Shown in pieces: positions 1 through 64,000 of a stretch of DNA of 64,000 nt. The position numbers were made by a program, and so were the translations under genes. Source of the DNA: Alphaproteobacteria bacterium. GTDB taxonomy: Bacteria > Pseudomonadota > Alphaproteobacteria > UBA7985. The stretch spans positions 13,310 through 77,309 of the forward strand of contig CAXQZM010000071.1 in NCBI GenBank assembly GCA_964228455.1. The letters run 5' to 3'. The notes under the pieces are model-generated. The model worked only from the letters and a program-made list of their open reading frames with translations, did no database searches and was not told the origin of the DNA. Each line of letters starts with the position of its first letter. Positions within the stretch are counted from its first letter, which is position 1.

Positions 1-937
1 CAACTTGCAGGATTGCTGAAAGTGAAATTTCGGCACCCCAGGTATCTTGGATGGACATGGTTAGTCCTGACGAGGCGCAGAGGGCCCGTTGAGTTACGCA
101 GCGGGAAATCCCACCTTGTTTTCCAAGCTTGAGATTAATACCATCACAGGCCTCCAGCTGAATAGCTAGGCCAACATCGCCATCAGTTTGCGCCAACTCA
201 TCTAACATTATTGGATAGGGGCAAAAATCGCGCAGCAACAAGGTCTCACCCCAAGTTGCACAGGGGGCCTCTAATACGAAATTAAGATTCTCGGGCAACA
301 ATGCAAAAAGCTGCTTTGCTTGATCTAATGTTAGACTACCATTTGCATCAACCAGGAAAAAATCATCAGGTTGGCTATGGCGAAGAACGGTCGTTAGCCT
401 TTTGGCCTCCATTGAGGGTCCACCGGCGTTTAGTGCAGCGCCAATTTTAATCGAGTGGTGAGTGAAACCAAGATCAGAATGTCTTCTAACGGAATTAAGC
501 ATCTTTTCAGGGCTATCGCTACTAATTGAAGAAATACTTGGGACGTTGTCGCACATTAACCCACCAATTAGCTCATAGACCGGGGCACCCTCAGCCTTTC
601 CGGCAAGATCCCAAACTGCAATGTCTATTGCTGATTTTGCAGCCGCTTGCCCTGCTAAAACAGAGTCCATTTTTGCATAGACTGTACTGGGATCCCTGGG
701 ATCGAGTCCAAGCAAATTGGGAGATAATTCTATGATGGCGGCCAAAACCCCAGCTGGATGCCCTTCTATGTAAGTGCCTCCAAATGGACAAGACTCACCC
801 CAGCCTAATAAGCCTGTGTCCGTTTTCAAGCATACAATTGTTGTTTTAAACGAAGTAAATTCTCTACCACCAGACAGTTTATATACCCCCGGGTATGGAA
901 GATCTTTTTGAAAGACCTCTATACCGGTGATTTGCAC
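1..937 (-). CDS. Mandelate racemase/muconate-lactonizing-enzyme (enolase superfamily) protein. N-terminal ~312 aa are present and the C-terminus lies beyond the window start.
   Basis: Manual minus-strand translation from a GTG at 937..935, directly after the crotonase stop, gives VQITGIEVFQKDLPYPG...KIGAAL...FFLVDANGSLTLDQAK...FVLEAPCATW...IMLDELAQT...LKLGKQGGIS. The KxK, D-A-N, LEEP-like and D-E motifs are typical of MR/MLE barrel enzymes. It was not in the ORF track because it has a non-ATG start and runs off the edge. Confidence 0.6.
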   Translation of the reverse strand, partial: MQITGIEVFQKDLPYPGVYKLSGGREFTSFKTTIVCLKTDTGLLGWGESCPFGGTYIEGHPAGVLAAIIELSPNLLGLDPRDPSTVYAKMDSVLAGQAAAKSAIDIAVWDLAGKAEGAPVYELIGGLMCDNVPSISSISSDSPEKMLNSVRRHSDLGFTHHSIKIGAALNAGGPSMEAKRLTTVLRHSQPDDFFLVDANGSLTLDQAKQLFALLPENLNFVLEAPCATWGETLLLRDFCPYPIMLDELAQTDGDVGLAIQLEACDGINLKLGKQGGISRCVTQRALCASSGLTMSIQDTWGAEISLSAILQV

Positions 938-1720
938 TTAACGGCCTCTCCAAACTGGATCGCGCTTTTCCGCAAAAGCCTTGAATCCTTCTAAACCATC
1001 CTCGGAGTTGTATAGCTTATCAACCGTGGGAAGCTGAGATTTAGTTACTCGATTCATTGTATCTTGGAATCTTGCTCCTTCAGCCTCGCGAACGGTTTCC
1101 TTAATTGCCTGGAATACAAGCGGTGGTCCGCTTGCAAGGAGGTCAGCTACATCATTTACTTTAGCCTCTAAAGCCTGACCGTCAGATAGAGATTCGTTAA
1201 CAAGGCCCCATCGAACAGCCTCTTCACTGCTCATCCAGCGTCCAGTTAGAAGCATATCCATTGCAACATGGTAGGGAATTCGCTTCGGCAGCTTTATTGA
1301 CGCAGCGTCTGCTAAAGTACCAGCGCGAATTTCGGGCAATGCAAAGGTTGAAGCGCTGGTGCAGTATATTAAGTCGCAAGAGATCATGAGCTCAAAGCCT
1401 CCACCAACAGCCATCCCCTCTACCTGAGCGATAATGGGCTTATTCATGTCTCTTAATTCTTGAAGACCAGCAAAACCCCCAACTCCATAATCTCCAACTA
1501 CAGAATCCCCATTCGCCGCTGCTTTGAGGTCCCAACCAGCAGAAAAAAACTTTTCTCCGGCTGTTTTCACTATGCAAACTCGTGACGTTTGATCGTCGCG
1601 GAATGCCTTGAAGTGCTTACCCATTTCCTGGCTAGTAGAAAGCGCAATCGCATTAGCTTTTGGTCTATCCAGAGTAATTGTCCAGATTCCACCTCGCTTG
1701 GTTGTTGTGACTTCATTCAT
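938..1720 (-). CDS. caiD: Carnitinyl-CoA dehydratase-like enoyl-CoA hydratase (crotonase family, CaiD-type)
   Basis: 260 aa. Strong resemblance to E. coli CaiD along the whole length (ITLDRPKANAI, GEKFFSAGWDLKAAA, GGFAGL, GGGFEL, FAEKRDPVWRGR at the C-terminus). Crotonase-fold signature. Confidence 0.8.
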   Translation of the reverse strand: MNEVTTTKRGGIWTITLDRPKANAIALSTSQEMGKHFKAFRDDQTSRVCIVKTAGEKFFSAGWDLKAAANGDSVVGDYGVGGFAGLQELRDMNKPIIAQVEGMAVGGGFELMISCDLIYCTSASTFALPEIRAGTLADAASIKLPKRIPYHVAMDMLLTGRWMSSEEAVRWGLVNESLSDGQALEAKVNDVADLLASGPPLVFQAIKETVREAEGARFQDTMNRVTKSQLPTVDKLYNSEDGLEGFKAFAEKRDPVWRGR

Positions 1721-3681
1721 GAGGGCTCTCCTAAAATAAACATTGCGTCGGCGGCTATTGCATCGGCTGGTGTTGCAATAAGAGGGTTGATGTCTAACTC
1801 CAACACATCGCCACGCATAATTCGTGTCTGAACTGCCATGAGGGCTTGAATTATTGCTAAACGGTTGGCTGAAGGTCTGCCACGATACCCGTCTAGGATC
1901 TTTGAGATACGAAGCGAGTTTAAGGCCTCTTCTGCTTGGTTTTGATCAAAAGGCAGAAGTAAAATAGCACTATCCTCTATTAGCTCTGCCAGAATTCCGC
2001 CAGAGCCGATAAGCATGTGACCCCCTATTACAGGATCATGAGCTACTCCAACAATGAGTTCTGCGGTTACGTCTTGCACCATTTCTTCGACTAGAATTGT
2101 GTCAGAAATTTTTGATAACTTGGCAAACACACCGAGTGGGTCAGTCACGTTTAAGGAAACTCCGCCCACTTCAGACTTGTGAAAAAGATCAACGGAGACA
2201 GCTTTCATAACACAAGGTTTCTTTAGTTCAGTAATTTGATCTACTGATGAAACCAATTGCCCACTAGGAATGGAGATGCCATTGGAAGCTAGCTCTTGTT
2301 TGCTGTCGTATTCCGTCAAAGTGGTTAAGGGTTTCTGTGGTTTAGATAGGTATCGAAATTTCGTACCATGCTGTAGTGCCGCGGCATCAAGACCTTCGAG
2401 ACTTGCCTGCATGCCATGGAGTGGGACTATTCCAACCGAAACGAGCCGCTGCGATAGGTCTTCTGGCATATTTTCCGGGTAAGTAGCCATTATGCCCACC
2501 CGCGCATCTGAAGCACGCTTAGCATTAATTATACATTCTATCGCAAGCTCAAAGCTTTCAAGATTACCACTTGTTTTTCTAGGCCAGTCGAAAACAAAGA
2601 TTGTGAAATTTTGCGGACCTCGGAGCGCTTTAGTGAACGCTGGTGTAAGGGCCTCCGCATTACCCCACTCAAAAGTGTGATAATCAAATGGGTTAGATAC
2701 TTTTACTAACGGGTTAAGTGTTTCATCAATGCCTAAGCCATCCATTGATGGAAAGTTGAATCCATAACGGGCGCCAGCATCGGCCATTAAACTGGCCTCA
2801 CCGCCTGAGCAGGATATGCTGAGTAGATCTTTTCCTGTAATTTTACCTCCAAGATGCAGTATTTTGAGCCCCTCTAAAAAGCTTTCGAGTGAGCGAACAC
2901 GACCAATCCCGCACCGGTTTAGGAATGCGTCTGCAACACTGTCTGAACCTGAAAGTGAAGCCGTGTGAGAGACGGTTAAGGTTCGGGCTGCCTTTGTTTC
3001 ACCTGATTTAAGAGCGATAATCGGTTTTGAACAATCACGAGCAGCTTGGTGGAAGGAAGAAGGATCTCCAAAACCTTCAATATGTAACCCAATGGCTGTA
3101 ACCCGTGGGTCTTCATCCATAGCCGCAATAAGCTCGGACAAACCCAATTGCGCGCCGTTCCCTGCTGCCAGCATGTATGCAATTGGGAGGCCCCTTTGCT
3201 GCATGCTCATACTAATAAGAATATTCGAGGATTGTGTAATCAAGGCCACACCACTTTCGGCCTTATATCCTCCAAGTACGTCTGGCCACATCGCCACACC
3301 ATCTAAATAGTTCACCATTCCATAGCAATTTGGTCCCAGAATTGGCATTTCTCCTGCCGCCTCTAATAGTGTATCTTGTAAGTAAGCACCCTCTTCCCCA
3401 GCTTCTCCAAAACCTGATGCGAAGCATATTGCACCACCTGCACCAAACTGGGCCAATGAGCGTGTGATGTCTATGCTGGCATGACGATTTACTGCGACAA
3501 AAGCGGCATCGGGCGGATAAGGTAAATCAGTTATTTTCTTAAATTCTGATTTTGGGTTAACGTGCCAAACTGGGCCTTCAAAATTCCACTTTCTAATTTG
3601 GAATAAAACATTTTGCGTCCAAGCGCCCCCAACAATTGCAATAGACTTAGGATGGAGAAGACGTTCAAGTTTCATTGTCAC
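1717..3681 (-). CDS. ADP-forming (NDP-forming) acyl-CoA synthetase, fused CoA-binding/succinyl-CoA-synthetase-like alpha and ATP-grasp beta domains
   Basis: 654 aa. N-terminal KSIAIVGG CoA-binding/Rossmann domain, CoA-ligase domain, C-terminal ATP-grasp. Shares a 4-bp overlap with caiD (operon). Confidence 0.7.
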   Translation of the reverse strand: MTMKLERLLHPKSIAIVGGAWTQNVLFQIRKWNFEGPVWHVNPKSEFKKITDLPYPPDAAFVAVNRHASIDITRSLAQFGAGGAICFASGFGEAGEEGAYLQDTLLEAAGEMPILGPNCYGMVNYLDGVAMWPDVLGGYKAESGVALITQSSNILISMSMQQRGLPIAYMLAAGNGAQLGLSELIAAMDEDPRVTAIGLHIEGFGDPSSFHQAARDCSKPIIALKSGETKAARTLTVSHTASLSGSDSVADAFLNRCGIGRVRSLESFLEGLKILHLGGKITGKDLLSISCSGGEASLMADAGARYGFNFPSMDGLGIDETLNPLVKVSNPFDYHTFEWGNAEALTPAFTKALRGPQNFTIFVFDWPRKTSGNLESFELAIECIINAKRASDARVGIMATYPENMPEDLSQRLVSVGIVPLHGMQASLEGLDAAALQHGTKFRYLSKPQKPLTTLTEYDSKQELASNGISIPSGQLVSSVDQITELKKPCVMKAVSVDLFHKSEVGGVSLNVTDPLGVFAKLSKISDTILVEEMVQDVTAELIVGVAHDPVIGGHMLIGSGGILAELIEDSAILLLPFDQNQAEEALNSLRISKILDGYRGRPSANRLAIIQALMAVQTRIMRGDVLELDINPLIATPADAIAADAMFILGEPS

Positions 3682-4838
3682 GCGCCAAGAGGACGAAGCA
3701 AGTCTCGGCTTATGATGTGCCGCTGTATCTCAGATGTTCCATCCCAAATCCTCTCTACTCTTGCGTCGCGCCAGAATCGAGCAAGAGGTAAGTCATCCAT
3801 CAGGCCCATGCCTCCGTATATAGCGATTGCTTCATCGGTAACTCGTGACAACATTTCTGATGCGTATAACTTAGCACTAGCTATTTCACGGTTACTTAAA
3901 ATGTTTTGATCTAGCTGCCAAGCGGCTTTCAAAGTTAATAGATCAGCTGCATCTATTTCAGTGATCATATCAGCGAGCTTGAAGCTAACGCCTTGGAACT
4001 TTGAAATTTGCTGACCAAATTGTTTTCTTTCCGCGCTGTATTGAAGTGCGTAATTGAAAGCACGACGCGCGCGGCCAACACTCATAGCGGCAACGGTAAG
4101 TCGCGTGCCATATAACCATTCATTCATCACGGTAAAACCTCCACCTACCTCGCCTAGAACTTGCCCTGGTCCCAGTATGCAATTATCAAACGTTAAGATA
4201 TTATTGGGGTAGCCGCGATGGGAAACAGAGGAATAGCCGGGCTTAATTTCAAAACCGGATGTTCCTCTATCAACCAAGAAACATGTTATGATTTTTTTTG
4301 GCCCTCGGGCTGTTTGCTCTTCACCTGTTGCCACGAAAACTATTACAAAGTCTGCGTGTTCCGCCCCTGAAATAAAATGCTTGGAACCATTTAAAACCCA
4401 GTCGTTTCCTCGTTTCTCTGCTCGGCACTTCATGCCTCGAACATCGGAACCTGCATCCGGCTCAGTCATGGCCAATGCGTCCCAGCGTTCCCCCCTGATT
4501 GCGGGCTTTAAGTAAGTTTCAATTTGGTCACCCTGACAAGCCATTAGTATGCCTTGTGGCCTACCCCAAAAGTGAGTGAGTGCCATTGAACCGCGGCCAA
4601 GCTCTCGCTCTAAAAGAGTAAATTCAAGATGACTTAAACCTCCACCACCAACACTTTCAGGGAAATTTGGTGCGAAAAAACCGATCTCTTGAACCTTTTT
4701 GGCTATTTGCCGTCCCATCTCAATTGGAACGCACCCCAGTCTTTCAACTTCATCTTCTAACGGATAAATTTCAGTTTCGACGAAGGTTCGAACCGTATCC
4801 ACAATCATTTCTTGTTCAGATGTGAGCCCAAAAAACAT
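3678..4838 (-). CDS. Acyl-CoA dehydrogenase family protein
   Basis: 386 aa. ACAD N/M/C domains (TEPDAGSD, GGMG..., catalytic-Glu-containing C-terminal helical domain). Translationally coupled to the upstream synthetase. Confidence 0.8.
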   Translation of the reverse strand: MFFGLTSEQEMIVDTVRTFVETEIYPLEDEVERLGCVPIEMGRQIAKKVQEIGFFAPNFPESVGGGGLSHLEFTLLERELGRGSMALTHFWGRPQGILMACQGDQIETYLKPAIRGERWDALAMTEPDAGSDVRGMKCRAEKRGNDWVLNGSKHFISGAEHADFVIVFVATGEEQTARGPKKIITCFLVDRGTSGFEIKPGYSSVSHRGYPNNILTFDNCILGPGQVLGEVGGGFTVMNEWLYGTRLTVAAMSVGRARRAFNYALQYSAERKQFGQQISKFQGVSFKLADMITEIDAADLLTLKAAWQLDQNILSNREIASAKLYASEMLSRVTDEAIAIYGGMGLMDDLPLARFWRDARVERIWDGTSEIQRHIISRDLLRPLGA

Positions 4839-4926
4839 GAAGCCTCCCCAAGAGTAAATAATTTGAGGCTATGCCCCTCTGTACCGCCAAAATCGCAGAT
4901 GTTTGGCAGGCGTTAGTTTATGAAAT

Positions 4927-4942
4927 GGGCCCGCGGGCCCAA
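4927..4942 (-). terminator. GC-rich palindrome (GGGCCCGCGGGCCC) downstream of the BKACE gene. Possible transcription terminator or processing hairpin.
   Basis: Perfect 14-bp GC palindrome read directly in the sequence. The flanking T-run is weak on both strands. Confidence 0.3.
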
Positions 4943-5018
4943 CCCATAAAATAACGGCTCTAAATGATGAGCGATGTTCTTTTGTAGATCTAAGTTATCT
5001 TAAAGAGACTCTCCATAA

Positions 5019-5909
5019 TTAGCTCTGACGAAGTTTAAGCTTTTCTCTAACTTCTTTAGGCCCAATAATTTTTACGTTCATAGCTTCTAGAATTGTTACC
5101 GCACGTTCAACTAGATCACCGTTTGAGGCAAGGACGCCTTTTTCTAAATAGATATTATCTTCCAAGCCCACCCTAACATTCCCCCCGGCTAGAACAGCAG
5201 CAGCCACGTAGGGTAATTGAAGTCGACCGATTGAAAACGCTGAGAAGATCCAACTTTCTGGAACATTATTGACCATGGCCATTAGCGTGGTCATGTCAGG
5301 CGGCGCCCCCCAGGGCACGCCCATGCAAAGCTGAACCATCACTGGATCTTCGATTAACCCCTCGTTAACGAGTTGCTTGGCAAACCATAGGTGGCCAGTG
5401 TCAAATGCTTCGATTTCTGGGCGCACTCCTAAGGCGGTCATACGGGAGGCCATGTCACGGAGCATGGCTGGGGTGTTTGTCATGATGTAGTCACCCTCAC
5501 CAAAGTTCATAGTGCCGCAATCAAGGGTACATATTTCAGGCAAGGAGTCTTTGATATGCTGAACGCGAGCCTCCGCGCTTGCCATATCTGTTCCTTCATG
5601 ATTCAGCGGAAGAGGCGAAGAGGTTGGCCCGAGAGTTAGGTCACCTCCAGTGCCGGCCGTTAGATTAATTACCACATCAGTATCAGCGTCCCGAATACGA
5701 TCAACCACCTCTTTATACATTTGCAGGTCTCTTGATTGGCCGCCGGTATCAGGATCTCTAACGTGACAATGAGCAATCGCTGCGCCAGCCTTTGCTGCTT
5801 CAATTGCAGCAGCTGCAATTTCCTTAGGTGTAATTGGAACCTTGTGTGATTTCTGGGTAGTGGCACCCCCTCCGGTAACTGCAGCAGTGATGAAAACTTC
5901 ATAGTTCAT
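5019..5909 (-). CDS. 3-keto-5-aminohexanoate cleavage enzyme family (BKACE/DUF849) beta-keto-acid cleavage enzyme
   Basis: 296 aa. TIM-barrel BKACE hallmarks (ITAAVTGG N-terminus, HxH-type metal site, GLED motif). Confidence 0.75.
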   Translation of the reverse strand: MNYEVFITAAVTGGGATTQKSHKVPITPKEIAAAAIEAAKAGAAIAHCHVRDPDTGGQSRDLQMYKEVVDRIRDADTDVVINLTAGTGGDLTLGPTSSPLPLNHEGTDMASAEARVQHIKDSLPEICTLDCGTMNFGEGDYIMTNTPAMLRDMASRMTALGVRPEIEAFDTGHLWFAKQLVNEGLIEDPVMVQLCMGVPWGAPPDMTTLMAMVNNVPESWIFSAFSIGRLQLPYVAAAVLAGGNVRVGLEDNIYLEKGVLASNGDLVERAVTILEAMNVKIIGPKEVREKLKLRQS

Positions 5910-5948
5910 GGAGATGCTCCTTACTTAGGTGGTGATGGTCGGTTTAAT

Positions 5949-7157
5949 TTAGTGATTTTCGGCTCGAGACTTAAATACGACCCATGGACCAAAAATGGCG
6001 ACAAGGGCAGCGACAGGGACTATAGAGGCATAAGCCCAACGGAAGCCATAAAAATGTTCCAGAAAGCCGATTAGGGGAGGTCCAATAAAGATTGAAGCCC
6101 AGCCCATTGCAGACACTATAGCAACCCCGAAGGCCGGTCTCACACCATTTAAGCGTCCAGCCGACGCAACAAAGATTGGGAAAAAAAATGAGAAACCAAA
6201 CCCCATAAAGAATACAGCGACGACTCCTTCCCAGTATTTATGAGTGATGATGAGCCAGAGAAGCCCGGCCATGCCAATCAATGTGCCAAAAAGGAGCAGT
6301 TTGGGACGCCCAATCTGTTCCGCTATCCCATCTCCCAGTAAGCGCGCTATTAGCAGCCCTGAAGAAAAAAGAACCATTGGTAGAACGAACCAATGGGCAT
6401 CTAGATTTTGTCCTTTTAGCTTAAATTCAGAGAAAAAGTATTGGCTGAGCCAGTCATAGTGAGATGCTTCTGCTTCAATACCCAGAAGCATCAACAAGCA
6501 TAGTCCTATGAGCAAGTTTCGTGAGAGTTTAGGCAGCTTTCCCCCACTTGCTTTAAGCGCCTCTTCATCGGAAGCAGCCTCAATTGAGAAGGACAAAAAA
6601 TCACGTCGAATGAAAAAGAGAAGCGTCGAAGACGCCAAGCTTATCAATAAAAAGAATAACCAAATCGGCATCCCGAAATATAATGAAATAAACGCGAGAA
6701 GTGTTCCTGATAAAACACCAGCTGCAAACATTGCATGAACGCCAGTCATAAAAAATCGATTTGTTACCCTCTCCAATAAACTACCTTGAGAGTTTGCCGC
6801 AACGTCGAAGAAGCCGGTGCAGATGCCGAGGCAAAAGCCTATCGAGAGAAGAGCACCATAGTTGGGTGCTAAAATGTACAGTACAGGGAATGCTAAAAAA
6901 AGTGGCAGAAATATAGAGGATAATAACTTGCTACCAAAACGTCCGATGAGGAAACTGCCTCCAATAAGTGAAGGAACTGCGCCAAAAGCCATGCTTAATA
7001 AGAAGAAGGTAACATGCCATTCTTCCAAATCCAGCCGGCCCATAAGAGTGGGGAATTGTGCAAGCATTGTAGGAACTGTTAAGCCGAGAACAAAGAAGCC
7101 AGCTGCTATCGCTCGAAAAGTTCTTTTAATTTGCTGCTCTGTTAAGGCGTGTCCCAT
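5949..7157 (-). CDS. MFS transporter
   Basis: 402 aa, ~12 predicted hydrophobic helices, typical MFS architecture. Confidence 0.7.
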   Translation of the reverse strand: MGHALTEQQIKRTFRAIAAGFFVLGLTVPTMLAQFPTLMGRLDLEEWHVTFFLLSMAFGAVPSLIGGSFLIGRFGSKLLSSIFLPLFLAFPVLYILAPNYGALLSIGFCLGICTGFFDVAANSQGSLLERVTNRFFMTGVHAMFAAGVLSGTLLAFISLYFGMPIWLFFLLISLASSTLLFFIRRDFLSFSIEAASDEEALKASGGKLPKLSRNLLIGLCLLMLLGIEAEASHYDWLSQYFFSEFKLKGQNLDAHWFVLPMVLFSSGLLIARLLGDGIAEQIGRPKLLLFGTLIGMAGLLWLIITHKYWEGVVAVFFMGFGFSFFFPIFVASAGRLNGVRPAFGVAIVSAMGWASIFIGPPLIGFLEHFYGFRWAYASIVPVAALVAIFGPWVVFKSRAENH

Positions 7158-7239
7158 TATTTGCCGCTAAGGCCTTCGTCACGCACTAACAACCTTTGTT
7201 ATTCTTGTAATTTTGATGTTTTGTCCCCAGGTCAGCATT

Positions 7240-7629
7240 ATGAAACGTCGAGATAAGTCTAATCCACGCGAGGGTCGCGAGCAAAGCCAGCGGCAGTTAA
7301 AGATGGGTGAGCAAATTCGGCACGTTTTAAGCGAGGCTGGTCTAAGGGAGGATTTGAGAGACCTGACAGGCCAGGCAATTAGTCTTACGTTTACAGAAGT
7401 ACGATGCAGTGCTGACTTCCGGCTCGCAAAGGCTTTTTACGTGCCGCTTGGACCGGTATCTCAGCAGGATTGTGAATTTGCCCTGAAGGCAGCGTTGCCC
7501 AGCTTACAGGCGGCAGTTGCTAAAAAAAGCACATCTAAGTTTACTCCAAAACTGACATTCGTTTATGATACCAGTTTTGATGAAGCAGACCACTTACGAG
7601 ACGTATTGAGCAGTCTGCCAAAGACGTGA
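7240..7629 (+). CDS. rbfA: Ribosome-binding factor A
   Basis: RbfA-like sequence (KRRDK...RQLKMGEQIRHVLSE...). Start chosen at the internal ATG 7240; the ORF extends to 7213. Conserved rbfA-truB-rpsO-pnp neighbourhood. Confidence 0.8.
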   Translation: MKRRDKSNPREGREQSQRQLKMGEQIRHVLSEAGLREDLRDLTGQAISLTFTEVRCSADFRLAKAFYVPLGPVSQQDCEFALKAALPSLQAAVAKKSTSKFTPKLTFVYDTSFDEADHLRDVLSSLPKT

Positions 7630-7644
7630 TTGACCGGATATTTT

Positions 7645-8730
7645 CTACCCACTGAAGATAGACCAGAACAACAACAGTGCTTGAGGCCCTCGGAAGATCC
7701 TCCGAGATACCAAAAGCTTTAATCGGTCAATTAATCGAGATTTATGATATAATTTGGCATTGGCTCGAGCCCATGATTGCAGGCGAGTTGCTCTGGGCTT
7801 GCGTATTTTTTCATACTTGGTCAAATCTGAGGCATTTCCGGCTAAGGCCCAGGCGTCTTCGATAGCTAGGGCGGCCCCCTGAGCCAAAAAAGGAAGAGTT
7901 GGGTGTGCAGCATCACCTAATAACGCAGTTTTTCCATCAACCCATCTAGCTAAAGCAGGACGATCAAACAAACCCCAGCGTTGCACAGATGTGCATGCAT
8001 CCAATATTTCGCCTAACTTTGGATGCCAGTTAGAAAAGTGGTCTCTCAATTCATTGAGGTCTCCTGGCGTGTTCCAGCCTTCTTCGAGCCATTGGTCTTG
8101 CTCAGTCACGGCAACAAAATTTATCAATTCTGGGCCGATATAATAAGTTACCAGGTGTTTTTCTGGCCCAACCCAGACACAAGCTTCTTCTGGGATCAAG
8201 GCTTTCAACCTAGAATCTGCCGTTACCACGCCTCGCCAAGCCACTTGGCCCCGAAATTCTGGATCTGATGGGCCATTCATTTGAGCCCGTAAGGCCGATC
8301 GAAACCCGTCGGCTGCGACTGTCAATTGAGTTGGATCATATGATGCAATGTCGCAACCTAGTTGAACGTCAACTCCTTTAGCAAGTACCGATTGGAGCAT
8401 AGGTCGATAGACGTGTAGGTACGGTCCCCCGTAGTATCGCTGACAATATCCCTTGAGTGGGGCATACATCAACGCGGAGCCAGTTTTTCCGTCTCGGATG
8501 GTAGCAGCTTCAGGTTCAAATGAATTGGCTTTTACAGAGTCGAGTAAATTTAGCCGGGACAGGATTCTTGTAGCATTTGGACTGAGTTGGATTCCAGCGC
8601 CCACTTCGCTAAAGGCGTTAGCGCGTTCAAACGTTTGAGTTTTCCAACCCATCTGTCGCAAAGCATGGGCAGCGGTTAGGCCTCCAATTCCAGCGCCAAT
8701 AATTATTGCACTCTTGCTCATTACCTTCAA
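7645..8730 (-). CDS. FAD-dependent aromatic-ring monooxygenase (salicylate/3-hydroxybenzoate hydroxylase-like)
   Basis: 361 aa. N-terminal GxGxxG (IIGAGIGGLTAAHAL), DG and GD(A/S)AH FAD fingerprints (LLGDAAHP). Confidence 0.7.
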   Translation of the reverse strand: MKVMSKSAIIIGAGIGGLTAAHALRQMGWKTQTFERANAFSEVGAGIQLSPNATRILSRLNLLDSVKANSFEPEAATIRDGKTGSALMYAPLKGYCQRYYGGPYLHVYRPMLQSVLAKGVDVQLGCDIASYDPTQLTVAADGFRSALRAQMNGPSDPEFRGQVAWRGVVTADSRLKALIPEEACVWVGPEKHLVTYYIGPELINFVAVTEQDQWLEEGWNTPGDLNELRDHFSNWHPKLGEILDACTSVQRWGLFDRPALARWVDGKTALLGDAAHPTLPFLAQGAALAIEDAWALAGNASDLTKYEKIRKPRATRLQSWARANAKLYHKSRLIDRLKLLVSRRIFRGPQALLLFWSIFSG

Positions 8731-8754
8731 CTAGGCCTAGGGGCTCTAACTGTC

Positions 8755-9675
8755 ATGGCAAAAAAAAACAAAGGGCTCCCTCTTAATGGCTGGATCAACC
8801 TAGATAAGCCCCTACATGTCTCTTCAAACGATGCAGTGCAAGCGGTTAAAAAGCATTTGCGTCCAGTAAAAATAGGACACGGGGGCACTCTGGACCCACT
8901 TGCATCAGGAGTTCTCCCTCTCGCACTAGGCGAAGCAACCAAAACAGTCAGCTTTGCGATGGATGGCGATAAAATCTATATTGCCCATGTTAAGTTTGGC
9001 GAGTCCACGGATACAGATGATTTAGAGGGGGAGATAATAGCCGAGTCGTCAACTCGTCCAGCAGAGATCCTTATAAAAAAGGCGCTTCATGATGTTTCTG
9101 GTAAAATAATTGATCAGCGACCACCAGCTTTTTCGGCTCTTAAAGTAGAGGGAAATCGCGCCTACGAGTTGGCGAGAGCTGGAAAGGAAGTTAATCTATC
9201 TAGTCGAAATGTGAATCTTAAGGCTGCCCACCTCCTATCTTATGATGGCGAAGTGGCGTGTATTAAGCTTACAGTCGGCAAAGGGTTTTATGTTAGGTCG
9301 TTTGCTAGAGATTTGGGGGAGACCCTCCGCTCTAAAGCTCATCTAAGCGGATTACGGCGCACACAGGTAGGGTCTTTTACCGCAGATTCTGCAATTTCAC
9401 TTGATTCTTTGTTAACCTTAGACCATCGCGCCGCTGTCGCAGCTTTGCTGCCGCTTGAACGTGTGCTGGACGACATCCCGGCTCTCGATCTTGGTCAGGC
9501 AGAAGCGTGGCGCCTCAAATCCGGGCTTCCAGCCACTTTGGTTCGTCGATCATTCCTTGAGCAGATTGCTTTGTTGGAAGACGGAAAAATGGTTCAGGCG
9601 CGGTATGAAAATCGGCTAGTGGCTTTGTGTGAATATTCAAAAGCAAGGCTAAAGGTGATTAGGGGCTTCAACTAA
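8755..9675 (+). CDS. truB: tRNA pseudouridine(55) synthase
   Basis: 306 aa. TruB catalytic motif ([15 protein letters not shown]) and position between rbfA and rpsO. Confidence 0.9.
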
Positions 9676-9710
9676 ACGGGCAGTTGTCCAGAGAAATAAA
9701 GGAATTTCTG

Positions 9711-9980
9711 ATGTCGATAATGACTATGTCAAAAGACGAAATCGTCGCAAAGTTTGGTCGTGGGAAAAGCGATACAGGCTCACCAGAAGTGCAGATAGCG
9801 CTTCTCACCAATCGAATTTTGAACCTCACGGAGCACATGAAGGAGCACAAGCAAGACTTCCACTCTCGCCGGGGTCTCATCATGATGGTCGGCCAGCGTC
9901 GCCGCTTGTTAGACTATCTCAAGAAGAAGGACGCGGCTCGATATACCGCGATCCTCGAGCCGCTAGGCCTGCGGAAATAG
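9711..9980 (+). CDS. rpsO: 30S ribosomal protein S15
   Basis: Near-collinear with E. coli S15 (...[38 protein letters not shown]). AAGGAA RBS lies 7 nt upstream of ATG 9711. Confidence 0.9.
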
Positions 9981-9998
9981 GCTAATTCATTAAGGCAG

Positions 9999-10029
9999 GG
10001 CGTCCACTGGGCGCCTTTTGTCTTTTTCA
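9999..10029 (+). terminator. rpsO terminator / pnp leader hairpin (rho-independent terminator-attenuator)
   Basis: GGCGTCC-ACT-GGGCGCC stem (7 bp, one G-U pair) followed by TTTTGTCTTTTTC. The rpsO-pnp intergenic hairpin is a known RNase III/attenuation site in other bacteria. Confidence 0.6.
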
Positions 10030-10074
10030 GTGTCTGCAATCCGGCAGGCGCTTATGACGTTTAGAAAGTAACTT

Positions 10075-12195
10075 ATGTTTAACGTTGTTCGTAAATCTAT
10101 TGAGTGGGGCGGTCGCACGCTCACACTAGAAACCGGCCGTGTAGCACGTCAAGCTGACGGCGCCGTAATGGTCACTTATGGCGACACGGTCGTCCTTTGC
10201 ACTGCCGTTGGCGCAGCAAAACCAAAGCCCGGACAGGATTTCTTCCCCCTGACTGTAAATTATCAAGAGAAATATTCCGCCTCTGGCCGCATTCCTGGCG
10301 GCTTTTTTAAACGAGAAGGCCGCCCAACTGAGCGCGAGACTCTCTTGTCTCGCCTAATTGACCGACCATTGCGCCCTCTATTTGCTGAGGGGTATCTTTG
10401 CGAAACGCAAGTGGTCTGCACCGTGTTATCCTATGATCTTGAAAATGATCCAGATATGCCTGCCATGGTTGGTGCGTCTGCTGCATTAACCCTCTCCGGT
10501 TTGCCATTTATGGGACCAATTGGTGGAGCTTCGGTAGGATACCGTGATGGGGAGTATGTCTTAAACCCCAAAGTAGGCAATCGAGAAGGCATGCTTCTAG
10601 ATTTGTCTGTTGCTGGCACGACTGAGGGAGTGCTGATGGTTGAATCGGAGGCTTCTGAATTATCAGAAGAAGTGATGCTGGGTGCTGTTAAATTTGGCCA
10701 TGATGCCTGCAAAGAGGTTATTGGCTTGATCATTGATTTGGCAGAAGAGGCCGCAAAAGAGCCTCGAGACCTACCAGCACCAACTTTTGATGCTGATGCT
10801 CTTAAAGAAAAAATTGTTGATTTGGTTGGAAGTGATATCCAAGCAGGGTACTCAATCAAAGAAAAAGAGGCACGCCGCGATGCTATAGCAGCTGCCAAAG
10901 ACAAAGCTCTTGAAGCCTTTGCAAGTGACGAAGATGCTGAGTTTGATGCAGCAGCCGTTGGTAAATGTTTTAAATCGGCCGAAGCAGACGTCTTACGCGG
11001 GGCTGTCTTGAAAACTGGTAAGAGAATTGATGGCCGAGATACCAAAACGGTTAGACCAATTGTATCTGAGGTATCTGTCCTACCTAGGACACATGGTTCG
11101 TCACTTTTCACAAGAGGCGAAACTCAAGCATTGGTTACTTGTACGCTTGGAACCGGACGAGATGAGCAGATGATTGATAGCTTAGATGGTGAATTCAAGT
11201 CACGCTTTATGCTGCATTACAATTTCCCACCCTATTCTGTGGGAGAGGCTGGCCGAATGGGTTCGCCCGGTCGCAGAGAAATTGGTCATGGCAAGTTGGC
11301 TTGGCGAGCGATTAACCCATTAATGCCTTCTCAAGATGACTTCCCTTATGTTGTGCGTCTTATTTCTGAAATAACCGAGTCGAACGGCTCTTCATCTATG
11401 GCAACTGTATGCGGCTCCTCGCTGGCTCTTATGGACGCCGGTGCGCCATTGAAACGCCCAGTTGCCGGCATTGCAATGGGTCTAATTAAAGAAGGAGATG
11501 AGTTTGCCGTTTTATCGGACATCCTTGGAGATGAAGATCACTTGGGTGACATGGACTTCAAAGTCGCGGGTTCAGCAGAGGGTATAACTGCGTTGCAGAT
11601 GGATATAAAAATCACATCTATCACACCGGAGATTATGGAAATCGCCCTGGGTCAAGCTAAAGATGGAAGAATTCACATTCTTGGTGAAATGGAAAAAGCG
11701 TTGGGCACAGCTCGAGAAGGCACCTCTGCTCATGCGCCACAGATTGTTACTATCCAGATTAATAAGGATAAAATCCGTGATGTGATTGGTTCAGGGGGCA
11801 AGGTGATCCGCGAGATTACAGAAACTACTGGCGCCACTATTGATATCGAAGAAGACGGCACGATCAATATTGCTGCATCGGATGCTGCAAAGATCAGTGC
11901 AGCAAAGACTTGGATCGAGGATATCACGGGTGAAGCAGAGGAAGGTAAAATCTATCGCGGGAAGGTAGTAAACACCAAAGACTTCGGCGCTTTTGTAAAC
12001 TTCATGAAAGGCAAAGATGGCCTGGTGCACATTTCTAATATGAAAAACGAGCGTGTTGCTAAGACTACAGACGTTGTCAGTGAAGGCGATGAGGTCTACG
12101 TTTTGTGTTTGGGTATCGATGATCGCGGTAAAGTCTCTCTTTCCATGAAAGACGTTGATCAAGAGACTGGCGATTTGATTAGTAAAGAAGATTAG
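10075..12195 (+). CDS. pnp: Polyribonucleotide nucleotidyltransferase (PNPase)
   Basis: 706 aa. Two RNase PH domains, KH and S1 domains. Canonical N-terminus [18 protein letters not shown]. Confidence 0.95.
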
Positions 12196-12224
12196 TATCG
12201 ATATCAAAAACTAGAGATTAAAAA

Positions 12225-12250
12225 GGGAGCCCGCGGCTCCCTTTTTTATT
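12225..12250 (+). terminator. Rho-independent terminator of pnp
   Basis: GGGAGCC-CGC-GGCTCCC perfect 7-bp stem followed by TTTTTTATT. Confidence 0.85.
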
Positions 12251-12475
12251 GAGCGATGATTGAGGATATGAACTCCCACCTCCTCCGCCATAAACGGCCT
12301 GTAATCGACTTTCAGATTGGGCCTAACCTTCAGATAACGCTCAGTGTTTGAACCTCAGAATTCATTGTGCTGCACTGGGTTACTGACCATTTTGCGCCTT
12401 ATTGCAGTGAACTACAGCACAGTGCTATCAACAATATCAGAGTGTTAGATGAATGCTGACGGATGATATGATCCG

Positions 12476-13453
12476 TCAACTAGTTTTGAATTTTCTAAGC
12501 CCCGCTGTGAGGGCTTCGAATTCTCTGGGTGCGCTTACTTCAAAGTGCAATCTTTCCTTAGTAATTGGATGTGTGAAACCTAGCTCAGCTGCATGCAGAG
12601 CTTGACCAGGAAGTTGTGACAGAGCTTTTATGGCTTCCTTAGGAGCATCCGCCGTAAGTCTTTTCTTTGGGGTGCCGTACAGAGGATCACCCAACAAGGG
12701 ATATCCGCAGTGGTCAAAGTGAACTCGGATTTGGTGGGTTCTTCCTGTTTCTAGCCGACACTCTAATTGGCAGGCAAATGTTCCGAAGGCCTCAACAAGC
12801 TGGAAGTTGGTAACAGCCTCACGGCCGTCATCTCGAACTGTCATTTTTAGCCGGTCTTTAGGATGTCGACCTATTGGTGCGTCGATGCTGCCGTCTGCAG
12901 TGGGAACCAAGCCCCAAACAATCGCGGCGTAGTGTCGGTCTATAGTGCGCTTTTGAAACTGTTTTTGTAGTCCTCTGAGTGAGAGTTCATCTTTTGCGAT
13001 TACAATCAAACCACTAGTGTCCTTGTCTAAGCGATGGACAATTCCAGGACGCCGTTCACCACCAATACCTGGAAGTGATGCGCCGCAATGATAGAGCAGT
13101 GCGTTGACGAGTGTTCCAGAAAGATTCCCAGTTCCTGGATGAACTACAAGACCTGCAGGCTTATTTATAATCAGCAAGTGGTTATCCTCAAAATGCACCT
13201 CTAGTGGAATGTGCTCTGGTTGCAGGGCTAAATCCGCTACTTCGGGCTCCTCAAGGGTAATGGCTTGACCCAAACGCACTTTGAGCTTTGGGCTAGTTAC
13301 TATTTTGTTCTCAAGTCTAACGGCCCCGTCTTCAATTAATGCTTTAAGACGTGCGCGACTCAAGTGACCAAAAATACTAGCTGCGGCTTTGTCTAGTCGA
13401 TCATCGGCGTTGGTTTCGTCAATTATTGCTTCATGTTTTTGCACTTCGGCCAT
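12476..13453 (-). CDS. rluD: RluA-family 23S rRNA pseudouridine synthase (RluD-like, N-terminal S4 domain)
   Basis: 325 aa. S4 RNA-binding N-terminus, catalytic HRLDKDTSGL motif. Confidence 0.85.
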   Translation of the reverse strand: MAEVQKHEAIIDETNADDRLDKAAASIFGHLSRARLKALIEDGAVRLENKIVTSPKLKVRLGQAITLEEPEVADLALQPEHIPLEVHFEDNHLLIINKPAGLVVHPGTGNLSGTLVNALLYHCGASLPGIGGERRPGIVHRLDKDTSGLIVIAKDELSLRGLQKQFQKRTIDRHYAAIVWGLVPTADGSIDAPIGRHPKDRLKMTVRDDGREAVTNFQLVEAFGTFACQLECRLETGRTHQIRVHFDHCGYPLLGDPLYGTPKKRLTADAPKEAIKALSQLPGQALHAAELGFTHPITKERLHFEVSAPREFEALTAGLRKFKTS

Positions 13454-13464
13454 ATGGACCCCCT

Positions 13465-13776
13465 ATGACGGAACCCCGCACGAACCTCAATCGCATCTTA
13501 ATTGCAGCAATAACTTTAATGACCATAGCTATTTTTGGGCTGGGCGCTGCGATAGTTTGGAGACTATTTTTGTCAGGGGATAGTGGGAAGGTGGTTTTGT
13601 CCGACACGCAACGGATAGATATTGGCACAGCAGCGATTGAGTATCGCGTTTCAGAGGGTTGTAAGGACGAAATAATTGTTGAGGAGGGAGCTATTGAGCT
13701 CCGCTTGTTTGGGACTGGCTGCGCTGGACTTCAGATCATAGAACTGACAGGTAATGTTAGTTTGATTAGGGAGTAG
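13465..13776 (+). CDS. Hypothetical small membrane-anchored protein
   Basis: One N-terminal hydrophobic helix (ILIAAITLMTIAIFGLGAAIVW). No recognisable catalytic motif. Start set at the internal ATG to avoid overlap with rluD. Confidence 0.35.
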   Translation: MTEPRTNLNRILIAAITLMTIAIFGLGAAIVWRLFLSGDSGKVVLSDTQRIDIGTAAIEYRVSEGCKDEIIVEEGAIELRLFGTGCAGLQIIELTGNVSLIRE

Positions 13777-13779
13777 TTA

Positions 13780-14802
13780 ATGTATTTTGCTTCTGACAAT
13801 ACAGCTGGCGCTCATCCGGATGTTCTGAAAGCTCTGGTTAAGGTAAATTCAGGCTTCGTTGGCGCATACGGAGACGACCCAATAACGGCGGCACTCCAAG
13901 ATCGATTGCGAGCCATATTCGAGCATGATGAGCTAATAGCCTTTCCAATCGCAACCGGATCCTCTGGAAACGCGCTTGCGTTGGCGACAATGACCCCTGG
14001 ATGGGGAGCAGTATACTGCCACGGCGAGGCCCACATCAACGTTGACGAATGCGGCGCTCCCGAAGTAGCAAATCCTGGAAGCAAGTTGGTGCCACTCGAT
14101 GGGGTCAATGGGAAATTTACAGCTGATTCCGTTATGAGTTCAATGCGGGGCAGAGATTTTGTACACGCGGTTCAGCCATCAACTATATCAGTTACCAATC
14201 TCACCGAGGTTGGCAGTGCGTATACTGTCGAGGAATTGCAAGATCTTGGCGAATTTTGCCGAAAAGAAAAGCTATCATTTCACATGGACGGGGCACGTTT
14301 TGCAAATGCCTTGGTTTCAACCAATGCAAGCCCGGCTGACTTAACGTGGAGAGCGGGAGTTGATGTTTTGACATTTGGGGCAACCAAAAATGGCTGCATG
14401 GCCGCTGAGGCGGTTATATTCTTCGACCCTGATAGAGCTCAGGAGTTTGCATTTCGACGTAAGCGAGCAGGTCATTTATTTTCTAAAATGAGATTTTTAA
14501 GCGGGCAATTAATAGGATACATTGAAAATGATCTATGGCTCCAAACGGCGCGTCATGCGAATGCTATGGCTGCAAAACTTGCGCGCGGGCTTGTTGCAGC
14601 AGGGTATCGCCCATATTTTCCCGTCGAGGGAAATATGGTTTTTGCACCTATTCCAGAAGTTGTGCAGAAAAAACTCAAGGACCATGGAGCACTGTTCTAT
14701 CCTGGTCGCTTAGGCGGAACAGATGGAACCGATGTTCGGCTTTTGTGTTCTTGGTCAACAACACAGGCGGAAGTCGACAAGTTTGTAGGGCTTTTAGGTT
14801 AG
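13780..14802 (+). CDS. ltaE: Low-specificity L-threonine aldolase (PLP-dependent, beta-eliminating-lyase fold)
   Basis: 340 aa. N-terminus FASDNTAGAHPDVL, PLP lysine region (TFGATKNG). GGGAG RBS upstream. Confidence 0.8.
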   Translation: MYFASDNTAGAHPDVLKALVKVNSGFVGAYGDDPITAALQDRLRAIFEHDELIAFPIATGSSGNALALATMTPGWGAVYCHGEAHINVDECGAPEVANPGSKLVPLDGVNGKFTADSVMSSMRGRDFVHAVQPSTISVTNLTEVGSAYTVEELQDLGEFCRKEKLSFHMDGARFANALVSTNASPADLTWRAGVDVLTFGATKNGCMAAEAVIFFDPDRAQEFAFRRKRAGHLFSKMRFLSGQLIGYIENDLWLQTARHANAMAAKLARGLVAAGYRPYFPVEGNMVFAPIPEVVQKKLKDHGALFYPGRLGGTDGTDVRLLCSWSTTQAEVDKFVGLLG

Positions 14803-15954
14803 GCGAGCTTCTACAAGCTTAGCCCAATAAGCAACACCGTATGGAATAGCTTTATCATTAAAGTCGTATTCAGGGTGATGTAGGCCTGCTGTGTCTCCGT
14901 TACCCATGAAGATGTAGGCCCCTGGCTTTTCTTCTAGCATGTAGGCAAAGTCTTCTCCGCCCATTAAGGGCTCACAGGATCTCTCCACCTGTTGTTCACC
15001 AACAACTGTCGCCGCAACATCCGCAGCAATTTTTGTTTCGGTTGAGTGATTAACGGTTACTGGATAATTACGAGTAAAGGCTACAGTCGCCTTGCCTCCA
15101 TATGTGCTAGCAACACCCCGGGCAATTTCACCAAGCCGAGTCTCCATCTGATCTCTAACGTTTGGATCTAATGTTCTCACTGTTCCGCTGATTATGGCGC
15201 TATCAGGAATGACGTTGTTAGCCGTTCCAGCATGAAATTGTGTCACAGAGAGGACCGCTTGAGCTAGTGGGTCTAGCTCTCGACTGACTAATCCTTGTAG
15301 CGCCTGTATCATTAGGCTGCCCATATAGATTGGGTCAGCAGATTGGTGAGGTAGTGCTGCATGCCCTCCTCTGCCGTTTATCTCGATATTGAAGTTATCT
15401 GGGCTACCCATGATGCCACCTGGCCGGATAGAAAATTGTCCCACAGGAAGGCCCGGGAGATTATGCATTCCATAGACTTCATCGCACGGAAATTTTTCAA
15501 ACAAACCATCCTTGATCATAGCTTTAGCTCCTGCACCACCCTCCTCAGCAGGTTGAAATATGAGGTAGACGGTTCCATCAAAATTTCGAGTGTCAGTAAG
15601 ATGTTTGGCAGCACCTAGTAACATGGCTGTATGTCCATCATGTCCGCAAGCATGCATTCGACCAGGGTGCTGAGATTTGTAATTGTGTTCCCGTGACTCT
15701 GAGATGGGCAAGCCGTCCATATCAGCTCGTAGACCGATTGATTTTTCTCCAGGGGTTTTCCCTTTTATAACTGCGACGACCCCAGTCTTTCCAAGACCTT
15801 CATGGATTTCATCTACCCCGATATCGCGAAGCGTCTTAGAAACAAACGCGCTAGTTTTAGTTTCTTCATAACAAAGCTCTGGGATCTGGTGCAGCTGCTG
15901 CCGCCAACCGGAGACGATAGGGTGATCTGCTTGGATTGAATTAGACAACGTCAT
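14794..15954 (-). CDS. M20-family amidohydrolase (hippurate hydrolase / N-acyl-L-amino-acid amidohydrolase-like)
   Basis: 386 aa. M20D signatures (HACGHDGH, metal-binding Glu/His positions). Confidence 0.8.
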   Translation of the reverse strand: MTLSNSIQADHPIVSGWRQQLHQIPELCYEETKTSAFVSKTLRDIGVDEIHEGLGKTGVVAVIKGKTPGEKSIGLRADMDGLPISESREHNYKSQHPGRMHACGHDGHTAMLLGAAKHLTDTRNFDGTVYLIFQPAEEGGAGAKAMIKDGLFEKFPCDEVYGMHNLPGLPVGQFSIRPGGIMGSPDNFNIEINGRGGHAALPHQSADPIYMGSLMIQALQGLVSRELDPLAQAVLSVTQFHAGTANNVIPDSAIISGTVRTLDPNVRDQMETRLGEIARGVASTYGGKATVAFTRNYPVTVNHSTETKIAADVAATVVGEQQVERSCEPLMGGEDFAYMLEEKPGAYIFMGNGDTAGLHHPEYDFNDKAIPYGVAYWAKLVEARLT

Positions 15955-16002
15955 ATCACCCAGATAAAGCGATTTAGACAGATTGTCAGCAGGATTTAAA
16001 TA

Positions 16003-16365
16003 ATGATTGAACGAATTTCTTCAGGAGGACTTTTTGAAAAGAAGGTTGGGTATTGTCGAGCGGTTGTAGCTGGAGGGTTTGTTTATGTATCGGGCACTGT
16101 TGCGGGCCCTGAAGTGCCAAATAGCGTCTTAGGTCAGTGTGAATCTGTCTTATCAAACATAGATCAGGCCCTAAGGAGGGCTGGGAGCAGCTTTGAGAAA
16201 ACGGTTAAAGTGACTTACTATTTGCCTAAAGCGTCTGATTTTGAGGTGTGCTGGCCAATTCTGCAGAAAACATTCGGGGATAACCCTCCTGCTGCGACAA
16301 TGATTGTGTGTGGGCTAATAGATCCAAAATATAAAATCGAGATTGAGCTTACAGCTATCTTGTGA
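16003..16365 (+). CDS. RidA/YjgF-family reactive-intermediate deaminase
   Basis: 120 aa. RidA-like fold signature and length. Confidence 0.7.
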   Translation: MIERISSGGLFEKKVGYCRAVVAGGFVYVSGTVAGPEVPNSVLGQCESVLSNIDQALRRAGSSFEKTVKVTYYLPKASDFEVCWPILQKTFGDNPPAATMIVCGLIDPKYKIEIELTAIL

Positions 16366-16397
16366 GGGCTATTTGTACGGCTTTCTTAACTAGACTC

Positions 16398-16991
16398 TTA
16401 TTTGAGCACTGCGCCTTTCATTAGCAGAACCATGTTAGCATGACTTGGCTCTTCTCCAAGGCTCTCAATCTTGTGGGGTAGATCACACCGATATCGTAAG
16501 GTATCGCCGCCAACCCCTGTAAAGCTTTCTTCACCGCTCGTGACGCGCAGTTTGCCTTTATAAATTGTCAGGTTTTCTACTGAGCCTGGGGCATGAGGTT
16601 CTGAATCCAAAATACCTCCGGGCTGAGCCTCAATTTCGTACACTTGAACCCAATCTACAACATTGGACCAGCCGGTTATACGAAGGCAAAACTTTCCGTC
16701 TTCTGAGTTTAGCACAGGGATCTGTGCTCCAGTCGCTTTCTCGATAAGCGCAGGGCGTTCTTCTGATCGAAGAACTTCTTCTATGGACGTGTCGAGTGCC
16801 TGGCTTAAACGCCAAATTGTACCCAATGTTGGATTGGTTTCATTCCGCTCAATTTGGGAAATAATCGATTTTGCGACACCTGATTTTTCAGCCAGTTGCC
16901 CTAGCGTGAGGTCGTACGATTGGCGCAGGCGCATGATAGTTTTACCCAGTTCAGGTGAAAAATCTGCTGCAGTATCTTTTTTTGTAGCCAT
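16398..16991 (-). CDS. XRE-family transcriptional regulator with C-terminal cupin domain
   Basis: 197 aa. HTH_3 (LRQSYDLTLGQLAEKSGVAKSIISQIERNETNPTLGTIWRLSQAL) plus cupin barrel. Confidence 0.8.
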   Translation of the reverse strand: MATKKDTAADFSPELGKTIMRLRQSYDLTLGQLAEKSGVAKSIISQIERNETNPTLGTIWRLSQALDTSIEEVLRSEERPALIEKATGAQIPVLNSEDGKFCLRITGWSNVVDWVQVYEIEAQPGGILDSEPHAPGSVENLTIYKGKLRVTSGEESFTGVGGDTLRYRCDLPHKIESLGEEPSHANMVLLMKGAVLK

Positions 16992-17031
16992 GGGGTTAGG
17001 CTTTAGGCTTGGTCACGCTAGGTATCAAGAA

Positions 17032-18717
17032 ATGAAGCTAACTCATCCAGAAATCATTTGGCGCGGGGTAACTCCCGTGGCCGCCTCTTATGGAGACATC
17101 TATTATTCGCCTGAAGATGCGTTGGGTGAGGTGCGACACAATTTTGTGTCGCTTGTTCAGCCTTTTTTTGGACAGCAGGAAACGCTTTTAATTGGCGAGA
17201 CAGGTTTTGGTACTGGCCTAAACTTCCTTGCGACTTGGAATGATTGGAAAATCAACAAGCGGCCAGGCGATCGGTTAATTTTTCTATCGACTGAAGCGCA
17301 CCCCCTTAGAGAGGCGGACGCAAGAAAAGCCCTTAAGCCTTTTTCGGAATTACAGCCAATACAAGAAGAGCTTTTGATAAATTGGCCAGTCGGCATACCA
17401 GGGCCACATCGCAGGTTTTTTGATGGAGGTGATGTAGAGCTTTGGGTTTTGCAGGGTGACGCGAAACAAGAGTTGCAGCGCCAAAGCTTTCAAGCAGATG
17501 CTTGGTATTTTGATGGTTTCAATCCATCTGAAAATCCCGAAATTTGGTCATGTGAGGTCCTTGAGGAGTGCGCTCGATTGATGCGGCCTGGATCGGTTGC
17601 TGGCACATTTACCGTTGCGAGTTCTGTCAGGGCTAATTTAGCACGTGCAGGGCTTCAATTTGAGAAATCTCCCGGATTCGGGAGGAAGCGCGATTGCTTG
17701 AAAATTTGGAAGCCAGGAAAAGCAACTGATCACGTCCCATGTAAAAAACCGCCTATAAAAATTGTTGGTGATGGCATTGCGGGGGCGAGCTTGCTCTGGG
17801 CAGCTAAAGCAAGAGGTTTGGATGCTGTTCAAAGGGGCGGACACCATCCACATCGAGCTAGCGGCAATCCGGCAGCTCTGGTTAATTTTAAACCAACGAG
17901 GGCGCCTAATGTTCCAAGCAACAGGCTTTTGTCTGCAAGCTTGGCACATGTTCAGCCAATTTATAAAGATCTGTGGCTGCCAGGGCGAGGCACCTTGAAG
18001 CCGGCTACATCCCTTGAACAGAAGGTTGAATTTCAGAATTGCCTGAGCGCCATGGGCTGGACTGACACAGCTTTGAAATGGTCATCAAATGACCTGGGAT
18101 TGTTTAGCCCTGTAGCAGGATATGTGTCGCCTCGCGCCGTGCTAGAGTATTTAACAGCAGGTGCGCAAAGTGTGCCTGAAGACATTAATTTTGAAGTAGT
18201 AATTGCCAAAGGATTTGGGACGGTGGAGGAGGCCCCCACTATCAATTCAGCACTCCGTCGGAACCTCGGTCAAGTAGATGTTTTTGGAGCTGAAGGCAGC
18301 CCAAACTTGCGATATCCTGTTACGTTTGGTGGATATGTGACACCCCAGTTTGGCGGCCAAGTCCTTGCGGGATCAACCTATGATCGTTACCCGGATTGGG
18401 ATGCCCCTAATCTGATAACGCCACAGGAATCTGCAACCCAAGAAATAATATCTAAGGCAGCCAGTTCGGGCTTTAATCTTCCTCAAACATCCTTGAATTC
18501 TTTTGTATCAGCCCGAGCATTTGGTCGAGATCATAGACCTATTGTTGGTAATACACCTGATGGGGTTTATGTGCTGACAGGTTTAGGATCCCGTGGATTT
18601 TTGACAGCGCCATTGCTTGCAGAAGTGCTTTTAGACGAAATCGAGGGGCGTAATTTAACTGGGCTGCCATCTTATGACTTTGCGGCTTGCGTGCATCCGT
18701 CTAGGTTTTCAATATGA
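17032..18717 (+). CDS. mnmC: Bifunctional tRNA 5-methylaminomethyl-2-thiouridine biosynthesis protein MnmC (N-terminal methyltransferase, C-terminal FAD-dependent oxidase)
   Basis: DxFxP-type motif (AWYFDGFNPSENPEIW) of the MnmC2 methyltransferase domain. C-terminal DAO-type FAD domain (IVGDGIAGASL...LTGLGSRGF). The ORF is open from 16663 but the biologically plausible start is ATG 17032 (or 16990). Confidence 0.75.
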   Translation: MKLTHPEIIWRGVTPVAASYGDIYYSPEDALGEVRHNFVSLVQPFFGQQETLLIGETGFGTGLNFLATWNDWKINKRPGDRLIFLSTEAHPLREADARKALKPFSELQPIQEELLINWPVGIPGPHRRFFDGGDVELWVLQGDAKQELQRQSFQADAWYFDGFNPSENPEIWSCEVLEECARLMRPGSVAGTFTVASSVRANLARAGLQFEKSPGFGRKRDCLKIWKPGKATDHVPCKKPPIKIVGDGIAGASLLWAAKARGLDAVQRGGHHPHRASGNPAALVNFKPTRAPNVPSNRLLSASLAHVQPIYKDLWLPGRGTLKPATSLEQKVEFQNCLSAMGWTDTALKWSSNDLGLFSPVAGYVSPRAVLEYLTAGAQSVPEDINFEVVIAKGFGTVEEAPTINSALRRNLGQVDVFGAEGSPNLRYPVTFGGYVTPQFGGQVLAGSTYDRYPDWDAPNLITPQESATQEIISKAASSGFNLPQTSLNSFVSARAFGRDHRPIVGNTPDGVYVLTGLGSRGFLTAPLLAEVLLDEIEGRNLTGLPSYDFAACVHPSRFSI

Positions 18718-19283
18718 AACAAGAGCATCGTCTTCTCGCCCTTGCAGCGCATACTCGCAAATGGTCACCAAGAATTAACCTGGTTTCAAAGTCTTCTTTA
18801 GTGGAAATTGAAAACCGACATATAAAGGACAGCACTCAGCTCGCGAGCTTTATACCCAACAAAAAGTCACGCATTATAGATCTAGGATGTGGCGGTGGGT
18901 TTCCTGGATTAGCACTTGCTTGTTTGGGCTATGAAAATTTGACACTGGTAGACTCGGATGCCCGAAAGATTAGTGCATGCAGAGCGTTTTTGCGCGAACA
19001 GGCTCTCTCAGTAAACTTAGTTAACAGTCGTATAGATGAGCTTCAGGTTATGAACTTTGAAATTGTTACCGCGCGTGCGTTAGCAAGTCTGGATCAACTG
19101 CTTCAGTGGGCGGTTAATCTTTTGTCAACGAACGGCAGGTGTCTTTTTCTAAAAGGTGCGCGTGTTGATGAAGAAATTGATTCAGCGCTTAAAATAGCAG
19201 AATTTACATTCACCAAGCATCCTAGTCTTTCGTCCCCCGATGGCTGCGTGCTAGAGATCTGCAATGTTCGGATTCGGAGTTAA
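18714..19283 (+). CDS. rsmG: 16S rRNA (guanine527-N7)-methyltransferase
   Basis: 189 aa. SAM motif IIDLGCGGGFPGLALA. Located upstream of parAB as in the canonical gidB-parA-parB arrangement. Confidence 0.9.
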   Translation: MKQEHRLLALAAHTRKWSPRINLVSKSSLVEIENRHIKDSTQLASFIPNKKSRIIDLGCGGGFPGLALACLGYENLTLVDSDARKISACRAFLREQALSVNLVNSRIDELQVMNFEIVTARALASLDQLLQWAVNLLSTNGRCLFLKGARVDEEIDSALKIAEFTFTKHPSLSSPDGCVLEICNVRIRS

Positions 19284-20097
19284 ATCACATGACACAGCAA
19301 AAGCTGCGCGCATCATTGCAGTTGCAAATCAAAAGGGTGGAGTGGGGAAAACGACAACCACATGCAATCTCGCAGCGGCCTTAACATCATTAGGTCTGAA
19401 AGTTCTTTTAATTGATGCGGATCCACAGGGGAATGCCTCAACAGGGTTTGGTATCCATGATCGAACACAAAATTTATACCATGTTCTTGTTGGAGGGCGA
19501 CCAGCAAAAAAAGCTGCAAAACCTACAGCATTAAAGGGGCTGGATCTGATACCTGCGACAGTGGATCTAGCTGGCGCTGAGTTAGAGCTGGTTGATCAGG
19601 ATAGTTGGAAAACTGTCTTGGCTAAAGCATTATCCCCAGTATCGGAAAGTTATGACTTCATACTTATTGATTGTCCGCCTGCATTAGGGCCACTTACGGT
19701 TAACGCACTTGGCGCTGCTTCGTCAGTAATAGTTCCCTTACAGGCTGAATTTTACGCGCTGGAAGGGCTCTCACACTTAGTTCGAACAATCGATCGATTA
19801 CGAAAGACGCTGAATCCCAAGCTTGCTTTGGGTGGTATTGTTCTTACCATGGTCGATGGCCGGAACCGATTATCCGTCCAGGTGGATGCTGATGTTCGCG
19901 CTCATTTCGGAGACAAGGTTTTTTCTACCACAATTCCTCGAAATGTTAGAGTATCTGAAGCACCATCTCATGGACTACCAGTCATGGCCTATGATCCTCG
20001 CTCTGCTGGTGCGCGCGCATACATGGAGCTTGCTCTCGAACTTCTGCGCCGTAATGGTTTAGCACCACAAGCAAAGAAAACGAGAGCAGCAGCATGA
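19264..20097 (+). CDS. parA: Chromosome partitioning ATPase ParA
   Basis: Deviant Walker A KGGVGKTTT. ParA/Soj family length and motifs. Confidence 0.9.
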   Translation: MFGFGVKSHDTAKAARIIAVANQKGGVGKTTTTCNLAAALTSLGLKVLLIDADPQGNASTGFGIHDRTQNLYHVLVGGRPAKKAAKPTALKGLDLIPATVDLAGAELELVDQDSWKTVLAKALSPVSESYDFILIDCPPALGPLTVNALGAASSVIVPLQAEFYALEGLSHLVRTIDRLRKTLNPKLALGGIVLTMVDGRNRLSVQVDADVRAHFGDKVFSTTIPRNVRVSEAPSHGLPVMAYDPRSAGARAYMELALELLRRNGLAPQAKKTRAAA

Positions 20098-20912
20098 GTA
20101 AAAAGGGATTAGGAACCGGCCTATCCTCTCTTCTTGGAGAAGTTAGCGAAGAGAATGGTGAAGGGCTTACCACTTTGCCGATAGAGCGCTTGCAGCCTGG
20201 TCGGTTTCAACCCCGCCAAGTTTTCGATGATACTGCTTTAGATGAACTAGCTGATTCGATTGCTAATTCAGGCCTGCTCCAGCCACTAGTAGTTAGGGAA
20301 ATTGCAAAAGATAGGTATGAGATCATTGCCGGTGAGCGGCGATGGAGAGCTGCTCAGCGAGCCAGACTAGACCAGGTTTCAGCCATAATTCGAGAGTATG
20401 ATGATGAGCGCGCTTTAGAGCTATCGATAGTAGAGAATGTTCAGAGAGAGGATTTGGGTCCAGTCGAGGAGGCCCGCGGCTATCAGCGGTTACTTGACCA
20501 ATTTGGCCACACTCAAGCGACTGTAGCGGGGCTAGTAGGCAAGTCTCGACCTCATGTGGCGAATCTGCTGCGGCTCTTATCTTTGCCAACGGCTGTATTG
20601 GAAATGGTTCAGGCAGGTAGCTTATCAGCAGGACACGCCCGGGCTCTTATTGGCTATAAAGGAGCAGAGCCTTTAGCCCGAGAGATTATTTCCCGAGGCC
20701 TTAATGTTCGCCAGGTAGAGTCGATAGTAAAAGGTATATCTTCTCGTTCAATTCGAGGAGAAAAAAGTGCGGACATTCGCTTGCTGGAAGAAGATCTTAC
20801 ACAACAGCTAGGTTTATCGGTGCAGATTACATCGCGAGGCACGGGAGGAGAGTTGAAAATACGATTTGAGTCCAATCATCAACTCGATGCAGTAATCGAG
20901 AAGTTACGATAG
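20094..20912 (+). CDS. parB: Chromosome partitioning protein ParB
   Basis: ParB box (GERRWRAA), HTH and C-terminal dimerisation region. 4-bp overlap with parA. Confidence 0.9.
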   Translation: MSKKGLGTGLSSLLGEVSEENGEGLTTLPIERLQPGRFQPRQVFDDTALDELADSIANSGLLQPLVVREIAKDRYEIIAGERRWRAAQRARLDQVSAIIREYDDERALELSIVENVQREDLGPVEEARGYQRLLDQFGHTQATVAGLVGKSRPHVANLLRLLSLPTAVLEMVQAGSLSAGHARALIGYKGAEPLAREIISRGLNVRQVESIVKGISSRSIRGEKSADIRLLEEDLTQQLGLSVQITSRGTGGELKIRFESNHQLDAVIEKLR

Positions 20913-20993
20913 ACTCTTAGCAAATCACATCAGTTGCATGTTTTGCGTTTCTAACGCACCTAGTCAGCGCTGTTCTAGTTGCTTATCCCAGAT

Positions 20994-21986
20994 TTATCCT
21001 AAAGCTTTTTGATTAAGCGTTTCTTTAAATTTATTTAGAGCTTTGCCGCTGCCCATGTCATGTTTTGCGAGCACGCGTTGGATCGCTACCATACACTCAT
21101 CTCGTATAGCTTCTAACTCTCTCACAGTTTTGCCGTTTGCTTGAGCTTCTGTACCATCTGCAAATCGATCAATGATCGTATCTGTTAACTCCGGAGCCTT
21201 TAGGTGTGTCCATGGCAATTCAAGTGCTGGTCCAAACTGCTTAATAAAGTGCCTGGCGCCGCCTTCTCCACCTCCCAACATGTATATTTGGTTCATTCCC
21301 ATTATAGCCCATCTCAAGCCTGGCCCATAGACAATTGACTCATCTAGCTCACCAGTTGTTGCAATATCATCGTTTAAGGCGTGTAGGATTTCACGCCACA
21401 TTGCTTCTTGGAGACGATCTGAAATATGCCCTGGGACTTCTCGCTTTACCATCAAAGCGTGCATTCCAATCGACTCATAGAACTCTCTTGCCAGTAGTTT
21501 TGATTGTTCAGCGGTCTGAGCGCCCCCAACGATTTCAACTAACGGACAGAGATAGACTGGATTGAAAGGGTGTCCGACAAGGATGCGCTCCGGGTGCGTC
21601 ATTCCTTTTTGCAACTCCGATGGCATAAAACCGGATGTAGAGGAGGAAATTATTACATTCGCGGGGCTGATGGTAGTGAGCTGATTAAGGGCTTTACGCT
21701 TGGTTTCTAAAACTTCTGGAACATTTTCCTGAATAAAGTCAGCGCACGCCGCAAGCTCACCCAGATCATCTGTGAACTTAAGCCTCCCTTTAGGCGGAAG
21801 CTTCATGCCTTCTGTCAATTTACTCAGCCCACGCGCAGCTACCTCAAGGCTCCTCATCAGGACATCTTCCATTTCTGGGTTAATGTCATAAGCTACGACA
21901 TCATAACCCCCATGAAGTGCTCGGGCCGCCCAACCACCGCCGATGACACCAGTTCCAAGTAGGCCAAAGGATTTGATTTTAGACAT
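20994..21986 (-). CDS. L-carnitine dehydrogenase-like 3-hydroxyacyl-CoA dehydrogenase family protein
   Basis: 330 aa. GTGVIGGGWAARAL Rossmann N-terminus, HPERxLVGHPFNPVYLxPLVEIVGG and FGPALELPWT..APELT blocks closely matching characterised L-carnitine dehydrogenases. Confidence 0.65.
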   Translation of the reverse strand: MSKIKSFGLLGTGVIGGGWAARALHGGYDVVAYDINPEMEDVLMRSLEVAARGLSKLTEGMKLPPKGRLKFTDDLGELAACADFIQENVPEVLETKRKALNQLTTISPANVIISSSTSGFMPSELQKGMTHPERILVGHPFNPVYLCPLVEIVGGAQTAEQSKLLAREFYESIGMHALMVKREVPGHISDRLQEAMWREILHALNDDIATTGELDESIVYGPGLRWAIMGMNQIYMLGGGEGGARHFIKQFGPALELPWTHLKAPELTDTIIDRFADGTEAQANGKTVRELEAIRDECMVAIQRVLAKHDMGSGKALNKFKETLNQKALG

Positions 21987-22003
21987 AAATAAAGCTCTCT
22001 AAT

Positions 22004-22561
22004 TTATGGGTTCAGTATTCGATCAGCTACATCGCCTAGCGTGATTGCGCAGCCTGGTAAGGCCTCCTGCCAATCTCTGCTAGCGGCTTCGTCCGCGCAA
22101 TCTGTAACGTATTTAACAGCCCCAAATGGAACCGAGAAAGCGTTACATACCTTTGCTAAAGCAAAGGCTTCCATTTCTACCACCGATGGCCCTGTGGGAA
22201 GTAGGAGTGGGTCATCTAAAAACTGGTCATTTGTATAGCATGGCGCGTCAACTAGGCCATTAATTTGAATGTCATAGGTAGAATCTATTTGCGCTGGGAC
22301 ATTATCAAATGGCGTTTGACCTCTCCTAAAATCTAGACCCTCACATCGCATATCCCACTGGTTAAAATTAGTAGCACGAACCAAACTACCCTTTGGCAGA
22401 CCGACACCACCGGCTGATCCAAGATTAATTACAGCAGGTGGGTTTGGATTTTCTGCAAGAAAACGCGTTAGTGTTAAGGCGGCGTTTATCTTGCCCACTC
22501 CGGTAACTAGGGTATCGTAGCCCTGCAATTCGCCGGCCAACGCACATACAATGAGGACCAT
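22004..22561 (-). CDS. Short nucleoside-phosphorylase-family (PNP_UDP_1 / MTA-SAH nucleosidase-like) protein
   Basis: 185 aa. VEMEAFALAKVC resembles the MtnN catalytic-region motif. Shorter than canonical MTA nucleosidases. Confidence 0.5.
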   Translation of the reverse strand: MVLIVCALAGELQGYDTLVTGVGKINAALTLTRFLAENPNPPAVINLGSAGGVGLPKGSLVRATNFNQWDMRCEGLDFRRGQTPFDNVPAQIDSTYDIQINGLVDAPCYTNDQFLDDPLLLPTGPSVVEMEAFALAKVCNAFSVPFGAVKYVTDCADEAASRDWQEALPGCAITLGDVADRILNP

Positions 22562-22625
22562 TTCCCCCCCCTCATAAAAATTGCTTCAACCTTAGTCGGC
22601 TTTGATACCTACAGAATTTCTGGCT

Positions 22626-23000
22626 CTAGTTTTGTTGCTCATCCAGTACGTTTCTAGCATGGCGGAAGCATTCTAGTGCCTGTGGCACGCCACAGTATAT
22701 CCCAATAACGTGTATTGAAGCCCGAATTTCATCTTTGGTAACCCCATTATTTATTGCTCCACGCAAATGAAGTTCAAACTCATGCATTTTTCCAAGTGCA
22801 CCAAGCATTGAGAGGTTCATTAGGCTCCGAGTCTTCGGATTAAGAGCGTCGTCACCCCATCCAAAGCCCCAGCACCAAGCTGTCATCGCCTCTTGGAACG
22901 GTCGAGTAAAGTCATCAGCTGCTGCAAGGTTTTTATCTACATAGTCTTCGCCAAGGGTGGCTTTGCGTCGCTCTAGGCCAACGTCGAATTGTTTGTTCAT
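22626..23000 (-). CDS. Carboxymuconolactone decarboxylase (AhpD-like) family protein
   Basis: 124 aa. CMD-family helical fold motifs (HxxxA...GVTKDEI). Confidence 0.65.
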   Translation of the reverse strand: MNKQFDVGLERRKATLGEDYVDKNLAAADDFTRPFQEAMTAWCWGFGWGDDALNPKTRSLMNLSMLGALGKMHEFELHLRGAINNGVTKDEIRASIHVIGIYCGVPQALECFRHARNVLDEQQN

Positions 23001-23029
23001 GGCCGGTCTCCTTTTGGTTCTGTCTTACC

Positions 23030-23770
23030 TCAGCTTGAATTAAGCATCATTACAACTGGCTTATGGTCACTATAACCATTGAGGCCTAGTGGTCTAGTTG
23101 GCAGTAAAGACCAATCTTTAGGAGCCAGAATGTGATCAATCTCGCGCCTCATTACTGGTGCAATGTCAACATCCGCCGCTAGCTTTAACTTGGCTAGAAC
23201 AGTGTCACGAGCCTGACTTAGCACACGGTTGAAGTCCCCCATTAAGATTATGGGCAGACTTTGTATCTGCATCCATTCACAAAGCAAAGTAACTTGCAAA
23301 TCAAGAATTTTGCACGGTGCTCGCTTGTCTAGCCTCAGTTTGTCTCTGCAGCCAGATTTGAGGTGAAGACCTACCACAAGGAAACGGTCCTCCACACAAA
23401 GCACCACTGCGTCTCTTGCATAGTCATCGGCTCCGCTGACTTCAGAGAGCTTTAGATCAGGCAGCTGACGCACTAATAAGTTTGGTGCAATGGCGAAACC
23501 AACCCCGTGTTTTCTTTTATTGGCGGGCAATTCTGCATTTAGCCTGTATTCAGTGTAGTGTTGTCTGTTGGGACAAAGGTATTCTAAGCCCGATGTTCCC
23601 CCGATTTCTTGCAAGCACAATATATCTGCGTTCAATGACGTTACAGCATCCTTGGTTCTTTTAATCAGCCTCTCGTCACGGAGACGGCTTCTCTCCCCGT
23701 TCTTCCGGATAAGAAGTGGCTCATTTTGCTTGTGCCAAAAATGTTCAAGATTCCACGTTGCTAGTATCAC
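23030..23770 (-). CDS. Endonuclease/exonuclease/phosphatase (EEP) family protein
   Basis: 246 aa. N-terminal TWNLEHF and DILCLQE motifs of EEP hydrolases, C-terminal SDHKPV. Confidence 0.65.
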   Translation of the reverse strand: MILATWNLEHFWHKQNEPLLIRKNGERSRLRDERLIKRTKDAVTSLNADILCLQEIGGTSGLEYLCPNRQHYTEYRLNAELPANKRKHGVGFAIAPNLLVRQLPDLKLSEVSGADDYARDAVVLCVEDRFLVVGLHLKSGCRDKLRLDKRAPCKILDLQVTLLCEWMQIQSLPIILMGDFNRVLSQARDTVLAKLKLAADVDIAPVMRREIDHILAPKDWSLLPTRPLGLNGYSDHKPVVMMLNSS

Positions 23771-23901
23771 TTAATGAACCTAATGCAATTTCCACGCACT
23801 TTAGCGGGCATTCACCCTATTCGATAGACATTAATTAGCAGTGCGAATCGGCTTTGAATAATCATATAAGTGCGAAAAGGGCGCTTAATAGCCAAGGTCC
23901 A

Positions 23902-25668
23902 CTAAAGCGCCTCAAGCTCATCAATTAATCCACTAATAAAATCGAGCCCCTTAGACCAAAAGTCTGGATCAGTTGCGTCTAGATTGAAGGGTGCGAGCAA
24001 CTCACTGTGACGCTGCGATCCTCCTGCAGAAAGGAGCTCGAGGTATTTGTCTTCAAAGCCGTCAGGATTTGTTTCGTATTCCTGATAAAGTGCGTTTACC
24101 AAACAGTCACCAAACGCATACGCGTAAACGTAAAAAGGCGAGTGGATAAAGTGGGGAATATAAGACCAAAAGGCTCCATAATCATCATCGAAATCAAAAA
24201 CGGGTCCAAGCGAATTTTTAGCAATATCTAGCCAAATTTTATTTAGCTGGTCGGTGGAAAGCTCTCCTGTTTTCCGAGCCTGATGCACGGCCCATTCGAA
24301 CTCATGAAAGCTGATTTGACGAACTACTGTGTTGAGCATGTCCTCTACTTTTCCAGCAATTAAACGCTTGCGTTGCTCATCTGGTTGATCACGATCTAAA
24401 AGCGCTCGAAAAGTTAGCATCTCCCCAAACACTGATGCAGTTTCGGCCAGAGTTAAGGGGGTAGAAGATTTGAAAAGACCTTGGTTTGATGCGAGCCTCT
24501 GATGGACCCCATGGCCGAGTTCGTGCGCTAACGTCATAACATCTCTTACCTTACCTTGATAATTTAACATCAGGTAAGGATGAGCTGATGGGACGGTTGG
24601 GTGCGCGAATGCTCCAGGGGCCTTTCCCGGACGCGCGGGAACATCAATCCAGGCATTTTCAAAAAATGGCGCAGCCACTTTTGCTAGCTTTGGCGAAAAC
24701 TTTTCATAAGCTTTACGCACGGTGTCGACCGCCTCTGAATATGGAATTTCTCCGCTATCGGCCCCGGGAAGTGGAGCGTTACGGTCCCAATATCTTAGTG
24801 ATTCTAACCCTAGCCAGCTTGCCTTCATTTTGTAATATCTGTGGGCAAGCCGTTGGTATGAAGAGCTAACAGCTGTCACAAGTGCATCCACTACTTCATC
24901 TTCTACTGCATTATGTAAGTTCATTGTTTCCATGGGACTTTTGTGTCCTCGTGTTCGATCCTCGATCTCTTTAGCTTTAGCGAGAGTGTTAGTAATTAAT
25001 GTTAGGGTCGAGGATCGTTCAGCGAGTGCATTGGCTATAGTTTTGCCGGATTCCTCGCGAAGACTGCGATCGGAAGATTGCAAATTGTTAAGAGCCTGCT
25101 CAAGACTTAAACGCTCCCCTCGGACTTCAACTACCAGTGCAGCCATTGTTTCATCAAACAAGCGAACAAAGCCGGCCCTTGTCGTGCTGCTTTCTTGGGC
25201 AATGTAAGTTTCAAGATCTTTTGCTAGGCGATAAGCAGCAAAGGGACGAATATTTGTATCGATCCAAGAGGCGTATTTAGAGGCTTCAGGATCTTTTAGT
25301 TTTGCATCTAGGTCGTCAACTTCCATGGACTGAAGTTCTAAGGTAAAAAACAATGTAGGCTCTAGAGCTTCGGTCATCTGTTCGTTTAGAGACTGCCTAA
25401 ACCTTCCTCGTTCAGGGTCGGTAACTTGCCCAGCGAAGTGCAAAAAGGCAAAACTACTAATTCGGCCAGCAAGTTCAGAGATTTCTTCTAACTCTGCAAT
25501 AGCAAACCCAAGGTTGGTGCCATTCAGTTTGGCCACTTTATTTTCATAAGATTCTGCAAACGCACGGGCTTTGCTCGACAAGAGCGATATGTCCAATTTA
25601 ATTTTTGGATCCTCGGCACTGTCATAAAGGTCTGTAAGGTCCCATGTCGGAAGGTTGTGATCTAACAT
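23902..25668 (-). CDS. pepF: M3-family oligoendopeptidase (PepF-like)
   Basis: 588 aa. HELGHGVH zinc site, M3B length and architecture. Confidence 0.8.
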   Translation of the reverse strand: MLDHNLPTWDLTDLYDSAEDPKIKLDISLLSSKARAFAESYENKVAKLNGTNLGFAIAELEEISELAGRISSFAFLHFAGQVTDPERGRFRQSLNEQMTEALEPTLFFTLELQSMEVDDLDAKLKDPEASKYASWIDTNIRPFAAYRLAKDLETYIAQESSTTRAGFVRLFDETMAALVVEVRGERLSLEQALNNLQSSDRSLREESGKTIANALAERSSTLTLITNTLAKAKEIEDRTRGHKSPMETMNLHNAVEDEVVDALVTAVSSSYQRLAHRYYKMKASWLGLESLRYWDRNAPLPGADSGEIPYSEAVDTVRKAYEKFSPKLAKVAAPFFENAWIDVPARPGKAPGAFAHPTVPSAHPYLMLNYQGKVRDVMTLAHELGHGVHQRLASNQGLFKSSTPLTLAETASVFGEMLTFRALLDRDQPDEQRKRLIAGKVEDMLNTVVRQISFHEFEWAVHQARKTGELSTDQLNKIWLDIAKNSLGPVFDFDDDYGAFWSYIPHFIHSPFYVYAYAFGDCLVNALYQEYETNPDGFEDKYLELLSAGGSQRHSELLAPFNLDATDPDFWSKGLDFISGLIDELEAL

Positions 25669-25750
25669 TCTGTCTCTCTCAAGTTGCTATTAGCTAATGC
25701 ACTTAAATCATTATGGATGCGAGGTAGTAAGCAGCTCGAAGCCCAAGGAT

Positions 25751-26467
25751 TTAAATGGCTGAATGAATCTGATCTAGTATTGCCGATGCTGCGTCCAAGG
25801 GGTTGGGTGCGCCTAATATTGGTCGACCTATAACAAGTGCATCCGCGCCCGCTTTAATGGCTTCTTTTGGAGTAGTAATTCTCACCTGGTCATCAACTGC
25901 ACTGCCAACAGGACGAATCCCAGGGGTAATTATAAGTGGGGTGTCACCGAACCTCTTTCTCAGTGCTGCGACTTCTAATGGACTTGCAATTAAGCCGTGA
26001 GCGCCTGCGTTCAATGCCTGAGTTGAGCGAACCAAAACCTGATCTGCTATATTACTTTTTATTCCATCTTTTTCGAGGTCGATTTTATCCATTGAGGTCA
26101 GCACTGTGACGCCTAAAATCTTAAGATCGGTTCCCTCTGCACCTGTTACCGCACCTTTAATATTTTGATAGTTTGCATGCGCGGTCATGCACCAAAAGCC
26201 ATTGTGAGCAAGAGATCGCGTCCCGCCCTCCACAGTTTTTGGGATATCATGGAGTTTTGCATCTAGAAAAACCTTTACTCCTTGCCGTGCCAGGTTGCGA
26301 GCAAGGTCAAGACCACCGCTAAATATGTTATGGTATCCAAACTTAAAAACAGGAGAAAGATCAGTTAATTCGTCAACAAGACGTTTAGCTTTGTCTAAAT
26401 CGCGGACATCCATCGCAACTATTAGACGGTCACTGAGAGAAAGGTTTACAGATTCTTGGCGTTGCAT
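25751..26467 (-). CDS. pyrF: Orotidine 5'-phosphate decarboxylase
   Basis: 238 aa. LIVAMDV...DAKLHDIP motifs. Confidence 0.9.
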   Translation of the reverse strand: MQRQESVNLSLSDRLIVAMDVRDLDKAKRLVDELTDLSPVFKFGYHNIFSGGLDLARNLARQGVKVFLDAKLHDIPKTVEGGTRSLAHNGFWCMTAHANYQNIKGAVTGAEGTDLKILGVTVLTSMDKIDLEKDGIKSNIADQVLVRSTQALNAGAHGLIASPLEVAALRKRFGDTPLIITPGIRPVGSAVDDQVRITTPKEAIKAGADALVIGRPILGAPNPLDAASAILDQIHSAI

Positions 26468-26536
26468 CGCTCTGTCCTAAATGGTTAAGGAAGGTGTCGT
26501 TGTAGGTAAGCTTACGACAAACCGGAGGGGAAAGTC

Positions 26537-28357
26537 ATGTCTGATCATTTCGAAATTTATCGTAAAGCGCAATCATTGCCTGCTTTGTTTTTTAATTCAT
26601 CAAAGAATCGACAGGAAAAGCCATTTCTTTGGACCAAAAAAAACGGTGTTTATGAGTCCGAAACCTGGGGCTCTGTAGAGGCTGATATTCTTGCATTAGC
26701 TAAAGCTTTAAAAGGAATGGGTGTTTCGCCTGGGGACCGCGTGGCCTTAGTTTCGGAAAACCGAAGTGAATGGCCTATCTCTGATCTCGCCATCATGACC
26801 TCAGGTGCTGTAACAGTTCCTTCCTATACCACTAATACGACGTCGGAACACTTGCATGTTCTCACTAACTCAGGGTCTGTAGGGGTAATTGTTTCCACGA
26901 AGGAGATGGCTGAGCGGGTCATGCCTGCAGCTATCGAAGCGCCAGCTGTAAAGTTTGTTGTATGCATGGAAATGATTACCGTCCGTCAAAAGCATTCTTT
27001 GGATATTCAATCGTACAAAGACGTGCTTGAAAGAGGCGCTGCGATGTCAGAGACCGCAGAGGAGTTACTTGGTTCTCTTAAACGTGGCGAGTTGGCGACC
27101 ATTATTTACACTTCAGGTACAGGTGGCACCCCTAAGGGGGTAATGCTAAGCCACGGGGCAATTATTTCAAATTGCATGGGCGCACACGATGTACTGGCAA
27201 GTGGTTGGAGTCTAGGCGATGAGTCATTTTTATCTTTTTTGCCGTTATCGCATGCATATGAGAGAATGGCAGGCCAGTTCTTTCCAATCGCAATTGGGGC
27301 TGAAATCTATTATGCGGAGAGCATCGATAAGCTTGTCGATAACTTAGGAGAAGCTAAGCCTACAATAATGACGGCTGTTCCAAGGCTGTTTGAAGCGATG
27401 CGGATGCGCTTAATACGGGCGCTGAAAGACATGTCCCCCTTTCGACAACGTTTATTTAATGCGGCGGTAGAGCTGGGCACCAAAAGGGCAAAGGGCGAGA
27501 CGTTAACTTTTAAAGAAAGGCTCCTAGATTTATTTGTTGAGAAAGCAGTTCGCCAAGGACGGGTTAAATCTCGGTTTGGAGGTCGGCTCAAGGCATTGGT
27601 TTCGGGTGGGGCTGCTCTTAACGAGCAAGTTGGATTATATTTTAAGGCTATAGGGGTCGAGATACTGCAAGGTTACGGCCAGACTGAGGCCGCGCCATTA
27701 ATTTCTGTAAACCGACGACACAACTCTACTCTTGAGTCGGTGGGCCCCGCTGTCAAGGGCGTTGAGGTAAAAATCGCAGAAGATGGCGAAATTCTTGCTC
27801 GTGGTGAACTTGTGATGATGGGGTACTGGCAGAATGAGGAAGCAACGAAATCAACAGTATCGGAAGATGGCTGGCTTCATACTGGAGACATTGGCATTAT
27901 CGATGATCAAAATCGAATAGTTATTACGGATCGTAAGAAGGACATTATTGTTCTCTCCGGAGGCGACAATATCAGCCCAATGAGAGTCGAGGGATTCTTG
28001 ACCTTGGAGGCAGAGATTGGTCAAGCCATGGTAATTGGAGATAAGCAGCCGCATGCAGTGGCCTTGTTGGCTCCCGATCCTGACTTCTTGCGTGATTGGA
28101 AACGGGCAACTGGGAAATCTGGCACCTTAGAGGAGTTATCTACTGATCCCGATCTGCTAAAAGTCATGGGCGAGGCAGTTAATCGAGTTAATAACAACCT
28201 CTCCAATATTGAGCGCATTAGAAAATTCATGCTCGCTGATCAGGAATTTACTACAGAAAATGAACTAATGACGCCCAGTATGAAGATAAGGCGCCATAAA
28301 ATTCTAGATATATATCGAGATCAGCTTAGTCAGCTTTTTCCCGCCAAGAAAAAATAA
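26537..28357 (+). CDS. Long-chain-fatty-acid--CoA ligase (AMP-dependent synthetase/ligase)
   Basis: 606 aa. AMP-binding motif IYTSGTGGTPKGVMLSH, GYGQTE, C-terminal lid domain. Confidence 0.8.
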   Translation: MSDHFEIYRKAQSLPALFFNSSKNRQEKPFLWTKKNGVYESETWGSVEADILALAKALKGMGVSPGDRVALVSENRSEWPISDLAIMTSGAVTVPSYTTNTTSEHLHVLTNSGSVGVIVSTKEMAERVMPAAIEAPAVKFVVCMEMITVRQKHSLDIQSYKDVLERGAAMSETAEELLGSLKRGELATIIYTSGTGGTPKGVMLSHGAIISNCMGAHDVLASGWSLGDESFLSFLPLSHAYERMAGQFFPIAIGAEIYYAESIDKLVDNLGEAKPTIMTAVPRLFEAMRMRLIRALKDMSPFRQRLFNAAVELGTKRAKGETLTFKERLLDLFVEKAVRQGRVKSRFGGRLKALVSGGAALNEQVGLYFKAIGVEILQGYGQTEAAPLISVNRRHNSTLESVGPAVKGVEVKIAEDGEILARGELVMMGYWQNEEATKSTVSEDGWLHTGDIGIIDDQNRIVITDRKKDIIVLSGGDNISPMRVEGFLTLEAEIGQAMVIGDKQPHAVALLAPDPDFLRDWKRATGKSGTLEELSTDPDLLKVMGEAVNRVNNNLSNIERIRKFMLADQEFTTENELMTPSMKIRRHKILDIYRDQLSQLFPAKKK

Positions 28358-28403
28358 ATCGATGGAGCCTTCTTCCGATTAGGTAGAGTTTAGGCTTTAT
28401 GGT

Positions 28404-29507
28404 TTATACTCGCATTGGCATGAGCACATAAAGCGCGCTGGTGTCGGTGGGGTCGCTTACGAGAGTAGGCTTGCTAGCTTCCGCTAACTGGAAGCGCGCT
28501 GTGTCACCTTTTAGTTCGCGCAATATATCCAGTAAATAACGGGCATTAAAGCCAATTTCCATTGGAGCACCATCGTAGTCACCTTCAACGTGCTCGGTTG
28601 CCGTCCCAGACTCCGCGCTATTAGCTTGAATTGTAACGGATCCAGCCTGGACAATAATTTTTACAGCGCGTGTTCGGTCTGCCGCAACAATTGATACGCG
28701 ATCCACAGCAGCCATGAAGGCATCTGTGTCGACAATTAATGTAGTGTCATTTCCAGTTGGTATAACTTGTTGGTAGTCCGGATAAGTTCCATCAATTAAT
28801 TTAGAAATTAACTGCACATTGCCTTTTGAAACTTGGATTTTCGTGGGGGAAATACCGATATCGAGCTGACCGTCGCCATCAGCTAATTTCCGGATTTCCG
28901 ATATCGTCTTCGCTGGGATGATAATCCCATCTAGCCCCTCCGACCCACGCGGCGCTGTTAAGGCAACCTTCGCGAGCCGGTGTCCATCTGTTGCTACTCC
29001 AGTAAGGGTCGAATCAGCAGCGTGTAAATAGATGCCCGTCAAATAGTAACGTGTGCCTTCACGTGAAATAGCAAAACGTGTCTTGTCTATTAATGCCCCG
29101 AAGTCAGCGCCTTTCATCTGGAACTGAATTGGCATAGCCTCTGTTGCAACTACTGGAAAATCTTCTCTCGGCAGGGTGGATAAAGAGAAATCAGACCTGC
29201 CAGCTTGCAATCTTAAGCGGCCTGTCTCGCCATCTAATTGCAAGGCGATTTCGAGGCCTTCTGGTAATTTACCCAAAATTTCATGGAAAAGAGCAGCAGG
29301 TACGGTGGTGGCGCCAGGCACATTTACCGTGCACGGAACTATTTCAACCATCGAAACGTCCATATCCGTTGCAGTAAGTCGCAGCTGACCTTGGTCAGCC
29401 TCCAAGAGCACATTACCCAAAATTGGGATTGTGTTTCGCTTCTCTGTAACGGACTGAACGTGAGCTATAGCTTTGGCGAGGTGAGTGCGTTCAATAGTGA
29501 TTTGCAT
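28404..29507 (-). CDS. dnaN: DNA polymerase III beta sliding clamp
   Basis: 367 aa, three-domain clamp. N-terminus MQITIERTHLAKAIAHVQSV..RNTIPIL. Confidence 0.9.
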   Translation of the reverse strand: MQITIERTHLAKAIAHVQSVTEKRNTIPILGNVLLEADQGQLRLTATDMDVSMVEIVPCTVNVPGATTVPAALFHEILGKLPEGLEIALQLDGETGRLRLQAGRSDFSLSTLPREDFPVVATEAMPIQFQMKGADFGALIDKTRFAISREGTRYYLTGIYLHAADSTLTGVATDGHRLAKVALTAPRGSEGLDGIIIPAKTISEIRKLADGDGQLDIGISPTKIQVSKGNVQLISKLIDGTYPDYQQVIPTGNDTTLIVDTDAFMAAVDRVSIVAADRTRAVKIIVQAGSVTIQANSAESGTATEHVEGDYDGAPMEIGFNARYLLDILRELKGDTARFQLAEASKPTLVSDPTDTSALYVLMPMRV

Positions 29508-29580
29508 GAAAGTTCTTTCGGGGGATTTTCTTCGAAAGGCAAGCCCGGGTTTATATTTTATGGTAACTGGTCTGCTTTCT

Positions 29581-30285
29581 TCATTGAATTTTGCTTAATG
29601 TATTCGGAGAAAACCCGTGTGGCCGAGATGGGGAAATATTGACGTGCTTTACGTGCCAGGTTTCACTGCTATCTGGCAGACGCAGGTGAGTAATCTGAGT
29701 AATGCCGCAGTTATCAATTGAAAATCGCAGAGCAGCTTCGCCATCTAGACCCAAAGCACATGCTAAGGCGGCCCGTATTGTGCCACCATGTGCGAAGAGA
29801 ACAATTTTTTTCCCAGAATATTTTCTCGATAATTCTGTTAGGCTTTCCGATACACGTTGTGTCAAGTCTTCAAATGACTCACCACCAGGGACACGCTCCT
29901 TAGCAGGTGCCAACCAAAATGTGTGCGATCGACCATCTCTAAATAAATGATCCCAGGTTAAGCCTTCCCAGTCTCCAAACGACTGCTCGTCAAAGCCAGA
30001 AATTTGTTCGCTTGGTGGGGCTTCAAATCCTCCAACCCTTGCGACGTGCTTTAAAGTTTTCTGGGTTCGCTCACGAGTAGAGGTGAAGTATATAGCATCC
30101 TTTGGAAGTGCTATCGCCAGGGGAAGATAAAGGCCTTCGTCACTCGTGTCTATATCAGGATCTGCGACCCCATAAATCAAGTTTTTAGGGTTAATGACGG
30201 GTCCATGTCGCACAAGCCACCAACTGGTTTTTACTAGGTTCTCTTGTGCCTCTTCTGCAAGGTTATCAGACATAAATAATCGCAA
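29581..30285 (-). CDS. cobC: Histidine-phosphatase-family alpha-ribazole phosphatase
   Basis: RHG catalytic motif (LVRHGP), phosphoglycerate-mutase-like fold. Immediately upstream of cobS in the same orientation. Confidence 0.65.
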   Translation of the reverse strand: MRLFMSDNLAEEAQENLVKTSWWLVRHGPVINPKNLIYGVADPDIDTSDEGLYLPLAIALPKDAIYFTSTRERTQKTLKHVARVGGFEAPPSEQISGFDEQSFGDWEGLTWDHLFRDGRSHTFWLAPAKERVPGGESFEDLTQRVSESLTELSRKYSGKKIVLFAHGGTIRAALACALGLDGEAALRFSIDNCGITQITHLRLPDSSETWHVKHVNISPSRPHGFSPNTLSKIQ

Positions 30286-31036
30286 TCATGATGAATAAAA
30301 ATGTTTCAGTAAATATTTGAGTGGCGCCAATGGCATCTCCGGACATTTCTGGCAAAAACATCTGATTAAATGCCAATACTCCAACTAGAAAACCAACTAA
30401 AGCCAGTAAAGCCAGCCCAGATACGAAACCACTCACGGCCACTGTAAAAAAGATTAGTAACCAAACGATCAAAGCGCTTCTGCGCGAGGGACGACCTTTG
30501 GCGGTCTTAGCATTCGCACCTTCTTCGTTTGCATTGGACCACGCAACTATCATTGTCTGTCGAGATAAGAGAGAAACAGCAATGAAGCATATTACTATTT
30601 CAGAACTATCAAGAACATTTATAAGGTGGCTTAGAGCAGCCAGCTGGACACTAAATGCTATAACTAGACTTAGTACGCCAAATGTACCAATTTTTGGGTC
30701 TCTCATCACTTCCATTCGTCGATTCTTTGGAACACCCATTCCATCAGCAAGATCAGCCAAACCATCCCAATGTAAAGCTCCGGTCAATTTAATTGGCGTG
30801 ACCACTAAAAAGATAGCTAAGATGACCGTAAGGAAGCTTGAATCTTGATTGCTAAGCAAGGGCCGAAAGATAAAATATACACTTGCCTGAGCGCTTCCTA
30901 ACAAAACTGCTAGAACAGGAAGGGTCCACAGCGCTTGCACTAATGACCTTTGGGTTGAAAAGTTTGGCGCTGGGATTCTAGTGAAGAAGGTCCAAACTAA
31001 AAAAAAGTCGTGGTAAATGTTTCTTAAGGCGCTCAT
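30266..31036 (-). CDS. cobS: Adenosylcobinamide-GDP ribazoletransferase (cobalamin synthase)
   Basis: 256 aa polytopic membrane protein with CobS N-terminal FFTRIP motif. Confidence 0.85.
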   Translation of the reverse strand: MSALRNIYHDFFLVWTFFTRIPAPNFSTQRSLVQALWTLPVLAVLLGSAQASVYFIFRPLLSNQDSSFLTVILAIFLVVTPIKLTGALHWDGLADLADGMGVPKNRRMEVMRDPKIGTFGVLSLVIAFSVQLAALSHLINVLDSSEIVICFIAVSLLSRQTMIVAWSNANEEGANAKTAKGRPSRRSALIVWLLIFFTVAVSGFVSGLALLALVGFLVGVLAFNQMFLPEMSGDAIGATQIFTETFLFIMIAIIYV

Positions 31037-31076
31037 GCTCTTGTCTTTAGTAGATCAAAGGGTGAAAGGCCATTAA

Positions 31077-32108
31077 ATGACTGAGATAAAAGTGCCTGCG
31101 TCCCTCGACGAAATCCGGGATTTGTTACGAAACCTTCCCGGTCCCGATTTAAACTCCGCGCATGAGGTCGCTGGGCGGGAAAACCAACTAACCAAACCTA
31201 TGGGCTCTCTTGGCCGTCTAGAAGAAATGACACAATGGTTGGCCCGTTGGCAGGGAGTTAGCAAGCCTACCTTGAACCATCCTCGAACGGCTGTTTTTGC
31301 AGGGAACCACGGTGTTTGTGCACAGGGGGTGTCTGCGTTTCCTTCAGAGGTGACAGCACAAATGGTTGCTAATTTTAGAAATGGGGGAGCTTGTGTAAAC
31401 CAGTTAGTAGGCCAAATCGATGGCGATTTGAACGTATACGAATTAGATCTCGACAACCCCACAAACGACATGAGCCAGGGTCCGGCAATGGACGATCAAA
31501 GGGTATCTGAGGCAATATCATTTGGCATGATGGCTGTTGAGCCTGGCATAGATATCATTGCATTGGGTGAGATGGGTATTGGCAATACAACAGCAGCAGC
31601 AGCAGTTTGCCTCTCACTATTTGGTGGAGATGCGGCAGATTGGACTGGCCCTGGGACAGGAGTCGAAGGCGATTCCTTGGGCAATAAGGTCCGCATAGTG
31701 GCTGAATCAGTAAGAATAAACCAAGATTCCATGACGGATGGGCTCGAGACCTTAAGGTGTGTTGGTGGGTTAGAACTCGCTGCAATTTGTGGTGCAATTT
31801 TAGCCGCCCGTCTAGCAAAAGTTCCAGTAGTTTTAGATGGCTTTATTTGTACGGCCGCCGCTGCTTGCCTCTACAGTATGGATAAATCATTGCTTGATCA
31901 CTGCATCGTGGCGCACAAATCTGCTGAACCAGGCCATGCCAAACTTTGTGCAGCAATAAATCAAAAGCCGCTTCTGGACCTCGGTATGCGTTTGGGAGAA
32001 GGTTCGGCTGCGACTTTATCAATTAATATACTTCGTTCTGCTCTTGCATGCCACACAGGCATGGCAACTTTTGAAGAGGCAATGGTTGCAGGAAAGTCGT
32101 TTGAGTAG
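31077..32108 (+). CDS. cobT: Nicotinate-nucleotide--dimethylbenzimidazole phosphoribosyltransferase
   Basis: 343 aa. CobT motifs (GEMGIGNTT, active-site Glu region). Divergent from cobS. Confidence 0.85.
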   Translation: MTEIKVPASLDEIRDLLRNLPGPDLNSAHEVAGRENQLTKPMGSLGRLEEMTQWLARWQGVSKPTLNHPRTAVFAGNHGVCAQGVSAFPSEVTAQMVANFRNGGACVNQLVGQIDGDLNVYELDLDNPTNDMSQGPAMDDQRVSEAISFGMMAVEPGIDIIALGEMGIGNTTAAAAVCLSLFGGDAADWTGPGTGVEGDSLGNKVRIVAESVRINQDSMTDGLETLRCVGGLELAAICGAILAARLAKVPVVLDGFICTAAAACLYSMDKSLLDHCIVAHKSAEPGHAKLCAAINQKPLLDLGMRLGEGSAATLSINILRSALACHTGMATFEEAMVAGKSFE

Positions 32109-32134
32109 ATTTGATCTTGGACTGCAACGAGATA

Positions 32135-32827
32135 TCAAACGGGAAGGGCCATTAGTTTTGGTCCGATGGCTTTAAGTTTATCTCTAGCTTGGTCCATTAG
32201 GCTGGGCTGCATCATTAAACTGGCACACGCAGACCAAAAGCTTGGTTGGTGGTGTGGCTCTTTTAAATGCGCCACTTCATGCGCAATCAAATAATCCTGA
32301 ACAAGAAGATCAGCGCAGATGATTCTCCAGTTGATTGAAATTACGCCTTCTGATGAACACGAGCCCCAGCGTGATTTTGTGTCTCGAAAAGTCAGACGCT
32401 CGATAGCGAATCCAAGTACATTCGCTTTCTCATGAGCTAATGGGGTAAGTCTCGCTTTTGCTCTTGTTTTTAAGAGCCGAGACAAGTCCTGATTCGTGCA
32501 GATTTCGCGAACCGTAATGGCTTTGTTATCTATGCTTGGGCGCGCTCCGAAGGTGAGTGGGAGCAAACACCCATCTATTGGTATTTTCGCACCCTCACTG
32601 AGGACAATCTTGTTCCTGCTAATTTCATTTAATCGAGGAAGGATCCAGTCGGCTTTGGTTTTGACAAAATTTAGGCCGCGATGCGAGCTTGTGTTTGGCG
32701 GCAAAGTTAACCTGACGTGTCCATTTTGAGGGTCTAGCCGAAACTGTAAACGCTTAGCTCGGGTGTTTAATGTAATATCTACACAAACTTCCTGCCCTTT
32801 TAAGTTAATCTGAACACTCTGCTTCAC
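32135..32827 (-). CDS. YgjP/DUF45 (M48-like, WLM-type) metal-dependent hydrolase
   Basis: [16 protein letters not shown] matches the DUF45 HExxHxxxxxHxxxFW motif. The ORF is open to ATG 32893, which abuts dapD's ATG (CATATG), so the probable start is the GTG at 32827. Confidence 0.6.
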
Positions 32828-32893
32828 ACGCAAGCCTTGGCACAAGACGCAGACACACGTAAGGTAAAAATTCAAATCACTAAGGAAATCCAT

Positions 32894-33724
32894 ATGGACT
32901 TACGCCAACTAGAATACATAATTGAGCACGCTTTTGATACGCGCGACAGTGTGAATGTTGAAACTAAGGGGGAAATTCGTGAAGCCGTTGAGGAGACCCT
33001 GCAGGCCCTAGACAGCGGTGTTTTAAGAGTTGCAGAGAAAATTGAGGGTAGTTGGCAAGTAAATCAGTGGGCCAAGAAGGCGGTCTTATTAGGTTTCCGT
33101 TTGAATCCTATGGTCCAAATGGGGGCGGCGCCTGGAGGTGGAACCTATTGGGATAAAGTCGCGGCTAAATGGGCTGACTGGGGCGAGAGCCAATGGGAGA
33201 CAGCAGCATTTCGAGCCGTTCCAGGCTGCTTTGTTCGCCACTCAGCCTATATTGCACCAAACGTCGTTTTGATGCCGTCATTTGTGAATTTGGGCGCTTA
33301 TGTTGATGAAGGCACAATGGTGGATACATGGGCAACCGTTGGATCTTGTGCTCAGATAGGTAAAAACGTGCACTTATCTGGAGGTGTTGGAATTGGAGGC
33401 GTGCTTGAGCCTCTGCAGGCTGGTCCCGTTATAATTGAAGACAATTGTTTTATCGGGGCTCGGTCTGAAGTTGTTGAGGGTGTTGTAGTTGAAGAGGGCG
33501 CAGTTTTAGCGATGGGCGTTTTTTTGTCCTCTACAACTAAAATTGTTAATAGAGATACCGGCGAAGTAATAACAGGACGGGTCCCGGCGTATTCTGTTGT
33601 TGTACCTGGCACTATGCCTAATAGTGATCCTACCAAACCATCCTTGGCTTGCGCGGTGATTGTTAAAACCGTCGACGCACAAACACGTTCTAAGACTGCA
33701 ATTAACGACTTGCTTCGTGATTAA
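32894..33724 (+). CDS. dapD: 2,3,4,5-tetrahydropyridine-2,6-dicarboxylate N-succinyltransferase
   Basis: DapD N-terminal helical domain plus left-handed beta-helix hexapeptide repeats. Start at ATG 32894 ([14 protein letters not shown]). Confidence 0.9.
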
Positions 33725-34841
33725 TTCGGTTAAGTTAACACAGGAATTAGTGCGGTGTCCCTCGGTTACGCCAGTTGAGGGCGGAGCCTTGGATGTTTGC
33801 GAAAGCTTTTTGAAAGTAGGAGGTTTCCAAACCTGGCGCTTACCATTTGCAGAGGTTGACAATCTGTTTGCTCGATTTGGCAAGGGCGGCCCCCATCTCT
33901 GTTTTGCAGGGCATGTTGACGTAGTCCCTGTCGGTGACGAAACACATTGGAAACATCCTCCTTTTGAGGGTGTAATAGAGGGTGGTTGTCTTTATGGTCG
34001 CGGAGCGGAGGATATGAAAGCAAACATCGCGGCAGCGATGTCAGCTGCGGTCGATTTTCTGTCAAAAACGCCAGATTATAAAGGTTCAATTTCTTTTTTG
34101 CTTACAGGTGATGAAGAAGGTCCGGCTGTTAATGGCACAGCAAAGGTGTTGGACTGGATGTCCAAGAACGAGCAGCTCCCTGATAAGTGCGTGGTAATTG
34201 AGCCAACTGCAAAAAGTATTCCCGGGGATACGCTTAAAGTTGGGCGCCGCGGCTCAATTAATGGACAGTTAATTGTCAAGGGAGTTCAGGGCCATGCGGC
34301 TTATCCGTCAAAGGCCCAAAACCCATTGCCTGGTTTGGTACAATTATTAGGCGCACTTGTAGAGAATCCTCTTGATACGGGCACTGAGCATTTTGAGCCT
34401 AGTAGCCTTCAAATTACGACGATAGATGTTGGTAACGAAGCTCAAAATGTAATCCCCAGTCAAGGGCAGGCTAACTTCAATTCACGGTTCAATGATCTTT
34501 GGACCCCGGAGTCGGTTGAAGCCGAAATTCGTTCTCGGCTAGATAAAGTAGGTGTGGGATACGAACTGCGAACCAGCTGTAATGCCGTTGCCTTTATGAC
34601 TCCTCTCGAAAAATTAGCTGCGCCATTAGCGGATGCTTTAGAAGCCGCAACCGGGAAACGCCCGCAGTTCTCCACTGAAGGCGGCACCTCAGATGCTCGT
34701 TTTGTGCAGGCGTTTTGCCCCGTAGTTGAAATGGGTTTAGTGTGTAAGACCCTGCACCAGGTTGACGAGCATGTACCCACAAAGGACATAACTGAACTTG
34801 AGAGGCTCTATAGGGCGGTTATCCAGGCGCTCGCAGCATAA
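33717..34841 (+). CDS. dapE: Succinyl-diaminopimelate desuccinylase
   Basis: M20 peptidase. Alignment to E. coli DapE (V..LTQ.LIR.PSV.P, HxDVVP, GRGxxDMKG, dimerisation domain). Likely GTG start at 33717, overlapping the dapD stop. Confidence 0.85.
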
Positions 34842-35632
34842 TGCTAATCCTTGCTGCCATTTTACTGGTCGGCAGCTGGATAACGACCTGCCTGTATTTT
34901 TTTCTAATTCAAACTCGGCTGGTATACAGAACCAACCCTGACCGCCCTGTTATGAGACGATCGGCGGTGTATTCAGGTTCAGAGGTCACGCTTAACCCGG
35001 ATCCTGGAATCGAGAATGTTTGTTGGCACTGGCCTTCAGCTAACGGCTATCCTACAATTTTATTTTGTCATGGAAACAACCTTAACATCGAGGTTCGTGC
35101 TTCCTGGATGCAGTTTGCAATTGGGCGTGGGTTTGGTCTGTTTATGGCGGGATATCGGGGGTTTGGCGGAAATCCAGGCACGCCCACGCAAGCAGGATTA
35201 ATAACCGATGCTTTAGCTTCCTATGATCATTTAAGCAGTCTTGGTGTTAAAGATATTCACGTTTTGGGTCACTCTTTAGGTTCTAGTGTAGCGGTACATT
35301 TAGCTTCTGAGAGGCGATGTAAATCAGTTGGGCTTTTGTCCCCTTTCACCAGTATGGTTGATGCGGCTTGGGACCTTTATCCTTTTCTTCCAATTCGAAT
35401 AATTCTTCGCGATCAATGGAAGTCTATAGATATCATTAATAAGATTGATTGCCCAATAATGATCGTAGCTTGTGATGGGGATACAACGGTCCGTTATTCG
35501 AGGTCAAAGAAACTTTTTGCTCATGCTAGCAGCCCAAAAGAATTTCTAAATATTCCCGGTGTTGATCATGGTGACATCTCTTTACAAGGCGGGCCAAAGG
35601 CCTTGGTAGATTTCTTTGAGCGGCATCGCTAA
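34841..35632 (+). CDS. Alpha/beta-hydrolase (S33-like) family protein
   Basis: 263 aa. GHSLG nucleophile elbow, catalytic Asp/His near the C-terminus. TAATG overlap with dapE. Confidence 0.65.
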   Translation: MLILAAILLVGSWITTCLYFFLIQTRLVYRTNPDRPVMRRSAVYSGSEVTLNPDPGIENVCWHWPSANGYPTILFCHGNNLNIEVRASWMQFAIGRGFGLFMAGYRGFGGNPGTPTQAGLITDALASYDHLSSLGVKDIHVLGHSLGSSVAVHLASERRCKSVGLLSPFTSMVDAAWDLYPFLPIRIILRDQWKSIDIINKIDCPIMIVACDGDTTVRYSRSKKLFAHASSPKEFLNIPGVDHGDISLQGGPKALVDFFERHR

Positions 35633-35662
35633 AGGCCTCTCAAACGCAAAGGAATAGCCCTT

Positions 35663-36229
35663 ATGAAAATCAATGGTAATCAGATACGACCCGGTAATAT
35701 TATCGAACACAAAAACCGTCTCATGCGGGCTGTGAAAACTCAACATGTGAAGCCCGGAAAAGGAGGCGCTTTTGCACAAGTTGAGCTCAAAGATATCCGA
35801 GATGGGACTAAAATGAACGATCGGTTTCGCGCCGATGATACTGTTGAGAGAGTGACTCTTGAGCAGCGCGCGTTTAGCTACTTATTTGCCGAGGGTGATA
35901 TGCTTACGTTCATGGATATGGAATCTTTTGAGCAGATTTCTCTACCTGAGGACTTTGTTGGCGAGCCCTTGAGGTTCCTGCAGGAAAACATGGAAGTTGA
36001 AATTGAGCAGTATGAGGGCGAGCCAATTGGCGTCAGCTTGCCAGAGACAGTTGTGCTAGAGATCGCGGAAGCAGATGCGGTGGTAAAGGGTCAGACAGCT
36101 TCTTCATCATACAAACCAGCAGTGTTAGAAAATGGAGTTAGAGTAATGGTCCCTCCTCATATTGAAGCTGGAACGAAGATTGTTGTCGATACGGCAAACG
36201 CCGAATATAAAGAACGCTTTAAAGGCTAA
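35663..36229 (+). CDS. efp: Elongation factor P
   Basis: 188 aa. KPGKGGAF loop with conserved modified Lys/Arg position. Three OB-like domains. Confidence 0.9.
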
Positions 36230-36231
36230 CA

Positions 36232-37011
36232 ATGTCACGTCTCTCTCCACTAACTAATATGATGGTTAGAGCTGCTGAAGAAGCTGCTAAATCTTTGCGC
36301 CGCGACTTTGGCGATATTGCGCATCTTCAAGTGTCTAAAAAAGGCCCAGCTGATTTTGTTACCAAAGCTGACATGGCAGCTGAGTCCATTCTTCAAAGAG
36401 TGCTTGAGCAGGCAAAGCCTGAAGCAGGGTTTTGGGGTGAAGAGACAGGAGCAATTGGCGATCAAGTGGCTAGCCGTTGGATTGTAGATCCGTTAGATGG
36501 CACAACCAACTTTCTTCACGGTCAACCGAATTGGGCAATATCGATTGCTCTCGAGGAGAACGGAAAGCTAACGCACGGGTTAATTTACGATGTCCTTAGG
36601 GACGAAATGTTTTGGGCTGAGCGTGGAGTTGGTGCTTATTTGGGAGGCAAACGGCTTAAGGTCACCGGTAGAGAAAAGCTTTCTGATGCTCTTATGGTTA
36701 CCGGCGTGCCTCACCTTGGTCGAGAAATTCACGCTCGTGCCTGGAGCCAGTTCAAAACTTTATCGGAAAAGTCATCGGGCGTCCGTCGTTCTGGCTCAGC
36801 TGCCCTGGACTTAGCTTACGTAGCTGCGGGACGTTACGATGCGTATTGGGAAGCAGATCTGAGACCATGGGATGTGGCGGCAGGATTGCTCATATGTGAA
36901 GAAGCTGGCGCTGCTATTTCTGATTATAGCGGCAAACCGATACGCCACTCAGGAAGAGAAATATTGGTCGCTGCACCTTTGCTAGCCGATCAGATTATTT
37001 CCAATCTCTAG
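36232..37011 (+). CDS. suhB: Inositol monophosphatase family protein (SuhB-like)
   Basis: 259 aa. IMPase motifs (DPLDGT, WDxAAG). Confidence 0.85.
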   Translation: MSRLSPLTNMMVRAAEEAAKSLRRDFGDIAHLQVSKKGPADFVTKADMAAESILQRVLEQAKPEAGFWGEETGAIGDQVASRWIVDPLDGTTNFLHGQPNWAISIALEENGKLTHGLIYDVLRDEMFWAERGVGAYLGGKRLKVTGREKLSDALMVTGVPHLGREIHARAWSQFKTLSEKSSGVRRSGSAALDLAYVAAGRYDAYWEADLRPWDVAAGLLICEEAGAAISDYSGKPIRHSGREILVAAPLLADQIISNL

Positions 37012-37068
37012 ACCTCTTCATAATCAACGGTTTTTTTAATCTGGGTTTGTAGGGATAAGAGATGGTGC

Positions 37069-38610
37069 TTATGCGAGCCAAAAAGACGACGCATAGCCCA
37101 TAACGGCAAAAGCAATTGCGATGGCGATCCAGCTTTTCCACGGATTCAGTGGCGGCGGTTGAGTTTGACCTTGTCGAGTGTCTCGCTCTTCAACTTCCAT
37201 AAGATCAATCTGGTTTCTAATGTATTTAAAGACCCGTGGCATGTCATCAATAAGCTTAATACCTTCCGTCCGAAGCTCTCTTAGACGCCGAGCTGGTCCC
37301 AAATTTTGCGCTGCCCAGTTTGATACTAGAGGTTCTGCTAAAGTCCATATATTTAGCTCTGGCGCAAGCTGGCGGCTGATCCCCTCAGCCATGAGCATGT
37401 TTTTCTGCAGTAAGAACAGCTCTGGCTGCATTTCTAGTCGATATTGCTGTGACATTGCCAATAGTTGTCCAAGCAGCTTTGCGAAGCTTATCTGTTCAAG
37501 GGGTTTGCCCATTATTGGCTCTGCAACAGATCTAATTGAGAGGGCAAAAGCCTCCACATCTTGATCCCGTCCGAGATAACCAGCTGCTTGGTATCGCTTT
37601 GCAAGATTTTCGTAGTCCTGAGCGAGCATTGTTGTCATGAGATCCGCCAAGAAATAGCGAACGCGCCAAGGCAATGTTCCCATAATGCCGAAGTCAACAA
37701 ATACTATTCTACCGTCATCTGCAATCATCATGTTGCCGCCATGTTGGTCTCCATGAAAATATCCATGAGTAAGAACAGAAGTAAAGAATACTTCTGCAGC
37801 ACGGGTTAGAACTGCTTCTAGGTCATGGCCTTTCTCTAACAGTGCTTCTCTGTGGTCGATAGGCGTGCCGGACACTTGGGTCATAACCATTACCCGCTCA
37901 CCACATAGGTCCCACACTGGGGCAGGAAGTATGACAGGATCTTCCGATGAAAATTGGCTGCGAAACCTTGAAAGCGCCGCAGCTTCTACGCGCAGGTCCA
38001 GCTCAGCAGACGCATTACGTGCGAATTCTTCGATAATTGCTTTTGGTTTTAGATACTGGAGATCTGGTCGAGCTCTCTCAAAACTTGATGCCAACCAGGT
38101 AAGGAAACTAACGTCTCTTTGGAAAGCAGTTGTAATGCCTGGACGAATTATTTTCACAGCAACGTTGGACCCGTCCTTGAGGCGTCCAAAGTGCACCTGT
38201 GCCACTGATGCAGCAGATACAGCTTTCTCATCAAAGAACTCAAATATGTCCGCAACCTGTGCCTCTAAAGCCTCTTCGAGGCTAGGTCGAATGGTTTCAA
38301 AGCTGGCTGGCATTAGGTTGTCTTGAAGTTTAGTTAAGTCTTCTGCGGCCTCCGTGCCGACAAGATCAGGACGCGTAGACAGGGCTTGTCCTGCCTTAAC
38401 AAAGGCTGGTCCTTGAGAAAGTAGAGCCCCCGCAAGCCGTTCACCCGGTCGCCCCTGTAGTTTGCGACGCTTTAATCTGACTGCAAGATTGTAGGCAAAA
38501 CGCGCGGGCCCCTTGGTTGGTACAAGCGCTTCAAACGGGCTTAGCGCACCCGCTCTAGCAAACTGCCACATCAGGCCTACTAGGCGTAGAAAATGTCGCA
38601 AGCTTCGCAT
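37069..38610 (-). CDS. ubiB: Ubiquinone biosynthesis protein UbiB (ABC1/ADCK atypical kinase)
   Basis: 513 aa. ABC1 kinase motifs (AAASVAQVH, HGDQHGGN, DFG) and C-terminal TM segment. Upstream of ubiE. Confidence 0.85.
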   Translation of the reverse strand: MRSLRHFLRLVGLMWQFARAGALSPFEALVPTKGPARFAYNLAVRLKRRKLQGRPGERLAGALLSQGPAFVKAGQALSTRPDLVGTEAAEDLTKLQDNLMPASFETIRPSLEEALEAQVADIFEFFDEKAVSAASVAQVHFGRLKDGSNVAVKIIRPGITTAFQRDVSFLTWLASSFERARPDLQYLKPKAIIEEFARNASAELDLRVEAAALSRFRSQFSSEDPVILPAPVWDLCGERVMVMTQVSGTPIDHREALLEKGHDLEAVLTRAAEVFFTSVLTHGYFHGDQHGGNMMIADDGRIVFVDFGIMGTLPWRVRYFLADLMTTMLAQDYENLAKRYQAAGYLGRDQDVEAFALSIRSVAEPIMGKPLEQISFAKLLGQLLAMSQQYRLEMQPELFLLQKNMLMAEGISRQLAPELNIWTLAEPLVSNWAAQNLGPARRLRELRTEGIKLIDDMPRVFKYIRNQIDLMEVEERDTRQGQTQPPPLNPWKSWIAIAIAFAVMGYASSFWLA

Positions 38611-38612
38611 AG

Positions 38613-39374
38613 CTAAATCTTAATTCCCTGATGAATGGCTGCGATTCCACCGCTCAAGTTCTGATAGGAACTGCGGTCAAATCCTTGGCTAAGGAACATT
38701 TTTGATAGGGTCTCTTGATCTGGGAACTGGCGAATAGACTCGACTAAGTATTGATAAGAAGTCCTATCGTTCGCAATCATCTGGCCCATGAGGGGGATTA
38801 CTCGAAAGGAGAATGCATCGTAAGCTTTATCCAGCACAGGTAAAACAACTTTAGAAAACTCGAGGCAGAAGAAACGGCCCCCTGGCCGTAGTACGCGATA
38901 AATTTCTTCAATGGCCTTATCTTGCACCGCAACGTTGCGCAGCCCAAAAGCCATCGTAACAACATCGAAGCTATTGGTTGCAAAAGGAAGGTCCATTGCG
39001 TCACCAGCTACCCAGCTTATCTGGCCTAGATCTATCGTCTTCTCAGCGCGTTTTTTACCCTCTAAAAGCATAGCAGGTGTGAGGTCGCAAACTGTGATGT
39101 CTTTTTGTTTTCCTGAAGTAGCTTTCGAAATTCTAAAGGCTATATCGCCTGTCCCGCCGGCGAGATCTAAGAAAGCTTGCCCCTTTTGAGGTTTGACCCA
39201 ATTAATGAGTGCGTCTTTCCAGATTCGGTGCACGCCGAAAGACATCACATCATTCATAAGATCATAAGATACAGCTACATCTGAAAACAACGACTGGACC
39301 AACCCGGCTTTTTCTTCCAAGTTGACGGTGCTGTAGCCAAAGTGAGTGGTCTGTTCCATGCTCATTCTCATCAC
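38613..39374 (-). CDS. ubiE: Ubiquinone/menaquinone biosynthesis C-methyltransferase
   Basis: 253 aa. LDLAGGTGD SAM motif, UbiE N-terminal (V..F..VA..YDLMND..S.G.HR.WK). Confidence 0.9.
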   Translation of the reverse strand: MMRMSMEQTTHFGYSTVNLEEKAGLVQSLFSDVAVSYDLMNDVMSFGVHRIWKDALINWVKPQKGQAFLDLAGGTGDIAFRISKATSGKQKDITVCDLTPAMLLEGKKRAEKTIDLGQISWVAGDAMDLPFATNSFDVVTMAFGLRNVAVQDKAIEEIYRVLRPGGRFFCLEFSKVVLPVLDKAYDAFSFRVIPLMGQMIANDRTSYQYLVESIRQFPDQETLSKMFLSQGFDRSSYQNLSGGIAAIHQGIKI

Positions 39375-39476
39375 TTAGGCCTCTGTGGGCCCGTTGCCCA
39401 CTCACCATTTTCAAAAAAGTCAGTTTTGCGGTCGCACCTGTAGTTAATATGTCTGTCGAGCGCTAAAGGCGCGGTT

Positions 39477-40259
39477 ATGGTCGAATTTCGTTTACCCGCT
39501 AATTCTCGCATTAAAAAGGGCTTGCATTGGAAGGCGCCAGAGGGTGCGTCCGATAACATTAAGACATTTGCCGTATACCGGTGGAATCCGGATAATGGTG
39601 AGAACCCTCGTTTAGACACATATGAAGTAGACCAAGACGATTGTGGACCAATGGTTCTGGATGCGCTGCTCTGGATCAAAAATAAAGTCGATTCAACGTT
39701 GACGCTTCGACGTTCTTGCCGAGAGGGAGTATGTGGATCATGCGCAATGAATATTGATGGCACAAATACGCTCGCCTGCACAAAGTTTTTGAGTGACATT
39801 AAGGGCGAGGCAAGGGTGTACCCTCTTCCACATATGCCAGTTGTTAAAGATCTGGTGCCAGACCTTAACCAGCCCTATGCGCAATATGCCAGCATAGAGC
39901 CTTGGCTAAAATCTGACAGCGCTGCTCCCACTCGAGAGCGCCTTCAGAGCCCAGAAGAACGCGAGAAGTTAGATGGCATGTGGGAGTGCATTCTATGTTT
40001 CTCATGCTCTACCTCTTGTCCTTCCTATTGGTGGAACGGGGACCGGTACTTAGGCCCTGCGATTCTTCTACAGGCCTATCGCTGGATCGCAGATAGCCGT
40101 GATGAGGCAACAGGCGAGCGGTTAGATGCTTTGGAAGATCCGTTTCGCCTTTATCGATGTCATACTATTATGAACTGCACCAAAACCTGCCCAAAAGGCC
40201 TAAACCCAGCAAAAGCGATCGCAGAAATAAAAAAATTAATGGTTGAGCGGCGCATATAG
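39477..40259 (+). CDS. sdhB: Succinate dehydrogenase iron-sulfur subunit
   Basis: 260 aa. 2Fe-2S ([11 protein letters not shown]), 4Fe-4S and 3Fe-4S Cys clusters ([12 protein letters not shown]...[12 protein letters not shown]). Confidence 0.9.
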
Positions 40260-40358
40260 CCTGAGATGTCGGTCTAATCGCGTGCATATTTAATTTAGCT
40301 TTTTCAGACAGGTAAAAATTGCTCGGGTAGCCACGCCTTTTACGGTAGAGGCCAAATC

Positions 40359-41480
40359 ATGTTTTCCTTCAACCTTAAAAAAACAGATGGGCGGGCAAGG
40401 CTCGGTCAGATAACAACTGCCCACGGTATCATCGATACTCCAGTTTTCATGCCTGTTGGGACAGCGGGTACGATTAAGGCCATGACAGCTGACTCGGTGC
40501 GTACAACGGGCGCTCAAATAATACTGGGGAACACCTATCACCTCATGCTGCGGCCAGGCGCTGACCGGGTTCACCATTTAGGCGGTTTGCATGAGATGGT
40601 CGATTGGCCAGGTCCTATATTAACTGACTCTGGTGGCTTCCAAGTCATGTCGCTTAAGGGGCTTCGGTCAATGACCGAGCACGGCGTAACCTTTAAAAGT
40701 CACATTGACGGGTCACTGCATGAACTTACGCCCGAAAGTTCTATGGAGATCCAAAAAAAATTAGATGCAACCATCACAATGGCATTTGATGAGTGTACGC
40801 CATATCCCGCTAAAAAAGAACAGGCTGCAATCTCGATGGCGCTGTCTATGCGATGGGCGACTCGTTCAAAAGATGCCTTTATTGAGCGACCCGGTTATGG
40901 GTTATTTGGAATAGTGCAAGGATCCATCTATGAGGATTTGAGGCAGGAGTCTGTGGAGTCTCTTTTACCCCTCGATACAGAGGGGCTTGCGATTGGTGGA
41001 TTGGCTGTGGGCGAGGGTCAGGAGCTTATGTTTTCTACCTTAGATTTCACGACGCCTATGCTTCCAATTCAAAAACCACGTTATCTTATGGGAGTTGGAA
41101 AGCCTGATGACTTAGTCGGCGCTGTGGCCCGTGGGGTCGATATGTTTGATTGTGTGTTGCCAACAAGATCAGGGCGGACAGGGCAGGCATGGACTTGGCG
41201 AGGACAAGTAAACTTAAGAAATGCACGCCATAAGGACGATACTCGACCATTGGATGAGAGCTGTAGTTGTCCTGCATGTCGAAATCACTCCAGAGCATAC
41301 ATTCACCACTTGGTGAGATCTGATGAGATGCTGGGAGCCATGCTTTTGACATGGCATAATATTCAATTTTTCCAGGACTTAATGAAAGGTATGCGAGATG
41401 CCATCTCAACCGAGAGTTTTAATAAGTTCCAGGCGGGCTTTGAGGCAACATATCGTGGCGGAGATATCCAAGCTCTCTAG
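40359..41480 (+). CDS. tgt: Queuine tRNA-ribosyltransferase
   Basis: 373 aa. TIM-barrel TGT motifs and zinc site CxCxxC...H ([16 protein letters not shown]). Confidence 0.9.
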
Positions 41481-41513
41481 ACATACATAGAAACTGACGC
41501 CAAGCGGTTAAGT

Positions 41514-41714
41514 ATGGTTGATTTAGATACGAACCAAGCGCGCATGATTGCAGCTTTGAGCGCATTGGAGAACAAAATTCAGGTATTGACTGCGAAGGTT
41601 AGTGATTTGGAAGGTGAGCTGACGCGGGTCCGTGAGGCTGGAGAAGGTGCGCTTAAGGATCTTGACCAGGCATTGGCTCAAATTGATGAATTAGGGAGCA
41701 ACTCGCATGGCTAG
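41514..41714 (+). CDS. DUF4164-like small coiled-coil protein (ZapA-associated)
   Basis: 66 aa. Heptad-repeat coiled coil. Immediately upstream of, and overlapping, zapA as in many alphaproteobacteria. Confidence 0.5.
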   Translation: MVDLDTNQARMIAALSALENKIQVLTAKVSDLEGELTRVREAGEGALKDLDQALAQIDELGSNSHG

Positions 41715-42048
41715 AGTTAGGCTAGAAGTAAACGGTCGTGGATACGACATGGTCGCTGAGGACGGGCAAGAAGCTCATGTTGCACAACTTGGAGATATGA
41801 TCGCTAAGCGCGTTAAAACCATTGTTCATCAGGTGGGCCAGGCTGGAGAGGGGCGTGTGATTTTAATGGCAGCACTGCAACTTGCTGATGAAGTTAGGGT
41901 GGTTAAAGAACGTGTTGCAGAGCTGGAGGATCTCACAAAAAAAACAGGCGCTAGCCAAGGTGCTATTGATGAGGCACGGGAATACGTAGCGGGAGTATAT
42001 GGCGAGTTAGCTGATAAACTAGAGAGGCTCGCCGGGTCGTTAGACTAA
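41707..42048 (+). CDS. zapA: Cell division protein ZapA
   Basis: 113 aa. N-terminal V.V..NGR.Y.M.CEDGQE.HL motif and C-terminal coiled coil. Confidence 0.75.
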   Translation: MARVRLEVNGRGYDMVAEDGQEAHVAQLGDMIAKRVKTIVHQVGQAGEGRVILMAALQLADEVRVVKERVAELEDLTKKTGASQGAIDEAREYVAGVYGELADKLERLAGSLD

Positions 42049-42120
42049 AATTCTGTTTTTTTCGGCATCTGCTTAGGCAAGAGCCACGAGGTGTAGAGAG
42101 AATTAGTAAGCTTTTTGAAG

Positions 42121-42160
42121 ATAAAAACAGAAAAGGCCCGATTCAACGAGCCTTTTATAA
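42121..42160. terminator. Bidirectional rho-independent terminator between zapA (+) and rplT (-)
   Basis: Imperfect hairpin GGCCCG-attcaa-CGAGCC flanked by an A-run upstream and a T-run downstream, giving a U-tract for either orientation. Confidence 0.5.
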
Positions 42161-42198
42161 GTAGTTTGATCTTCTAGGTCGTTCAGAGCAACGTTCGC

Positions 42199-42555
42199 TT
42201 AATTCAGAGCTGCTTGAGCCTTTGTTACGAAAGATTTAAAACCAGCATCATCGTGAACAGCGAGGTCTGCCAATACTTTACGATCTACATCTATGTTGGC
42301 TTTCGCTAAGCCGCCAATAAACGTTGAGTATGTAAGCCCGTGCAGACGGGCCGCTGCATTAATCCTCTGGATCCAAAGAGCTCGCATATCGCGTTTGCGG
42401 TTGCGACGGTCGCGATACGCGTACTGCAGATTTTTATCTACACGCTGGGTCGCAGCGCGCCACACATTTGAACTGCGGCCACGAGCACCTCGAGCGCGTT
42501 TAATGATTTTTTTGTGCCGAGCGTGTTGAGTTACGCCGCGTTTTACACGTGCCAT
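42199..42555 (-). CDS. rplT: 50S ribosomal protein L20
   Basis: 118 aa. Near-identical organisation to bacterial L20 ([15 protein letters not shown]...). Confidence 0.95.
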
Positions 42556-42573
42556 ATTACAGTTCCTCTCAGC

Positions 42574-42774
42574 CTAGCGGTGGTAAGGCATGTAAACACG
42601 AACCAATTTAGCATCCTGATCAGCCATGATCGTGGTGCCTTTAGATTGGCGTTTCATCTTACGAGATTTGTTACTCATCATGTGACGACGGAAAGCCGCA
42701 TTCATGCGAATTTTACCAGAACCAGTAACGCGGAAACGCTTTTTAGCTCCAGACTTAGTCTTCATCTTCGGCAT
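42574..42774 (-). CDS. rpmI: 50S ribosomal protein L35
   Basis: MPKMKTKSGAKKRFRVTGSGKI matches the L35 N-terminus. Start placed at the third ATG of the ORF. Confidence 0.9.
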   Translation of the reverse strand: MPKMKTKSGAKKRFRVTGSGKIRMNAAFRRHMMSNKSRKMKRQSKGTTIMADQDAKLVRVYMPYHR

Positions 42775-42893
42775 TTTCATTTCCTTGGTTATCGGGTTTC
42801 CCCGGTTAATTTAGACGGCCAGGCAATGCCTACTCCAGGCCTGGGCGCGTCAGTGAAGCGCGAGCCTTAGGGCTGGATCATCGATTCTGCAAG

Positions 42894-43475
42894 TCATACT
42901 TTGCTTAAAGCAAGCTTTAAATTTTTCAATAAGGCGGCGCGACCATTCCCCGTTTGGAAGATACGATCAGCCTGCCTCAAACGGAATTCTTGGGGGACCT
43001 GCCTTTCCAGGATTGCTTCCAATTTATCAGAATCTATTCCTGGTCGTCCGAGGGCTCTCTGCCTTTGCAAAAATGGGGGGCAATTCACCACCCAAACTTC
43101 GTCGCATTCTTGATCACGACCAGTTTCAAATAATAGCGGTATGTCCAAAACAGCAAGGCTTGCATTGCGCAGCTTTTGCTTGTGAAGCCAGTTCTTCGAA
43201 TGCTGGTGGACAAGGGGATGGACTATACTCTCTAGTGTTTTCAGCGCCTCTGTTTTACCAATAACGAGTTCTCGCAGTTTGGTTCTATTAACAGCATCAT
43301 TCGCAACAGCTTCTGGAAAGATTGCTGATAGCGCGCGAGCTCCTCCGCCTCCCTGTTTATAAAGCTCATGAACTGCAGAATCTGAATCATGAACGGGTAC
43401 GCCAAGCATTCTAATCATGTTAGCCGCTGTAGATTTGCCCATTGCAATTCCTCCAGTGAGGCCAACAACTTTCAT
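42894..43475 (-). CDS. coaE: Dephospho-CoA kinase
   Basis: MKVVGLTGGIAMGKST P-loop N-terminus. Start placed at the internal ATG. Conserved maf-aroE-coaE order. Confidence 0.85.
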   Translation of the reverse strand: MKVVGLTGGIAMGKSTAANMIRMLGVPVHDSDSAVHELYKQGGGGARALSAIFPEAVANDAVNRTKLRELVIGKTEALKTLESIVHPLVHQHSKNWLHKQKLRNASLAVLDIPLLFETGRDQECDEVWVVNCPPFLQRQRALGRPGIDSDKLEAILERQVPQEFRLRQADRIFQTGNGRAALLKNLKLALSKV

Positions 43476-43541
43476 TAAAGCGCTCCAAATTGAAGAGCGC
43501 AAATGAAGCAAAATACTTTAGGGATAATTACGCCTTTGGTA

Positions 43542-44318
43542 TTAAGAGGCGAGAACATGTTCTTTCAGCTCGTTCGTTATAGCTGGCTTAACACCAAACC
43601 ATTTTTCAAAACTATTTGCGGCCTGATGCAGCAACATTCCAATGCCATCAATCGGCACTCCGCCCAAGTCTGCTGCAGATCTAAGGAACTCTGTTTTGAG
43701 AGGTGAGTATACCAAATCCGAGACTACGCATCCTGGGTCAAGGTTTGTAAAAGTGAGAGAGTTACTATTGTTCATACCACAAGCGCTAGAGTTTACGATA
43801 AGGTCAAAACCTCGCCCATCGATACATGTTCCTTTCCAGTCAATCACTTTAAAACCCAAGGCGTCTGCTTTTTCTTTAGTTCGATTCGTTATGGTAAGGT
43901 TTGTTCCTTGACGCACAAGTGCGTAAATTATTGCTTTAGCAGCTCCCCCAGCACCAATTATAAGAGCATTTTTGGGCGGATTTTTTAACCCAAGAGAGCT
44001 CCACCATCCTGCGGCATCTGTATTGGTTCCAAGCCATCCATTCTGACCTCGGAAAACTGTGTTTATGGCTCCAATAGATGTTGCCACTATATCTGCCTCT
44101 ACAAACTGCATAAGCGATACTTTGTGGGGGATCGTTGCATTAAACCCAGTAAGGCCTTCATCCCAAGCTGTTTGCGTCCATGCTTCTAGTTCTTGAGGTG
44201 CTACTGCTGTTTTTTCATATGTAGCATCGATACCGTGCTCTGCTAGCCAATAGGAGTGGATCACAGGCGACTTTGAGTGTTTGATGGGCCAACCAATAAC
44301 TGTTGCTTTTCTAGTCAT
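43542..44318 (-). CDS. aroE: Shikimate dehydrogenase
   Basis: AroE motifs (VIGWPIKHSKSP, GAGGAAKA Rossmann). Start chosen at the ATG abutting the maf stop. Confidence 0.85.
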   Translation of the reverse strand: MTRKATVIGWPIKHSKSPVIHSYWLAEHGIDATYEKTAVAPQELEAWTQTAWDEGLTGFNATIPHKVSLMQFVEADIVATSIGAINTVFRGQNGWLGTNTDAAGWWSSLGLKNPPKNALIIGAGGAAKAIIYALVRQGTNLTITNRTKEKADALGFKVIDWKGTCIDGRGFDLIVNSSACGMNNSNSLTFTNLDPGCVVSDLVYSPLKTEFLRSAADLGGVPIDGIGMLLHQAANSFEKWFGVKPAITNELKEHVLAS

Positions 44319-44914
44319 CTTATACCCCTGCCCTGATCGCGAAGAGCCTGCAAGAGCTGTAAAAGCTGTAGCCATTGAATAACGAAGGCATCACCCTCGA
44401 TTTTTGAGAATAGGTTGGCGCCTAAACCTTCTATTTCGTAACCACCAACACATGATAGCACGCTAGGCCCTGCGGTCGCTGCGTAAGATTCAATTTCGCT
44501 TTCACTCAGAGGCCGCATTAACAGTCTTGCTTCTTGTCGTGTATGCCAGACCCGTTGACCCCCTCGTATTAGCACGGCAGCAGTCCAAAGTGAGTGCCAT
44601 CGACCCTGGAGTGTAGATATTTGTGCTTGAAGATTTTCACGATCCCGGGGCTTGTCAAACCAGCTGTCTCCACACACTAGCAACTGATCTGAGCCTAAAA
44701 CAAGGGCATCGGGAGCTCTCAAAGAGAGTTGCAGGGCTTTTGCTTCGGCGATTGTTTCAGCGGCATTAGCAGGCTCTGCCCCGTCCGACTTTAGTGTTAA
44801 TTTAATAGCGGCTTCATCAACAGAAGGTTTAATAGCTTCGAATGAAACCCCAGCCGAATTTAGAAGTCGTATCCGGGACTGGGATCCTGAGGCAAGGACA
44901 AGGGGATCAGACAT
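44315..44914 (-). CDS. maf: Maf-like nucleoside-triphosphate pyrophosphatase (septum formation protein)
   Basis: 199 aa. N-terminal LASGSQSR motif characteristic of Maf/YhdE. Confidence 0.85.
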   Translation of the reverse strand: MSDPLVLASGSQSRIRLLNSAGVSFEAIKPSVDEAAIKLTLKSDGAEPANAAETIAEAKALQLSLRAPDALVLGSDQLLVCGDSWFDKPRDRENLQAQISTLQGRWHSLWTAAVLIRGGQRVWHTRQEARLLMRPLSESEIESYAATAGPSVLSCVGGYEIEGLGANLFSKIEGDAFVIQWLQLLQLLQALRDQGRGIR

Positions 44915-46733
44915 CCTGTGTTCTCCAAAGTTTAGAGTAGAGCCCTTCTATCGTTCTAAGAGATTTGTGCGAGCCGTGTTCGACTAATTTACCGTCATTG
45001 AGAACAAAGATATTATCAACGTGTTGGATTGTGGTGAGCCGATGGGCGATGAAGATCACTGTTTTGCCATTTAATCGCTCTCGTATATTAGCCATTACTT
45101 TTGCTTCAGTGGTAAGGTCTAGCGCGGACGTCGCTTCATCAAAAATAAATACTTCAGCATCTCTCAGTAAGGACCGAGTAATTGCCAACCGTTGACGCTC
45201 TCCGCCAGATAGTTTTTGGCCGCCTTCTCCAACCCGAGTCTCATACCCATCAGGTAAAGTCATCACAAAATCGTGGAAGCAGGATTCCTGTGCGGCGCGA
45301 ACTAGGTCCTCTTGCGTTGCTTCCGGATTGCCAAACTTAAGGTTAAAGGAAATGGATTCAGCAAAGATCCCTGTCGATTGTGGTGTAAGTGCAATTGTTG
45401 AACGAATCTGACGCAGGGGAAGATCAGCGAGGTTCTCTCCATGCAAAAAAACCTCGCCATTTTCTGGCACCTCCAGTCGAAGTGCTAGCTTTGTAATGGT
45501 TGATTTGCCTGATCCAGTGGCGCCAACTATTGCGCTTTGTTGTCCAGAAGGGATGGTTAACGATAGTCCTTTAATAAGCGAGGGCCGATCCGGGAAGGTA
45601 AAGTCGATGTCTCTAAAATCTAAAGCTGGTGCACTTAGATCGAGCTTTGCGGGCCCTGGCTCATTAGTCTCCTCTGGAGCTTCATTTAAAAAACCAAAGA
45701 AACGGCTAGCATCTTGCTCAGCTCGACTGGCGTTTCGATAGGCCGCGGATAATTGGCGGATGGGCAAAAACAGCTGATTTACGATGCCAACAAAGGCAAC
45801 AAAGTCGCCCGCGGTTAAAGGCCCGTTTACAACTTGAACTGCCATATACGAGCCAAGTAGCAAAACCGATATTGCTTGTATGCCAGTGTTTGCCGCTCTC
45901 ATTGCCTCAGCGGCTCTACCAAGGCGCAGCACTCGCACTCGCTCGATTTCCCAAAGAGGGATGAGGCGTTCAAGTTCGTAGTCAACACGGTTAAACACCT
46001 TTACGGCTTCGATATTCATGAGGCTATCGACGGCTTGCTCTGAAATTTTATCGTCGGTTTCAAGGGCTTTGGCGACTAGCCGGCGATACCAACGTGAAAG
46101 CGAAAATGTTACCCACGCTGCTATGAGGCAGATTCCAGCAACTAGCGGCAGGAAGGCCCATCCATATAGCCGCACAATAAGAATTTGAGCAATAAATAGC
46201 TGCAATAGGATTGGAAGGACGCCAAAGAGGAATATTGAAGAGAGACGTCCAATAGCCTCAGTTCCCCGATCAAAAGCGTTTGCTAAACCGCCGGTGCGCT
46301 GATCAATATGAAAAGAGATTGGCAGACGAATGAGATTAGAAAAAACGTTCCGAGACAAGTTCACCTGGCTCAGCCCTTGAGGTAAAGCGAAAAGAAGAAC
46401 GCCTGCTACCTCAACCAGCGTGGAGAAAAATTGTGCAGATGCATAAACAGCTAAAAGTCCAAGAGCTATAAAAAGCACGGGGTTGTCGGAACTGTAATAG
46501 TCTACCAGCCAGCCAAGTGAGATCGCGATAAAAAAACCAAATAATCTGCCGCTTGTTAACAATGCAAAAGCACCGACTAATGCTGCGCGGTAAGGAAAGG
46601 GCTGGTCTTGCCAAATAGCTGTTAGAATAAGGGTGAAGATTTGGCGTATTCGGGCAAATGATGCGTTGCCTCCACGACCAGTGCGTTGGTCGTCGCGACC
46701 TTGTTTTAAAGCGTATCGGGCGCGTCGAGACAT
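44907..46733 (-). CDS. ABC transporter, fused permease/ATP-binding exporter (type I exporter, ATM1/MsbA-like)
   Basis: 608 aa. Six-helix TMD then NBD with Walker A GATGSGKST, signature LSGGERQR, Walker B IFIFDEATSALD. Confidence 0.8.
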   Translation of the reverse strand: MSRRARYALKQGRDDQRTGRGGNASFARIRQIFTLILTAIWQDQPFPYRAALVGAFALLTSGRLFGFFIAISLGWLVDYYSSDNPVLFIALGLLAVYASAQFFSTLVEVAGVLLFALPQGLSQVNLSRNVFSNLIRLPISFHIDQRTGGLANAFDRGTEAIGRLSSIFLFGVLPILLQLFIAQILIVRLYGWAFLPLVAGICLIAAWVTFSLSRWYRRLVAKALETDDKISEQAVDSLMNIEAVKVFNRVDYELERLIPLWEIERVRVLRLGRAAEAMRAANTGIQAISVLLLGSYMAVQVVNGPLTAGDFVAFVGIVNQLFLPIRQLSAAYRNASRAEQDASRFFGFLNEAPEETNEPGPAKLDLSAPALDFRDIDFTFPDRPSLIKGLSLTIPSGQQSAIVGATGSGKSTITKLALRLEVPENGEVFLHGENLADLPLRQIRSTIALTPQSTGIFAESISFNLKFGNPEATQEDLVRAAQESCFHDFVMTLPDGYETRVGEGGQKLSGGERQRLAITRSLLRDAEVFIFDEATSALDLTTEAKVMANIRERLNGKTVIFIAHRLTTIQHVDNIFVLNDGKLVEHGSHKSLRTIEGLYSKLWRTQDV

Positions 46734-46854
46734 GTGAGGATAAGTGGAGGTTTCTATGCGATCGACAAGATGTTCTTTGTAAGTCTTATTCGAAATATCT
46801 CATTTAAGCTGCTGGGGAAGCAACTTTAGGATGATAATTTCCGCATCACATATA

Positions 46855-48000
46855 TCAAGATGGGGCCTTAATCATAAGCCAGTGCGGACGAAACCAAGAT
46901 TTGCGGGGTCCAGAAATAAGCCAGTCCAACGGAGTATACTTGATAAGCGAGTAATAAATGATCACTGAAATGCAAAATGTTGCGAAGACAATTGGCCAGA
47001 AAGCTTGTTCAGCAGGAATATCGAGAGCAAGAAAAATAATGCCCAAAACAATCGCTGGATACATATGGAAAATGTATACGGGATAAGACAGAGTTACTAG
47101 CCAGTTAAGGACAGTGCTAGGACCTCTCATTATTCGTGAACAGAGACCTATGAAAAATAAGCTCCAAGCCGCAGCGCTAGAAGCGCTGAGCAGCGCCGAC
47201 GGTATTAGTCCTCCGGCCGCACTATATCCAAAGAACTGGACGCCAATCATCAAGGGGGTGCAGCTTAAACCAACAATTAGGCTGCCGATGACCAATCTCC
47301 AGCTACGAATGTGCAGGATGATTTCACGATGCCAGAACATTGCCATGCCAATGCTAAACCAAAAAAAGTAGTAGGCCAGTGAGGTTGGGTGGAGCTCGTT
47401 AATTTTCTCAGGTATAATTGCCCAACCGTTTGAGCGAACAAAAGGCGTAATTAGTACAAGAGGTGCGAGATATAGAGTCATTGTGCTGAGTCTTTTTGCT
47501 GGCCAGCTCAGCGCTAGTGCCAAGTCCTTCAGAAAGGATAACCTTTGCGACATCCAGGCTATTGAGGCCGTCGCCGCGGCTATAAGAAAAAGGTAATATA
47601 AAAACCATAAGTGATAGAGCTCAAATCCAGGGCTAGGCATGAGTAAATTGTAAAGAGATCCAAAGGCAAGTAAGGCCAGGCCTAATCGAATGAGCCGATC
47701 GTATAGATAGGCTTTGGGCCCACGCTTGGCGATTACCATGCAACCAAAAAATCCAGCCAAAATAAAAAAAACAGGCATCCGCCATTGGTGGATCCATGCG
47801 GTTGTGACAAAGATCCAGTTTGCCACCTCTTCATGGGCGACAGGCGCTAGTCCAGCTCCTTTGGCTGCCGCGGGGTCTGTATACAAAAGGGGGGCATGGA
47901 TTAATAAACCCAGTAGCATCGCTAATGCGCGCAATAGATCCAAACCATGATATCTGTCTGGGCTTTTATCCACTCTAGTTATCTGCATCAGTGCGTGCAC
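46855..48000 (-). CDS. Acyltransferase-3 (OpgC/OafA-like) family membrane protein
   Basis: 381 aa polytopic membrane protein. N-terminal R..GLDLLRALAMLLGLLIH acyltransferase_3 signature. Confidence 0.65.
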   Translation of the reverse strand: MHALMQITRVDKSPDRYHGLDLLRALAMLLGLLIHAPLLYTDPAAAKGAGLAPVAHEEVANWIFVTTAWIHQWRMPVFFILAGFFGCMVIAKRGPKAYLYDRLIRLGLALLAFGSLYNLLMPSPGFELYHLWFLYYLFLIAAATASIAWMSQRLSFLKDLALALSWPAKRLSTMTLYLAPLVLITPFVRSNGWAIIPEKINELHPTSLAYYFFWFSIGMAMFWHREIILHIRSWRLVIGSLIVGLSCTPLMIGVQFFGYSAAGGLIPSALLSASSAAAWSLFFIGLCSRIMRGPSTVLNWLVTLSYPVYIFHMYPAIVLGIIFLALDIPAEQAFWPIVFATFCISVIIYYSLIKYTPLDWLISGPRKSWFRPHWLMIKAPS

Positions 48001-48032
48001 AAGGGCAAGCCAGTTTTCAAGAAACAGCTAAT

Positions 48033-48110
48033 TTGCATGCGTTTGCAAAAAGCACTTGATCGAGATAGAAAATCTTGTAGGATACCTTCTTGGTTGCAAG
48101 CGTATGCAAA
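48033..48110 (+). promoter_or_regulatory. Two copies of a LacI-type operator-like inverted repeat (TTGCA-N6-TGCAA, CG-centred) upstream of the ABC transporter operon
   Basis: 48033..48050 TTTGCATGCGTTTGCAAA and 48094..48110 TTGCAAGCGTATGCAAA. Each is an imperfect palindrome of the TTGCA half-site. They lie ~60 bp apart and 30-100 bp upstream of ATG 48138. Confidence 0.4.
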
Positions 48111-48137
48111 TTGTGTGCGTTATGTTTGGGGGTATGC

Positions 48138-49199
48138 ATGGCGGAAATTGAGCTCCGTAATTTGTCCAAGCGTTGGGGGTCCTTTGTCGGCGTCCACGAA
48201 TTTGACCTGACCATTGCTGACAAAGAATTCCTTGTTCTTCTTGGTCCGTCAGGTTGTGGCAAAACCACTACTATGAGAATGATTGCTGGTTTGGAGCCAA
48301 TCAGTGAAGGCGACATTGTTGTAGATGGGAGGCGCATCAACGACTTGGCCCCAAAAGATCGGGACGTTGCAATGGTGTTCCAGTCTTACGGTCTCTACCC
48401 TAATATGAGTGTCAGGGAAAACATTAGGTTCCCGTTGAAAGTCCGAAAGGTGCCTAAGAACGAGCATGAGGCGCGCGTCAACAAAGCCGCTGCTATGGTC
48501 GAATTGGAGCCGTTCATGGACCGTAAGCCAGCAGCACTTTCGGGAGGGCAACGCCAGCGCGTGGCACTCGCTCGCGCCATTGTGCGGGAGCCTAATGTGT
48601 TTCTAATGGATGAGCCTTTATCAAACCTTGATGCAAAGCTAAGGGTATCCACTCGCGCGCAGATTAAAAATCTCCAACACGAACTAAAAGTTACTACTAT
48701 TTACGTAACTCATGACCAGGTCGAAGCTATGACGTTAGCCGATCGTGTTGTAGTTATGAATAAAGGAAGAATTCAACAAGTAGGCACCCCGACTGAGATT
48801 TATGATAATCCCGCCAACACTTTCGTCGCCAGCTTCATTGGATCGCCGGCAATGAACCTAGTTCCGGGAAAGATGTCAAAAGGCGTTTTTGAGGCAGAAG
48901 GCCTAAAAGTTAAAGGGTTAAAGGGCAGTGATGGCAGCACGGTACTTGGATTTCGTGCGGAGGACGTAGCCCTCACGAGGAAAGCGGCTCAGTTAAAAGC
49001 TGCAGTTTACTCATTTGAATTATTGGGCGACGCGACCATGATCACAGTCAAGATTGGAAGCGGTTCGGACGCCGCAATGGTTAGCGTCAAGGCCCCTAAA
49101 GAATATCGAACGACCATTGGCGAGCAAGTCAATGTGTCGATCGATCCAAAGCTGTGTCATCTGTTCGATGCATCAACAGGGACCAGACAGGACAGTTGA
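48138..49199 (+). CDS. ABC transporter ATP-binding protein (CUT1 family, MalK/UgpC-like)
   Basis: Start at ATG 48138 (MAEIELRNLSKRWG). Walker A GPSGCGKTT, LSGGQRQRVALARA, Walker B FLMDEPLSNLD, C-terminal TOBE/regulatory domain. Confidence 0.85.
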   Translation: MAEIELRNLSKRWGSFVGVHEFDLTIADKEFLVLLGPSGCGKTTTMRMIAGLEPISEGDIVVDGRRINDLAPKDRDVAMVFQSYGLYPNMSVRENIRFPLKVRKVPKNEHEARVNKAAAMVELEPFMDRKPAALSGGQRQRVALARAIVREPNVFLMDEPLSNLDAKLRVSTRAQIKNLQHELKVTTIYVTHDQVEAMTLADRVVVMNKGRIQQVGTPTEIYDNPANTFVASFIGSPAMNLVPGKMSKGVFEAEGLKVKGLKGSDGSTVLGFRAEDVALTRKAAQLKAAVYSFELLGDATMITVKIGSGSDAAMVSVKAPKEYRTTIGEQVNVSIDPKLCHLFDASTGTRQDS

Positions 49200-49234
49200 T
49201 ACTGTTCTGTAGCACAAACCTTAAGGAGGATCAT

Positions 49235-50425
49235 ATGATCAAAAAACTAACTTTGGCAGCAAGCGTTTCAGCGCTAGCGACTTCCGCGGCTTTTGCCGGT
49301 GGCCATTGTAATGGCTCGGGCATCTCGTCTCTGTCTGCGGCGTTTCCTGCTGTAGAAGCTCTACAGGATCAAATGGAAGCTTGTGGCGCAACCACGGAGC
49401 GTGACCAAGAGCACAAAGATAAAATTAACCCGGCATTAGAGGCATCTCCAGCAGCATATAACGCTGTTCTAGGAGCAAACTCTACATTTACGGCCGCTAA
49501 TTCAGCTGGGCTCGTTGCCGCAATTACAGACGTCCCCGGCGTTTCTGATTTGCCAGTTTCTATGAAAGTGGAGCAGGATGGTGAAGTTGTGGCAATTGCT
49601 ACTATGGCGAATGCTCAGCACTTAATGGTGCGCCAAGACGTGCTTGATGCAACCGGCATGGCTATGCCAACAACATATGAAGAAGTCGTTGCCTTGGCCT
49701 CGAAAGCGCAAGAGATGGGCTTGATGGAGTATCCATTGACCGGCACGTATGCGGCTGGCTGGAACTTAGGTGAAGAGTTCATGAACATGTGGCAAGGTAC
49801 AGGCGAGCCAATGTTCGTTAATGGCACTGAATCTAACATTAACAATGCTGCAGGTATTGCTACTTTGGAGATGATGAAGGCCTTGACGGATCTCATGAAC
49901 CCCGAATTCTTAACTTTCAACTCAGACATCGTTCAGGCCCAGTTTGAACAGGGCGAGGCTGGCATAGCTAACCTATGGGGGACTCGTGCACAGAAGGTGA
50001 TTGATGGTGTTGGCGCTCTTGGTGCTGATGTTGTTATGGGCGGCGCGCCTACTTTCGGCGGAGGTTCAACTCCAGCGACTACTATTTGGTGGGATGGTTT
50101 CTTCTTCGCTGCAAATCAGTCTGATGAAGAGCTGGCAGCCGCTGTTGATACGGCAATTCATGCGGCAGCCTCTGTATTGAGTGTTGATGGAAATGCCGAA
50201 CTGGCAGTTTGGGTTATCGACGGATATGAGCCTACTCCAGCTGCGGCAGGCGTCTTCGCATCAGCCGCTGCGGGCGCAAATCCTTATCCAATGCTACCGC
50301 ATGTTGGTGCTATGCATACCGCTGCGGGCGCTGAGTTAGCGGATTTCTTATCTGGAAACGAGTCTGCAGCGCAGGCCTTAGCGGATATTGAAGCTGCCTA
50401 TAACGCAGCAATGGCAGAAAATTAA
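49235..50425 (+). CDS. ABC transporter substrate-binding protein (extracellular solute-binding family 1)
   Basis: AAGGAGGA RBS, then ATG 49235. Signal peptide (MIKKLTLAASVSALATSAAFA). SBP_bac_1-type length. Confidence 0.75.
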   Translation: MIKKLTLAASVSALATSAAFAGGHCNGSGISSLSAAFPAVEALQDQMEACGATTERDQEHKDKINPALEASPAAYNAVLGANSTFTAANSAGLVAAITDVPGVSDLPVSMKVEQDGEVVAIATMANAQHLMVRQDVLDATGMAMPTTYEEVVALASKAQEMGLMEYPLTGTYAAGWNLGEEFMNMWQGTGEPMFVNGTESNINNAAGIATLEMMKALTDLMNPEFLTFNSDIVQAQFEQGEAGIANLWGTRAQKVIDGVGALGADVVMGGAPTFGGGSTPATTIWWDGFFFAANQSDEELAAAVDTAIHAAASVLSVDGNAELAVWVIDGYEPTPAAAGVFASAAAGANPYPMLPHVGAMHTAAGAELADFLSGNESAAQALADIEAAYNAAMAEN

Positions 50426-50431
50426 TAATGC

Positions 50432-50470
50432 GGGGTGGCGGTTGTCGCCACCCCACTTTACCTTTTTTCT
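50432..50470 (+). terminator. Intra-operon stem-loop/attenuator downstream of the substrate-binding-protein gene
   Basis: GGGGTGGCG-GTTGT-CGCCACCCC perfect 9-bp stem followed by ...CCTTTTTTCTT. Typical position for a partial terminator that raises SBP:permease mRNA stoichiometry. Confidence 0.6.
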
Positions 50471-50529
50471 TAGCGGATCGGTACTGAGCTCCGCTTGGCA
50501 AGATGGGAAGCTACTAAGAGCTAAATAAA

Positions 50530-51534
50530 ATGCCACATCGTACGTTTTTATGGTTTGTCTTGCCCTCAGTGGCCACCATGGTGCTTTTTATTTTGTTGCC
50601 ATTGGTAAATGTAGCGTACCAGTCCTTTTTCTCCGAACCTACACCAATACAGAGGGTAGTAGAGGTTTGCTCAACTAACTTTTTTACTGGTGAGAAGACT
50701 TGCACGGAGTCTTTCACTTATGAGGAGGTAGAGGGCCCGAATATATTTCGGGGTTTAGACTTCATTTGTGGATACTCAGTGCTAGCATGTAAAGAGCTAT
50801 CCGAAGGTGCTAAACTAATGAATCTCCCGTTTTATCGGGCTTTGGCATTTACTTTATTTTATACATTTATCACCACGCCATTCATCATCGTTCTAGGGCT
50901 GATGATTGCCAGTCTTGTCAATAATCTGACGCGGTCAGTTCGCGGCCCTATCATCTTTGCAAGTCTATTACCCTTTATTGTTACCCCTCTCGTTGGCTCT
51001 TTGGTATTATTTTGGATGACCGGAAATAACGGCGGATTGCTCTACAGTTTAGTTAACGGGCTAATGTTTTGGACTGATGTTGATATTTCCCTCCGAGCTT
51101 CTGCAACCGCTGTCTGGGCGATGCTGGCCACTTATGGAGTTTGGCACGTAGCGCCGTTCGCGTTCATTGTGTTTTACGCTGGCCTGCAGACGGTTAGTCA
51201 GGACCAAATTGAAGCTGCAATGGTAGATGGTGCCAGTGTGTGGGAAAGGTTTCGACATGTTGTTGTTCCACATCTGATGCCCCTGATCACATTTGTACTT
51301 TTGATTCATATCATGGATGCATTTCGAGTGTTGGAGCCCATTGTTAGCTTTCAAGCGCAATCTAAAGCTCAGTCTTTGTCCACGTTGATTTACGAACACT
51401 TGGTTATTCAGCAAGAGAAGCGTTACGGAACAGCCGCTGCGACATCACTTCTGACCATTTTGATGGTATTCATCCTTCTTCTTCCCGTTTTGGTCAGAAC
51501 TTGGCGCGATTTTCGGGGGGATGGGCGATTATGA
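50530..51534 (+). CDS. ABC transporter permease (MalF/UgpA-like)
   Basis: 334 aa. Six TM helices with EAA-type loop (binding-protein-dependent transport signature). Confidence 0.8.
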   Translation: MPHRTFLWFVLPSVATMVLFILLPLVNVAYQSFFSEPTPIQRVVEVCSTNFFTGEKTCTESFTYEEVEGPNIFRGLDFICGYSVLACKELSEGAKLMNLPFYRALAFTLFYTFITTPFIIVLGLMIASLVNNLTRSVRGPIIFASLLPFIVTPLVGSLVLFWMTGNNGGLLYSLVNGLMFWTDVDISLRASATAVWAMLATYGVWHVAPFAFIVFYAGLQTVSQDQIEAAMVDGASVWERFRHVVVPHLMPLITFVLLIHIMDAFRVLEPIVSFQAQSKAQSLSTLIYEHLVIQQEKRYGTAAATSLLTILMVFILLLPVLVRTWRDFRGDGRL

Positions 51535-52697
51535 CTTCTAACAGACGCGCCGTTTCAGCAATACTCTATTTACTGGCCGGATTATGGGTTGTGATTGCTG
51601 CTTTTCCCTTCGCTTGGACTGTTTGGGGTAGCTTTAAATTTGAGACTGACTTTTTTGGCGCCTGGACGAAAAACATTTCAGGAGAAGACACCGGAAGAGA
51701 ATATGGGACATATTTTACCGCTGATGGATACGCCATCGCTTTCTCTTGGCCAGTAGAAACAGTTCCAACATTGGCAGAAGTAGAGCCATTTTTGGCAAGA
51801 CTTTCTACCGATCAGTTAGAGCACCCTTCCATTGCGCCATTATTTGACGCTATTTCAAATGAGACACGCCCATCGAATGGTGAATTACGCCAATTTAGTC
51901 GTTGGCTTAGATCGGAGGCGCGCCAGGGCCCCGACCGGTTTAGTGAAAATACTATGCAGTTTGTTACAGAGCTCGAAGAGGAAAGGGCTGCCAATGTTTC
52001 TGGTAAGGATTTTGGCCGAGCCGTTATAAACACTTTAGTTGTTACTCTCTCAGTTGTAGTTATTTCCTTAACGTTTGGAACATTAGGTGGGTATGCCTTA
52101 GCAAGGTCCACGGCGAAGTATGCTTTTTGGATACTTATAATAGCACTCGTTTTCCGAGCTATGCCGCACATTACTCTAGTATCTGGTTATATGGAGCCAC
52201 TATTTGCTACTCAAATTTCAGAGATAAAAATATTTGGGCTTACGGTGATAGAAGAGGGCACTCTCTGGGGAAGAACTTTTACTGCAGTCGTTGTTCTAGT
52301 AGCAATTAATCAGCCGTTCACAATTTGGATGATGCGGTCATTTTTTATGAATATTCCGCAGGAGCTTGACGAAAGTGCTTTAGTTGATGGGTGCAACCGG
52401 CTTCAAGGTTTCTGGCATGTTATTATGCCAGTAATGTGGCCCGGAGTGATAACAACAGGCCTCTTTAGTTTTCTGCTGGCTTACAACGATTTCACGGTTA
52501 CATCCGCGTTGCTGAGTCAAGAAAATACAACGATGATACCGCGTATCGCCGGTTTTCTTGGGTCCGCTCAATCTGATGGCGAGCAGATGGCTGCGGTCGC
52601 TGCAGTCGTATCCGCCACCGCGCCTCTTTTTGTTTTAATTATGGTGTTTCAGCGTCAGCTAGTTAGCGGCCTAACAGCGGGCGCCGTCAAGGGATAA
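51531..52697 (+). CDS. ABC transporter permease (MalG/UgpE-like) with extended periplasmic loop
   Basis: Start at ATG 51531 (MTSNRRAVSAILYLLAG). TM helices, a large loop between TM1 and TM2, C-terminal EAA motif region. Confidence 0.8.
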   Translation: MTSNRRAVSAILYLLAGLWVVIAAFPFAWTVWGSFKFETDFFGAWTKNISGEDTGREYGTYFTADGYAIAFSWPVETVPTLAEVEPFLARLSTDQLEHPSIAPLFDAISNETRPSNGELRQFSRWLRSEARQGPDRFSENTMQFVTELEEERAANVSGKDFGRAVINTLVVTLSVVVISLTFGTLGGYALARSTAKYAFWILIIALVFRAMPHITLVSGYMEPLFATQISEIKIFGLTVIEEGTLWGRTFTAVVVLVAINQPFTIWMMRSFFMNIPQELDESALVDGCNRLQGFWHVIMPVMWPGVITTGLFSFLLAYNDFTVTSALLSQENTTMIPRIAGFLGSAQSDGEQMAAVAAVVSATAPLFVLIMVFQRQLVSGLTAGAVKG

Positions 52698-52753
52698 GCC
52701 AAGTGTTTTAGTATGATTGATATATGCATTAAGAAGAAAAGAAGAAAGTTAGT

Positions 52754-54079
52754 ATGATACGACATTTAAAGACCGCCAAACCCGAGACCGAGCGAGCTGA
52801 AGATGACGCTGAGGTGCGCGAGGTAGTAGAAAAAACACTAGCCGACATTAAAGCCCGGGGAGATGAGGCGGTTCGCGAACTAGCGGAGAAATTTGATAAC
52901 TATTCTCCAAAAGCTTACTGTCTCTCAGCTGAGGAGATTGATGAGATTATCTCTAAGGTTTCCAAGGAAGACATGGCGGACATTGTTTTTGCGCAGGAGC
53001 AGGTGCGCAATTTTGCTCAAATTCAGCGAAACTCAATGAAAGATGTTGAGGTAGAGACACTCCCAGGCGTTATACTTGGCCATAAAAATATCCCAGTTCA
53101 GTCAGTTGGATGTTACGTCCCTGCGGGAAAATTCCCGATGGTGGCATCAGCCCATATGTCAGTTGCTACCGCTTCAGTAGCAGGCGTGCCTAGGATCGTT
53201 GCTTGCACTCCCCCCTTCAGCGGAGAGCCCAACCCAGCCGTTATTGCAGCCATGCACCTTGGAGGAGCTCATGAAATTTATGTTCTAGGAGGCATCCAAG
53301 CTGTTGGGGCAATGGCCTTGGGAACTGAGACCATAAAGCCGGTACATATGTTAGTTGGCCCAGGTAACGCCTTTGTCGCTGAAGCTAAACGTCAGCTTTT
53401 TGGTAAGGTCGGTATCGATTTATTTGCTGGCCCGACAGAAACTATGGTCATCGCGGATTCGTCTGTCGATGGTGAACTATGTGCAACTGATTTGCTTGGG
53501 CAGGCAGAGCATGGGTACAACTCCCCAGCGGTGCTGCTTACCAATTCAGAGAAGTTGGCAAATGAGACTATGGACTGGATAGAGATCCTACTTGGCAAAC
53601 TTCCCACAGCCGAAACAGCCAGGGTTTCTTGGGAAGACTACGGAGAAATCATCGTCTGTGATACATATGACGAGATGCTAGAAGTCGCCGACGATATTGC
53701 TTCTGAACATGTGCAGGTAATGACCGATCGGGATGATTGGTTTTTAGAAAACATGACTTGCTATGGCGCCTTGTTTTTGGGTCCTAGAACAAATGTATCA
53801 AACGGCGATAAAGTTATAGGTACGAATCACACTTTGCCGACCAAGAAAGCAGGTAGGTACACAGGTGGATTATGGGTGGGTAAATATCTCAAAACTCACT
53901 CATACCAGAAAATTACAACAGACGAAGCTGCAGCAGATATTGGCGCGTATTGTTCGCGCCTTTGCTTATTGGAGGGCTTTGTTGGTCATGCAGAGCAGGC
54001 CAATGTGCGTGTTCGCCGTTATGGGGGTGTGAATGTTCCATATGGCGAGGGCGCGCCTCGCCGAAAGGCTATCGGGTAA
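52754..54079 (+). CDS. Histidinol-dehydrogenase-family NAD-dependent dehydrogenase (HisD paralogue; specificity unknown)
   Basis: 441 aa. HisD fold blocks ([21 protein letters not shown], Zn-binding His/Asp/Glu region). The catabolic context suggests a paralogue (cf. HpsN-type alcohol-to-acid dehydrogenases) rather than histidine biosynthesis. Confidence 0.65.
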
Positions 54080-54140
54080 TAATTTGGGAGGGTGCGAGTA
54101 GAGCGCTGATTTTGCTGCGTGGACTACTTGGGAAATTGCA

Positions 54141-55184
54141 ATGACTAAAATTTCAGAGCACTGCAAATCGATGATTGCCCCCTTACGGCGAGCAATGGTC
54201 AATTTTGATGGGACAGTTGAGGCTAGCTTGCGCAAAGTTTTTCATAGAGATGCCCAAATTAGCTTTTGCCATCCGTTTGGTGATGTAATTGGATCTGACG
54301 CATTATACGAATTAGCCTACGCACCGCTTTTAGTTGCCATGCCTGACCTCGAGCGCCGGGATATGATCTTGCTTGCGGGACGTACCCCTGAGGGAAAGGA
54401 CTGGATTGGGATGATGGGGAACTACATGGGAACCTTCGTAGCTCCATTTTTGGGTATCCCGCCCACAGGTCATCTTGCGCACATGCGTTACCATGAGTTC
54501 TACCAGGTTGAAGAGGGCAAAATAATACAAGTCCAGGCAATATGGGACATTCCTGAATTAATGATGCAAGCAAACGCTTGGCCCATGGCTCGACAAATGG
54601 GGAAATTTCTAGCTACTCCTTCGCCCATGACACAGGATGGTTTGACAGCAAGCGGTGATGGAACCGTAGCCTTGGACCATGTTGTTGCGATGTTAACAGA
54701 TCTTTGCAAACATCCTGCCAATCCTGATCCAGCCGTGATGAAGCTTCAACACTACTGGCATTCTAGGAATAACTGGTATGGGCCAGCTGGTATAGGAACA
54801 AGTAGGGGTATTGATGGCTTTCGTCATTGGCATCAAATCCCATTCCTGCGCGCTATGCCTGACCGTAAGCTAGATGCGATGGGGGACCTTATGTCTCACT
54901 GGGTGGCAGAGGGAAACTATGTCTGTGAGACGGGCTGGCCGAACATGCGCCTAACCTTAACCAATGATGGTTGGATGGGCATCGCTCCTGCTGGGAAAGA
55001 GGTTACGCTCAGGTCGTTAGATTTTTGGCGAGTAGAGGATGGGAAGATCCGTGAAAACTGGGTCTTAGTTGACCTTCTTGATCTCTATCGACAGATCGAT
55101 GTCGACGTTCTTGCCCGACTTAATGAGTTCAATAAGGCTCGCAATTTATCACCAGTCAACATTCCCTCTGGGCTTGTTCAATGA
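54141..55184 (+). CDS. Tandem SnoaL-like/NTF2-like (ester-cyclase-like) double-domain protein, paralogue 1
   Basis: 347 aa. Two repeats of the SnoaL polyketide-cyclase-like motif (GTFVAPFLGIPPTGH...EGKIIQVQAIWD and GWMGIAPAGKEVTLRSLDFWRVEDGKIRENWVLVDLLDLYRQI). Confidence 0.6.
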   Translation: MTKISEHCKSMIAPLRRAMVNFDGTVEASLRKVFHRDAQISFCHPFGDVIGSDALYELAYAPLLVAMPDLERRDMILLAGRTPEGKDWIGMMGNYMGTFVAPFLGIPPTGHLAHMRYHEFYQVEEGKIIQVQAIWDIPELMMQANAWPMARQMGKFLATPSPMTQDGLTASGDGTVALDHVVAMLTDLCKHPANPDPAVMKLQHYWHSRNNWYGPAGIGTSRGIDGFRHWHQIPFLRAMPDRKLDAMGDLMSHWVAEGNYVCETGWPNMRLTLTNDGWMGIAPAGKEVTLRSLDFWRVEDGKIRENWVLVDLLDLYRQIDVDVLARLNEFNKARNLSPVNIPSGLVQ

Positions 55185-55277
55185 AGTACTCAATTGGCAG
55201 AAAAGTATGGGTCTCCAATGAAAGATATTAAACAATGACTTGGTTAAAAAATGCGACCAGATCTTTAGAAGAGCGGC

Positions 55278-56300
55278 ATGGTGAGTAATACCCGAGTAAC
55301 ATCAGCAGAGGTTGCCCAACACGCTGGTGTTTCTCAATCAGCTGTGAGCCGTGTCTTCACTCCTGGAGCGTCAGCATCAAAGAAAACAGCTGAAAAAGTC
55401 AGAAAAGCGGCTGCTGATTTGGGGTACCGTCCTAACGTTCTTGCGCGCGCAATGGTATCTGGGAAAAGCCGGATTATTGGCCTAGTGGTCGCGTACCTCG
55501 ACAATCAATTTTACCCTGAGGCGCTCGAAAAACTATCTAATGAGCTTCAAAAACGCGGATATCATGTCCTTATCTTTATGGCTGATAATGCAGTTGGTAA
55601 TGTGGATAGCGTGCTCGAGGAGATACTTGATTATCAAGTTGAGGGCATAATCGCTGCATCTGTTGCCATGTCGTCTGATTTATCTGAGCGATGTCGAGCA
55701 GCGGACGTCCCGATGGTTCTATTCAACCGAAATCAAGATGATCCAAACATGTCATCTGTGACTTCCGACAATCACTCGGGCGGTCGTAAAGTTGCAGAGT
55801 TTTTGCTAGCAGCCGGGCACAAAAAAATTGGGTATATTGCAGGTTGGAAGGGCGCCTCAACACAACGTGATCGCGAAGCAGGTTTTATATCGGGTTTAGC
55901 AGAGGCGGGTGTAGCTCTTCACTCACGGGGCGAGGGTGATTTTCAGATGGAGAAAGCGGCTGAGGCAACGCGCCTTATGTTTGCTTATGATCCACCAGAG
56001 GCTGTCTTCGTTGCAAATGATCATATGGCTCTAGCCGTCTTAGATACGTTGCGGTTTGAGCTTGGACTCCGGGTTCCGGAAGACGTTTCGGTTGTTGGAT
56101 ACGACGACGTGCCTGCTGCTGGATGGCCAGCGTATGATCTCACAACAGTGCGCCAGCCCGTCAATCGGATGGTCACAAATACCGTCGATATTCTTCTTGA
56201 TCAAGTTGAAGGAAGCGCGAGTAAATTGAGGCGTATCGCAATTGCTGGACCATTTATTAAGCGTGGATCCGCTCGAGTTCCGGATGGTTGGGCTTCATGA
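55278..56300 (+). CDS. LacI-family transcriptional regulator
   Basis: 340 aa. N-terminal HTH (VTSAEVAQHAGVSQSAVSRVF), periplasmic-binding-protein-like sugar-binding core. Confidence 0.9.
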   Translation: MVSNTRVTSAEVAQHAGVSQSAVSRVFTPGASASKKTAEKVRKAAADLGYRPNVLARAMVSGKSRIIGLVVAYLDNQFYPEALEKLSNELQKRGYHVLIFMADNAVGNVDSVLEEILDYQVEGIIAASVAMSSDLSERCRAADVPMVLFNRNQDDPNMSSVTSDNHSGGRKVAEFLLAAGHKKIGYIAGWKGASTQRDREAGFISGLAEAGVALHSRGEGDFQMEKAAEATRLMFAYDPPEAVFVANDHMALAVLDTLRFELGLRVPEDVSVVGYDDVPAAGWPAYDLTTVRQPVNRMVTNTVDILLDQVEGSASKLRRIAIAGPFIKRGSARVPDGWAS

Positions 56301-57331
56301 AATCAATTCATGATTTGAACCGAAACAAAATAGTTGGTCTGCGCTCGGCAACATATAATTTTGAAGAGTCAACAGTTCGGAGGGAGTTGAAAAAGGTTTC
56401 GAAACCAGACGCTATTTTTAGAATGGCATTTCCAATTGAGGAGACCGTTGGTGCTGACTCATACTATGAAGCAGCATATGCGCCTCTTTTTAAAGCTATT
56501 CCAGATCTCGAGCGGCGCGATTGGATCGTGATGTCCGGCCAGACTGATAAAGGTTATGACTGGGTTGGTTGTGGGGGCTTTTATACAGGGACGTTTGTAA
56601 ACCCTTGGTTTGATATACCAGCCACGGGCCACATGGTTCATATGCGGTTTCATGAGTTTTATCGATTTGAGGACGGAAAAATTTCGGAAGTGCAGGCACT
56701 CTGGGACATCCCGGAAGTCATGCTTCAAGCTAATGCGTGGCCTATGGCACCAGCGCTAGGTAAGGAGTGGCATATACCAGGCCCAGCGACGAATGATGGT
56801 GTTCGGCTGGCTCACGACAGAGTTAACGGCGCACGCGCCTGCGAAATCGTTATTGATATGTTGGATCATCTGAAAAAACACCCTACTCAAGGTGGTCCAG
56901 AAGTAATGAAGCCAGAGCAATTCTGGCATCCCCGTATGTCCTGGTATGGCCCCTCAGGAATTGGGACAGGCAGGGGCTTTGCGGGTTTTAGAAACTGGCA
57001 CCAAATACCATTTTTAAACGCGATGCCTGATCGAGGACTTGAGCGGGACAAAATCACTTATCATTTCTTTGGTGATGGCCCTTATTGTGCTGTGACGGGC
57101 TGGCCCAACATGATCCAAACAATAACTCACGATGGTTGGATGGGGATACCGCCACTGAATAAAAGAGTGACTATGAAATCACTCGATTTTTGGCGTTTAG
57201 AGGGTGACCTTATCCGAGAAAATTGGGTAATGGTCGATTTACTCGACTTATATGATCAAATTGGTGTCGACGTATTAGGCCGAATGCGCGAATTTAATAA
57301 GGCGCGCAACCCTATCAATTTATCTGGCTAA
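56288..57331 (+). CDS. Tandem SnoaL-like/NTF2-like double-domain protein, paralogue 2
   Basis: 347 aa. Collinear with the 54141..55184 product (shared AYAPL...PDLERRD, HMRxHEFY.FEDGKI, LDFWR.E.D.IRENWVMVDLLDLYDQIGVDVL.R..EFNKARN). Confidence 0.6.
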   Translation: MGFMKSIHDLNRNKIVGLRSATYNFEESTVRRELKKVSKPDAIFRMAFPIEETVGADSYYEAAYAPLFKAIPDLERRDWIVMSGQTDKGYDWVGCGGFYTGTFVNPWFDIPATGHMVHMRFHEFYRFEDGKISEVQALWDIPEVMLQANAWPMAPALGKEWHIPGPATNDGVRLAHDRVNGARACEIVIDMLDHLKKHPTQGGPEVMKPEQFWHPRMSWYGPSGIGTGRGFAGFRNWHQIPFLNAMPDRGLERDKITYHFFGDGPYCAVTGWPNMIQTITHDGWMGIPPLNKRVTMKSLDFWRLEGDLIRENWVMVDLLDLYDQIGVDVLGRMREFNKARNPINLSG

Positions 57332-57343
57332 GGAGGCCACCAA

Positions 57344-58108
57344 ATGACTTTACCTCAAACTCCCTCTTTTTCGTTAAGTGGTAAACGAGCGTTAGTCGCA
57401 GGAGCGTCATCTGGAATTGGTCTGGCCTGCGCTGCAGCTTTATCACAAGCAGGAGCTCATGTTACGGTTGCGGCTCGGCGAGTAGATAAGCTTTCTGAGT
57501 TGGTAGATGATTTAAAGGCAAATGGCGCCTCAGCTGAGGCGCTTGCACTAGATGTAAGTGATACTGAGGCAACCCAGGCAGCGATCGACCAAGCCGAGCC
57601 ATTTGATGTGTTAGTTAATTCTGCCGGTTTAGCGCATCATGGCCCCGCCTTGGATACAATACCCCATAAATTTGATGAGGTTGTAGCCATTAACCTTAAG
57701 GGAGCGTTTTTTCTTACCCGTGCGGTTGCAGCCAAGTTAATGGACGCGGGCAAATCAGGCTCACTCATAAATATTTCCTCACAAATGGCATACGTAGGTG
57801 GCATAGAACGATCTGTCTATTGTGCTACCAAGCATGCGGTTGAAGGTTTTACAAAAGCAGTTGCTATAGAATGGGGTCCTAAAGGAATCCGGGTTAACAC
57901 CATCTGTCCGACATTCATTAAGACAGCATTAACTGCATCAACTTTTGCTAATCCTGAACGGAAAGCATGGATTGAAGAAAAAATAAAACTCGGGCGTATT
58001 GGCGAGGTGGAAGATATTATGGGCCCCGTTACATTTTTAGCCTCTGATGCCTCTGCTCTAATAACAGGAACGGCTATCCTTGTGGATGGCGGTTGGACAG
58101 CTGATTAA
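57344..58108 (+). CDS. SDR-family short-chain dehydrogenase/reductase
   Basis: 254 aa. TGASSGIG cofactor motif, NSAG, catalytic YxxxK (YCATKHAV). Confidence 0.85.
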   Translation: MTLPQTPSFSLSGKRALVAGASSGIGLACAAALSQAGAHVTVAARRVDKLSELVDDLKANGASAEALALDVSDTEATQAAIDQAEPFDVLVNSAGLAHHGPALDTIPHKFDEVVAINLKGAFFLTRAVAAKLMDAGKSGSLINISSQMAYVGGIERSVYCATKHAVEGFTKAVAIEWGPKGIRVNTICPTFIKTALTASTFANPERKAWIEEKIKLGRIGEVEDIMGPVTFLASDASALITGTAILVDGGWTAD

Positions 58109-58118
58109 GGAATATTTC

Positions 58119-59111
58119 ATGAGCTATACTAACAAGCCATCGATGAAGGGTTTTGACCCTATCTACAAAGATTTTCCGGATTATATTATTGGGATTACCA
58201 AGAGAATCTGGGAGGATCGTGATTTAGCATCACTCCATCACTTGTATTCGAAAGACATCCCAGTTCGTTCGCCCGGGTCACTGGTTATTGGAAATGAACC
58301 CGTAATTGCAGCTACGCAAGCAACGCTGGCGGAATTTCCAGATCGCACCCTTTATGGAGAGGATGTTATTTGGTCTGGGTCGCCTGAGGTTGGCATGCTT
58401 TCATCACATCGAATTATTTCCACGGCCACCCACGCGGTCGAAGGGGTTTATGGCAAACCTACTGGCAAAAAGCTGACTTATCGAATCATAGCGGATTGCC
58501 ACGCTAAAAATAACACCATTGACGATGAGTGGTTAATACGTGACCAAGGTGCAATTGTTAAGCAATTGGGGTGGGCGGCGAAGGATTATGCCGCTGACCT
58601 AATTAGTCGCGAAGGAGGCATCGAGACCTGCATTCGACCGTTTACACCAGAAATTGATGTTGAAGGCCCCTACCAAGGCTGCGGAAATGATAATGAGTGG
58701 GGTCATAAATATGCCGATATTCTCACGAGGATTATGGGAGGGTCGTATGACGTTGTCGCGCATGAATATGATCGCGCTGTCCATTGCGAATATGCCGGAG
58801 GCATTACAGCCCATTCTCATAAAGCCGTAGATCAGTTTTGGATGCCATTAAGATCAGCGTTTCCAAACGCCGAATTTAAAGTTGAGCATCAAATCGGTCG
58901 GGATGATCCTATGATGCCGCCACGAGCCGCAATCCGTTGGTCCTTGAAAGGAAAACATGAGGGCTGGGGTGGTTTTGGCGCGCCCACAGGAGCAGAGGTT
59001 TATGTTATGGGAGCATCTCACGCTGAATTTGGTCCCTGGGGACTAAGGCGAGAGTACACACTTTACGATGATACGGCGATTTGGAAGCAGATTTTGATCA
59101 GTCAGGGGTAG
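58119..59111 (+). CDS. Tandem SnoaL-like/NTF2-like double-domain protein, divergent paralogue 3
   Basis: Start at ATG 58119 (MSYTNKPS). Two ester-cyclase-like repeats (GKPTGKKLTYRIIADCHAKNNTIDDEWLIRDQ and GAPTGAEVYVMGASHAEFGPWGLRREYTLYDDTAIW). Confidence 0.55.
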   Translation: MSYTNKPSMKGFDPIYKDFPDYIIGITKRIWEDRDLASLHHLYSKDIPVRSPGSLVIGNEPVIAATQATLAEFPDRTLYGEDVIWSGSPEVGMLSSHRIISTATHAVEGVYGKPTGKKLTYRIIADCHAKNNTIDDEWLIRDQGAIVKQLGWAAKDYAADLISREGGIETCIRPFTPEIDVEGPYQGCGNDNEWGHKYADILTRIMGGSYDVVAHEYDRAVHCEYAGGITAHSHKAVDQFWMPLRSAFPNAEFKVEHQIGRDDPMMPPRAAIRWSLKGKHEGWGGFGAPTGAEVYVMGASHAEFGPWGLRREYTLYDDTAIWKQILISQG

Positions 59112-59168
59112 CCTAGTCATTGTAATAAATTTCTGAAATACTTGGGATAATTGATAAAAGAGAAGCAT

Positions 59169-60134
59169 ATGGAGAGTAATGCACCGAAGATTGTAAGATA
59201 TGGCGAGCTAGTGCCGTGCAAGACAGCGTTTATTGACGCACACACCCCTGGATCAGACCAAAAGGAAAACTTTACGATCATTGGTGGTGGTGTCTCGGAA
59301 AGTCCAGATCAGCACATTCATATAAAGGCGACGCCAGGCTACAATATTGGAGCTGCAGGCCAGCCGCCAAAGTGTCGCAATTCACTGCACTCTCACCGAA
59401 CAGCAGAAGTTTTTTTTGTATTGTCTGGCAGGTGGCGTTTTTTTTGGGGGCGATACGGGACAGCGGGCGAAGTTACCTTAGAGGAAGGTGACATCTTCAA
59501 TATTCCTACAGGCATATTTCGAGGTTTTGAGAACATTGGTACCGACTATGGTATGATTATGGCTATCCTAGGCGGTGATGATGCGGGTGGCGGCGTACAA
59601 TGGGCACCACAAGTCATTCAAGACGCTGCTGATCATGGATTAATTCTTGGCGAAAATGGCGCTTTGTATGATACCAAAAAAGGCGCGCGCTTGCCTGATG
59701 GTGTAGGGCCTATGCCCTTATTGTCAGAAGATGTTCTGAAGAGAATGCCAGAGACTCCCATTGCCGAAATCTTACCTTTTATTGGGCGTTATTGGGATAT
59801 CATGGCAATGGCTGACCAGGCGCCAGCTAAGGTTATAGGGCCCAGTGCAATGATTAGAGATCGGCCAGGGTTTGAAGTTGAGCTGTTGAATCACAAAACC
59901 CCAGCTCCCGGGCCATATCGCGTTGACGTGCAAGAGACACTGATGGTTATGCGAGGGCATTGGTCATTGAAGTGGCGAGGAGGGGATATTCGTCTTGCTC
60001 CAGGCGACACGGTGGCGGTTCCAGCGGGCTTGGAGCATGAACTGGGTCCCGCGATGACTGGCGAGGCTTCTGTTTACAAGATTATAGGTACTGAAGATCC
60101 AGCTGGACCTACAGGGCTACTATTGGAGGCTTAG
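59169..60134 (+). CDS. Bicupin (two cupin domains) protein, possible ring-cleaving dioxygenase/isomerase
   Basis: ~320 aa. Two cupin barrels (first with HSHRTAEVFFVLSG..., second with ...TVAVPAGLEHELG). His/Glu metal-ligand-like positions. Confidence 0.55.
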   Translation: MESNAPKIVRYGELVPCKTAFIDAHTPGSDQKENFTIIGGGVSESPDQHIHIKATPGYNIGAAGQPPKCRNSLHSHRTAEVFFVLSGRWRFFWGRYGTAGEVTLEEGDIFNIPTGIFRGFENIGTDYGMIMAILGGDDAGGGVQWAPQVIQDAADHGLILGENGALYDTKKGARLPDGVGPMPLLSEDVLKRMPETPIAEILPFIGRYWDIMAMADQAPAKVIGPSAMIRDRPGFEVELLNHKTPAPGPYRVDVQETLMVMRGHWSLKWRGGDIRLAPGDTVAVPAGLEHELGPAMTGEASVYKIIGTEDPAGPTGLLLEA

Positions 60135-61259
60135 ATGAGTTTGCAAGTCACACACGTCGGATCATTACCGCGCTCGCAACAAGTTGTAGATATGATTTTT
60201 GCGCGTGAGAAAGAACAACCATACGACGTAGAGAAGTTTGATGCATGTATGAGGGGTGCTGTTTCTGCTACCGTTAAGAAACAAATAGAGGCAGGGGTGA
60301 GTTGGGTTTCAGATGGAGAAACCTCTAAGATCTCTTATGCTACTTATGTGAAGGATCGCTACACCGGGTTCTCCGGTGACAGCCCACGAAATGCACCCGA
60401 AGATCTTAAAATGTTTCCTGGGTTTCTTCAGCGCCAGGCGGATAGTGGCGGAACTCCAACCTATGCTCGGCCTATGTGCACAGGAGAGGTCAAGGCAAAA
60501 AACACCGGTGATTTAGAGAGAGACATTAGCAACTTGAAGGCCGCTATGGCTGAACATGGCGCGCCAAGAGGTTTCATGAATTCCGCGTCGCCTGGTGTGA
60601 TTTCACTCTTCTTAGCCAATGACTATTATTCATCGCGCGAAAAATATTTGTATGCGTTATCCGACGTTATGAAAGCAGAGTATGAAACTATAGTTGCTAG
60701 TGGTTTAGATCTCCAGCTTGATTGTCCAGATTTGGCCCTATCCCGTCACATGTTATTTCAAGACCTATCTGACGAAGAGTTTTTAAAGATCGCTGAAATG
60801 CATGTTGAGGCTTTAAATGCAGCACTGATAAATATTGATCCGGCTAGTGTCCGCATTCATATTTGTTGGGGAAATTATGAGGGTCCGCACTGCTGTGATA
60901 TGCCGATGGATACAGTATTTAACACTTTGATGAGAGTGAAAGCTTCCCATGTTTTGTTTGAGACGGCGAATCCACGTCACGGACATGAATGGGCTACCTT
61001 CCGCGATCGAAAGGCCGACATCCCAGAGGATAAAATACTCGTGCCTGGGGTGGTAGATACAACAACTAATTTTATTGAGCATCCAGATTTGGTGGCAGAG
61101 CGTTTGTGCCGTTTTATCGATATTGTTGGGGAGGATCGAGTTGTGGCTGGCTCTGATTGTGGGTTTGGGACATTTGCTGGTTTTGGCGCGATCGATCCTG
61201 ATATAGCCTATGCTAAGCTCAAGTCATTGAGTGAAGGTGCCAAGCGTGCTGTCGCCTGA
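60135..61259 (+). CDS. Cobalamin-independent methionine-synthase-like (MetE C-terminal/UroD-like) zinc-dependent alkyl(methyl)transferase
   Basis: 374 aa. MetE catalytic-domain-like blocks: N-terminal THVGSLPRS, zinc-ligand-like IHICWGNYE (His/Cys/Glu) and C-terminal GSDCGFG. Confidence 0.65.
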   Translation: MSLQVTHVGSLPRSQQVVDMIFAREKEQPYDVEKFDACMRGAVSATVKKQIEAGVSWVSDGETSKISYATYVKDRYTGFSGDSPRNAPEDLKMFPGFLQRQADSGGTPTYARPMCTGEVKAKNTGDLERDISNLKAAMAEHGAPRGFMNSASPGVISLFLANDYYSSREKYLYALSDVMKAEYETIVASGLDLQLDCPDLALSRHMLFQDLSDEEFLKIAEMHVEALNAALINIDPASVRIHICWGNYEGPHCCDMPMDTVFNTLMRVKASHVLFETANPRHGHEWATFRDRKADIPEDKILVPGVVDTTTNFIEHPDLVAERLCRFIDIVGEDRVVAGSDCGFGTFAGFGAIDPDIAYAKLKSLSEGAKRAVA

Positions 61260-61950
61260 TCTGCTTCGAGTTCTTAAATCCGTCGACACTCCGACGGTTT
61301 GTAATGCAATTGAAGTTGCCCAAGGAAGACGTGGTTTCAAAAATTTTACTCGCAAAACGATGTTAGCCTCTGATGCTAATGCTCCAGCAATGGTTGGGTA
61401 TGCGTGCACGGCTCAGATAGCAGCACTAGAGCCTCCAAAGGAATCACCCGATACGATAAAAAAAAGACGGATGGATTATTACAGAGCTATGGCCGCCGCA
61501 GTGAAATCTGGTCCAACTATATGCGTAGTTGAAGATGTTGATGATGAGAAAGCTGTAGGAGCCTTTTGGGGTGAAGTGAATACTACTGTCCATAAGGGGC
61601 TTGGTTTAGTTGGAACGATAACGAACGGGCTGATGCGGGATTTGGGCGATATGGCTAATGATTACCCTGTCCTTGCGGGCGGGATTGGACCAAGCCATAT
61701 GTATGTTCATATCCGCAGCGTAAGCCAGCCGGTAAAAATCTATGGCATGGCGGTGAACCAAGGGGACCTTTTACATGCTGATTGTCATGGAGCGCTTGTA
61801 ATTCCAGATGAAGTGCTGCCAAATCTTAATTATGCGGTAAAAAAACTCTTAGAAACAGAGCGACTTATTTTAGAGCCTGCTCGCCAGCCTGACTTCAATA
61901 TTGACGAATTTGAAAAAGCTTGGGCGGCATTTGAAGCCGCTCGCACTTAA
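61231..61950 (+). CDS. RraA-family protein (HMG/CHA-aldolase / 4-hydroxy-2-oxoacid aldolase-like; 'RNase E inhibitor' family)
   Basis: 239 aa. RraA-like motifs (TPTVCNAIEV, GLGLVGTITNGLMRDLGDM, HADCHGALVIP). Start uncertain (overlaps upstream gene end; a GTG start is possible). Confidence 0.6.
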   Translation: MKVPSVLSPDLLRVLKSVDTPTVCNAIEVAQGRRGFKNFTRKTMLASDANAPAMVGYACTAQIAALEPPKESPDTIKKRRMDYYRAMAAAVKSGPTICVVEDVDDEKAVGAFWGEVNTTVHKGLGLVGTITNGLMRDLGDMANDYPVLAGGIGPSHMYVHIRSVSQPVKIYGMAVNQGDLLHADCHGALVIPDEVLPNLNYAVKKLLETERLILEPARQPDFNIDEFEKAWAAFEAART

Positions 61951-61970
61951 GAAATAATTTGCAGAACTAA

Positions 61971-62393
61971 TTAATAGCGCTGGAACCGGATCGTAAATAG
62001 CTCTCCATCGACCTCAAAAGTTATCGTGCTATAACTGTAAACGTTTCTCTGCTCTTGTGAATAGGTGGTTACATCTTGGCAAACCGTAGAAACAGAGCCT
62101 TTGTTTTCTTCTGCAGCAATCATGCCACCAATGATGGCGCCAGCTCCTGTTGCTTTATCGTCTCCTCCTGAGAGTATATCTCCAAAAATACCTCCAATAA
62201 CCATCCCGCCAAGAACATCCTCAGCGTCTGCTCCCTCCTCCTCGCTGCAAAGCCTTTTTGTGTGAGGTACTTGGATACGCTCAGTTTGAAAAAAATCCTC
62301 AACCTTGCCCGTAACGGAGTTAATGTGATGAGCAGAGGCGGGAAGCGCTAAAAAAGAAGCGATTGCGGCAAATAAGAATATCGTACGTTTCAT
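61971..62393 (-). CDS. Secreted glycine-zipper (17-kDa-antigen-like, Gly-zipper_2TM) protein
   Basis: Signal peptide MKRTIFLFAAIASFLALPASA. GxxxG-rich stretch GGMVIGGIFGDILSGG...GAGAIIGGMIAA. Confidence 0.6.
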   Translation of the reverse strand: MKRTIFLFAAIASFLALPASAHHINSVTGKVEDFFQTERIQVPHTKRLCSEEEGADAEDVLGGMVIGGIFGDILSGGDDKATGAGAIIGGMIAAEENKGSVSTVCQDVTTYSQEQRNVYSYSTITFEVDGELFTIRFQRY

Positions 62394-62609
62394 TTGTATC
62401 CCTTTAGAGTTCACCAAAATTTAAAAAAAGGGGTAGTGAGAAATCAAGGTGATTATGTGGCCATAACAAGACTTCTTTAGCTTGAAACAGCGTTGCTTTG
62501 AGGAGCCTCACTCCAACAGCGCATGCCGAAAACTCAGTTTATGCTCTGGGCCGGATAAAAAATACGAGGTTCACTTGCTTTTTCTGTTCGTTTCGAGTGA
62601 TCCTCAAGA

Positions 62610-63446
62610 ATGCTCGACATATTTATGCAAGACTGGATTTGGTTTGTCATAATCATGCTTATTGCAGCGATCGTGGCTGGTTTTATGGCGGGGCTATTTG
62701 GTATTGGCGGGGGCGCTGTCATGGTGCCTGTATTTTCCGAGGTCTACGTATGGGTTGGCACAGAGCCGTCTCTGGCGCAATTTGTAGCGGTAGGGACATC
62801 TCTAGCTATCATCATCCCCACTTCAATTAGATCAGCACAAACCCATTTTTCTGCCGGAAATTTAGATCATAAAGTTTTACGCAGTTACTTTTGGTTCATT
62901 CCCTTAGGCGTGGTTTTGGGGCTTGTGTTCGCTAATTTAGACTGGGTGAAAGCAAGTGATTTTCTAACATCGATCTTTGGTATAATGGCTTTGCTGATAT
63001 CCGCTTATATGCTTTTTGAGGCTAAGGAATTTAGTCTGCGATCGACTGGTCCAAGGGTATATTTATCCCGCGTGGGGGGGGTTGTCATTGGCTTCACATC
63101 TTTGCTGATGGGAATTGGCGGTGGAGTGGTGAACAATATTTTTATGATGCTTCAAGGGTCTTCCATTAAGGTTGCTATTGGGACTTCAGCGGCGGTTGGT
63201 ATTCTGATATCCGTCCCAGGTGCTTTAGGGTTTTTAGTTATTGGGTGGGGGATTGAGGGCCTGCCTCCGTTTACTTACGGATTTCTTAACGTTTTCACTA
63301 TGTTAGTTGTAATACCCATAACTGTATTGATGGCGCCACTTGGTGCGAAGGTTACTCAGATGTTGCCCGATGCTTTAACCTCTCGACTATTTGGATTTTT
63401 TCTTCTTGCTGCTGGTATGCGAATGCTTTGGAAGGTTTTAGTTTAA
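62610..63446 (+). CDS. TauE/SafE-family (DUF81) sulfite/organosulfonate exporter-like membrane protein
   Basis: 278 aa. Two 4-TM repeats each with a GxGGG motif (AGLFGIGGGAVMVP, LLMGIGGGVVNN). Confidence 0.75.
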   Translation: MLDIFMQDWIWFVIIMLIAAIVAGFMAGLFGIGGGAVMVPVFSEVYVWVGTEPSLAQFVAVGTSLAIIIPTSIRSAQTHFSAGNLDHKVLRSYFWFIPLGVVLGLVFANLDWVKASDFLTSIFGIMALLISAYMLFEAKEFSLRSTGPRVYLSRVGGVVIGFTSLLMGIGGGVVNNIFMMLQGSSIKVAIGTSAAVGILISVPGALGFLVIGWGIEGLPPFTYGFLNVFTMLVVIPITVLMAPLGAKVTQMLPDALTSRLFGFFLLAAGMRMLWKVLV

Positions 63447-64000
63447 GGCGCGAGCACGATTTTTCCTTGAGCCTCTCTCTGAGCGAGCATGTTTAAAGCT
63501 TTGGTTGCTTCTTCTAGTGGGAGCACATGACTTATAAGTGGGTTAACTTTTCCACTAGAAACCAATGAAAATATGCGATTGAAATTGGCATTATCGGCCT
63601 TCACATTACGCAGACGGAATTCACCCCAAAACACACCCACTACCGAGCAGCCTTTAAGTAACGGGAGATTAGCAGGAATTTTTGGGATACTGCCACTTGC
63701 AAATCCTATTACTAAATAGCGGCCACCCCAAGCACAAGATCGCAGAGCCGGTTCAAACAACTCTCCTCCGACAGGGTCAACTACTAAGTCTAAACCTTTT
63801 GCTCCAACGATATCTCTCAACGAGTTTCTCAGATCGGACTTTGAATAGTTAATCAAGAAATCAGCACCTAACGATTTAGCGGTTTTTAATTTGGCTTCAG
63901 TACTCGCTGCTGCAATGACTTTTGCTCCCATTGCTTTTGCGAGTTCAATAGCTGCTAAGCCAACACCTCCAGCTGCTCCGAGCACCAATACAGTTTCACC
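63443..64000 (-). CDS. Zinc-independent medium-chain dehydrogenase/reductase (quinone oxidoreductase-like). C-terminal part; N-terminus beyond window end.
   Basis: MDR cofactor-binding motif VLGAAGGVGLAAIELAKAMGAKVIA. The ORF continues past position 64000. Confidence 0.65.
   Translation of the reverse strand, partial: GETVLVLGAAGGVGLAAIELAKAMGAKVIAAASTEAKLKTAKSLGADFLINYSKSDLRNSLRDIVGAKGLDLVVDPVGGELFEPALRSCAWGGRYLVIGFASGSIPKIPANLPLLKGCSVVGVFWGEFRLRNVKADNANFNRIFSLVSSGKVNPLISHVLPLEEATKALNMLAQREAQGKIVLAP

Follow-up and report, generated by a model that had tools for sequence, protein, structure and literature searches.

A predicted gamma-butyrobetaine/carnitine operon of a marine bacterium: a variant of the bco/cdh cluster ending in an enolase-superfamily gene

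Gene order and distribution of the operon

The window, a stretch of 64 kb of DNA, was found to contain the six genes named in the earlier note, all on the minus strand and all confirmed by position and by domains (Table 1). The genes are transcribed in the order MFS, BKACE, ACAD, ACS, ECH and MR/MLE. Overlaps of 4 nt were found at the ACAD/ACS and ACS/ECH junctions, and ACAD-ACS-ECH-MLE forms a tightly packed block. The ECH and MR/MLE genes, which had been described as overlapping at TAAGTG, do not overlap: the TAA stop (940-938) is directly followed by the GTG start (937-935), with zero nucleotides between them, and the sequence GGAGAGG was found 7 nt upstream of this start. The MR/MLE gene is cut by the window edge, with 312 of its 374 codons inside, and the full protein is represented by P0001 (99% identical). 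The MR/MLE gene is the last of the operon; on the near-identical contig L001 the next genes, for pterin-4a-carbinolamine dehydratase and malic enzyme, are convergent to it.

Table 1. Coordinates of the operon genes, the BKACE-ACAD spacer and the stand-alone dehydrogenase-like gene in the 64-kb window
Feature	Position	Strand	Size and features
MFS transporter	5949..7157	-	402 aa; Pfam MFS_1, 56 bits; operon gene 1
BKACE	5019..5909	-	296 aa; Pfam BKACE, 334 bits
BKACE-ACAD spacer	4839..5018	-	180 nt; palindrome inside
Acyl-CoA dehydrogenase (ACAD)	3678..4838	-	386 aa; four ACAD Pfam domains
Fused alpha+beta ADP-forming-type (ACD family) acyl-CoA synthetase (ACS)	1717..3681	-	654 aa; domain make-up in the text
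CaiD-like crotonobetainyl-CoA hydratase / carnitinyl-CoA dehydratase (ECH)	938..1720	-	260 aa; ECH_1, 187 bits
MR/MLE enolase-superfamily gene, MLE subgroup, 2PCE family	1..937	-	MR_MLE_N and MR_MLE_C domains; last gene
Stand-alone carnitine-dehydrogenase-like (CDH-like) gene	20994..21986	-	330 aa; 3HCDH_N and 3HCDH domains

The spacer between BKACE and ACAD lies where canonical clusters encode a carnitine dehydrogenase-thioesterase. It was found to contain the perfect palindrome GGGCCCGCGGGCCC at 4927-4940, which is unique in the window and which had at least one match in 17 of 100 shuffles; promoter and terminator scans of the spacer gave nothing above chance. The BKACE-ACAD junction of the variant lineages L002 and L175 is just 4-6 nt long. 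The MFS gene was found at the same position in these two lineages (65% and 62% identical, respectively) and in none of the 80 canonical loci, and its plasmid-borne homologues are distant and YbjJ-like (26-29% identical). The MFS protein is presumed to be the importer of the operon substrate.

Four variant lineages were found to share the frame rbfA-MFS-BKACE-ACAD-ACS-ECH. All six genes recur together in L001 and L002, and the ECH-MR/MLE end was also seen in L003 and L172. The MR/MLE gene follows ECH in three of the four variant lineages, the exception being the sister lineage L175, which carries the same operon without the dehydrogenase-thioesterase gene and without MR/MLE. These three lineages have diverged to about 60% identity, and in each of them the MR/MLE gene begins directly after the ECH stop.

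Relation to the bco/cdh cluster

The canonical alphaproteobacterial cluster was found to contain BKACE, carnitine dehydrogenase/thioesterase, ACAD, ACD-type synthetase and carnitinyl-CoA dehydratase genes in this order, and the domain make-up of its dehydrogenase-thioesterase and of its synthetase was confirmed with Pfam. The NCBI names in the Rhizobium cluster (L008) are BKACE, 'carnitine 3-dehydrogenase', ACAD, 'acetate--CoA ligase family' and 'carnitinyl-CoA dehydratase'. In S. meliloti and strain HK4 the cluster reportedly encodes a gamma-butyrobetaine:CoA ligase (BcoA/B), a dehydrogenase (BcoC) and a hydratase (BcoD), and is said to encode in addition a carnitine dehydrogenase-thioesterase and a BKACE that cleaves dehydrocarnitine. 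S. meliloti BcoAB forms gamma-butyrobetainyl-CoA from ATP, CoA and gamma-butyrobetaine and has been used as a gamma-butyrobetaine:CoA ligase (PMC8364193). A passage of PMC12482172, citing Bazire 2019, credits the S. meliloti dehydrogenase with both carnitine oxidation and betainyl-CoA hydrolysis, and the pathway has been traced back to the industrial strain HK4 (PMC2131755).

Judged by orthology and synteny, the operon of this marine bacterium is a variant of the known bco/cdh pathway from gamma-butyrobetaine through L-carnitine to glycine betaine, which bears out its earlier description as a gamma-butyrobetaine/carnitine-type operon. The route itself is already known: by sequence, four of the genes are orthologous to bco/cdh cluster genes and are arranged in the same way. 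It is not the unconventional route that had been proposed, nor is it undescribed, since the cluster is standard in Rhizobium, Sinorhizobium/Ensifer, Shinella, SAR116 and Rhodobacteraceae. The BKACE-ACAD-ACS-ECH core was found in the same order in all 80 related genome loci, including Sinorhizobium/Ensifer and SAR116, and, as the six-gene form also recurs in L001 and L002, the arrangement is not due to chance. What is new is a variant without the dehydrogenase-thioesterase gene, with MFS as the first and MR/MLE as the last gene. The window thus differs from the S. meliloti and HK4 clusters in the absence of that gene between BKACE and ACAD, in an MFS gene where rhizobial clusters contain an ABC system, in the added MR/MLE gene and in the stand-alone CDH-like gene 14 kb off, whereas the four enzyme families and their order are the same, with identities of 63-79% for ACAD, BKACE and hydratase and of 40-44% for the synthetase.

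The BKACE was found to be 70% identical to the Rhizobium cluster protein, which adjoins carnitine 3-dehydrogenase on the R. leguminosarum plasmid NZ_CP018232.1, and 64-74% identical to the cluster BKACE in 79 of the 80 loci (those where BKACE was detected). Its assignment to the carnitine-pathway type holds on this ground, and activity on 3-dehydrocarnitine is inferred from the same orthology. The ACAD (72% identical to the Rhizobium cluster ACAD, 75-79% to those of the 80 loci) contains the motif DGTSEIQ, which we take to hold the catalytic Glu, and by sequence it is the orthologue of the bco-cluster dehydrogenase, predicted to convert gamma-butyrobetainyl-CoA to crotonobetainyl-CoA. The ECH had its best NCBIfam match in crotonobetainyl-CoA hydratase (NF002936, 274 bits, below the cut-off of 500) and was found to be 63% identical to the Rhizobium 'carnitinyl-CoA dehydratase' and 72-77% identical to the proteins of SAR116 loci; an identical MAG protein is named carnitinyl-CoA dehydratase by NCBI. 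These matches agree with the CaiD-like crotonase of the earlier note.

The synthetase contains CoA_binding_2 (weak), Succ_CoA_lig and ATP-grasp_5 domains and a conserved SHTAS phosphohistidine loop, in agreement with the ADP-forming (ACD) type assigned to it before. It is 40-44% identical over its full length to the cluster synthetases of Rhizobium (44%), S. fredii (43%) and SAR116; this divergence is normal for the family, as canonical cluster synthetases of different orders are just 46-47% identical to one another. On these similarities the synthetase is a homologue of the bco-cluster gamma-butyrobetaine:CoA ligase BcoAB. A DddX-type ATP-dependent DMSP lyase was considered and rejected, the protein being no nearer to DddX (7CM9, 148 bits) than to other ACDs (3-hydroxypropionate-CoA ligase, 170 bits; 4-hydroxybutyrate-CoA ligase, 155 bits).

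The operon resembles E. coli caiTABCDE in the CoA-ester chemistry of gamma-butyrobetaine, crotonobetaine and carnitine and in the presence of a CaiD-like hydratase and a CaiA-like flavoprotein. No CoA_transf_3, AMP-binding or BCCT domains (CaiB, CaiC, CaiT) were found by Pfam in the six operon genes, and the pathway is predicted to run in the oxidative sense, to carnitine and glycine betaine, whereas that of E. coli cai is reductive.

The dehydrogenase-thioesterase (4HBT_2 fusion) is present between BKACE and ACAD in all 80 reference loci and is missing here. The CDH-like gene, about 14 kb from the operon and unlinked to it, encodes no thioesterase domain, and its protein was found to be 45.6% identical to the dehydrogenase part of the Rhizobium enzyme. 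It scored 368 bits against NCBIfam carnitine 3-dehydrogenase (cut-off 592; 332 of 495 positions matched) and 340.7 bits against L-carnitine dehydrogenase (cut-off 414), followed by the next family at 187 bits. L175 contains an orthologue (76% identical) with the same CMD neighbour, 3 kb away from the operon of that lineage. From this similarity the CDH-like enzyme is a candidate supplier of 3-dehydrocarnitine for BKACE. Its scores below both NCBIfam cut-offs and its place outside the operon were counted against the favoured reading. No thioesterase (including the thioesterase domain of the canonical dehydrogenase) or CoA-transferase was found within the 64-kb window, so two CoA-release steps are without an assigned enzyme. 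For the same reason L-carnitine would have to be freed by the synthetase working in reverse or by a thioesterase encoded elsewhere, and the earlier idea of a synthetase that frees carnitine from its CoA ester gains some appeal.

The MR/MLE protein

The best PDB matches of the MR/MLE protein were 2PCE/3FV9 (362 bits) and 2PS2 (308 bits), followed by 4MGG (222 bits) and HpbD (4E8G, 183 bits). The Lys/Lys pair K164 and K270 and the metal ligands D197, E223 and D246 were found to be conserved. A muconate cycloisomerase was ruled out by the score against TIGR02534 (muconate/chloromuconate cycloisomerase; 77 bits, cut-off 335) and by the far higher score against 2PCE (328-362 bits) than against the muconate cycloisomerases 1MUC/1BKH (about 65 bits). 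The protein thereby withstands the refutation set for it in the earlier note, which called for loss of the catalytic pair and clustering with muconate cycloisomerases. Against NF043002 (cis-3-hydroxy-L-proline dehydratase) the 312-aa in-window fragment, rather than the full 374 aa, scored 229 bits (cut-off 500), a shortfall that does not decide the matter by itself. By these matches the protein belongs to the uncharacterised 2PCE family, with its catalytic residues intact, near HpbD and cis-3-hydroxyproline dehydratase.

The family members 2PCE/3FV9 (Roseovarius nubinhibens) and 2PS2 (Aspergillus oryzae) belong to the MLE subgroup and their function is not known. They share with the window protein the near-identical motifs YxLSGGRE, WGES.PFG, ISSI, HSIKIG, DAN, LEAPC, LDEL, LK..KQGG, QDT.G and ALDTR. 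In a neighbour-joining tree the window protein was found in a separate small clade (P0001-P0005) that is sister to the rest of the family. An MDR gene (quinone-oxidoreductase-like and read as zinc-free) adjoins the homologue in 38-42 of 84 MR/MLE homologue loci, a pairing that mirrors hpbD-hpbM of P. denitrificans, whereas the window operon, L001, L002 and L172 lack such a gene, and the window gene follows the CaiD-like gene instead. None of these 84 other loci was found to contain bco or cdh genes beside the homologue, and the neighbours of P0004 (57-60% identical, from the same clade) include no bco genes. Some homologues are part of betaine catabolic islands that also contain BCCT or ProV transporters, and some relatives adjoin cupin DMSP-lyase-like genes.

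The 4-hydroxyproline betaine 2-epimerase / proline betaine racemase HpbD (PDB 4E8G, 2PMQ) is of the same subgroup, and its Lys164/Lys266 and Asp194/Glu219/Asp242 align with the five conserved residues of the window protein, whereas Gln297 and Leu325 stand in place of its betaine-binding Asp293 and Trp and do not vary within the window clade or in 2PCE. Asp293 and the active-site Trp are named in PMC3950512, where the Trp is printed as Trp312; by count in the 4E8G alignment it is residue 321. The closest characterised relative is the cis-3-hydroxy-L-proline dehydratase of Labrenzia aggregata (4MGG), a beta-eliminating enzyme of the same cluster whose pocket motifs YRAIS, FQLKVG and ATDFN differ from those of the window protein.

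Enolase-superfamily enzymes take the proton alpha to a carboxylate, whereas the stereocentre of carnitine is C3. The direct D/L-carnitine racemase suggested in the earlier note is therefore chemically unlikely; the missing HpbD residues and the absence of the gene from L175 also speak against it. Racemisation of carnitine would be workable only by dehydration and rehydration through crotonobetaine. From its conserved residues the protein should catalyse Mg-dependent alpha-proton abstraction from a free-carboxylate substrate, giving epimerisation or beta-elimination. Because its active-site motifs are shared with relatives in proline-betaine-type islands, it most likely acts on the same small zwitterion as these relatives rather than on carnitine.

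Proposed pathway and alternative readings

The reading that we favour and regard as probable, drawn from gene content and homology, is a bco/cdh variant leading from gamma-butyrobetaine through L-carnitine to glycine betaine and acetoacetate, with MR/MLE as an accessory enzyme acting on a zwitterion. The betaine would be imported by the MFS protein and converted by the ADP-forming-type synthetase, as its homology to BcoAB suggests, to gamma-butyrobetainyl-CoA. By orthology, the ACAD would oxidise this to crotonobetainyl-CoA and the CaiD-like hydratase would form L-carnitinyl-CoA. L-carnitine would then be freed by the reversed synthetase or an unlinked thioesterase and may be oxidised to 3-dehydrocarnitine by the CDH-like enzyme 14 kb away, followed by the predicted cleavage by BKACE with acetyl-CoA to betainyl-CoA and acetoacetate. 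Crotonobetaine is probably also a substrate of the pathway. The accessory place of MR/MLE follows from the L175 operon, which lacks it, and from the 84 homologue loci, none of which adjoins carnitine genes. The ECH-MR/MLE abutment kept in three lineages points to a functional tie to the pathway, which the favoured reading leaves unexplained.

In another reading MR/MLE works within the pathway on a free acid, abstracting the C2 proton of D-carnitine or of another 3-substituted gamma-butyrobetaine, for example an O-acylcarnitine, with elimination at C3 to crotonobetaine, which ACS and ECH would convert to L-carnitinyl-CoA. Such a 'carnitine racemase' acting by dehydration and rehydration is the form of the earlier note's idea that would work chemically. 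The kept zero-nt junction with its good ribosome-binding site and the tight ACAD-ACS-ECH-MLE packing argue for such a role, as do the eliminating, beta-hydroxy-acting dehydratase 4MGG as nearest characterised relative and the homologues in betaine islands with BCCT or ProV transporters. In menaquinone synthesis an MLE-subgroup dehydratase is likewise followed by a CoA ligase and a crotonase (OSBS-MenE-MenB), a parallel from general knowledge, and the searchable literature yielded no dedicated gene for a carnitine racemase. The role is nevertheless unlikely: L175 does without the gene, P0004 is not accompanied by bco genes, nor any of the 84 more distant homologues by bco or cdh genes, the pocket motifs are those of relatives unlinked to bco genes, and the residues that hold the quaternary ammonium in HpbD are replaced. 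D-carnitine, moreover, is not a natural metabolite according to a review (PMC2131755). The joint reading, in which the thioesterase is dispensed with, synthetase reversal frees both L-carnitine and glycine betaine with recovery of ATP, and MR/MLE is a CoA-independent beta-eliminase turning D-carnitine or 3-O-substituted carnitines into crotonobetaine, is more doubtful still; if true, the long-orphan 2PCE family of structural genomics would gain in MR/MLE its first member with an assigned function.

The loss of the dehydrogenase-thioesterase coincides with the presence of MR/MLE in the window, L002 and L172, and the 80 canonical loci all contain the former and never the latter, which would fit an MR/MLE that makes up for the lost enzyme, the six genes then supplying the BKACE substrate on their own by a new route. 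This is hardly credible, as L175 lacks both genes, which largely refutes it, enolase-superfamily chemistry provides neither alcohol oxidation nor thioester hydrolysis, and a stand-alone CDH-like gene is conserved in the window and L175. A different onium acid as substrate, either a dimethylsulfonio acid with a DddX-like synthetase or a longer omega-trimethylammonio acid, is very unlikely. The low identity of the synthetase to canonical ones, its DddX likeness, an MFS importer unlike the rhizobial ABC systems and the cupin DMSP-lyase-like genes beside some MR/MLE relatives can be cited for it; however, DddX is not the closest ACD, canonical synthetases are equally divergent among themselves, and ACAD, BKACE and hydratase keep their 63-79% identity to clusters that include a carnitine dehydrogenase.

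Operon organization and its relation to the bco/cdh clusters

The betaine operon predicted in an earlier note was found to be real and to contain six genes on a single strand at window 1-7157, transcribed in the order MFS transporter, BKACE, acyl-CoA dehydrogenase (ACAD), acyl-CoA synthetase (ACS), CaiD-like hydratase (ECH) and MR/MLE enolase-superfamily protein, with each family confirmed by Pfam. The ACAD/ACS and ACS/ECH pairs overlapped by 4 nt, followed by a TAAGTG junction in which the ECH stop codon (940-938) abuts the MR/MLE start codon with 0 nt between them and GGAGAGG lying 7 nt upstream; the close coupling described for this junction was retained, the overlap was not. The full-length MR/MLE protein P0001 (374 aa, 99% identical to that of the window) was found on the near-identical MAG contig L001, where its gene closes the operon and pterin-4a-carbinolamine dehydratase and malic-enzyme genes come next in convergent orientation. 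The sequence originates from an uncultured marine alphaproteobacterium, and the nearest relatives of its hydratase were of the SAR116/Puniceispirillaceae type. Promoter and terminator scans gave no signals exceeding chance, and a search for the MFS protein among plasmids returned distant YbjJ-like matches only.

Coordinates of features in the window and in the comparison loci
Feature	Location	Strand	Remarks
MFS transporter	window 7157-5949	minus	
BKACE	window 5909-5019	minus	
GC palindrome	window 4927-4940		GGGCCCGCGGGCCC, perfect, 14 nt
ACAD	window 4838-3678	minus	
ACS	window 3681-1717	minus	654 aa, fused alpha+beta, ADP-forming (ACD) family, Succ_CoA_lig + ATP-grasp_5
ECH	window 1720-938	minus	crotonase
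MR/MLE	window, GTG 937 to beyond edge	minus	
CDH-like gene	window 20994-21986	minus	330 aa, 3HCDH family, 45.6% identity to dehydrogenase part of Rhizobium enzyme
Run ending in CDH-like gene	window 20994-23770	minus	
gidB, parA, parB	window 18.7-20.9 kb		
Sugar-type ABC transporter cluster	window 48090-61950	plus	
CMD and CDH-like genes	L175 13893-15735		84% and 76% identical
Alpha/beta-hydrolase genes	L002 11127-12032, 13343-14200; L172 2463-3389		Abhydrolase_3, BD-FAE
MR/MLE and Mpo1-like (DUF962) genes	L170 6983-8406		P0004 lineage
MR/MLE-MDR module	L174 7910-10125		example
MR/MLE paralogue island	L004 8274-14050		Rhodobacteraceae MAG WKFI01000011.1

Plasmids searched by tblastn with the window synthetase yielded a Rhizobium leguminosarum cluster, annotated as a GlxA regulator beside a 3-keto-5-aminohexanoate cleavage protein (BKACE), carnitine 3-dehydrogenase, acyl-CoA dehydrogenase, acetate--CoA ligase family protein, carnitinyl-CoA dehydratase and ABC transporter. 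The window proteins were 70% (BKACE), 72% (ACAD), 44% (synthetase) and 63% (hydratase) identical to their counterparts. A scan with an ACAD alignment, covering one genome per species, gave 80 loci, which belong to Sinorhizobium/Ensifer, Shinella, Rhizobium, Neorhizobium, Mycoplana, Rhodobacteraceae and SAR116/Puniceispirillaceae. The carnitine dehydrogenase (CDH)-thioesterase gene was found directly upstream of ACAD in all 80, one 2.4-kb contig showing the thioesterase end only, and, as far as the contigs extend, BKACE, synthetase and hydratase followed the canonical order. In the S. fredii and SAR116 examples, Pfam resolved the dehydrogenase as a 3HCDH and 4HBT_2 thioesterase fusion and the synthetase as an ACD architecture. 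BcoAB of S. meliloti has served, with ATP, CoA and Mg, as a gamma-butyrobetaine:CoA ligase (PMC8364193), and the dehydrogenase of this species is described, in a passage of PMC12482172 citing Bazire et al. 2019, as carrying out both carnitine oxidation and betainyl-CoA hydrolysis.

The core of the window operon is thus the already known bco/cdh route. The earlier note, which compared E. coli cai and Pseudomonas cdh/dhc only, had presented the ADP-forming synthetase as the basis of a route not described before, and this does not hold. Divergence of the window synthetase (40-44% identity to the canonical ones) was rejected as a sign of new function, since the canonical synthetases are equally divergent mutually (46-47% between orders). 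A DddX-like DMSP lyase role for the synthetase was also rejected, as DddX was not the nearest ACD protein and the flanking genes were carnitine-cluster orthologues. The operon represents a known pathway in a new architecture, characterized by the absence of the dehydrogenase-thioesterase fusion and the presence of a presumed MFS importer and an accessory enzyme of the 2PCE family. The MFS and MR/MLE genes, first and last in the operon, were without homologues throughout the 80 canonical loci.

The missing dehydrogenase-thioesterase

The canonical clusters contain the dehydrogenase-thioesterase gene in a slot where the window operon lacks it, and no thioesterase-domain homologue was found across the 64-kb window. 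The slot corresponds to the 180-nt BKACE-ACAD spacer. The palindrome GGGCCCGCGGGCCC within this spacer occurred once in the window and was matched in 17 of 100 shuffles; its significance is doubtful, and it may represent either a site for a regulator or the scar of a deletion.

A stand-alone CDH-like gene was found elsewhere in the window. Its two best NCBIfam matches were both carnitine dehydrogenase models, with scores below the cut-offs (368 vs 592, with partial model coverage, and 340.7 vs 414), followed by a runner-up family at 187 bits. It is the last gene of a run, in which it is preceded by endonuclease/exonuclease/phosphatase-family, 4-carboxymuconolactone-decarboxylase-like (CMD) and nucleosidase-like genes.

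The frame of rbfA beside MFS-BKACE-ACAD-ACS-ECH was found in three more lineages, namely L002/L003 (hydratase 88% identical, synthetase as two separate genes), L172 (89%) and L175 (83%, 965-kb contig). The MR/MLE gene directly follows the hydratase gene in L002 and L172, whereas in L175 ATP synthase genes occupy this place and the CDH-like gene, again next to CMD, is found 3 kb downstream of the operon. From this comparison, the dehydrogenase-less design is independent of MR/MLE, MR/MLE is an accessory gene present in three of the four lineages, and the CDH-like gene is a conserved candidate for the oxidation step. MR/MLE as a substitute for the dehydrogenase-thioesterase was rejected, as L175 contains neither. 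Carboxylesterase-like alpha/beta-hydrolase genes, absent from the window lineage, were found convergent right after MR/MLE in L002 and L172 and could encode an acylcarnitine esterase or a thioesterase.

Carnitine and gamma-butyrobetaine are common nitrogen-rich osmolytes whose turnover in the sea supplies the pools of glycine betaine and methylamines. Judged by orthology, the synthetase would convert gamma-butyrobetaine to gamma-butyrobetainyl-CoA, followed by formation of crotonobetainyl-CoA by ACAD and of L-carnitinyl-CoA by the hydratase, and BKACE would convert 3-dehydrocarnitine and acetyl-CoA to betainyl-CoA and acetoacetate. The MFS protein is presumed to act as the importer and the unlinked CDH-like enzyme to oxidise L-carnitine; the two CoA-release steps are likewise presumed. 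Since the operon lacks a thioesterase domain, CoA release would need either an unlinked thioesterase or the ADP-forming synthetase working in reverse; the latter, proposed in the earlier note, would be attractive energetically. By this locus, a group of uncultured marine Alphaproteobacteria akin to SAR116-type bacteria runs a pared-down rhizobial CoA-dependent route without the fusion, which raises the question of whether CoA release is coupled to ATP recovery through the synthetase.

The MR/MLE protein and the 2PCE family

In the MR/MLE protein both domains are present and the catalytic set of the MLE subgroup is complete, with K164 (in HSIKIG), D197, E223, D246 and K270. Full-length P0001 scored 362 bits against 2PCE/3FV9 (Roseovarius nubinhibens), 308 against 2PS2 (Aspergillus oryzae), 222 against 4MGG (cis-3-hydroxy-L-proline dehydratase) and 183 and 178 against 4E8G and 2PMQ (HpbD), whereas the 312-aa in-window fragment scored about 65 bits against true muconate cycloisomerases. 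A lost catalytic pair and clustering with muconate cycloisomerases would have spoken against the original reading; the set is intact and the nearest structures lie elsewhere. Equivalence to muconate cycloisomerase or cis-3-hydroxyproline dehydratase was unsupported by the NCBIfam scores of the same fragment (77 bits, cut-off 335, and 229 bits, cut-off 500, respectively). By these similarities the protein is placed in the neighbourhood of the betaine epimerases, as had been suggested, but it is not HpbD. The substrate-binding Asp293 of Paracoccus denitrificans HpbD is replaced by an invariant Gln297, and its active-site Trp (printed as Trp312 in PMC3950512; residue 321 by count from the alignment) by Leu325 inside an invariant ALDTR motif, and HpbD orthology was rejected on these residues. 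In a neighbour-joining tree, P0001 and its homologues P0002-P0005 grouped in a small clade that is the sister of the large 2PCE/2PS2 family, with nearly the same active-site motifs; T50C and G268N are among the fixed differences, and V300W is near-fixed.

To our knowledge, the 2PCE and 2PS2 crystal structures have no assigned function. Among the matches listed, none of 84 loci of 35-52% identical homologues contained bco/cdh genes, and a metagenome scan for further MR/MLE-linked operons listed homologues of at most 52% identity, none with bco genes. The commonest neighbour among the matches listed (38-42 of the 84 loci) was an MDR/quinone-oxidoreductase-like gene, its stop or start often overlapping MR/MLE; it is read as probably zinc-free because GAD stands in place of the usual GHE motif. 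The two-gene module was seen among L090-L169, L006 and L174 and resembles hpbM-hpbD of P. denitrificans, and the order LysR - Rieske alpha - ALDH - MDR - MR/MLE on Leisingera plasmids parallels hpbR-hpbB1-hpbC1-hpbD-hpbM. Other recurrent neighbours, assigned by eye from cluster representatives without Pfam, were HpbD-like paralogues, DMG-dehydrogenase-like, DHDPS-like, ALDH, ProV and creatinase-like genes. Two cupin 'DMSP_lyase' (PF16867) genes are interspersed among the four MR/MLE paralogues of the dense L004 island, and the genes on its flanks encode an MDR alcohol-dehydrogenase-family protein, a DMG-dehydrogenase-like protein, a Rieske oxygenase, an aminotransferase and a GntR regulator. 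No bco genes adjoined P0004 (57-60% identical, same clade as the window protein); in its lineage MR/MLE overlaps only the small Mpo1-like gene and not a hydratase gene, and the wider chromosomal neighbourhood (truB, rpsO, pnp) is similar to that of the window.

The MR/MLE protein would carry out Mg-dependent abstraction of an alpha-proton from a free carboxylate, leading to epimerisation or beta-elimination. As its pocket motifs match those of relatives that, among the matches listed, were not found beside carnitine genes, it more likely acts on the 2PCE family's own zwitterionic substrate and is co-expressed in the operon as an accessory. A role inside the carnitine pathway, in which D-carnitine or O-acylcarnitine is beta-eliminated to crotonobetaine feeding the synthetase and hydratase, is favoured by the tight, conserved ECH/MLE junction and shares its logic with the OSBS-MenE-MenB sequence of menaquinone synthesis; it appears improbable, however, against the L175 operon, P0004 and the 84 unlinked loci among the matches listed. 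Direct racemisation of carnitine by 1,1-proton transfer is unfeasible, as the stereocentre is C3 and not alpha to the carboxylate, and a literature search for an enolase-superfamily link to carnitine or a carnitine racemase gene returned nothing. A new kind of pathway and a carnitine racemase were both unsupported by the evidence obtained. The operon is one of few pathway-linked contexts for the 2PCE/2PS2 family, and a substrate, if found, would allow hundreds of genes from marine, soil and fungal sources to be annotated.

Other features of the window

The GC skew was negative over 1-8 kb and again over 20-24 kb, and positive over most of the rest. The cumulative minimum was found near 8 kb, where gene orientation also switches, and a chromosomal replication origin may lie close to the operon; gidB, parA and parB are also present in the window. 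The unrelated plus-strand cluster was found to contain a sugar-type ABC transporter (ATPase, SBP_bac_1 and two permeases), a histidinol-dehydrogenase-family protein and three SnoaL-like-domain proteins of about 345 aa, two of which matched over two stretches, together with a LacI regulator, SDR, bicupin, Meth_synt_2-like protein and RraA-like aldolase, followed by a TauE exporter.

Follow-up and report, generated by a model that had tools for sequence, protein, structure and literature searches.

A modular gene cluster with tandem NTF2 proteins and a core MetE-type protein, predicted to serve the breakdown of a methyl-bearing compound

Gene content and operators

A cluster of 13 same-strand genes lies at positions 48138-61950 (+) of the window, the 64 kb stretch of DNA that was analysed (Table 1). 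An initial annotation had counted fourteen genes in this run, but its description of a single strand with short or overlapping junctions was borne out, as were all of its family assignments, which matched Pfam and NCBIfam in profile searches. It had also called the region an island, a term that does not hold for composition because the G+C of the cluster (0.47-0.49) is the same as that of its flanks, which consist of housekeeping, origin-proximal genes (gidB-parAB, dnaN, pnp, aroE, coaE).

Table 1. Genes and regulatory features of the cluster, by position in the window
Feature	Position	Strand	Basis
LacI-type operator 1, TTGCATGCGTTTGCAA	48033-48048	no strand	exact TTGCA-N6-TGCAA
LacI-type operator 2, TTGCAAGCGTATGCAA	48094-48109	no strand	exact TTGCA-N6-TGCAA; 29 nt upstream of ATPase start codon
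ABC ATPase, MalK/UgpC-type with TOBE domain	48138-49199	+	Pfam ABC_tran, TOBE_2, OB_MalK
CUT1 solute-binding protein (SBP), signal peptide	49235-50425	+	Pfam SBP_bac_1
G+C-rich hairpin, immediately 3' of SBP gene	50432-50454	+	stem 10-11 bp, 8-9 G-C pairs
ABC permease 1	50530-51534	+	Pfam BPD_transp_1
ABC permease 2	51531-52697	+	Pfam BPD_transp_1; gene callers, 388-aa product
HpsN-like dehydrogenase, HisD family	52754-54079	+	PF00815 444 bits, TIGR00069 424 bits
Tandem SnoaL/NTF2 protein, subfamily A (NTF2-A)	54141-55184	+	Pfam SnoaL, two stretches
LacI-family repressor	55278-56300	+	Pfam LacI HTH and Peripla_BP_1/3/4
Tandem SnoaL/NTF2 protein, subfamily A' (NTF2-A'; Ruegeria/Phaeobacter type)	56297-57331	+	Pfam; 344-aa product; ATGA overlap with lacI
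Classical SDR, KduD/gluconate-5-dehydrogenase/HpsO-like	57344-58108	+	adh_short_C2 202 bits
Tandem SnoaL/NTF2 protein, subfamily C (NTF2-C)	58119-59111	+	Pfam
Bicupin	59169-60134	+	Cupin_2
Single-domain ('core') MetE-type protein	60135-61259	+	PF01717 38 bits
RraA-like protein	61231-61950	+	PF03737 61.6 bits

The two LacI-operator-like palindromes noticed at the outset before the importer genes are both exact, and are the only exact copies of TTGCA-N6-TGCAA in the window. The motif recurs in the promoters of related clusters: 62 exact sites were counted in 1.53 Mb of related loci, the majority in cluster promoters, against roughly 1.5 sites expected by chance (our own estimate). These sequence data support the view that the genes form a conserved, co-regulated catabolic unit, a LacI-repressed chromosomal operon. 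The hairpin behind the SBP gene may act as an attenuator within the operon or stabilise the mRNA.

The CUT1 importer is complete, as initially described, with an ATPase, an SBP and two permeases recognised by Pfam. The ATPase shares 61-74% identity with its orthologues in related clusters, and the SBP shares 38-48% with its counterparts. Among solved structures the SBP has only distant relatives, namely a sugar SBP, SmoF and UgpB, with E values of about 1e-6 or weaker. Permease 2 is longer than those of the Phaeobacter and Sinorhizobium clusters (293-294 aa). Other lineages have, in place of the importer, either an SSF symporter together with a TonB-dependent receptor or a TRAP system.

Conservation and modular distribution

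Close relatives of NTF2-A were found in at least 531 species genomes, and the carriers of the cluster are mostly marine bacteria. Among the 39 related loci having full 10-kb flanks, the partners found within 10 kb were the HisD-like dehydrogenase (35), NTF2-C (35), LacI (34), the bicupin (34), the MetE-like protein (33) and the SDR (30). The gene set co-occurs, with at least four of the six partner enzymes present in 35 of these loci. The cluster is also modular, comprising separable 'lower' and 'upper' NTF2/MetE sets. Sinorhizobium, Roseibium and Mesorhizobium have the lower module by itself, while upper-type sets occur alone as an NTF2 set with an ABC importer in Vibrio pelagius, and as NTF2, MetE-like and DesA-like genes in Halobellus. 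Existing annotations are generic throughout ('ester cyclase', 'histidinol dehydrogenase', 'cupin', 'cobalamin-independent methionine synthase II family', 'RraA family') and full-text literature searches found no description of the cluster, in agreement with the initial annotation, which had matched this composition to no characterised pathway.

Enzyme families and conserved residues

NTF2-A is conserved more strongly than any other protein of the cluster, with 63-79% identity across Alpha- and Gammaproteobacteria and 5154 relatives. Its AF2 model (pLDDT 81.7) consists of two NTF2 cones, and Foldseek matched it to SnoaL-like cyclases, the sole tandem analogues being Lsd19/MonB. NTF2-A' is 54-55% identical to NTF2-A, 67% to a Ruegeria THAF33 protein and 59% to a Phaeobacter protein. 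NTF2-C has orthologues of 56-72% identity in Octadecabacter, Ruegeria, Phaeobacter, Vibrio and Mesorhizobium, but is only about 21% identical to NTF2-A, so that the three double-NTF2 paralogues of the initial annotation are indeed three tandem proteins, though not equivalent ones. Their genes are not decayed.

The HisD-like protein, first described as a four-electron dehydrogenase of that family, can be placed more precisely: it scored 403 bits to sulfopropanediol 3-dehydrogenase (8v35) against 251 bits for the top-scoring genuine HisD, and is about 55% identical to the DHPS dehydrogenase HpsN (CpHpsN). The zinc ligands (Q250, H253, D352, H412), the catalytic pair E318-H319 and K353 are retained. 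In HpsN, the motif GRYA/SH contains the sulfonate-binding His126 (PMC11382572), whereas the corresponding sequence here is GKFPM (residues 125-129), in which this histidine is absent; across related loci the position reads GKFPM in 49 and GKYPL in 15. It is predicted to be an HpsN-like four-electron alcohol dehydrogenase, converting HOCH2-C(OH) to HOOC-C(OH). The SDR scored under every NCBIfam equivalog cut-off, and its PDB matches were 2-deoxy-D-gluconate 3-dehydrogenase (179 bits) and HpsO (151 bits).

In the bicupin, H80, H82, E86 and R124 are kept across 43 orthologues, with R124 where cupins usually have the fourth histidine of their motif (G-X5-P-X-G-X2-H-X3-N). The C-terminal cupin shows little conservation. 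This pattern suggests a metalloenzyme with a single 2-His-1-Glu(+Arg) site in the N-terminal cupin. The AF2 model is mediocre (pLDDT 72; TM about 0.45 to its matches), and the nearest folds are of dioxygenase/decarboxylase type: oxalate decarboxylase, quercetinase YxaG and salicylate/gentisate 1,2-dioxygenase. Its reading frame is open from 59151, while orthologues begin at Met 59169. The RraA-like protein has an invariant G-x-x-R136-D137 motif and is predicted to be a class II pyruvate aldolase or oxaloacetate decarboxylase; its score with the ligK equivalog model was no more than 26.7 bits, and a profile comparison with 3NOJ gave 22.9 bits. RraA-like belongs to the LigK family, and Amidohydro_2, the family of LigI/LigJ, is present in 18 related loci; both count in favour of a link to the gallate-type lower pathway.

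The MetE-like protein is without the N-terminal folate domain. Its zinc ligands (H242, C244, E276, C342) and homocysteine-binding residues (S10, E62, D196), following the residue list for core methionine synthases in PMC7857596, show no variation among 16 orthologues and line up with those of MesD (3RPD) and MetE (1U1H). There is a precedent in MesA-D, core methionine synthases that obtain their methyl groups via partner proteins from donors other than folate (PMC7857596). The original assignment to zinc alkyltransferases of the MetE catalytic-domain type stands, and can be refined to a predicted zinc homocysteine S-methyltransferase, with homocysteine as acceptor.

Relatives of this protein are found beside O-demethylation genes. 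In three Sphingomonadales, homologues of 47-52% identity form a unit with small NTF2 and IclR genes inside desA/ligM-metF-purU clusters (folD in 2/3). After the unit come ligJ-ligU-ligK-ligI-ligAB in Croceicoccus and ligAB in Novosphingobium; the Croceicoccus demethylase scored above the DesA cut-off (839.9 versus 800). In the haloarchaeon Halobellus, five NTF2 genes and a MetE-like gene adjoin a DesA/LigM-like protein, which scored 470 and 432 bits to DesA/LigM versus 85 bits for GcvT. The neighbours are syringate/vanillate O-demethylase genes in both groups, with gallate-pathway genes in the sphingomonads. The sphingomonad MetE-like protein could, however, merely recycle 5-methyl-THF made by DesA/LigM, which would weaken the reading of the MetE-like protein as a direct demethylase. 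The sphingomonad clusters also encode an alpha/beta hydrolase, which shares 32-33% identity with the cluster's own; the window is without one.

Proposed pathway and substrate

The sequences establish the gene content, the conservation of synteny and operators, the intactness of the catalytic and ligand-binding residues, and the modular distribution. The operon may serve to take up and fully degrade a small, polar compound that carries a methyl group, by way of three modules; the step order, every substrate and the methyl donor are inferred. The transport module would be the CUT1 importer. In the upper module (NTF2-A, A' and C with the MetE-type enzyme), the NTF2 enzymes may perform acid-base chemistry on a conjugated ring (C-N or C-O hydrolysis, dehydration, isomerisation), and the MetE-type enzyme would transfer the substrate methyl to zinc-activated homocysteine, giving methionine. 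In the lower module, the dehydrogenase would oxidise an HOCH2-C(OH) group to the carboxylate, the SDR would act by oxidation or reduction on a secondary alcohol or a ketone, the bicupin, with its single metal site, may open or rearrange the ring, and the RraA-like class II aldolase would release pyruvate. All residue-level checks are compatible with the reaction logic of the initial annotation (oxidation of an alcohol to an acid, ring chemistry by the NTF2 and cupin proteins, a thiol-dependent transfer of the methyl group, and an aldol cleavage that gives pyruvate).

On the best reading, the cluster would catabolise a cyclitol-like C7 compound bearing an O-methyl group, with pyruvate as product. 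The initial annotation had suggested a methylated or a sulfur- or ether-containing sugar, polyol or osmolyte, but the gene context of the MetE-like relatives favours an O-methylated hydroaromatic or cyclitol over a methylated sugar or sulfur compound. The favoured candidate, though of low probability on its own, is the 4-deoxygadusol/gadusol core of mycosporine-like amino acids. On this route the NTF2 enzymes would remove the amino-acid substituents, the MetE-like enzyme would take off the enol-ether methyl, and the bicupin would cleave the aci-reductone so formed, or an aromatised version of it resembling gallate. The dehydrogenase would convert the C7 hydroxymethyl to carboxyl, HOCH2-C(OH)(R)-CH2-COO- being the carboxylate analogue of DHPS, and the product, 4-carboxy-4-hydroxy-2-oxoadipate, would yield pyruvate and oxaloacetate, so that the C7 core would be balanced as C3 plus C4.

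Several observations count against this scheme: the low ligK and 3NOJ scores of the RraA-like protein, the missing fourth histidine and mediocre model of the bicupin, and the want of any specific role for the SDR. No DesA/LigM-type enzyme, extradiol dioxygenase, Amidohydro_2 or alpha/beta hydrolase gene was found within the 64 kb window. The MetE-like gene is absent from the rhizobial lower module, although the mycosporines of fungi and cyanobacteria are O-methylated too, and CUT1 importers and LacI regulators are more typical of sugars. All the enzyme families concerned are functionally promiscuous, so several substrates fit.

Gene content, conservation and setting of the cluster

The cluster comprises 13 forward-strand genes across 48.0-62.0 kb, one fewer than the 14 counted in the initial annotation, and adjacent genes overlap by as much as 29 nt or stand apart by up to 104 nt. 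The protein families proposed there were every one confirmed by Pfam and NCBIfam. By Pfam, the CUT1 importer is built of a MalK-type ATPase, an SBP_bac_1 binding protein (SBP) and two BPD_transp_1 permeases; the other genes specify a HisD-like dehydrogenase, three tandem SnoaL/NTF2 proteins, a LacI regulator, an SDR, a bicupin, a MetE-like protein and an RraA-like protein. The two LacI-operator-like palindromes that had been described upstream were recovered as imperfect palindromes within the promoter, TTGCATGCGTTTGCAA and TTGCAAGCGTATGCAA, and this pair represents the only exact TTGCA-N6-TGCAA sites in the whole window. The components of a LacI-controlled CUT1 uptake operon, namely an SBP, two permeases, a MalK-type ATPase, a LacI regulator and palindromic operators, were all found. 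A further operator-like site with one mismatch, TTTCAGAGCACTGCAA, starts 10 nt into the first NTF2 gene and may mean nothing, as one-mismatch sites occur in the window at the chance rate. Promoter and terminator scans returned background levels except for a strong, G+C-rich hairpin with a stem of 10-11 bp, which directly follows the SBP stop codon, ahead of the 104 nt that separate it from permease 1. A role is conceivable as an intra-operon attenuator, or as an mRNA stabilizer that raises SBP expression over that of the permeases.

A neighborhood check bore out the co-occurrence of the gene set in related genomes. Neighbors were counted in 39 fetched loci that had full 10-kb flanks, and 35 of these carried at least four of six partner enzymes; by gene, the HisD-like dehydrogenase and the third tandem NTF2 protein (NTF2-C) were each found in 35, the LacI regulator and the bicupin in 34, the MetE-like protein in 33 and the SDR in 30. 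Of the 24 contigs read, at least 17 have the identical gene order, and the protein is indexed in 29 blocks of the sequence collection. The first tandem NTF2 protein (NTF2-A) has 5154 relatives at E below 1e-5 and is encoded by at least 531 species-representative genomes, with identities of 63-79% over Rhodobacterales, Hyphomonadaceae, Maricaulaceae, Sphingomonadaceae, Halieaceae, Arenicella, Woeseiaceae and Rhizobiaceae. The operator motif occurred at 62 sites in 1.53 Mb of related loci, against an estimated 1.5 or so by chance, and these clustered at the divergent promoters of the NTF2|ATPase and SBP|ATPase pairs and 5' of the HisD-like gene. The conserved neighbors and operators mean that the unit and its regulation are real and ancient, and what has been conserved is a LacI-controlled, importer-fed unit.

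The cluster is widespread among marine bacteria of ecological importance. Carriers include Planktomarina, Amylibacter, Sulfitobacter, Phaeobacter and Octadecabacter, all abundant marine members of the Roseobacter group, as well as Hyphomonadaceae, Halieaceae and Woeseiaceae, and variants of the cluster were present in rhizobia, one Vibrio and one haloarchaeon. Among cultured carriers are Phaeobacter (with the cluster on the chromosome, CP010643.1), Octadecabacter arcticus 238 (pOA238_160), Ruegeria sp. THAF33, R. conchae, Tritonibacter mobilis and Marinovum algicola; none of these gives the cluster genes more than generic names. The Phaeobacter and Ruegeria carriers are genetically tractable, which makes the question of the substrate directly testable. 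No record of Sinorhizobium meliloti matched the cluster, which further Sinorhizobium strains, S. medicae among them, do carry. The 'SPO2652a polyketide cyclase' of Ruegeria pomeroyi proved to be unrelated, an isolated single-domain gene beside pyrE and a cysteate transporter. Full-text literature searches found no description of the cluster, in agreement with the earlier view that it is not a characterized pathway.

The term 'island' had also been used, and finds no support in composition, as the G+C content of the cluster equals that of its flanks. The latter are housekeeping and origin-proximal in character (gidB-parA-parB, dnaN, pnp, truB, dapD/E, efp, tgt, coaE, aroE, maf), so that the cluster is best described as a chromosomal operon rather than a compositional island, and the positions of gidB-parA-parB and dnaN indicate that the chromosomal replication origin is close to the window. 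The host is an uncultured alphaproteobacterium of about 47% G+C. Just downstream of the cluster is an opposite-strand gene for a 148-aa, Gly-rich protein with a hydrophobic N-terminus and no Pfam match, which is not conserved with the cluster, and beyond it a TauE/SafE-family exporter gene, found with the cluster in 1 of 80 loci. Elsewhere in the window are genes for an enoyl-CoA hydratase, an ADP-forming CoA ligase, an acyl-CoA dehydrogenase, a BKACE protein and an MFS transporter, with 3HCDH encoded apart from them, a set that in our reading resembles carnitine/gamma-butyrobetaine catabolism. In an Arenicella MAG the same hydratase/ligase/dehydrogenase/3HCDH-thioesterase set directly adjoins the cluster, which may be coincidence.

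Coordinates of features in the window and in related loci (locus coordinates follow each locus's own numbering)
Sequence	Coordinates	Strand	Feature
Window	938-7157		Hydratase, ligase, dehydrogenase, BKACE and MFS transporter genes
Window	18714-20912		gidB-parA-parB
Window	20994-21986		3HCDH gene
Window	28404-29507		dnaN
Window	48033-48048		Promoter palindrome TTGCATGCGTTTGCAA
Window	48094-48109		Promoter palindrome TTGCAAGCGTATGCAA
Window	48138-61950	+	Cluster of 13 genes
Window	49235-50425	+	SBP gene
Window	50432-50454		Hairpin
Window	54141-55184	+	NTF2-A gene (copy 1)
Window	54151-54166		Operator-like site TTTCAGAGCACTGCAA
Window	56297-57331	+	NTF2-A' gene (copy 2)
Window	58119-59111	+	NTF2-C gene (copy 3)
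Window	60135-61950	+	Interval lacking the PcaD-like hydrolase gene
Window	61971-62417	-	Gene for 148-aa Gly-rich protein
Window	62610-63446		TauE/SafE-family exporter gene
L007 (Arenicella MAG)	199-5743		Hydratase/ligase/dehydrogenase/3HCDH-thioesterase set
L044	15878-16513		Class I SAM-dependent methyltransferase gene
L083	19000-19602		Class I SAM-dependent methyltransferase gene
L084 (Vibrio pelagius plasmid)	5382-21984		CUT1 importer, NTF2 genes, soxBDAG-purU
L085 (Halobellus limi plasmid)	191-16917		ABC importer, NTF2, MetE-like and DesA/LigM-like genes
L097 (sphingomonad)	12001-14293		MetE-like/NTF2/IclR unit
L098 (Dietzia plasmid)	9977-14326		MetE-like gene and oxygenase genes
L099 (sphingomonad)	10001-12291		MetE-like/NTF2/IclR unit
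L100 (sphingomonad)	9992-12262		MetE-like/NTF2/IclR unit

Cluster enzymes and their nearest relatives

The HisD-like protein (PF00815, 444 bits) matched the DHPS 3-dehydrogenase HpsN with 403 bits and about 55% identity, compared with at most 251 bits for true histidinol dehydrogenases. It exceeds the cut-off of the hisD model TIGR00069 (424 bits, cut-off 243.8), yet is much nearer to HpsN and lies in a catabolic operon. Zinc ligands Q250, H253, D352 and H412 and the catalytic pair E318-H319 align to those of the reference enzyme CpHpsN, and Asp352-Lys353 is also kept; at the position of Lys353, E. coli HisD has Tyr. HpsN is defined by the motif G-R-Y-A/S-H, the last His of which (His126) binds the sulfonate, and the true enzyme is sulfonate-specific and dependent on this residue (PMC11382572). 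The motif was absent from all 65 cluster-linked orthologs examined. Its counterpart is GKFPM in 48 loci and the window itself, and GKYPL in 15 non-Rhodobacterales loci, and it never ends in His. Judged by its sequence, the dehydrogenase is a member of a third subfamily, neither HpsN nor HisD, which is derived from HpsN, would be unable to recognize sulfonate in the manner of HpsN, and probably still binds an anionic 1,2-diol that is not a sulfonate.

Compared with DHPS catabolism (hpsN-hpsO-hpsP), the cluster shares a HisD-fold, zinc-dependent four-electron dehydrogenase with the same zinc ligands and catalytic Glu-His, and next to it an HpsO-like SDR whose resemblance is generic only. It differs in the GKFPM/GKYPL motif, in having entirely different partner enzymes, and in the lack of a desulfonating enzyme, with SuyAB, Xsc, CuyA and sulfatase all missing from the 64 kb window, as is an hpsO/hpsP neighborhood. 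Counts of DHPS users in metagenomes that are based on HpsN may take in this non-sulfonate subfamily, and the labels 'histidinol dehydrogenase' and 'methionine synthase' on cluster genes mislead automated metabolic reconstructions.

The MetE-like protein (374 aa) is a weak match to the MetE catalytic domain (38 bits) and has no folate-binding N-terminal domain. Zinc ligands H242, C244, E276 and C342 correspond to His641, Cys643, Glu665 and Cys726 in E. coli numbering, while S10 (GSLP), E62 (SDGE) and D196 (QLDCP), which hold the homocysteine carboxyl and amino groups, correspond to Ser433, Glu484 and Asp599. All seven were invariant in 16 orthologs and aligned to MesD (3RPD) and plant MetE (1U1H). 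The best NCBIfam methionine-synthase score was 85.1 bits against a cut-off of 406, and the protein fell below all such cut-offs; MesD, the nearest solved structure, was matched at only 34 bits. On these residues the protein is a predicted homocysteine-binding zinc methyltransferase of the core methionine-synthase type. Some orthologs are labeled 'epoxyalkane--coenzyme M transferase' or '2-hydroxypropyl-CoM lyase-like' in databases. Coenzyme M has neither a carboxyl nor an amino group, and an EaCoMT assignment was rejected on the conservation of the homocysteine-binding residues.

Core methionine synthases MesA-MesD take methyl groups from non-folate donors via partner proteins (PMC7857596), and they, especially MesD with MesX, have in common with the MetE-like protein a short MetE catalytic domain and the zinc and homocysteine residues. 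No DUF1852 (MesX) partner was found in the cluster; in sphingomonads the MetE-like gene shows translational coupling to that of a small partner protein, a parallel to MesD with its partner MesX. What sets the MetE-like protein apart from MesA-MesD is that its gene belongs to a substrate-inducible catabolic operon and not to a biosynthetic setting, which makes the catabolized compound itself the probable methyl donor. In six loci, including that of Ruegeria sp. THAF33, a 200-aa class I SAM-dependent methyltransferase gene sits between those for the bicupin and the MetE-like protein, an odd companion in a catabolic operon for an enzyme presumed to demethylate. On a Dietzia plasmid, a further setting for this short MetE family, a MetE-like gene (46% identical) precedes genes for a 2-oxoglutarate/Fe oxygenase, a phytanoyl-CoA-dioxygenase-family protein and an HD-domain protein.

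The three NTF2 proteins, of about 330-347 aa, have two SnoaL/NTF2 domains each (PF07366 at 86, 80 and 53 bits). Subfamily A is represented by window copy 1, A' (the Ruegeria/Phaeobacter type, 54-55% identical to A) by copy 2, and C (about 21% identical to A) by copy 3, while subfamilies D and E are usual in relatives and missing here. The window lacks the divergently transcribed NTF2-D gene that most relatives have upstream of the transporter, and holds instead both the A and A' forms of the main NTF2 protein. The AlphaFold model of NTF2-A (pLDDT 81.7) shows two NTF2 cones, and Foldseek found no tandem-NTF2 analogs in the PDB other than Lsd19/MonB, polyether epoxide hydrolases with a different domain arrangement (rmsd to Lsd19 of 16-18 Å over the whole chain). 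SnoaL 'ester cyclases' and Lsd19/MonBI-BII thus share the cone fold and the presence of two NTF2 domains per chain or complex, but are only 10-20% identical to the cluster proteins and orient their domains differently. The cluster proteins also differ in forming sets of three to five paralogs, with the importer adjacent in most relatives and in the same operon in the window. No PKS genes were present in the window or the inspected loci, where the context is one of importer, repressor and catabolic enzymes. Searches of the PDB by sequence gave nothing informative for the NTF2 proteins, SBP or bicupin. PDB entries 8YSB and 8KAA yielded nothing beyond anthracycline cyclases, and a trimethylamine-binding NTF2 protein (PMC3955178) is unrelated.

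In the bicupin, H80-x-H82-x3-E86 is conserved, as is R124 in place of the usual distal (fourth) His. The second, C-terminal cupin is degenerate and only the N-terminal one is conserved, a pattern that marks the protein as a predicted single-site, 2-His-1-Glu-Arg enzyme. Its fold neighbors are oxalate decarboxylase, quercetinase and salicylate/gentisate dioxygenases, at TM values of about 0.45 with a mediocre model. The RraA-like protein (PF03737, 61.6 bits) has an invariant R136-D137 that aligns to the motif in 3K4I and yeast YER010C, making it a candidate class II pyruvate aldolase with an Arg-Asp pair. Its profile matched 3NOJ at E 4e-4, and orthology to LigK/PcmE was rejected because the score against the ligK model TIGR02798, 26.7 bits, is far under the cut-off of 304.5. 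Between the MetE-like and RraA-like genes of 30 loci lies a gene for a PcaD-like alpha/beta hydrolase of about 231 aa, which is missing from the window when compared with related loci L082, L083 and L088.

Modularity and context in related genomes

The cluster is modular. A lower set of genes, specifying the HisD-like dehydrogenase, SDR, LacI, bicupin, alpha/beta hydrolase and RraA-like protein, occurs without NTF2-A/C and the MetE-like protein in three lineages: Sinorhizobium (with an amidase), Roseibium (with a TRAP system) and Mesorhizobium (with a GMC oxidoreductase). In two further lineages an upper set stands by itself, as reduced variants of the cluster. A Vibrio pelagius plasmid carries only the CUT1 importer and four tandem NTF2 genes, followed by soxBDAG-purU. 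On a Halobellus limi plasmid are an ABC importer, a MetE-like gene and five NTF2 genes, of which four are tandem-NTF2 genes of recent duplication (62-71% mutual identity) and one is single-domain. Beside these is an 'aminomethyltransferase' that is in fact DesA/LigM-like (470 and 432 bits, with GcvT at 85 bits). Outside the Rhodobacterales an SSF symporter takes the place of the ABC importer, in some cases along with a TonB-dependent receptor and a sulfatase, and genes for an Amidohydro_2 protein, an HpcH aldolase and an alpha/beta hydrolase are added.

MetE-like homologs with 47-52% identity were found on three Sphingomonadales plasmids, of Novosphingobium, Sphingobium and Croceicoccus, each in a unit with an overlapping gene for a 129-133-aa NTF2 protein and an IclR gene. 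The unit is embedded in a methoxy-aromatic cluster, with desA/ligM, an alpha/beta hydrolase gene, metF and purU in all three and folD in two; Croceicoccus also has ligJ-ligU-ligK-ligI-ligAB, and Novosphingobium ligAB. The Croceicoccus demethylase scored above the syringate O-demethylase cut-off, and the sphingomonad alpha/beta hydrolase is 32-33% identical to the cluster type, both being weakly PcaD-like enol-lactonases. No description of the role of this unit was found in the literature searched; it could function in THF recycling or as a second O-demethylase. The MetE-like/NTF2 pair is, then, repeatedly associated with genes for methyl-ether demethylation, and in sphingomonads also with a gallate-type lower pathway.

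The end logic of syringate/vanillate O-demethylation and gallate/protocatechuate 4,5-cleavage in Sphingomonadales, in which a methoxylated C6-C1 skeleton undergoes methyl loss, ring opening and an aldol split to pyruvate, would be shared by the cluster. The RraA-like protein is of the LigK family, and an Amidohydro_2 protein (LigI/LigJ family) and the PcaD-like hydrolase are encoded in related loci. However, all shared proteins are far below equivalog cut-offs, the window is without DesA/LigM, MetF/PurU, a class III extradiol dioxygenase and LigU, and the cluster has in addition the HpsN-like dehydrogenase, three tandem NTF2 proteins, the bicupin, a sugar-type ABC importer and LacI. A repressor-controlled catabolic operon with a gallate-pathway-like end is familiar. 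No description was found of the enzyme set itself, which combines an HpsN-derived non-sulfonate dehydrogenase, tandem NTF2 sets, a catabolic core-MetE, a 2-His-1-Glu-Arg bicupin and a divergent RraA aldolase.

Possible substrates and pathway

A general scheme, proposed tentatively and with rather less than even confidence, is that a methyl group passes to homocysteine and the carbon skeleton to pyruvate and a C4 acid. We infer a substrate that is small, polar and O-methylated, hydroaromatic or cyclitol-like, with an HOCH2-C(OH) group. The class that was judged to fit all parts best is the 4-deoxygadusol/gadusol core of mycosporine-like amino acids (MAAs), a possible but doubtful identification. 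MAAs and gadusols, which are abundant, protect marine algae, cyanobacteria, corals and fish eggs as UV sunscreens, and the 4-deoxygadusol/gadusol core has a tertiary alcohol bearing CH2OH. In the order of steps that we infer, tandem-NTF2 hydrolases would strip imine- or enaminone-linked amino acids from the ring, and the MetE-like protein, as a fifth core methionine synthase family, would draw its methyl group straight from the substrate's enol (or aryl) methyl ether. The demethylated ring would be an aci-reductone, and its opening by a cupin dioxygenase could yield 4-hydroxy-4-(hydroxymethyl)-2-oxoadipate. The HOCH2-C(OH)-CH2-COO- end of this product would be the carboxylate analog of DHPS, and its oxidation by the HpsN-derived dehydrogenase would give 4-carboxy-4-hydroxy-2-oxoadipate, a LigK-type aldolase substrate. 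An aldol split would then release pyruvate and oxaloacetate, a carbon balance of C7 to C3 plus C4. The same end products might be reached in another order, by oxidation, NTF2-catalyzed dehydration/aromatization to 4-O-methylgallate, demethylation and gallate cleavage.

The lig/des context of the relatives would serve equally for an O-methylated aromatic of plant, algal or lignin origin whose side chain is a diol or a hydroxymethyl group, for example an arylglycerol or methoxybenzyl-type alcohol, with the HpsN-like enzyme and SDR oxidizing the side chain, the MetE-like protein demethylating, the bicupin cleaving the ring and a gallate-type lower pathway following. The salicylate/gentisate and quercetin dioxygenases among the bicupin fold neighbors, the PcaD-like hydrolase and the occurrence of the cluster in soil rhizobia are in keeping with this. 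Such a substrate is nevertheless unlikely, given that sugar-type CUT1/LacI uptake fits it less well (aromatic acids usually enter by TRAP, MFS or ABC systems of other families), that a ring-hydroxylating or extradiol dioxygenase is absent, and that HisD/HpsN-type enzymes require a 2-hydroxy or 2-amino group beside the primary alcohol. In addition, many carriers are marine Rhodobacterales MAGs, for example of Planktomarina and Amylibacter, and as these are pelagic lineages a marine metabolite is favored. The methylated sugar, polyol or sugar-acid osmolyte preferred in the initial annotation would be processed by uronate/aldonate formation, dehydration, KduI/KduD-like isomerization and reduction, and aldol cleavage of a 2-keto-3-deoxy acid. 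The CUT1 importer and LacI regulator, an SDR closest to KduD/2-deoxygluconate 3-dehydrogenase, and in relatives a weakly fuconolactonase-like Amidohydro_2 protein and a GarL-like HpcH aldolase, all suit this scheme, but it has only a slim chance of being right: there is no kinase, glycosidase, enolase-type or IlvD-type dehydratase or KduI-family cupin, the context in relatives is aromatic/O-demethylation and not sugar metabolism, and a homocysteine methyltransferase is unlikely to remove a sugar O-methyl ether, because that ether is not activated.

An N-methylated, betaine-type glyceryl compound, for instance a betaine-lipid head group (as in DGTS) after deacylation, is improbable. Here the HpsN-like enzyme would oxidize the glycerol end, the MetE-like protein would act as a betaine-homocysteine methyltransferase, for which its homocysteine site is kept, and the aldolase would split 4-hydroxy-2-oxobutanoate. 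The HpsN substrate does carry a 2,3-dihydroxypropyl group, the weak solved relatives of the SBP include binders of SQ-glycerol and glycerol-3-phosphate (SmoF, UgpB), and the carnitine/butyrobetaine-like genes abut the cluster in Arenicella. The Sox genes after the Vibrio NTF2/ABC set are a weak hint, being a single case with its own regulator. Against this substrate, the GcvT-like neighbors are DesA/LigM-like O-demethylases and not of the dimethylglycine or DmdA type, and it leaves the three or four tandem NTF2 enzymes and the bicupin with nothing evident to do. Catabolism of an organosulfonate (DHPS- or cysteinolate-like), with sulfite exported by the downstream TauE/SafE protein, draws on the likeness of the dehydrogenase to HpsN, with Lys353 and Asp352 kept, on an SDR that resembles HpsO (151 bits) and on the TauE gene itself. 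This gene is rarely linked to the cluster, and true HpsN depends on His126. The reading is very improbable, and it was rejected on the missing motif and the lack of desulfonating genes in the window. Barely credible is an epoxide/thioether pathway, in which the MetE-like protein would be of the epoxyalkane:coenzyme M transferase type and the NTF2 proteins would open epoxides in the manner of limonene-epoxide hydrolase or Lsd19. Database names of some orthologs, and Lsd19 and MonB as the only tandem-NTF2 structures, point that way, but the domain arrangement is unlike that of Lsd19, an imported epoxide is implausible, there is no monooxygenase, and alkene monooxygenase, 2-KPCC and CoM biosynthesis were absent from the window and all loci inspected.

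On the MAA/gadusol reading, the cluster would be the first catabolic pathway for these compounds, with two new enzyme activities (NTF2 hydrolases and a core methionine synthase), a joint claim that should be regarded as doubtful; full-text literature searches found no paper on MAA catabolic genes. If it is true, then the bacterium makes methionine while degrading a sunscreen, and if the MetE-like enzyme harvests methyl ether groups, this would be a route to methionine that needs neither cobalamin nor folate and is linked with algal metabolites. A sizeable bacterial flux of some common natural product is at present invisible to genome-based carbon-cycle models. The Arenicella locus includes a gene for an IlvA-like Ser/Thr dehydratase and an Algimonas locus one for a sulfatase, which would fit the release of Ser/Thr and the existence of sulfated MAAs.

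Follow-up and report, generated by a model that had tools for sequence, protein, structure and literature searches.

The described enzymes of the SnoaL family (Pfam PF07366), among them SnoaL, AknH, IdmH, AclR/SnoaL2 and ChaU, are single-domain, oligomeric proteins with which actinomycetes make aromatic polyketides. Lsd19 and the MonBI-MonBII complex, which belong to the limonene-epoxide-hydrolase branch and have a PKS context, are the only solved NTF2 enzymes in which two cones act together. The NTF2 fold is otherwise found in a range of cofactor-free enzymes, such as ketosteroid isomerase, scytalone dehydratase, the 7-alpha-dehydratase BaiE, LinA, the SnoaL aldolase, limonene epoxide hydrolase and the diarylpropane lyase LdpA, and it also serves as a non-catalytic binding module. 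In sugar catabolism, the sulfo-ED, L-fucose and L-rhamnose oxidative routes lead from a sugar dehydrogenase through a lactonase and an aldolase to pyruvate, followed by the oxidation of a 2-hydroxy-aldehyde.

In a window of 64,000 nucleotides from an alphaproteobacterium (contig CAXQZM010000071.1), the whole stretch of DNA analysed here, three genes for tandem-NTF2 proteins of pseudo-dimeric build, referred to as A, B and C, are part of a nutrient-uptake and breakdown operon of 13 genes, all in one direction with short gaps or overlaps (Table 1). The trio is typical of this operon and no local oddity. All six domains match the family HMM; however, while the known family members are single-domain polyketide enzymes, the A/B/C-type proteins have two such domains fused in one chain, and their genes lie in importer-linked catabolic operons of Proteobacteria and of a haloarchaeon. 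The gene positions in the preliminary description of this locus hold for A and C, but B starts more probably with the ATG at 56297 than with the TTG at 56288, as this ATG overlaps the LacI stop codon (ATGA), which gives a protein of 344 amino acids.

Table 1. Genes of the operon, with positions in the window and the basis of each assignment
Feature	Position	Strand	Basis
ABC transporter ATPase (MalK/UgpC-like)	48138..49199	+	Gene call and Pfam ABC_tran/TOBE_2 in identical contigs; ORF
CUT1-type extracellular solute-binding protein	49235..50425	+	Pfam SBP_bac_1
Two ABC permeases	50530..51534 and 51531..52697	+	Pfam BPD_transp_1
HisD/HpsN-family 4-electron alcohol dehydrogenase, third subtype	52754..54079	+	Pfam Histidinol_dh, 444 bits
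Tandem-NTF2 protein A (A1 lineage, A-type subfamily)	54141..55184	+	Two SnoaL stretches; AlphaFold2, two cones
LacI-family repressor	55281..56300	+	Pfam LacI and Peripla_BP
Tandem-NTF2 protein B (A2 lineage, A-type subfamily)	56297..57331	+	54% identity to A
SDR oxidoreductase (KduD, gluconate 5-DH, sugar 1-DH-like)	57344..58108	+	Pfam adh_short_C2
Tandem-NTF2 protein C (C-type family, separate from A/B)	58119..59111	+	Two SnoaL stretches; AlphaFold2, two cones
Bicupin: conserved N-terminal metal-type cupin, degenerate C-terminal cupin	59169..60134	+	Pfam Cupin_2
MetE-like Zn enzyme (cobalamin-independent methionine-synthase catalytic domain)	60135..61259	+	Pfam Meth_synt_2
RraA-like protein, probable class II 4-hydroxy-2-oxoacid aldolase	61246..61950	+	Pfam RraA-like

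The SnoaL profile matches A, B and C with 86, 79.8 and 53 bits, respectively (gathering cutoff 28.4), in two stretches per protein. The expectation of two NTF2 cones per chain is borne out in the AlphaFold2 models of A (pLDDT 82.5, pTM 0.86) and C (pLDDT 92, pTM 0.89), in which secondary structure and confidence reveal an alpha+beta cone, three helices on a curved sheet, once per domain. Single domains of both models superimpose on IdmH, AclR, SnoaL2 and 3kkg with TM-scores of 0.7-0.8 in Foldseek searches. The motif PTG-K/H...DGKI...W, which had been ascribed to every domain, can be clearly recognised in the N-domain of A and that of B; in the translations it is partial in the C-domain of A (PAGK...DGKI...W) and the N-domain of C (PTGK...NNTI...W), and degenerate in the C-domains of B (PLNK...EGDLI) and C (PTGA...GPWGL).

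The invariant polar residues are distributed differently in the two families. Among 149 A/D-type sequences they cluster in the C-domain (R291, D294, R297, E305, N306, D311), and among 67 C-type sequences in the N-domain (D18, Y22, R34, Y43, D75, R76, S95, S96, H97, C127, E137, R141, D142). Judged from these patterns, the main active site appears to reside in the C-terminal cone of A/B and in the N-terminal cone of C, with the other cone mainly structural. In the aldol cyclases SnoaL and AknH, the catalytic residues are an Asp and a neighbouring His on late beta-strands, around the '..EHWD..' region. The corresponding 'vEHWd' stretch of AclR and IdmH aligns to 'DDEWL' in the N-domain of C, SnoaL itself being absent from the PDB sequence matches, and alignment by eye tentatively places 'RENWV' of the A C-domain in this region.

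The three genes had been described as paralogues that arose by local duplication. A and B are indeed collinear from end to end (187 of 345 residues identical, 54%, E 6e-134), but detectable full-length homology is restricted to this pair. C shares with them the design of two SnoaL domains, as claimed, but its reading as a more divergent copy is not supported, for it has no significant full-length similarity to either: BLASTP finds E-values of 0.004-0.012 across 37-86 residues, and a profile-profile comparison with hhalign aligns 51 columns at 3.7% probability. The domain profiles are most similar within each family (A-N with A-C, E 6e-17; C-N with C-C, E 1.7e-12), and the best cross-family pairs are weaker and non-collinear (A-C with C-N, 1.6e-8), which suggests that the tandem architectures of A/B and of C originated in separate internal duplications. 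A recent local duplication does not account for A and B either, as orthologues from other genera resemble B more than A does: B is 65-76% identical to A2-lineage proteins from Ruegeria, Tateyamaria, Tritonibacter and related MAGs. A in turn is 67-79% identical to A1-lineage orthologues, which in most loci directly follow the HisD-like gene. In relatives, the module around B (B-SDR-C-cupin-MetE-RraA) is found alone, with no HisD or A nearby; this, together with the affinity of B to the A2 lineage, indicates that the operon in the window is a mosaic.

Fused, duplicated SnoaL proteins in triplicate had been considered uncommon, yet the cluster is present in several hundred species and usually contains three to five tandem-NTF2 genes. 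Hundreds of bacterial species from marine and freshwater habitats share the conserved operon, with at least 585 matches in a collection of one genome per species; the clusters at 90% identity number over 5,000 for the A/B type and over 7,000 for the C type, the latter having more than 7,300 homologues. The operon occurs in Rhodobacterales, Hyphomonadaceae, Sphingomonadales, Rhizobiales and several gammaproteobacterial groups, and reduced versions occur on one Vibrio plasmid and one haloarchaeal plasmid. The usual locus encodes three tandem-NTF2 subfamilies, and some encode four or five. The core consists of the ABC importer, LacI, the HpsN-like dehydrogenase, the SDR, the tandem-NTF2 genes, the bicupin, the MetE-like enzyme and an aldolase of the RraA or HpcH type. 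Among 57 loci that each span 15 kb or more, A-type genes are present in all 57, C-type in 53, the cupin in 51, the SDR and the HisD-like gene in 50 each, LacI in 48, the MetE-like gene in 45 and RraA in 33. Lactonases are frequent companions. The additional families that recur comprise an alpha/beta hydrolase resembling PcaD (49 loci), an Amidohydro_2 protein resembling L-fuconolactonase (27) and an HpcH/GarL-like aldolase (12), with ALDH (5) and an SMP-30 lactonase (1) being rarer. Certain pairings are fixed across loci, namely HisD-like/A-type/SDR, C-type/cupin and D-type/lactonase. None of the families that recur next to the cluster is a PKS, a kinase, a CoA ligase or a canonical dehydratase. 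A literature search found nothing on this cluster, and no biochemical or genetic work on any member.

The closest solved relative of the HisD-like protein is HpsN (8v35, E 1e-119, 403 bits), ahead of true HisD (E 1e-73). In HpsN, the final His of the motif G-R-Y-[AS]-H binds the sulfonate (PMC11382572). The motif reads G-K-F-P-M in the window and G-K-[FY]-P-[ML] in 69 cluster orthologues, so that the sulfonate-binding His is replaced by Met or Leu and the protein does not fit HpsN (DHPS 3-dehydrogenase) by this motif, although the catalytic Glu-His, Asp-Lys and the Zn ligands are kept. It adjoins a PF13561 SDR, as HpsN does HpsO in the HpsN-HpsO-HpsP system of DHPS oxidation. The SDR itself matches the NCBIfam model of KduD with 215 bits, under cutoff, and the top NCBIfam matches of the LacI-family repressor are RbsR, CytR and PurR types, all under cutoff. 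The solute-binding protein has weak PDB sequence matches to the sugar-binding protein 5iai (E 2e-6) and to SmoF, the sulfoquinovosyl-glycerol binder (E 7e-6). Sixty orthologues of the bicupin share H-x-H-x3-E; conservation is poor in the C-terminal half. The MetE-like protein (PDB match 3rpd, E 1e-4) has six invariant motifs in 55 orthologues, of which HICWGN, LFE and DCGF would provide the putative Zn ligands (His-x-Cys...Glu...Cys), and GSxPR, SDGE and LQLDxPDL the putative Ser/Glu/Asp motifs for homocysteine. RraA (39 loci) and the HpcH/GarL-type aldolase (12 loci) are nearly mutually exclusive, with both in a single locus, and this displacement supports a 4-hydroxy-2-oxoacid aldolase step.

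What do the tandem-NTF2 proteins do in this operon? The name 'ester cyclase' given by PGAP, the GO term polyketide metabolic process, the Pfam matches and the nearest single-domain structures (IdmH, AclR, SnoaL2, ChaU, TsrD) would make them cyclases that close rings in a secondary-metabolite pathway. This is hardly credible, as SnoaL and AknH have a polyketide biosynthetic gene context, whereas about 70 cluster loci contain no PKS, NRPS, terpene synthase or tailoring genes; the genes lie instead beside an importer with its LacI repressor, dehydrogenases and an aldolase, and in sequence the proteins resemble polyketide enzymes only marginally (E 1e-5 to 0.1). That almost every locus has an SDR gene after an A/B-type gene, and that the hydroxylases AclR, SnoaL2 and KstA15 rank high among the structural matches (TM about 0.8), brings to mind a two-component hydroxylase of the SnoaW/SnoaL2 type, in which the SDR would reduce a quinone- or reductone-like substrate that then reacts with O2 while the NTF2 protein controls protonation. 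Such chemistry requires a redox-active aromatic substrate and seems very doubtful here, since transporter, regulator, lactonase and aldolase suggest an aliphatic, sugar-like one and the SDR resembles sugar and sugar-acid dehydrogenases.

Close to an idea in the preliminary description is a Lsd19/MonB-like hydrolase or cyclase that opens two epoxides in sequence, one with each cone. The A and C models do have two domains per unit, Foldseek ranks Lsd19 and the MonBI-MonBII complex first over the full length (E 1e-9 to 1e-11), and the MetE family includes an epoxyalkane:CoM transferase. However, over this length the structures superimpose poorly (TM 0.30-0.43, rmsd 15-17 A, 10-16% identity), from which it follows that the domains are packed differently, and no epoxidase or monooxygenase recurs in the cluster, which renders epoxide opening highly unlikely. 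Many NTF2-fold proteins are binders, and one domain of each tandem protein has few invariant polar residues; A, B and C could thus be ligand-binding, chaperone-like or regulatory modules alongside the pathway. I consider such a non-catalytic role unlikely, given three to five paralogues per operon, orthologues that are 65-80% identical between genera, the many invariant charged and aromatic residues, NTF2 genes that in several cases overlap dehydrogenase genes as in translational coupling, and the lack of any other candidate in the pathway for dehydration or isomerisation.

On balance it is probable that A, B and C, as standard parts of a conserved catabolic operon, are cofactor-independent acid/base enzymes acting on carbonyl intermediates. 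The cluster has no PKS, kinase or canonical sugar-acid dehydratase, and the role that I infer is that of an isomerase, dehydratase or eliminase. It is reasonable to suppose that the three proteins act on related intermediates within a single pathway. The working model for their chemistry is provided by ketosteroid isomerase, scytalone dehydratase, BaiE and LdpA, which catalyse enolisation, dehydration or retro-aldol cleavage without cofactor, beside a dehydrogenase-made carbonyl. The comparison is one of chemistry, and their substrates are steroids or aromatics and not sugar-like molecules.

The pathway would be non-phosphorylative, with a sugar- or polyol-like substrate that may bear a methyl or sulfur group. 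After LacI-controlled import by the CUT1 ABC transporter, the SDR would oxidise the compound and the HpsN-like enzyme would convert a terminal R-CH(OH)-CH2OH or -CHO to the acid; in most genomes a lactonase could then open a lactone. The NTF2 proteins, acting on carbonyl intermediates from these neighbouring NAD-dependent dehydrogenases as putative enolising isomerases, beta-hydroxy-ketone dehydratases, beta-eliminases or in lactone handling, would together with the bicupin rearrange or dehydrate the intermediate in place of the absent canonical sugar-acid dehydratase. Cleavage by the RraA- or HpcH-type aldolase would yield pyruvate and an aldehyde, and the MetE-like Zn enzyme probably removes a methyl (alkyl) group or transfers it to a homocysteine-type thiol. 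This outline parallels the sulfo-ED, L-fucose and L-rhamnose oxidative routes. However, the cluster has no sulfolyase, sulfoquinovosidase or canonical dehydratase, and the HpsN-HpsO-HpsP, sulfo-ED and deoxy-sugar pathways hold no counterpart to its NTF2, bicupin and MetE-like proteins. As the operon in the window has no lactonase, alpha/beta hydrolase or D-type paralogue, all present in most loci, the scheme may lack steps here, or genes elsewhere in the genome may complete it.

In several genomes, genes of sulfur and one-carbon metabolism adjoin the cluster. Marinovum algicola has dmdA and dmdB there along with an SBP56 gene, and SBP56 genes also border it in Phaeobacter piscinae and a Sulfitobacter MAG; Planktomarina and Novosphingobium have DmdA-like genes in this position, and Vibrio pelagius has soxBDAG with purU. 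These neighbours support a possible link to DMSP, methanethiol and one-carbon metabolism. A more specific proposal, which I put forward tentatively and do not regard as likely, is a widespread non-phosphorylative pathway, not described before, by which the products of the operon would handle a sugar- or polyol-like metabolite that is methylated and/or carries sulfur, candidates being a 6-substituted 6-deoxyhexose, a methylthio-sugar, or an algal or SAM-derived sulfonium/onium polyol. If so, two independently evolved tandem-NTF2 families would stand in for the canonical sugar-acid dehydratases and isomerases, oxidation of the 2-hydroxy-aldehyde or diol fragment would fall to a new HpsN/HisD subtype, and methyl transfer to homocysteine by the MetE-like enzyme would tie the pathway to the metabolism of DMSP, methanethiol and one-carbon units.

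The main interest of this locus is a conserved and wholly uncharacterised operon, on which a full-text search of the literature found no publication, and not a local triplication of genes. The preliminary description had proposed three paralogous two-domain SnoaL-like genes (here A, B and C) that arose by local duplication, and had considered such fused triplicates uncommon. The two-domain design is borne out for all three. In each protein, Pfam SnoaL (PF07366) matches two stretches with scores over the gathering cutoff, and AlphaFold2 models built from family alignments show, as had been anticipated, two alpha+beta cones per chain (one cone being one NTF2 fold) in A (pLDDT 82.5, pTM 0.86) and in C (pLDDT 92, pTM 0.89). 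Foldseek against the PDB matches the single domains to the SnoaL-type structures IdmH, AclR, SnoaL2, ChaU and 3kkg at a TM-score of about 0.7-0.8 per domain; the best full-length matches are the tandem epoxide hydrolases Lsd19 and MonBI-MonBII, with poor superposition (TM 0.30-0.43, rmsd 15-17 A). The most probable start of gene B is the ATG at 56297, which shares bases with the stop codon of LacI, rather than 56288.

The proposed kinship fares less well. A and B align from end to end with 187 of 345 residues identical (54%, E 6e-134), so that their collinearity stands, but BLASTP of C against either gives only short, non-significant matches (E 0.004-0.012), and C belongs to a separate family. 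When the tandem-NTF2 reading frames of about 90 related loci were clustered at 45% identity, A and B both fell inside one A-type subfamily of 84 members; the C-type proteins formed two subfamilies of 43 and 23 members. A third kind, the D-type (46 loci, 29-37% identity to A), is usually found upstream of the transporter and divergently transcribed, and is not found anywhere in the 64-kb window. Within the A-type, A belongs to a lineage, A1, with 67-79% identity to orthologues of many genera, and B to another, A2, with 65-69% identity to proteins of Ruegeria, Tateyamaria, Tritonibacter and Sulfitobacter and 75-76% to two proteins from metagenome-assembled genomes. Both ranges lie well over the identity between A and B, and this pattern rules out a recent local duplication. 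Nor is the gene set rare: with each species represented by a single genome, a scan confirmed at least 585 hits to A, and at 90% identity the protein database has over 5,000 clusters of the A/B-type and over 7,000 of the C-type. The most frequent locus consists of A-type, D-type and C-type genes; some loci hold more, with four such genes in Octadecabacter arcticus and on a Vibrio pelagius plasmid (AP025505), five NTF2 genes in Ruegeria conchae, one of them single-domain, and four tandem genes plus a single-domain one on an archaeal plasmid of Halobellus limi (CP031313). A single-domain SnoaL gene also occurs in the Marinovum cluster. Cultured bacteria with the cluster include Marinovum algicola DG898 (pMaD9), Octadecabacter arcticus 238 (pOA238_160), Ruegeria conchae, Ruegeria sp. 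THAF33, Tritonibacter mobilis, Planktotalea frisia and Paracoccus alcaliphilus.

The relation between the two families was examined by profile comparison. Whole A/B and C alignments share only 51 aligned columns at a probability of 3.7%. In domain profiles (149 sequences for the A/D-type, 67 for the C-type), the two halves within a family resemble each other most (A-N vs A-C, E 6e-17; C-N vs C-C, E 1.7e-12). The best pairs across families are non-collinear (A-C vs C-N, 1.6e-8; A-N vs C-C, 2e-6), and the collinear ones are weaker (A-N vs C-N, 2e-4; A-C vs C-C, 1e-5). The simplest reading of these profiles would be two independent internal duplications, although an ancient tandem homogenised by concerted evolution is also conceivable. 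The pattern of conservation is correspondingly uneven: invariant polar residues are concentrated in the C-terminal cone of the A/D-type (R291, D294, R297, E305 and N306 among them) and in the N-terminal cone of the C-type proteins (among them Y22, Y43, H97, C127, E137 and D142). Two apparently independent origins, with the conserved cone oppositely placed, would make a tidy case of convergent pseudo-dimers.

Locations of the features discussed (window positions unless another locus is named; L numbers denote related loci from other genomes)
Feature	Location	Product length
Operon, 13 genes	48138..61950	
Solute-binding protein (SBP) gene	49235..50425	
GC-rich hairpin	50430..50456	
HisD/HpsN-like dehydrogenase gene	52754..54079	
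A	54141..55184	347 aa
B	56288/56297..57331	347/344 aa
C	58119..59111	330 aa
MetE-like gene	60135..61259	
TauE/SafE-family gene	62610..63446	
DMSP-demethylation/methanethiol-related genes	L097 18782-25023; L021 16915-18987; L095 10759-12822; L056 17563-18639; L011/L012 658-1809	
Class I SAM-dependent methyltransferase gene	L099 19000-19602	
GMC oxidoreductase gene	L091 7098-8579; L055; L057	

All 13 genes of the operon are co-directional and either overlap or are separated by short gaps; genes for a LacI repressor and for an ABC importer of the CUT1 type adjoin the tandem-NTF2 genes. A strong GC-rich hairpin with a stem of 10-11 bp lies directly after the SBP gene and before the permease genes, and may act within the operon as an element of the type favouring SBP expression, either a stabiliser of the mRNA or an attenuator. 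Across 57 loci that span 15 kb or more, an A-type gene is present in all 57, a C-type in 53, the bicupin in 51, the SDR and the HisD-like gene in 50 each, LacI in 48, the MetE-like gene in 45, the RraA-like gene in 33, and ABC components in about 31-34; sphingomonads and hyphomonads have a TonB-dependent receptor and a sodium:solute symporter instead of the ABC system. The nearest relatives of A lie in a standard order, HisD-A-SDR-LacI-C-cupin-MetE-(alpha/beta hydrolase)-RraA, and those of B and C in a module B-SDR-C-cupin-MetE-RraA that stands without a nearby HisD-like or A gene; on these gene orders the window operon appears to be a mosaic in which [ABC-HisD-A-LacI] is joined to [B-SDR-C-cupin-MetE-RraA]. 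Compared with four related loci (L001, L086, L087 and L091), it is without three genes that most relatives have: the D-type gene, the lactonase gene and that of the PcaD-like alpha/beta hydrolase, whose normal place is after the MetE-like and before the RraA gene; an additional A-type copy, B, is present in place of the missing genes, and the order is rearranged, with LacI between A and B-SDR. No lactonase or alpha/beta hydrolase was found elsewhere within the 64-kb window.

The PcaD-like hydrolase recurs in 49 loci and an L-fuconolactonase-like Amidohydro_2 protein in 27. In one Ruegeria the latter is swapped for an SMP-30 lactonase, so that lactonases of different folds occupy one position adjoining the D-type gene. 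Similarly, the RraA-like protein (39 loci) and a HpcH/GarL-type aldolase (12 loci) occur together in one locus only. Both pairs are non-orthologous displacements, which help to define the steps of the pathway. No PKS, kinase, CoA ligase or canonical sugar-acid dehydratase is recurrent across the related loci. Reduced systems without HisD-like, cupin and RraA genes are seen on the V. pelagius plasmid (CUT1 ABC transporter, soxBDAG-purU) and the H. limi plasmid (MetE-like, ALDH, MBL hydrolase). In Ruegeria sp. THAF33 (L099) a methyltransferase gene is inserted between the cupin and MetE-like genes, and in three loci a choline-dehydrogenase-like GMC oxidoreductase gene lies just upstream of the HisD-like gene.

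The HisD-family dehydrogenase resembles HpsN (E 1e-119; 403 bits against 8v35) much more closely than it does HisD (E 1e-73; 251 bits against the best true HisD). Its motif G-K-F-P-M, fixed as G-K-[FY]-P-[ML] in 69 orthologues, takes the place of the sulfonate-binding G-R-Y-[AS]-H of HpsN (PMC11382572) and of G-S-A-P-L in HisD. A true histidinol dehydrogenase is ruled out by the nearer relationship to HpsN, the differing motif and the catabolic context, and the sequence suggests a third specificity class within the HisD/HpsN family, as yet uncharacterised. The SDR is sugar-dehydrogenase-like, and the bicupin has a conserved H-x-H-x3-E in its N-terminal cupin. The short MetE-like protein has motifs that are invariant in 55 orthologues and presumably correspond to those with which MetE binds Zn (H-x-C, E, C) and homocysteine; in this sugar-type catabolic operon it may pass a methyl or alkyl group to a thiol. 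By sequence, the bicupin, MetE-like and RraA-like proteins have only remote matches in the PDB.

With respect to the substrate, a sulfonate such as DHPS was suggested by the HpsN-like dehydrogenase, by a weak resemblance of the SBP to SmoF and by the TauE gene downstream. As a simple reading it is ruled out, since throughout the family another residue stands in place of the sulfonate-binding His, and a sulfolyase is missing. The TauE/SafE-family anion exporter gene, just downstream of the operon, has been seen in this species' contigs only and is not conserved at other loci. By analogy with the HpsN/HisD template, the substrate would contain a fragment X-CH2-CH(OH or NH2)-CH2OH (or -CHO), in which X is not a sulfonate. 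Mycosporine or gadusol, cyclitols, opines, pyridoxine, betaine-lipid headgroups and methylthioribose were weighed by chemistry alone, and none is claimed. Besides the MetE-like gene, methyl- and sulfur-handling genes recur beside the clusters: dmdA, dmdB and SBP56 directly downstream on Marinovum algicola pMaD9 (L097); SBP56 with a conserved 214-223-aa reading frame in a Sulfitobacter metagenome-assembled genome and in Phaeobacter piscinae, where the adjoining NTF2/ABC/LacI cluster is a distant one; DmdA-like genes (349-366 bits, under the 410 cutoff) in Novosphingobium/Erythrobacteraceae and Planktomarina loci; soxBDAG-purU in V. pelagius and soxB in Amylibacter; and the methyltransferase gene inserted in Ruegeria sp. 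THAF33. Five or more independent genomes have genes of the dmdA, dmdB and SBP56 kinds directly adjoining a tandem-NTF2 cluster. These neighbours suggest a methylated, possibly sulfur-containing, sugar-like compound, but they could also reflect mere co-location on islands; the window itself contains none of the DMSP-demethylation and methanethiol-related genes, and no MtoX, Sox or DmdA homologue was found in it.

By HMM and fold, A, B and C are members of the NTF2/SnoaL superfamily, but gene context separates them from the polyketide cyclases and domain arrangement from Lsd19/MonB. The annotation as polyketide 'ester cyclase', which such proteins bear everywhere, is almost certainly wrong in this context. 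The operon would outline an oxidative, non-phosphorylative pathway with aldol cleavage to pyruvate as its last step, alike in outline to HpsNOP and sulfo-ED, yet A, B and C are components of neither. NTF2-fold enzymes carry out cofactor-free carbonyl chemistry of the dehydration and isomerisation kind, and for this reason the NTF2 proteins, with the bicupin, would be the obvious candidates for such steps; by analogy, I give this assignment of the NTF2 proteins slightly better than even chances. It is plausible that several NTF2 enzymes work on related intermediates.

Proteins of the A, B and C types fall into thousands of sequence clusters, and their hosts are heterotrophs abundant in aquatic habitats, among them roseobacters, Planktomarina, Halieaceae, Hyphomonadaceae and sphingomonads, and nearly all enzymes of the operon are divergent members of their families. 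Naming the substrate would give a function to a large block of genes of known fold and unknown function, and could expose a new route for the turnover of dissolved organic carbon, and possibly of sulfur or methyl groups.
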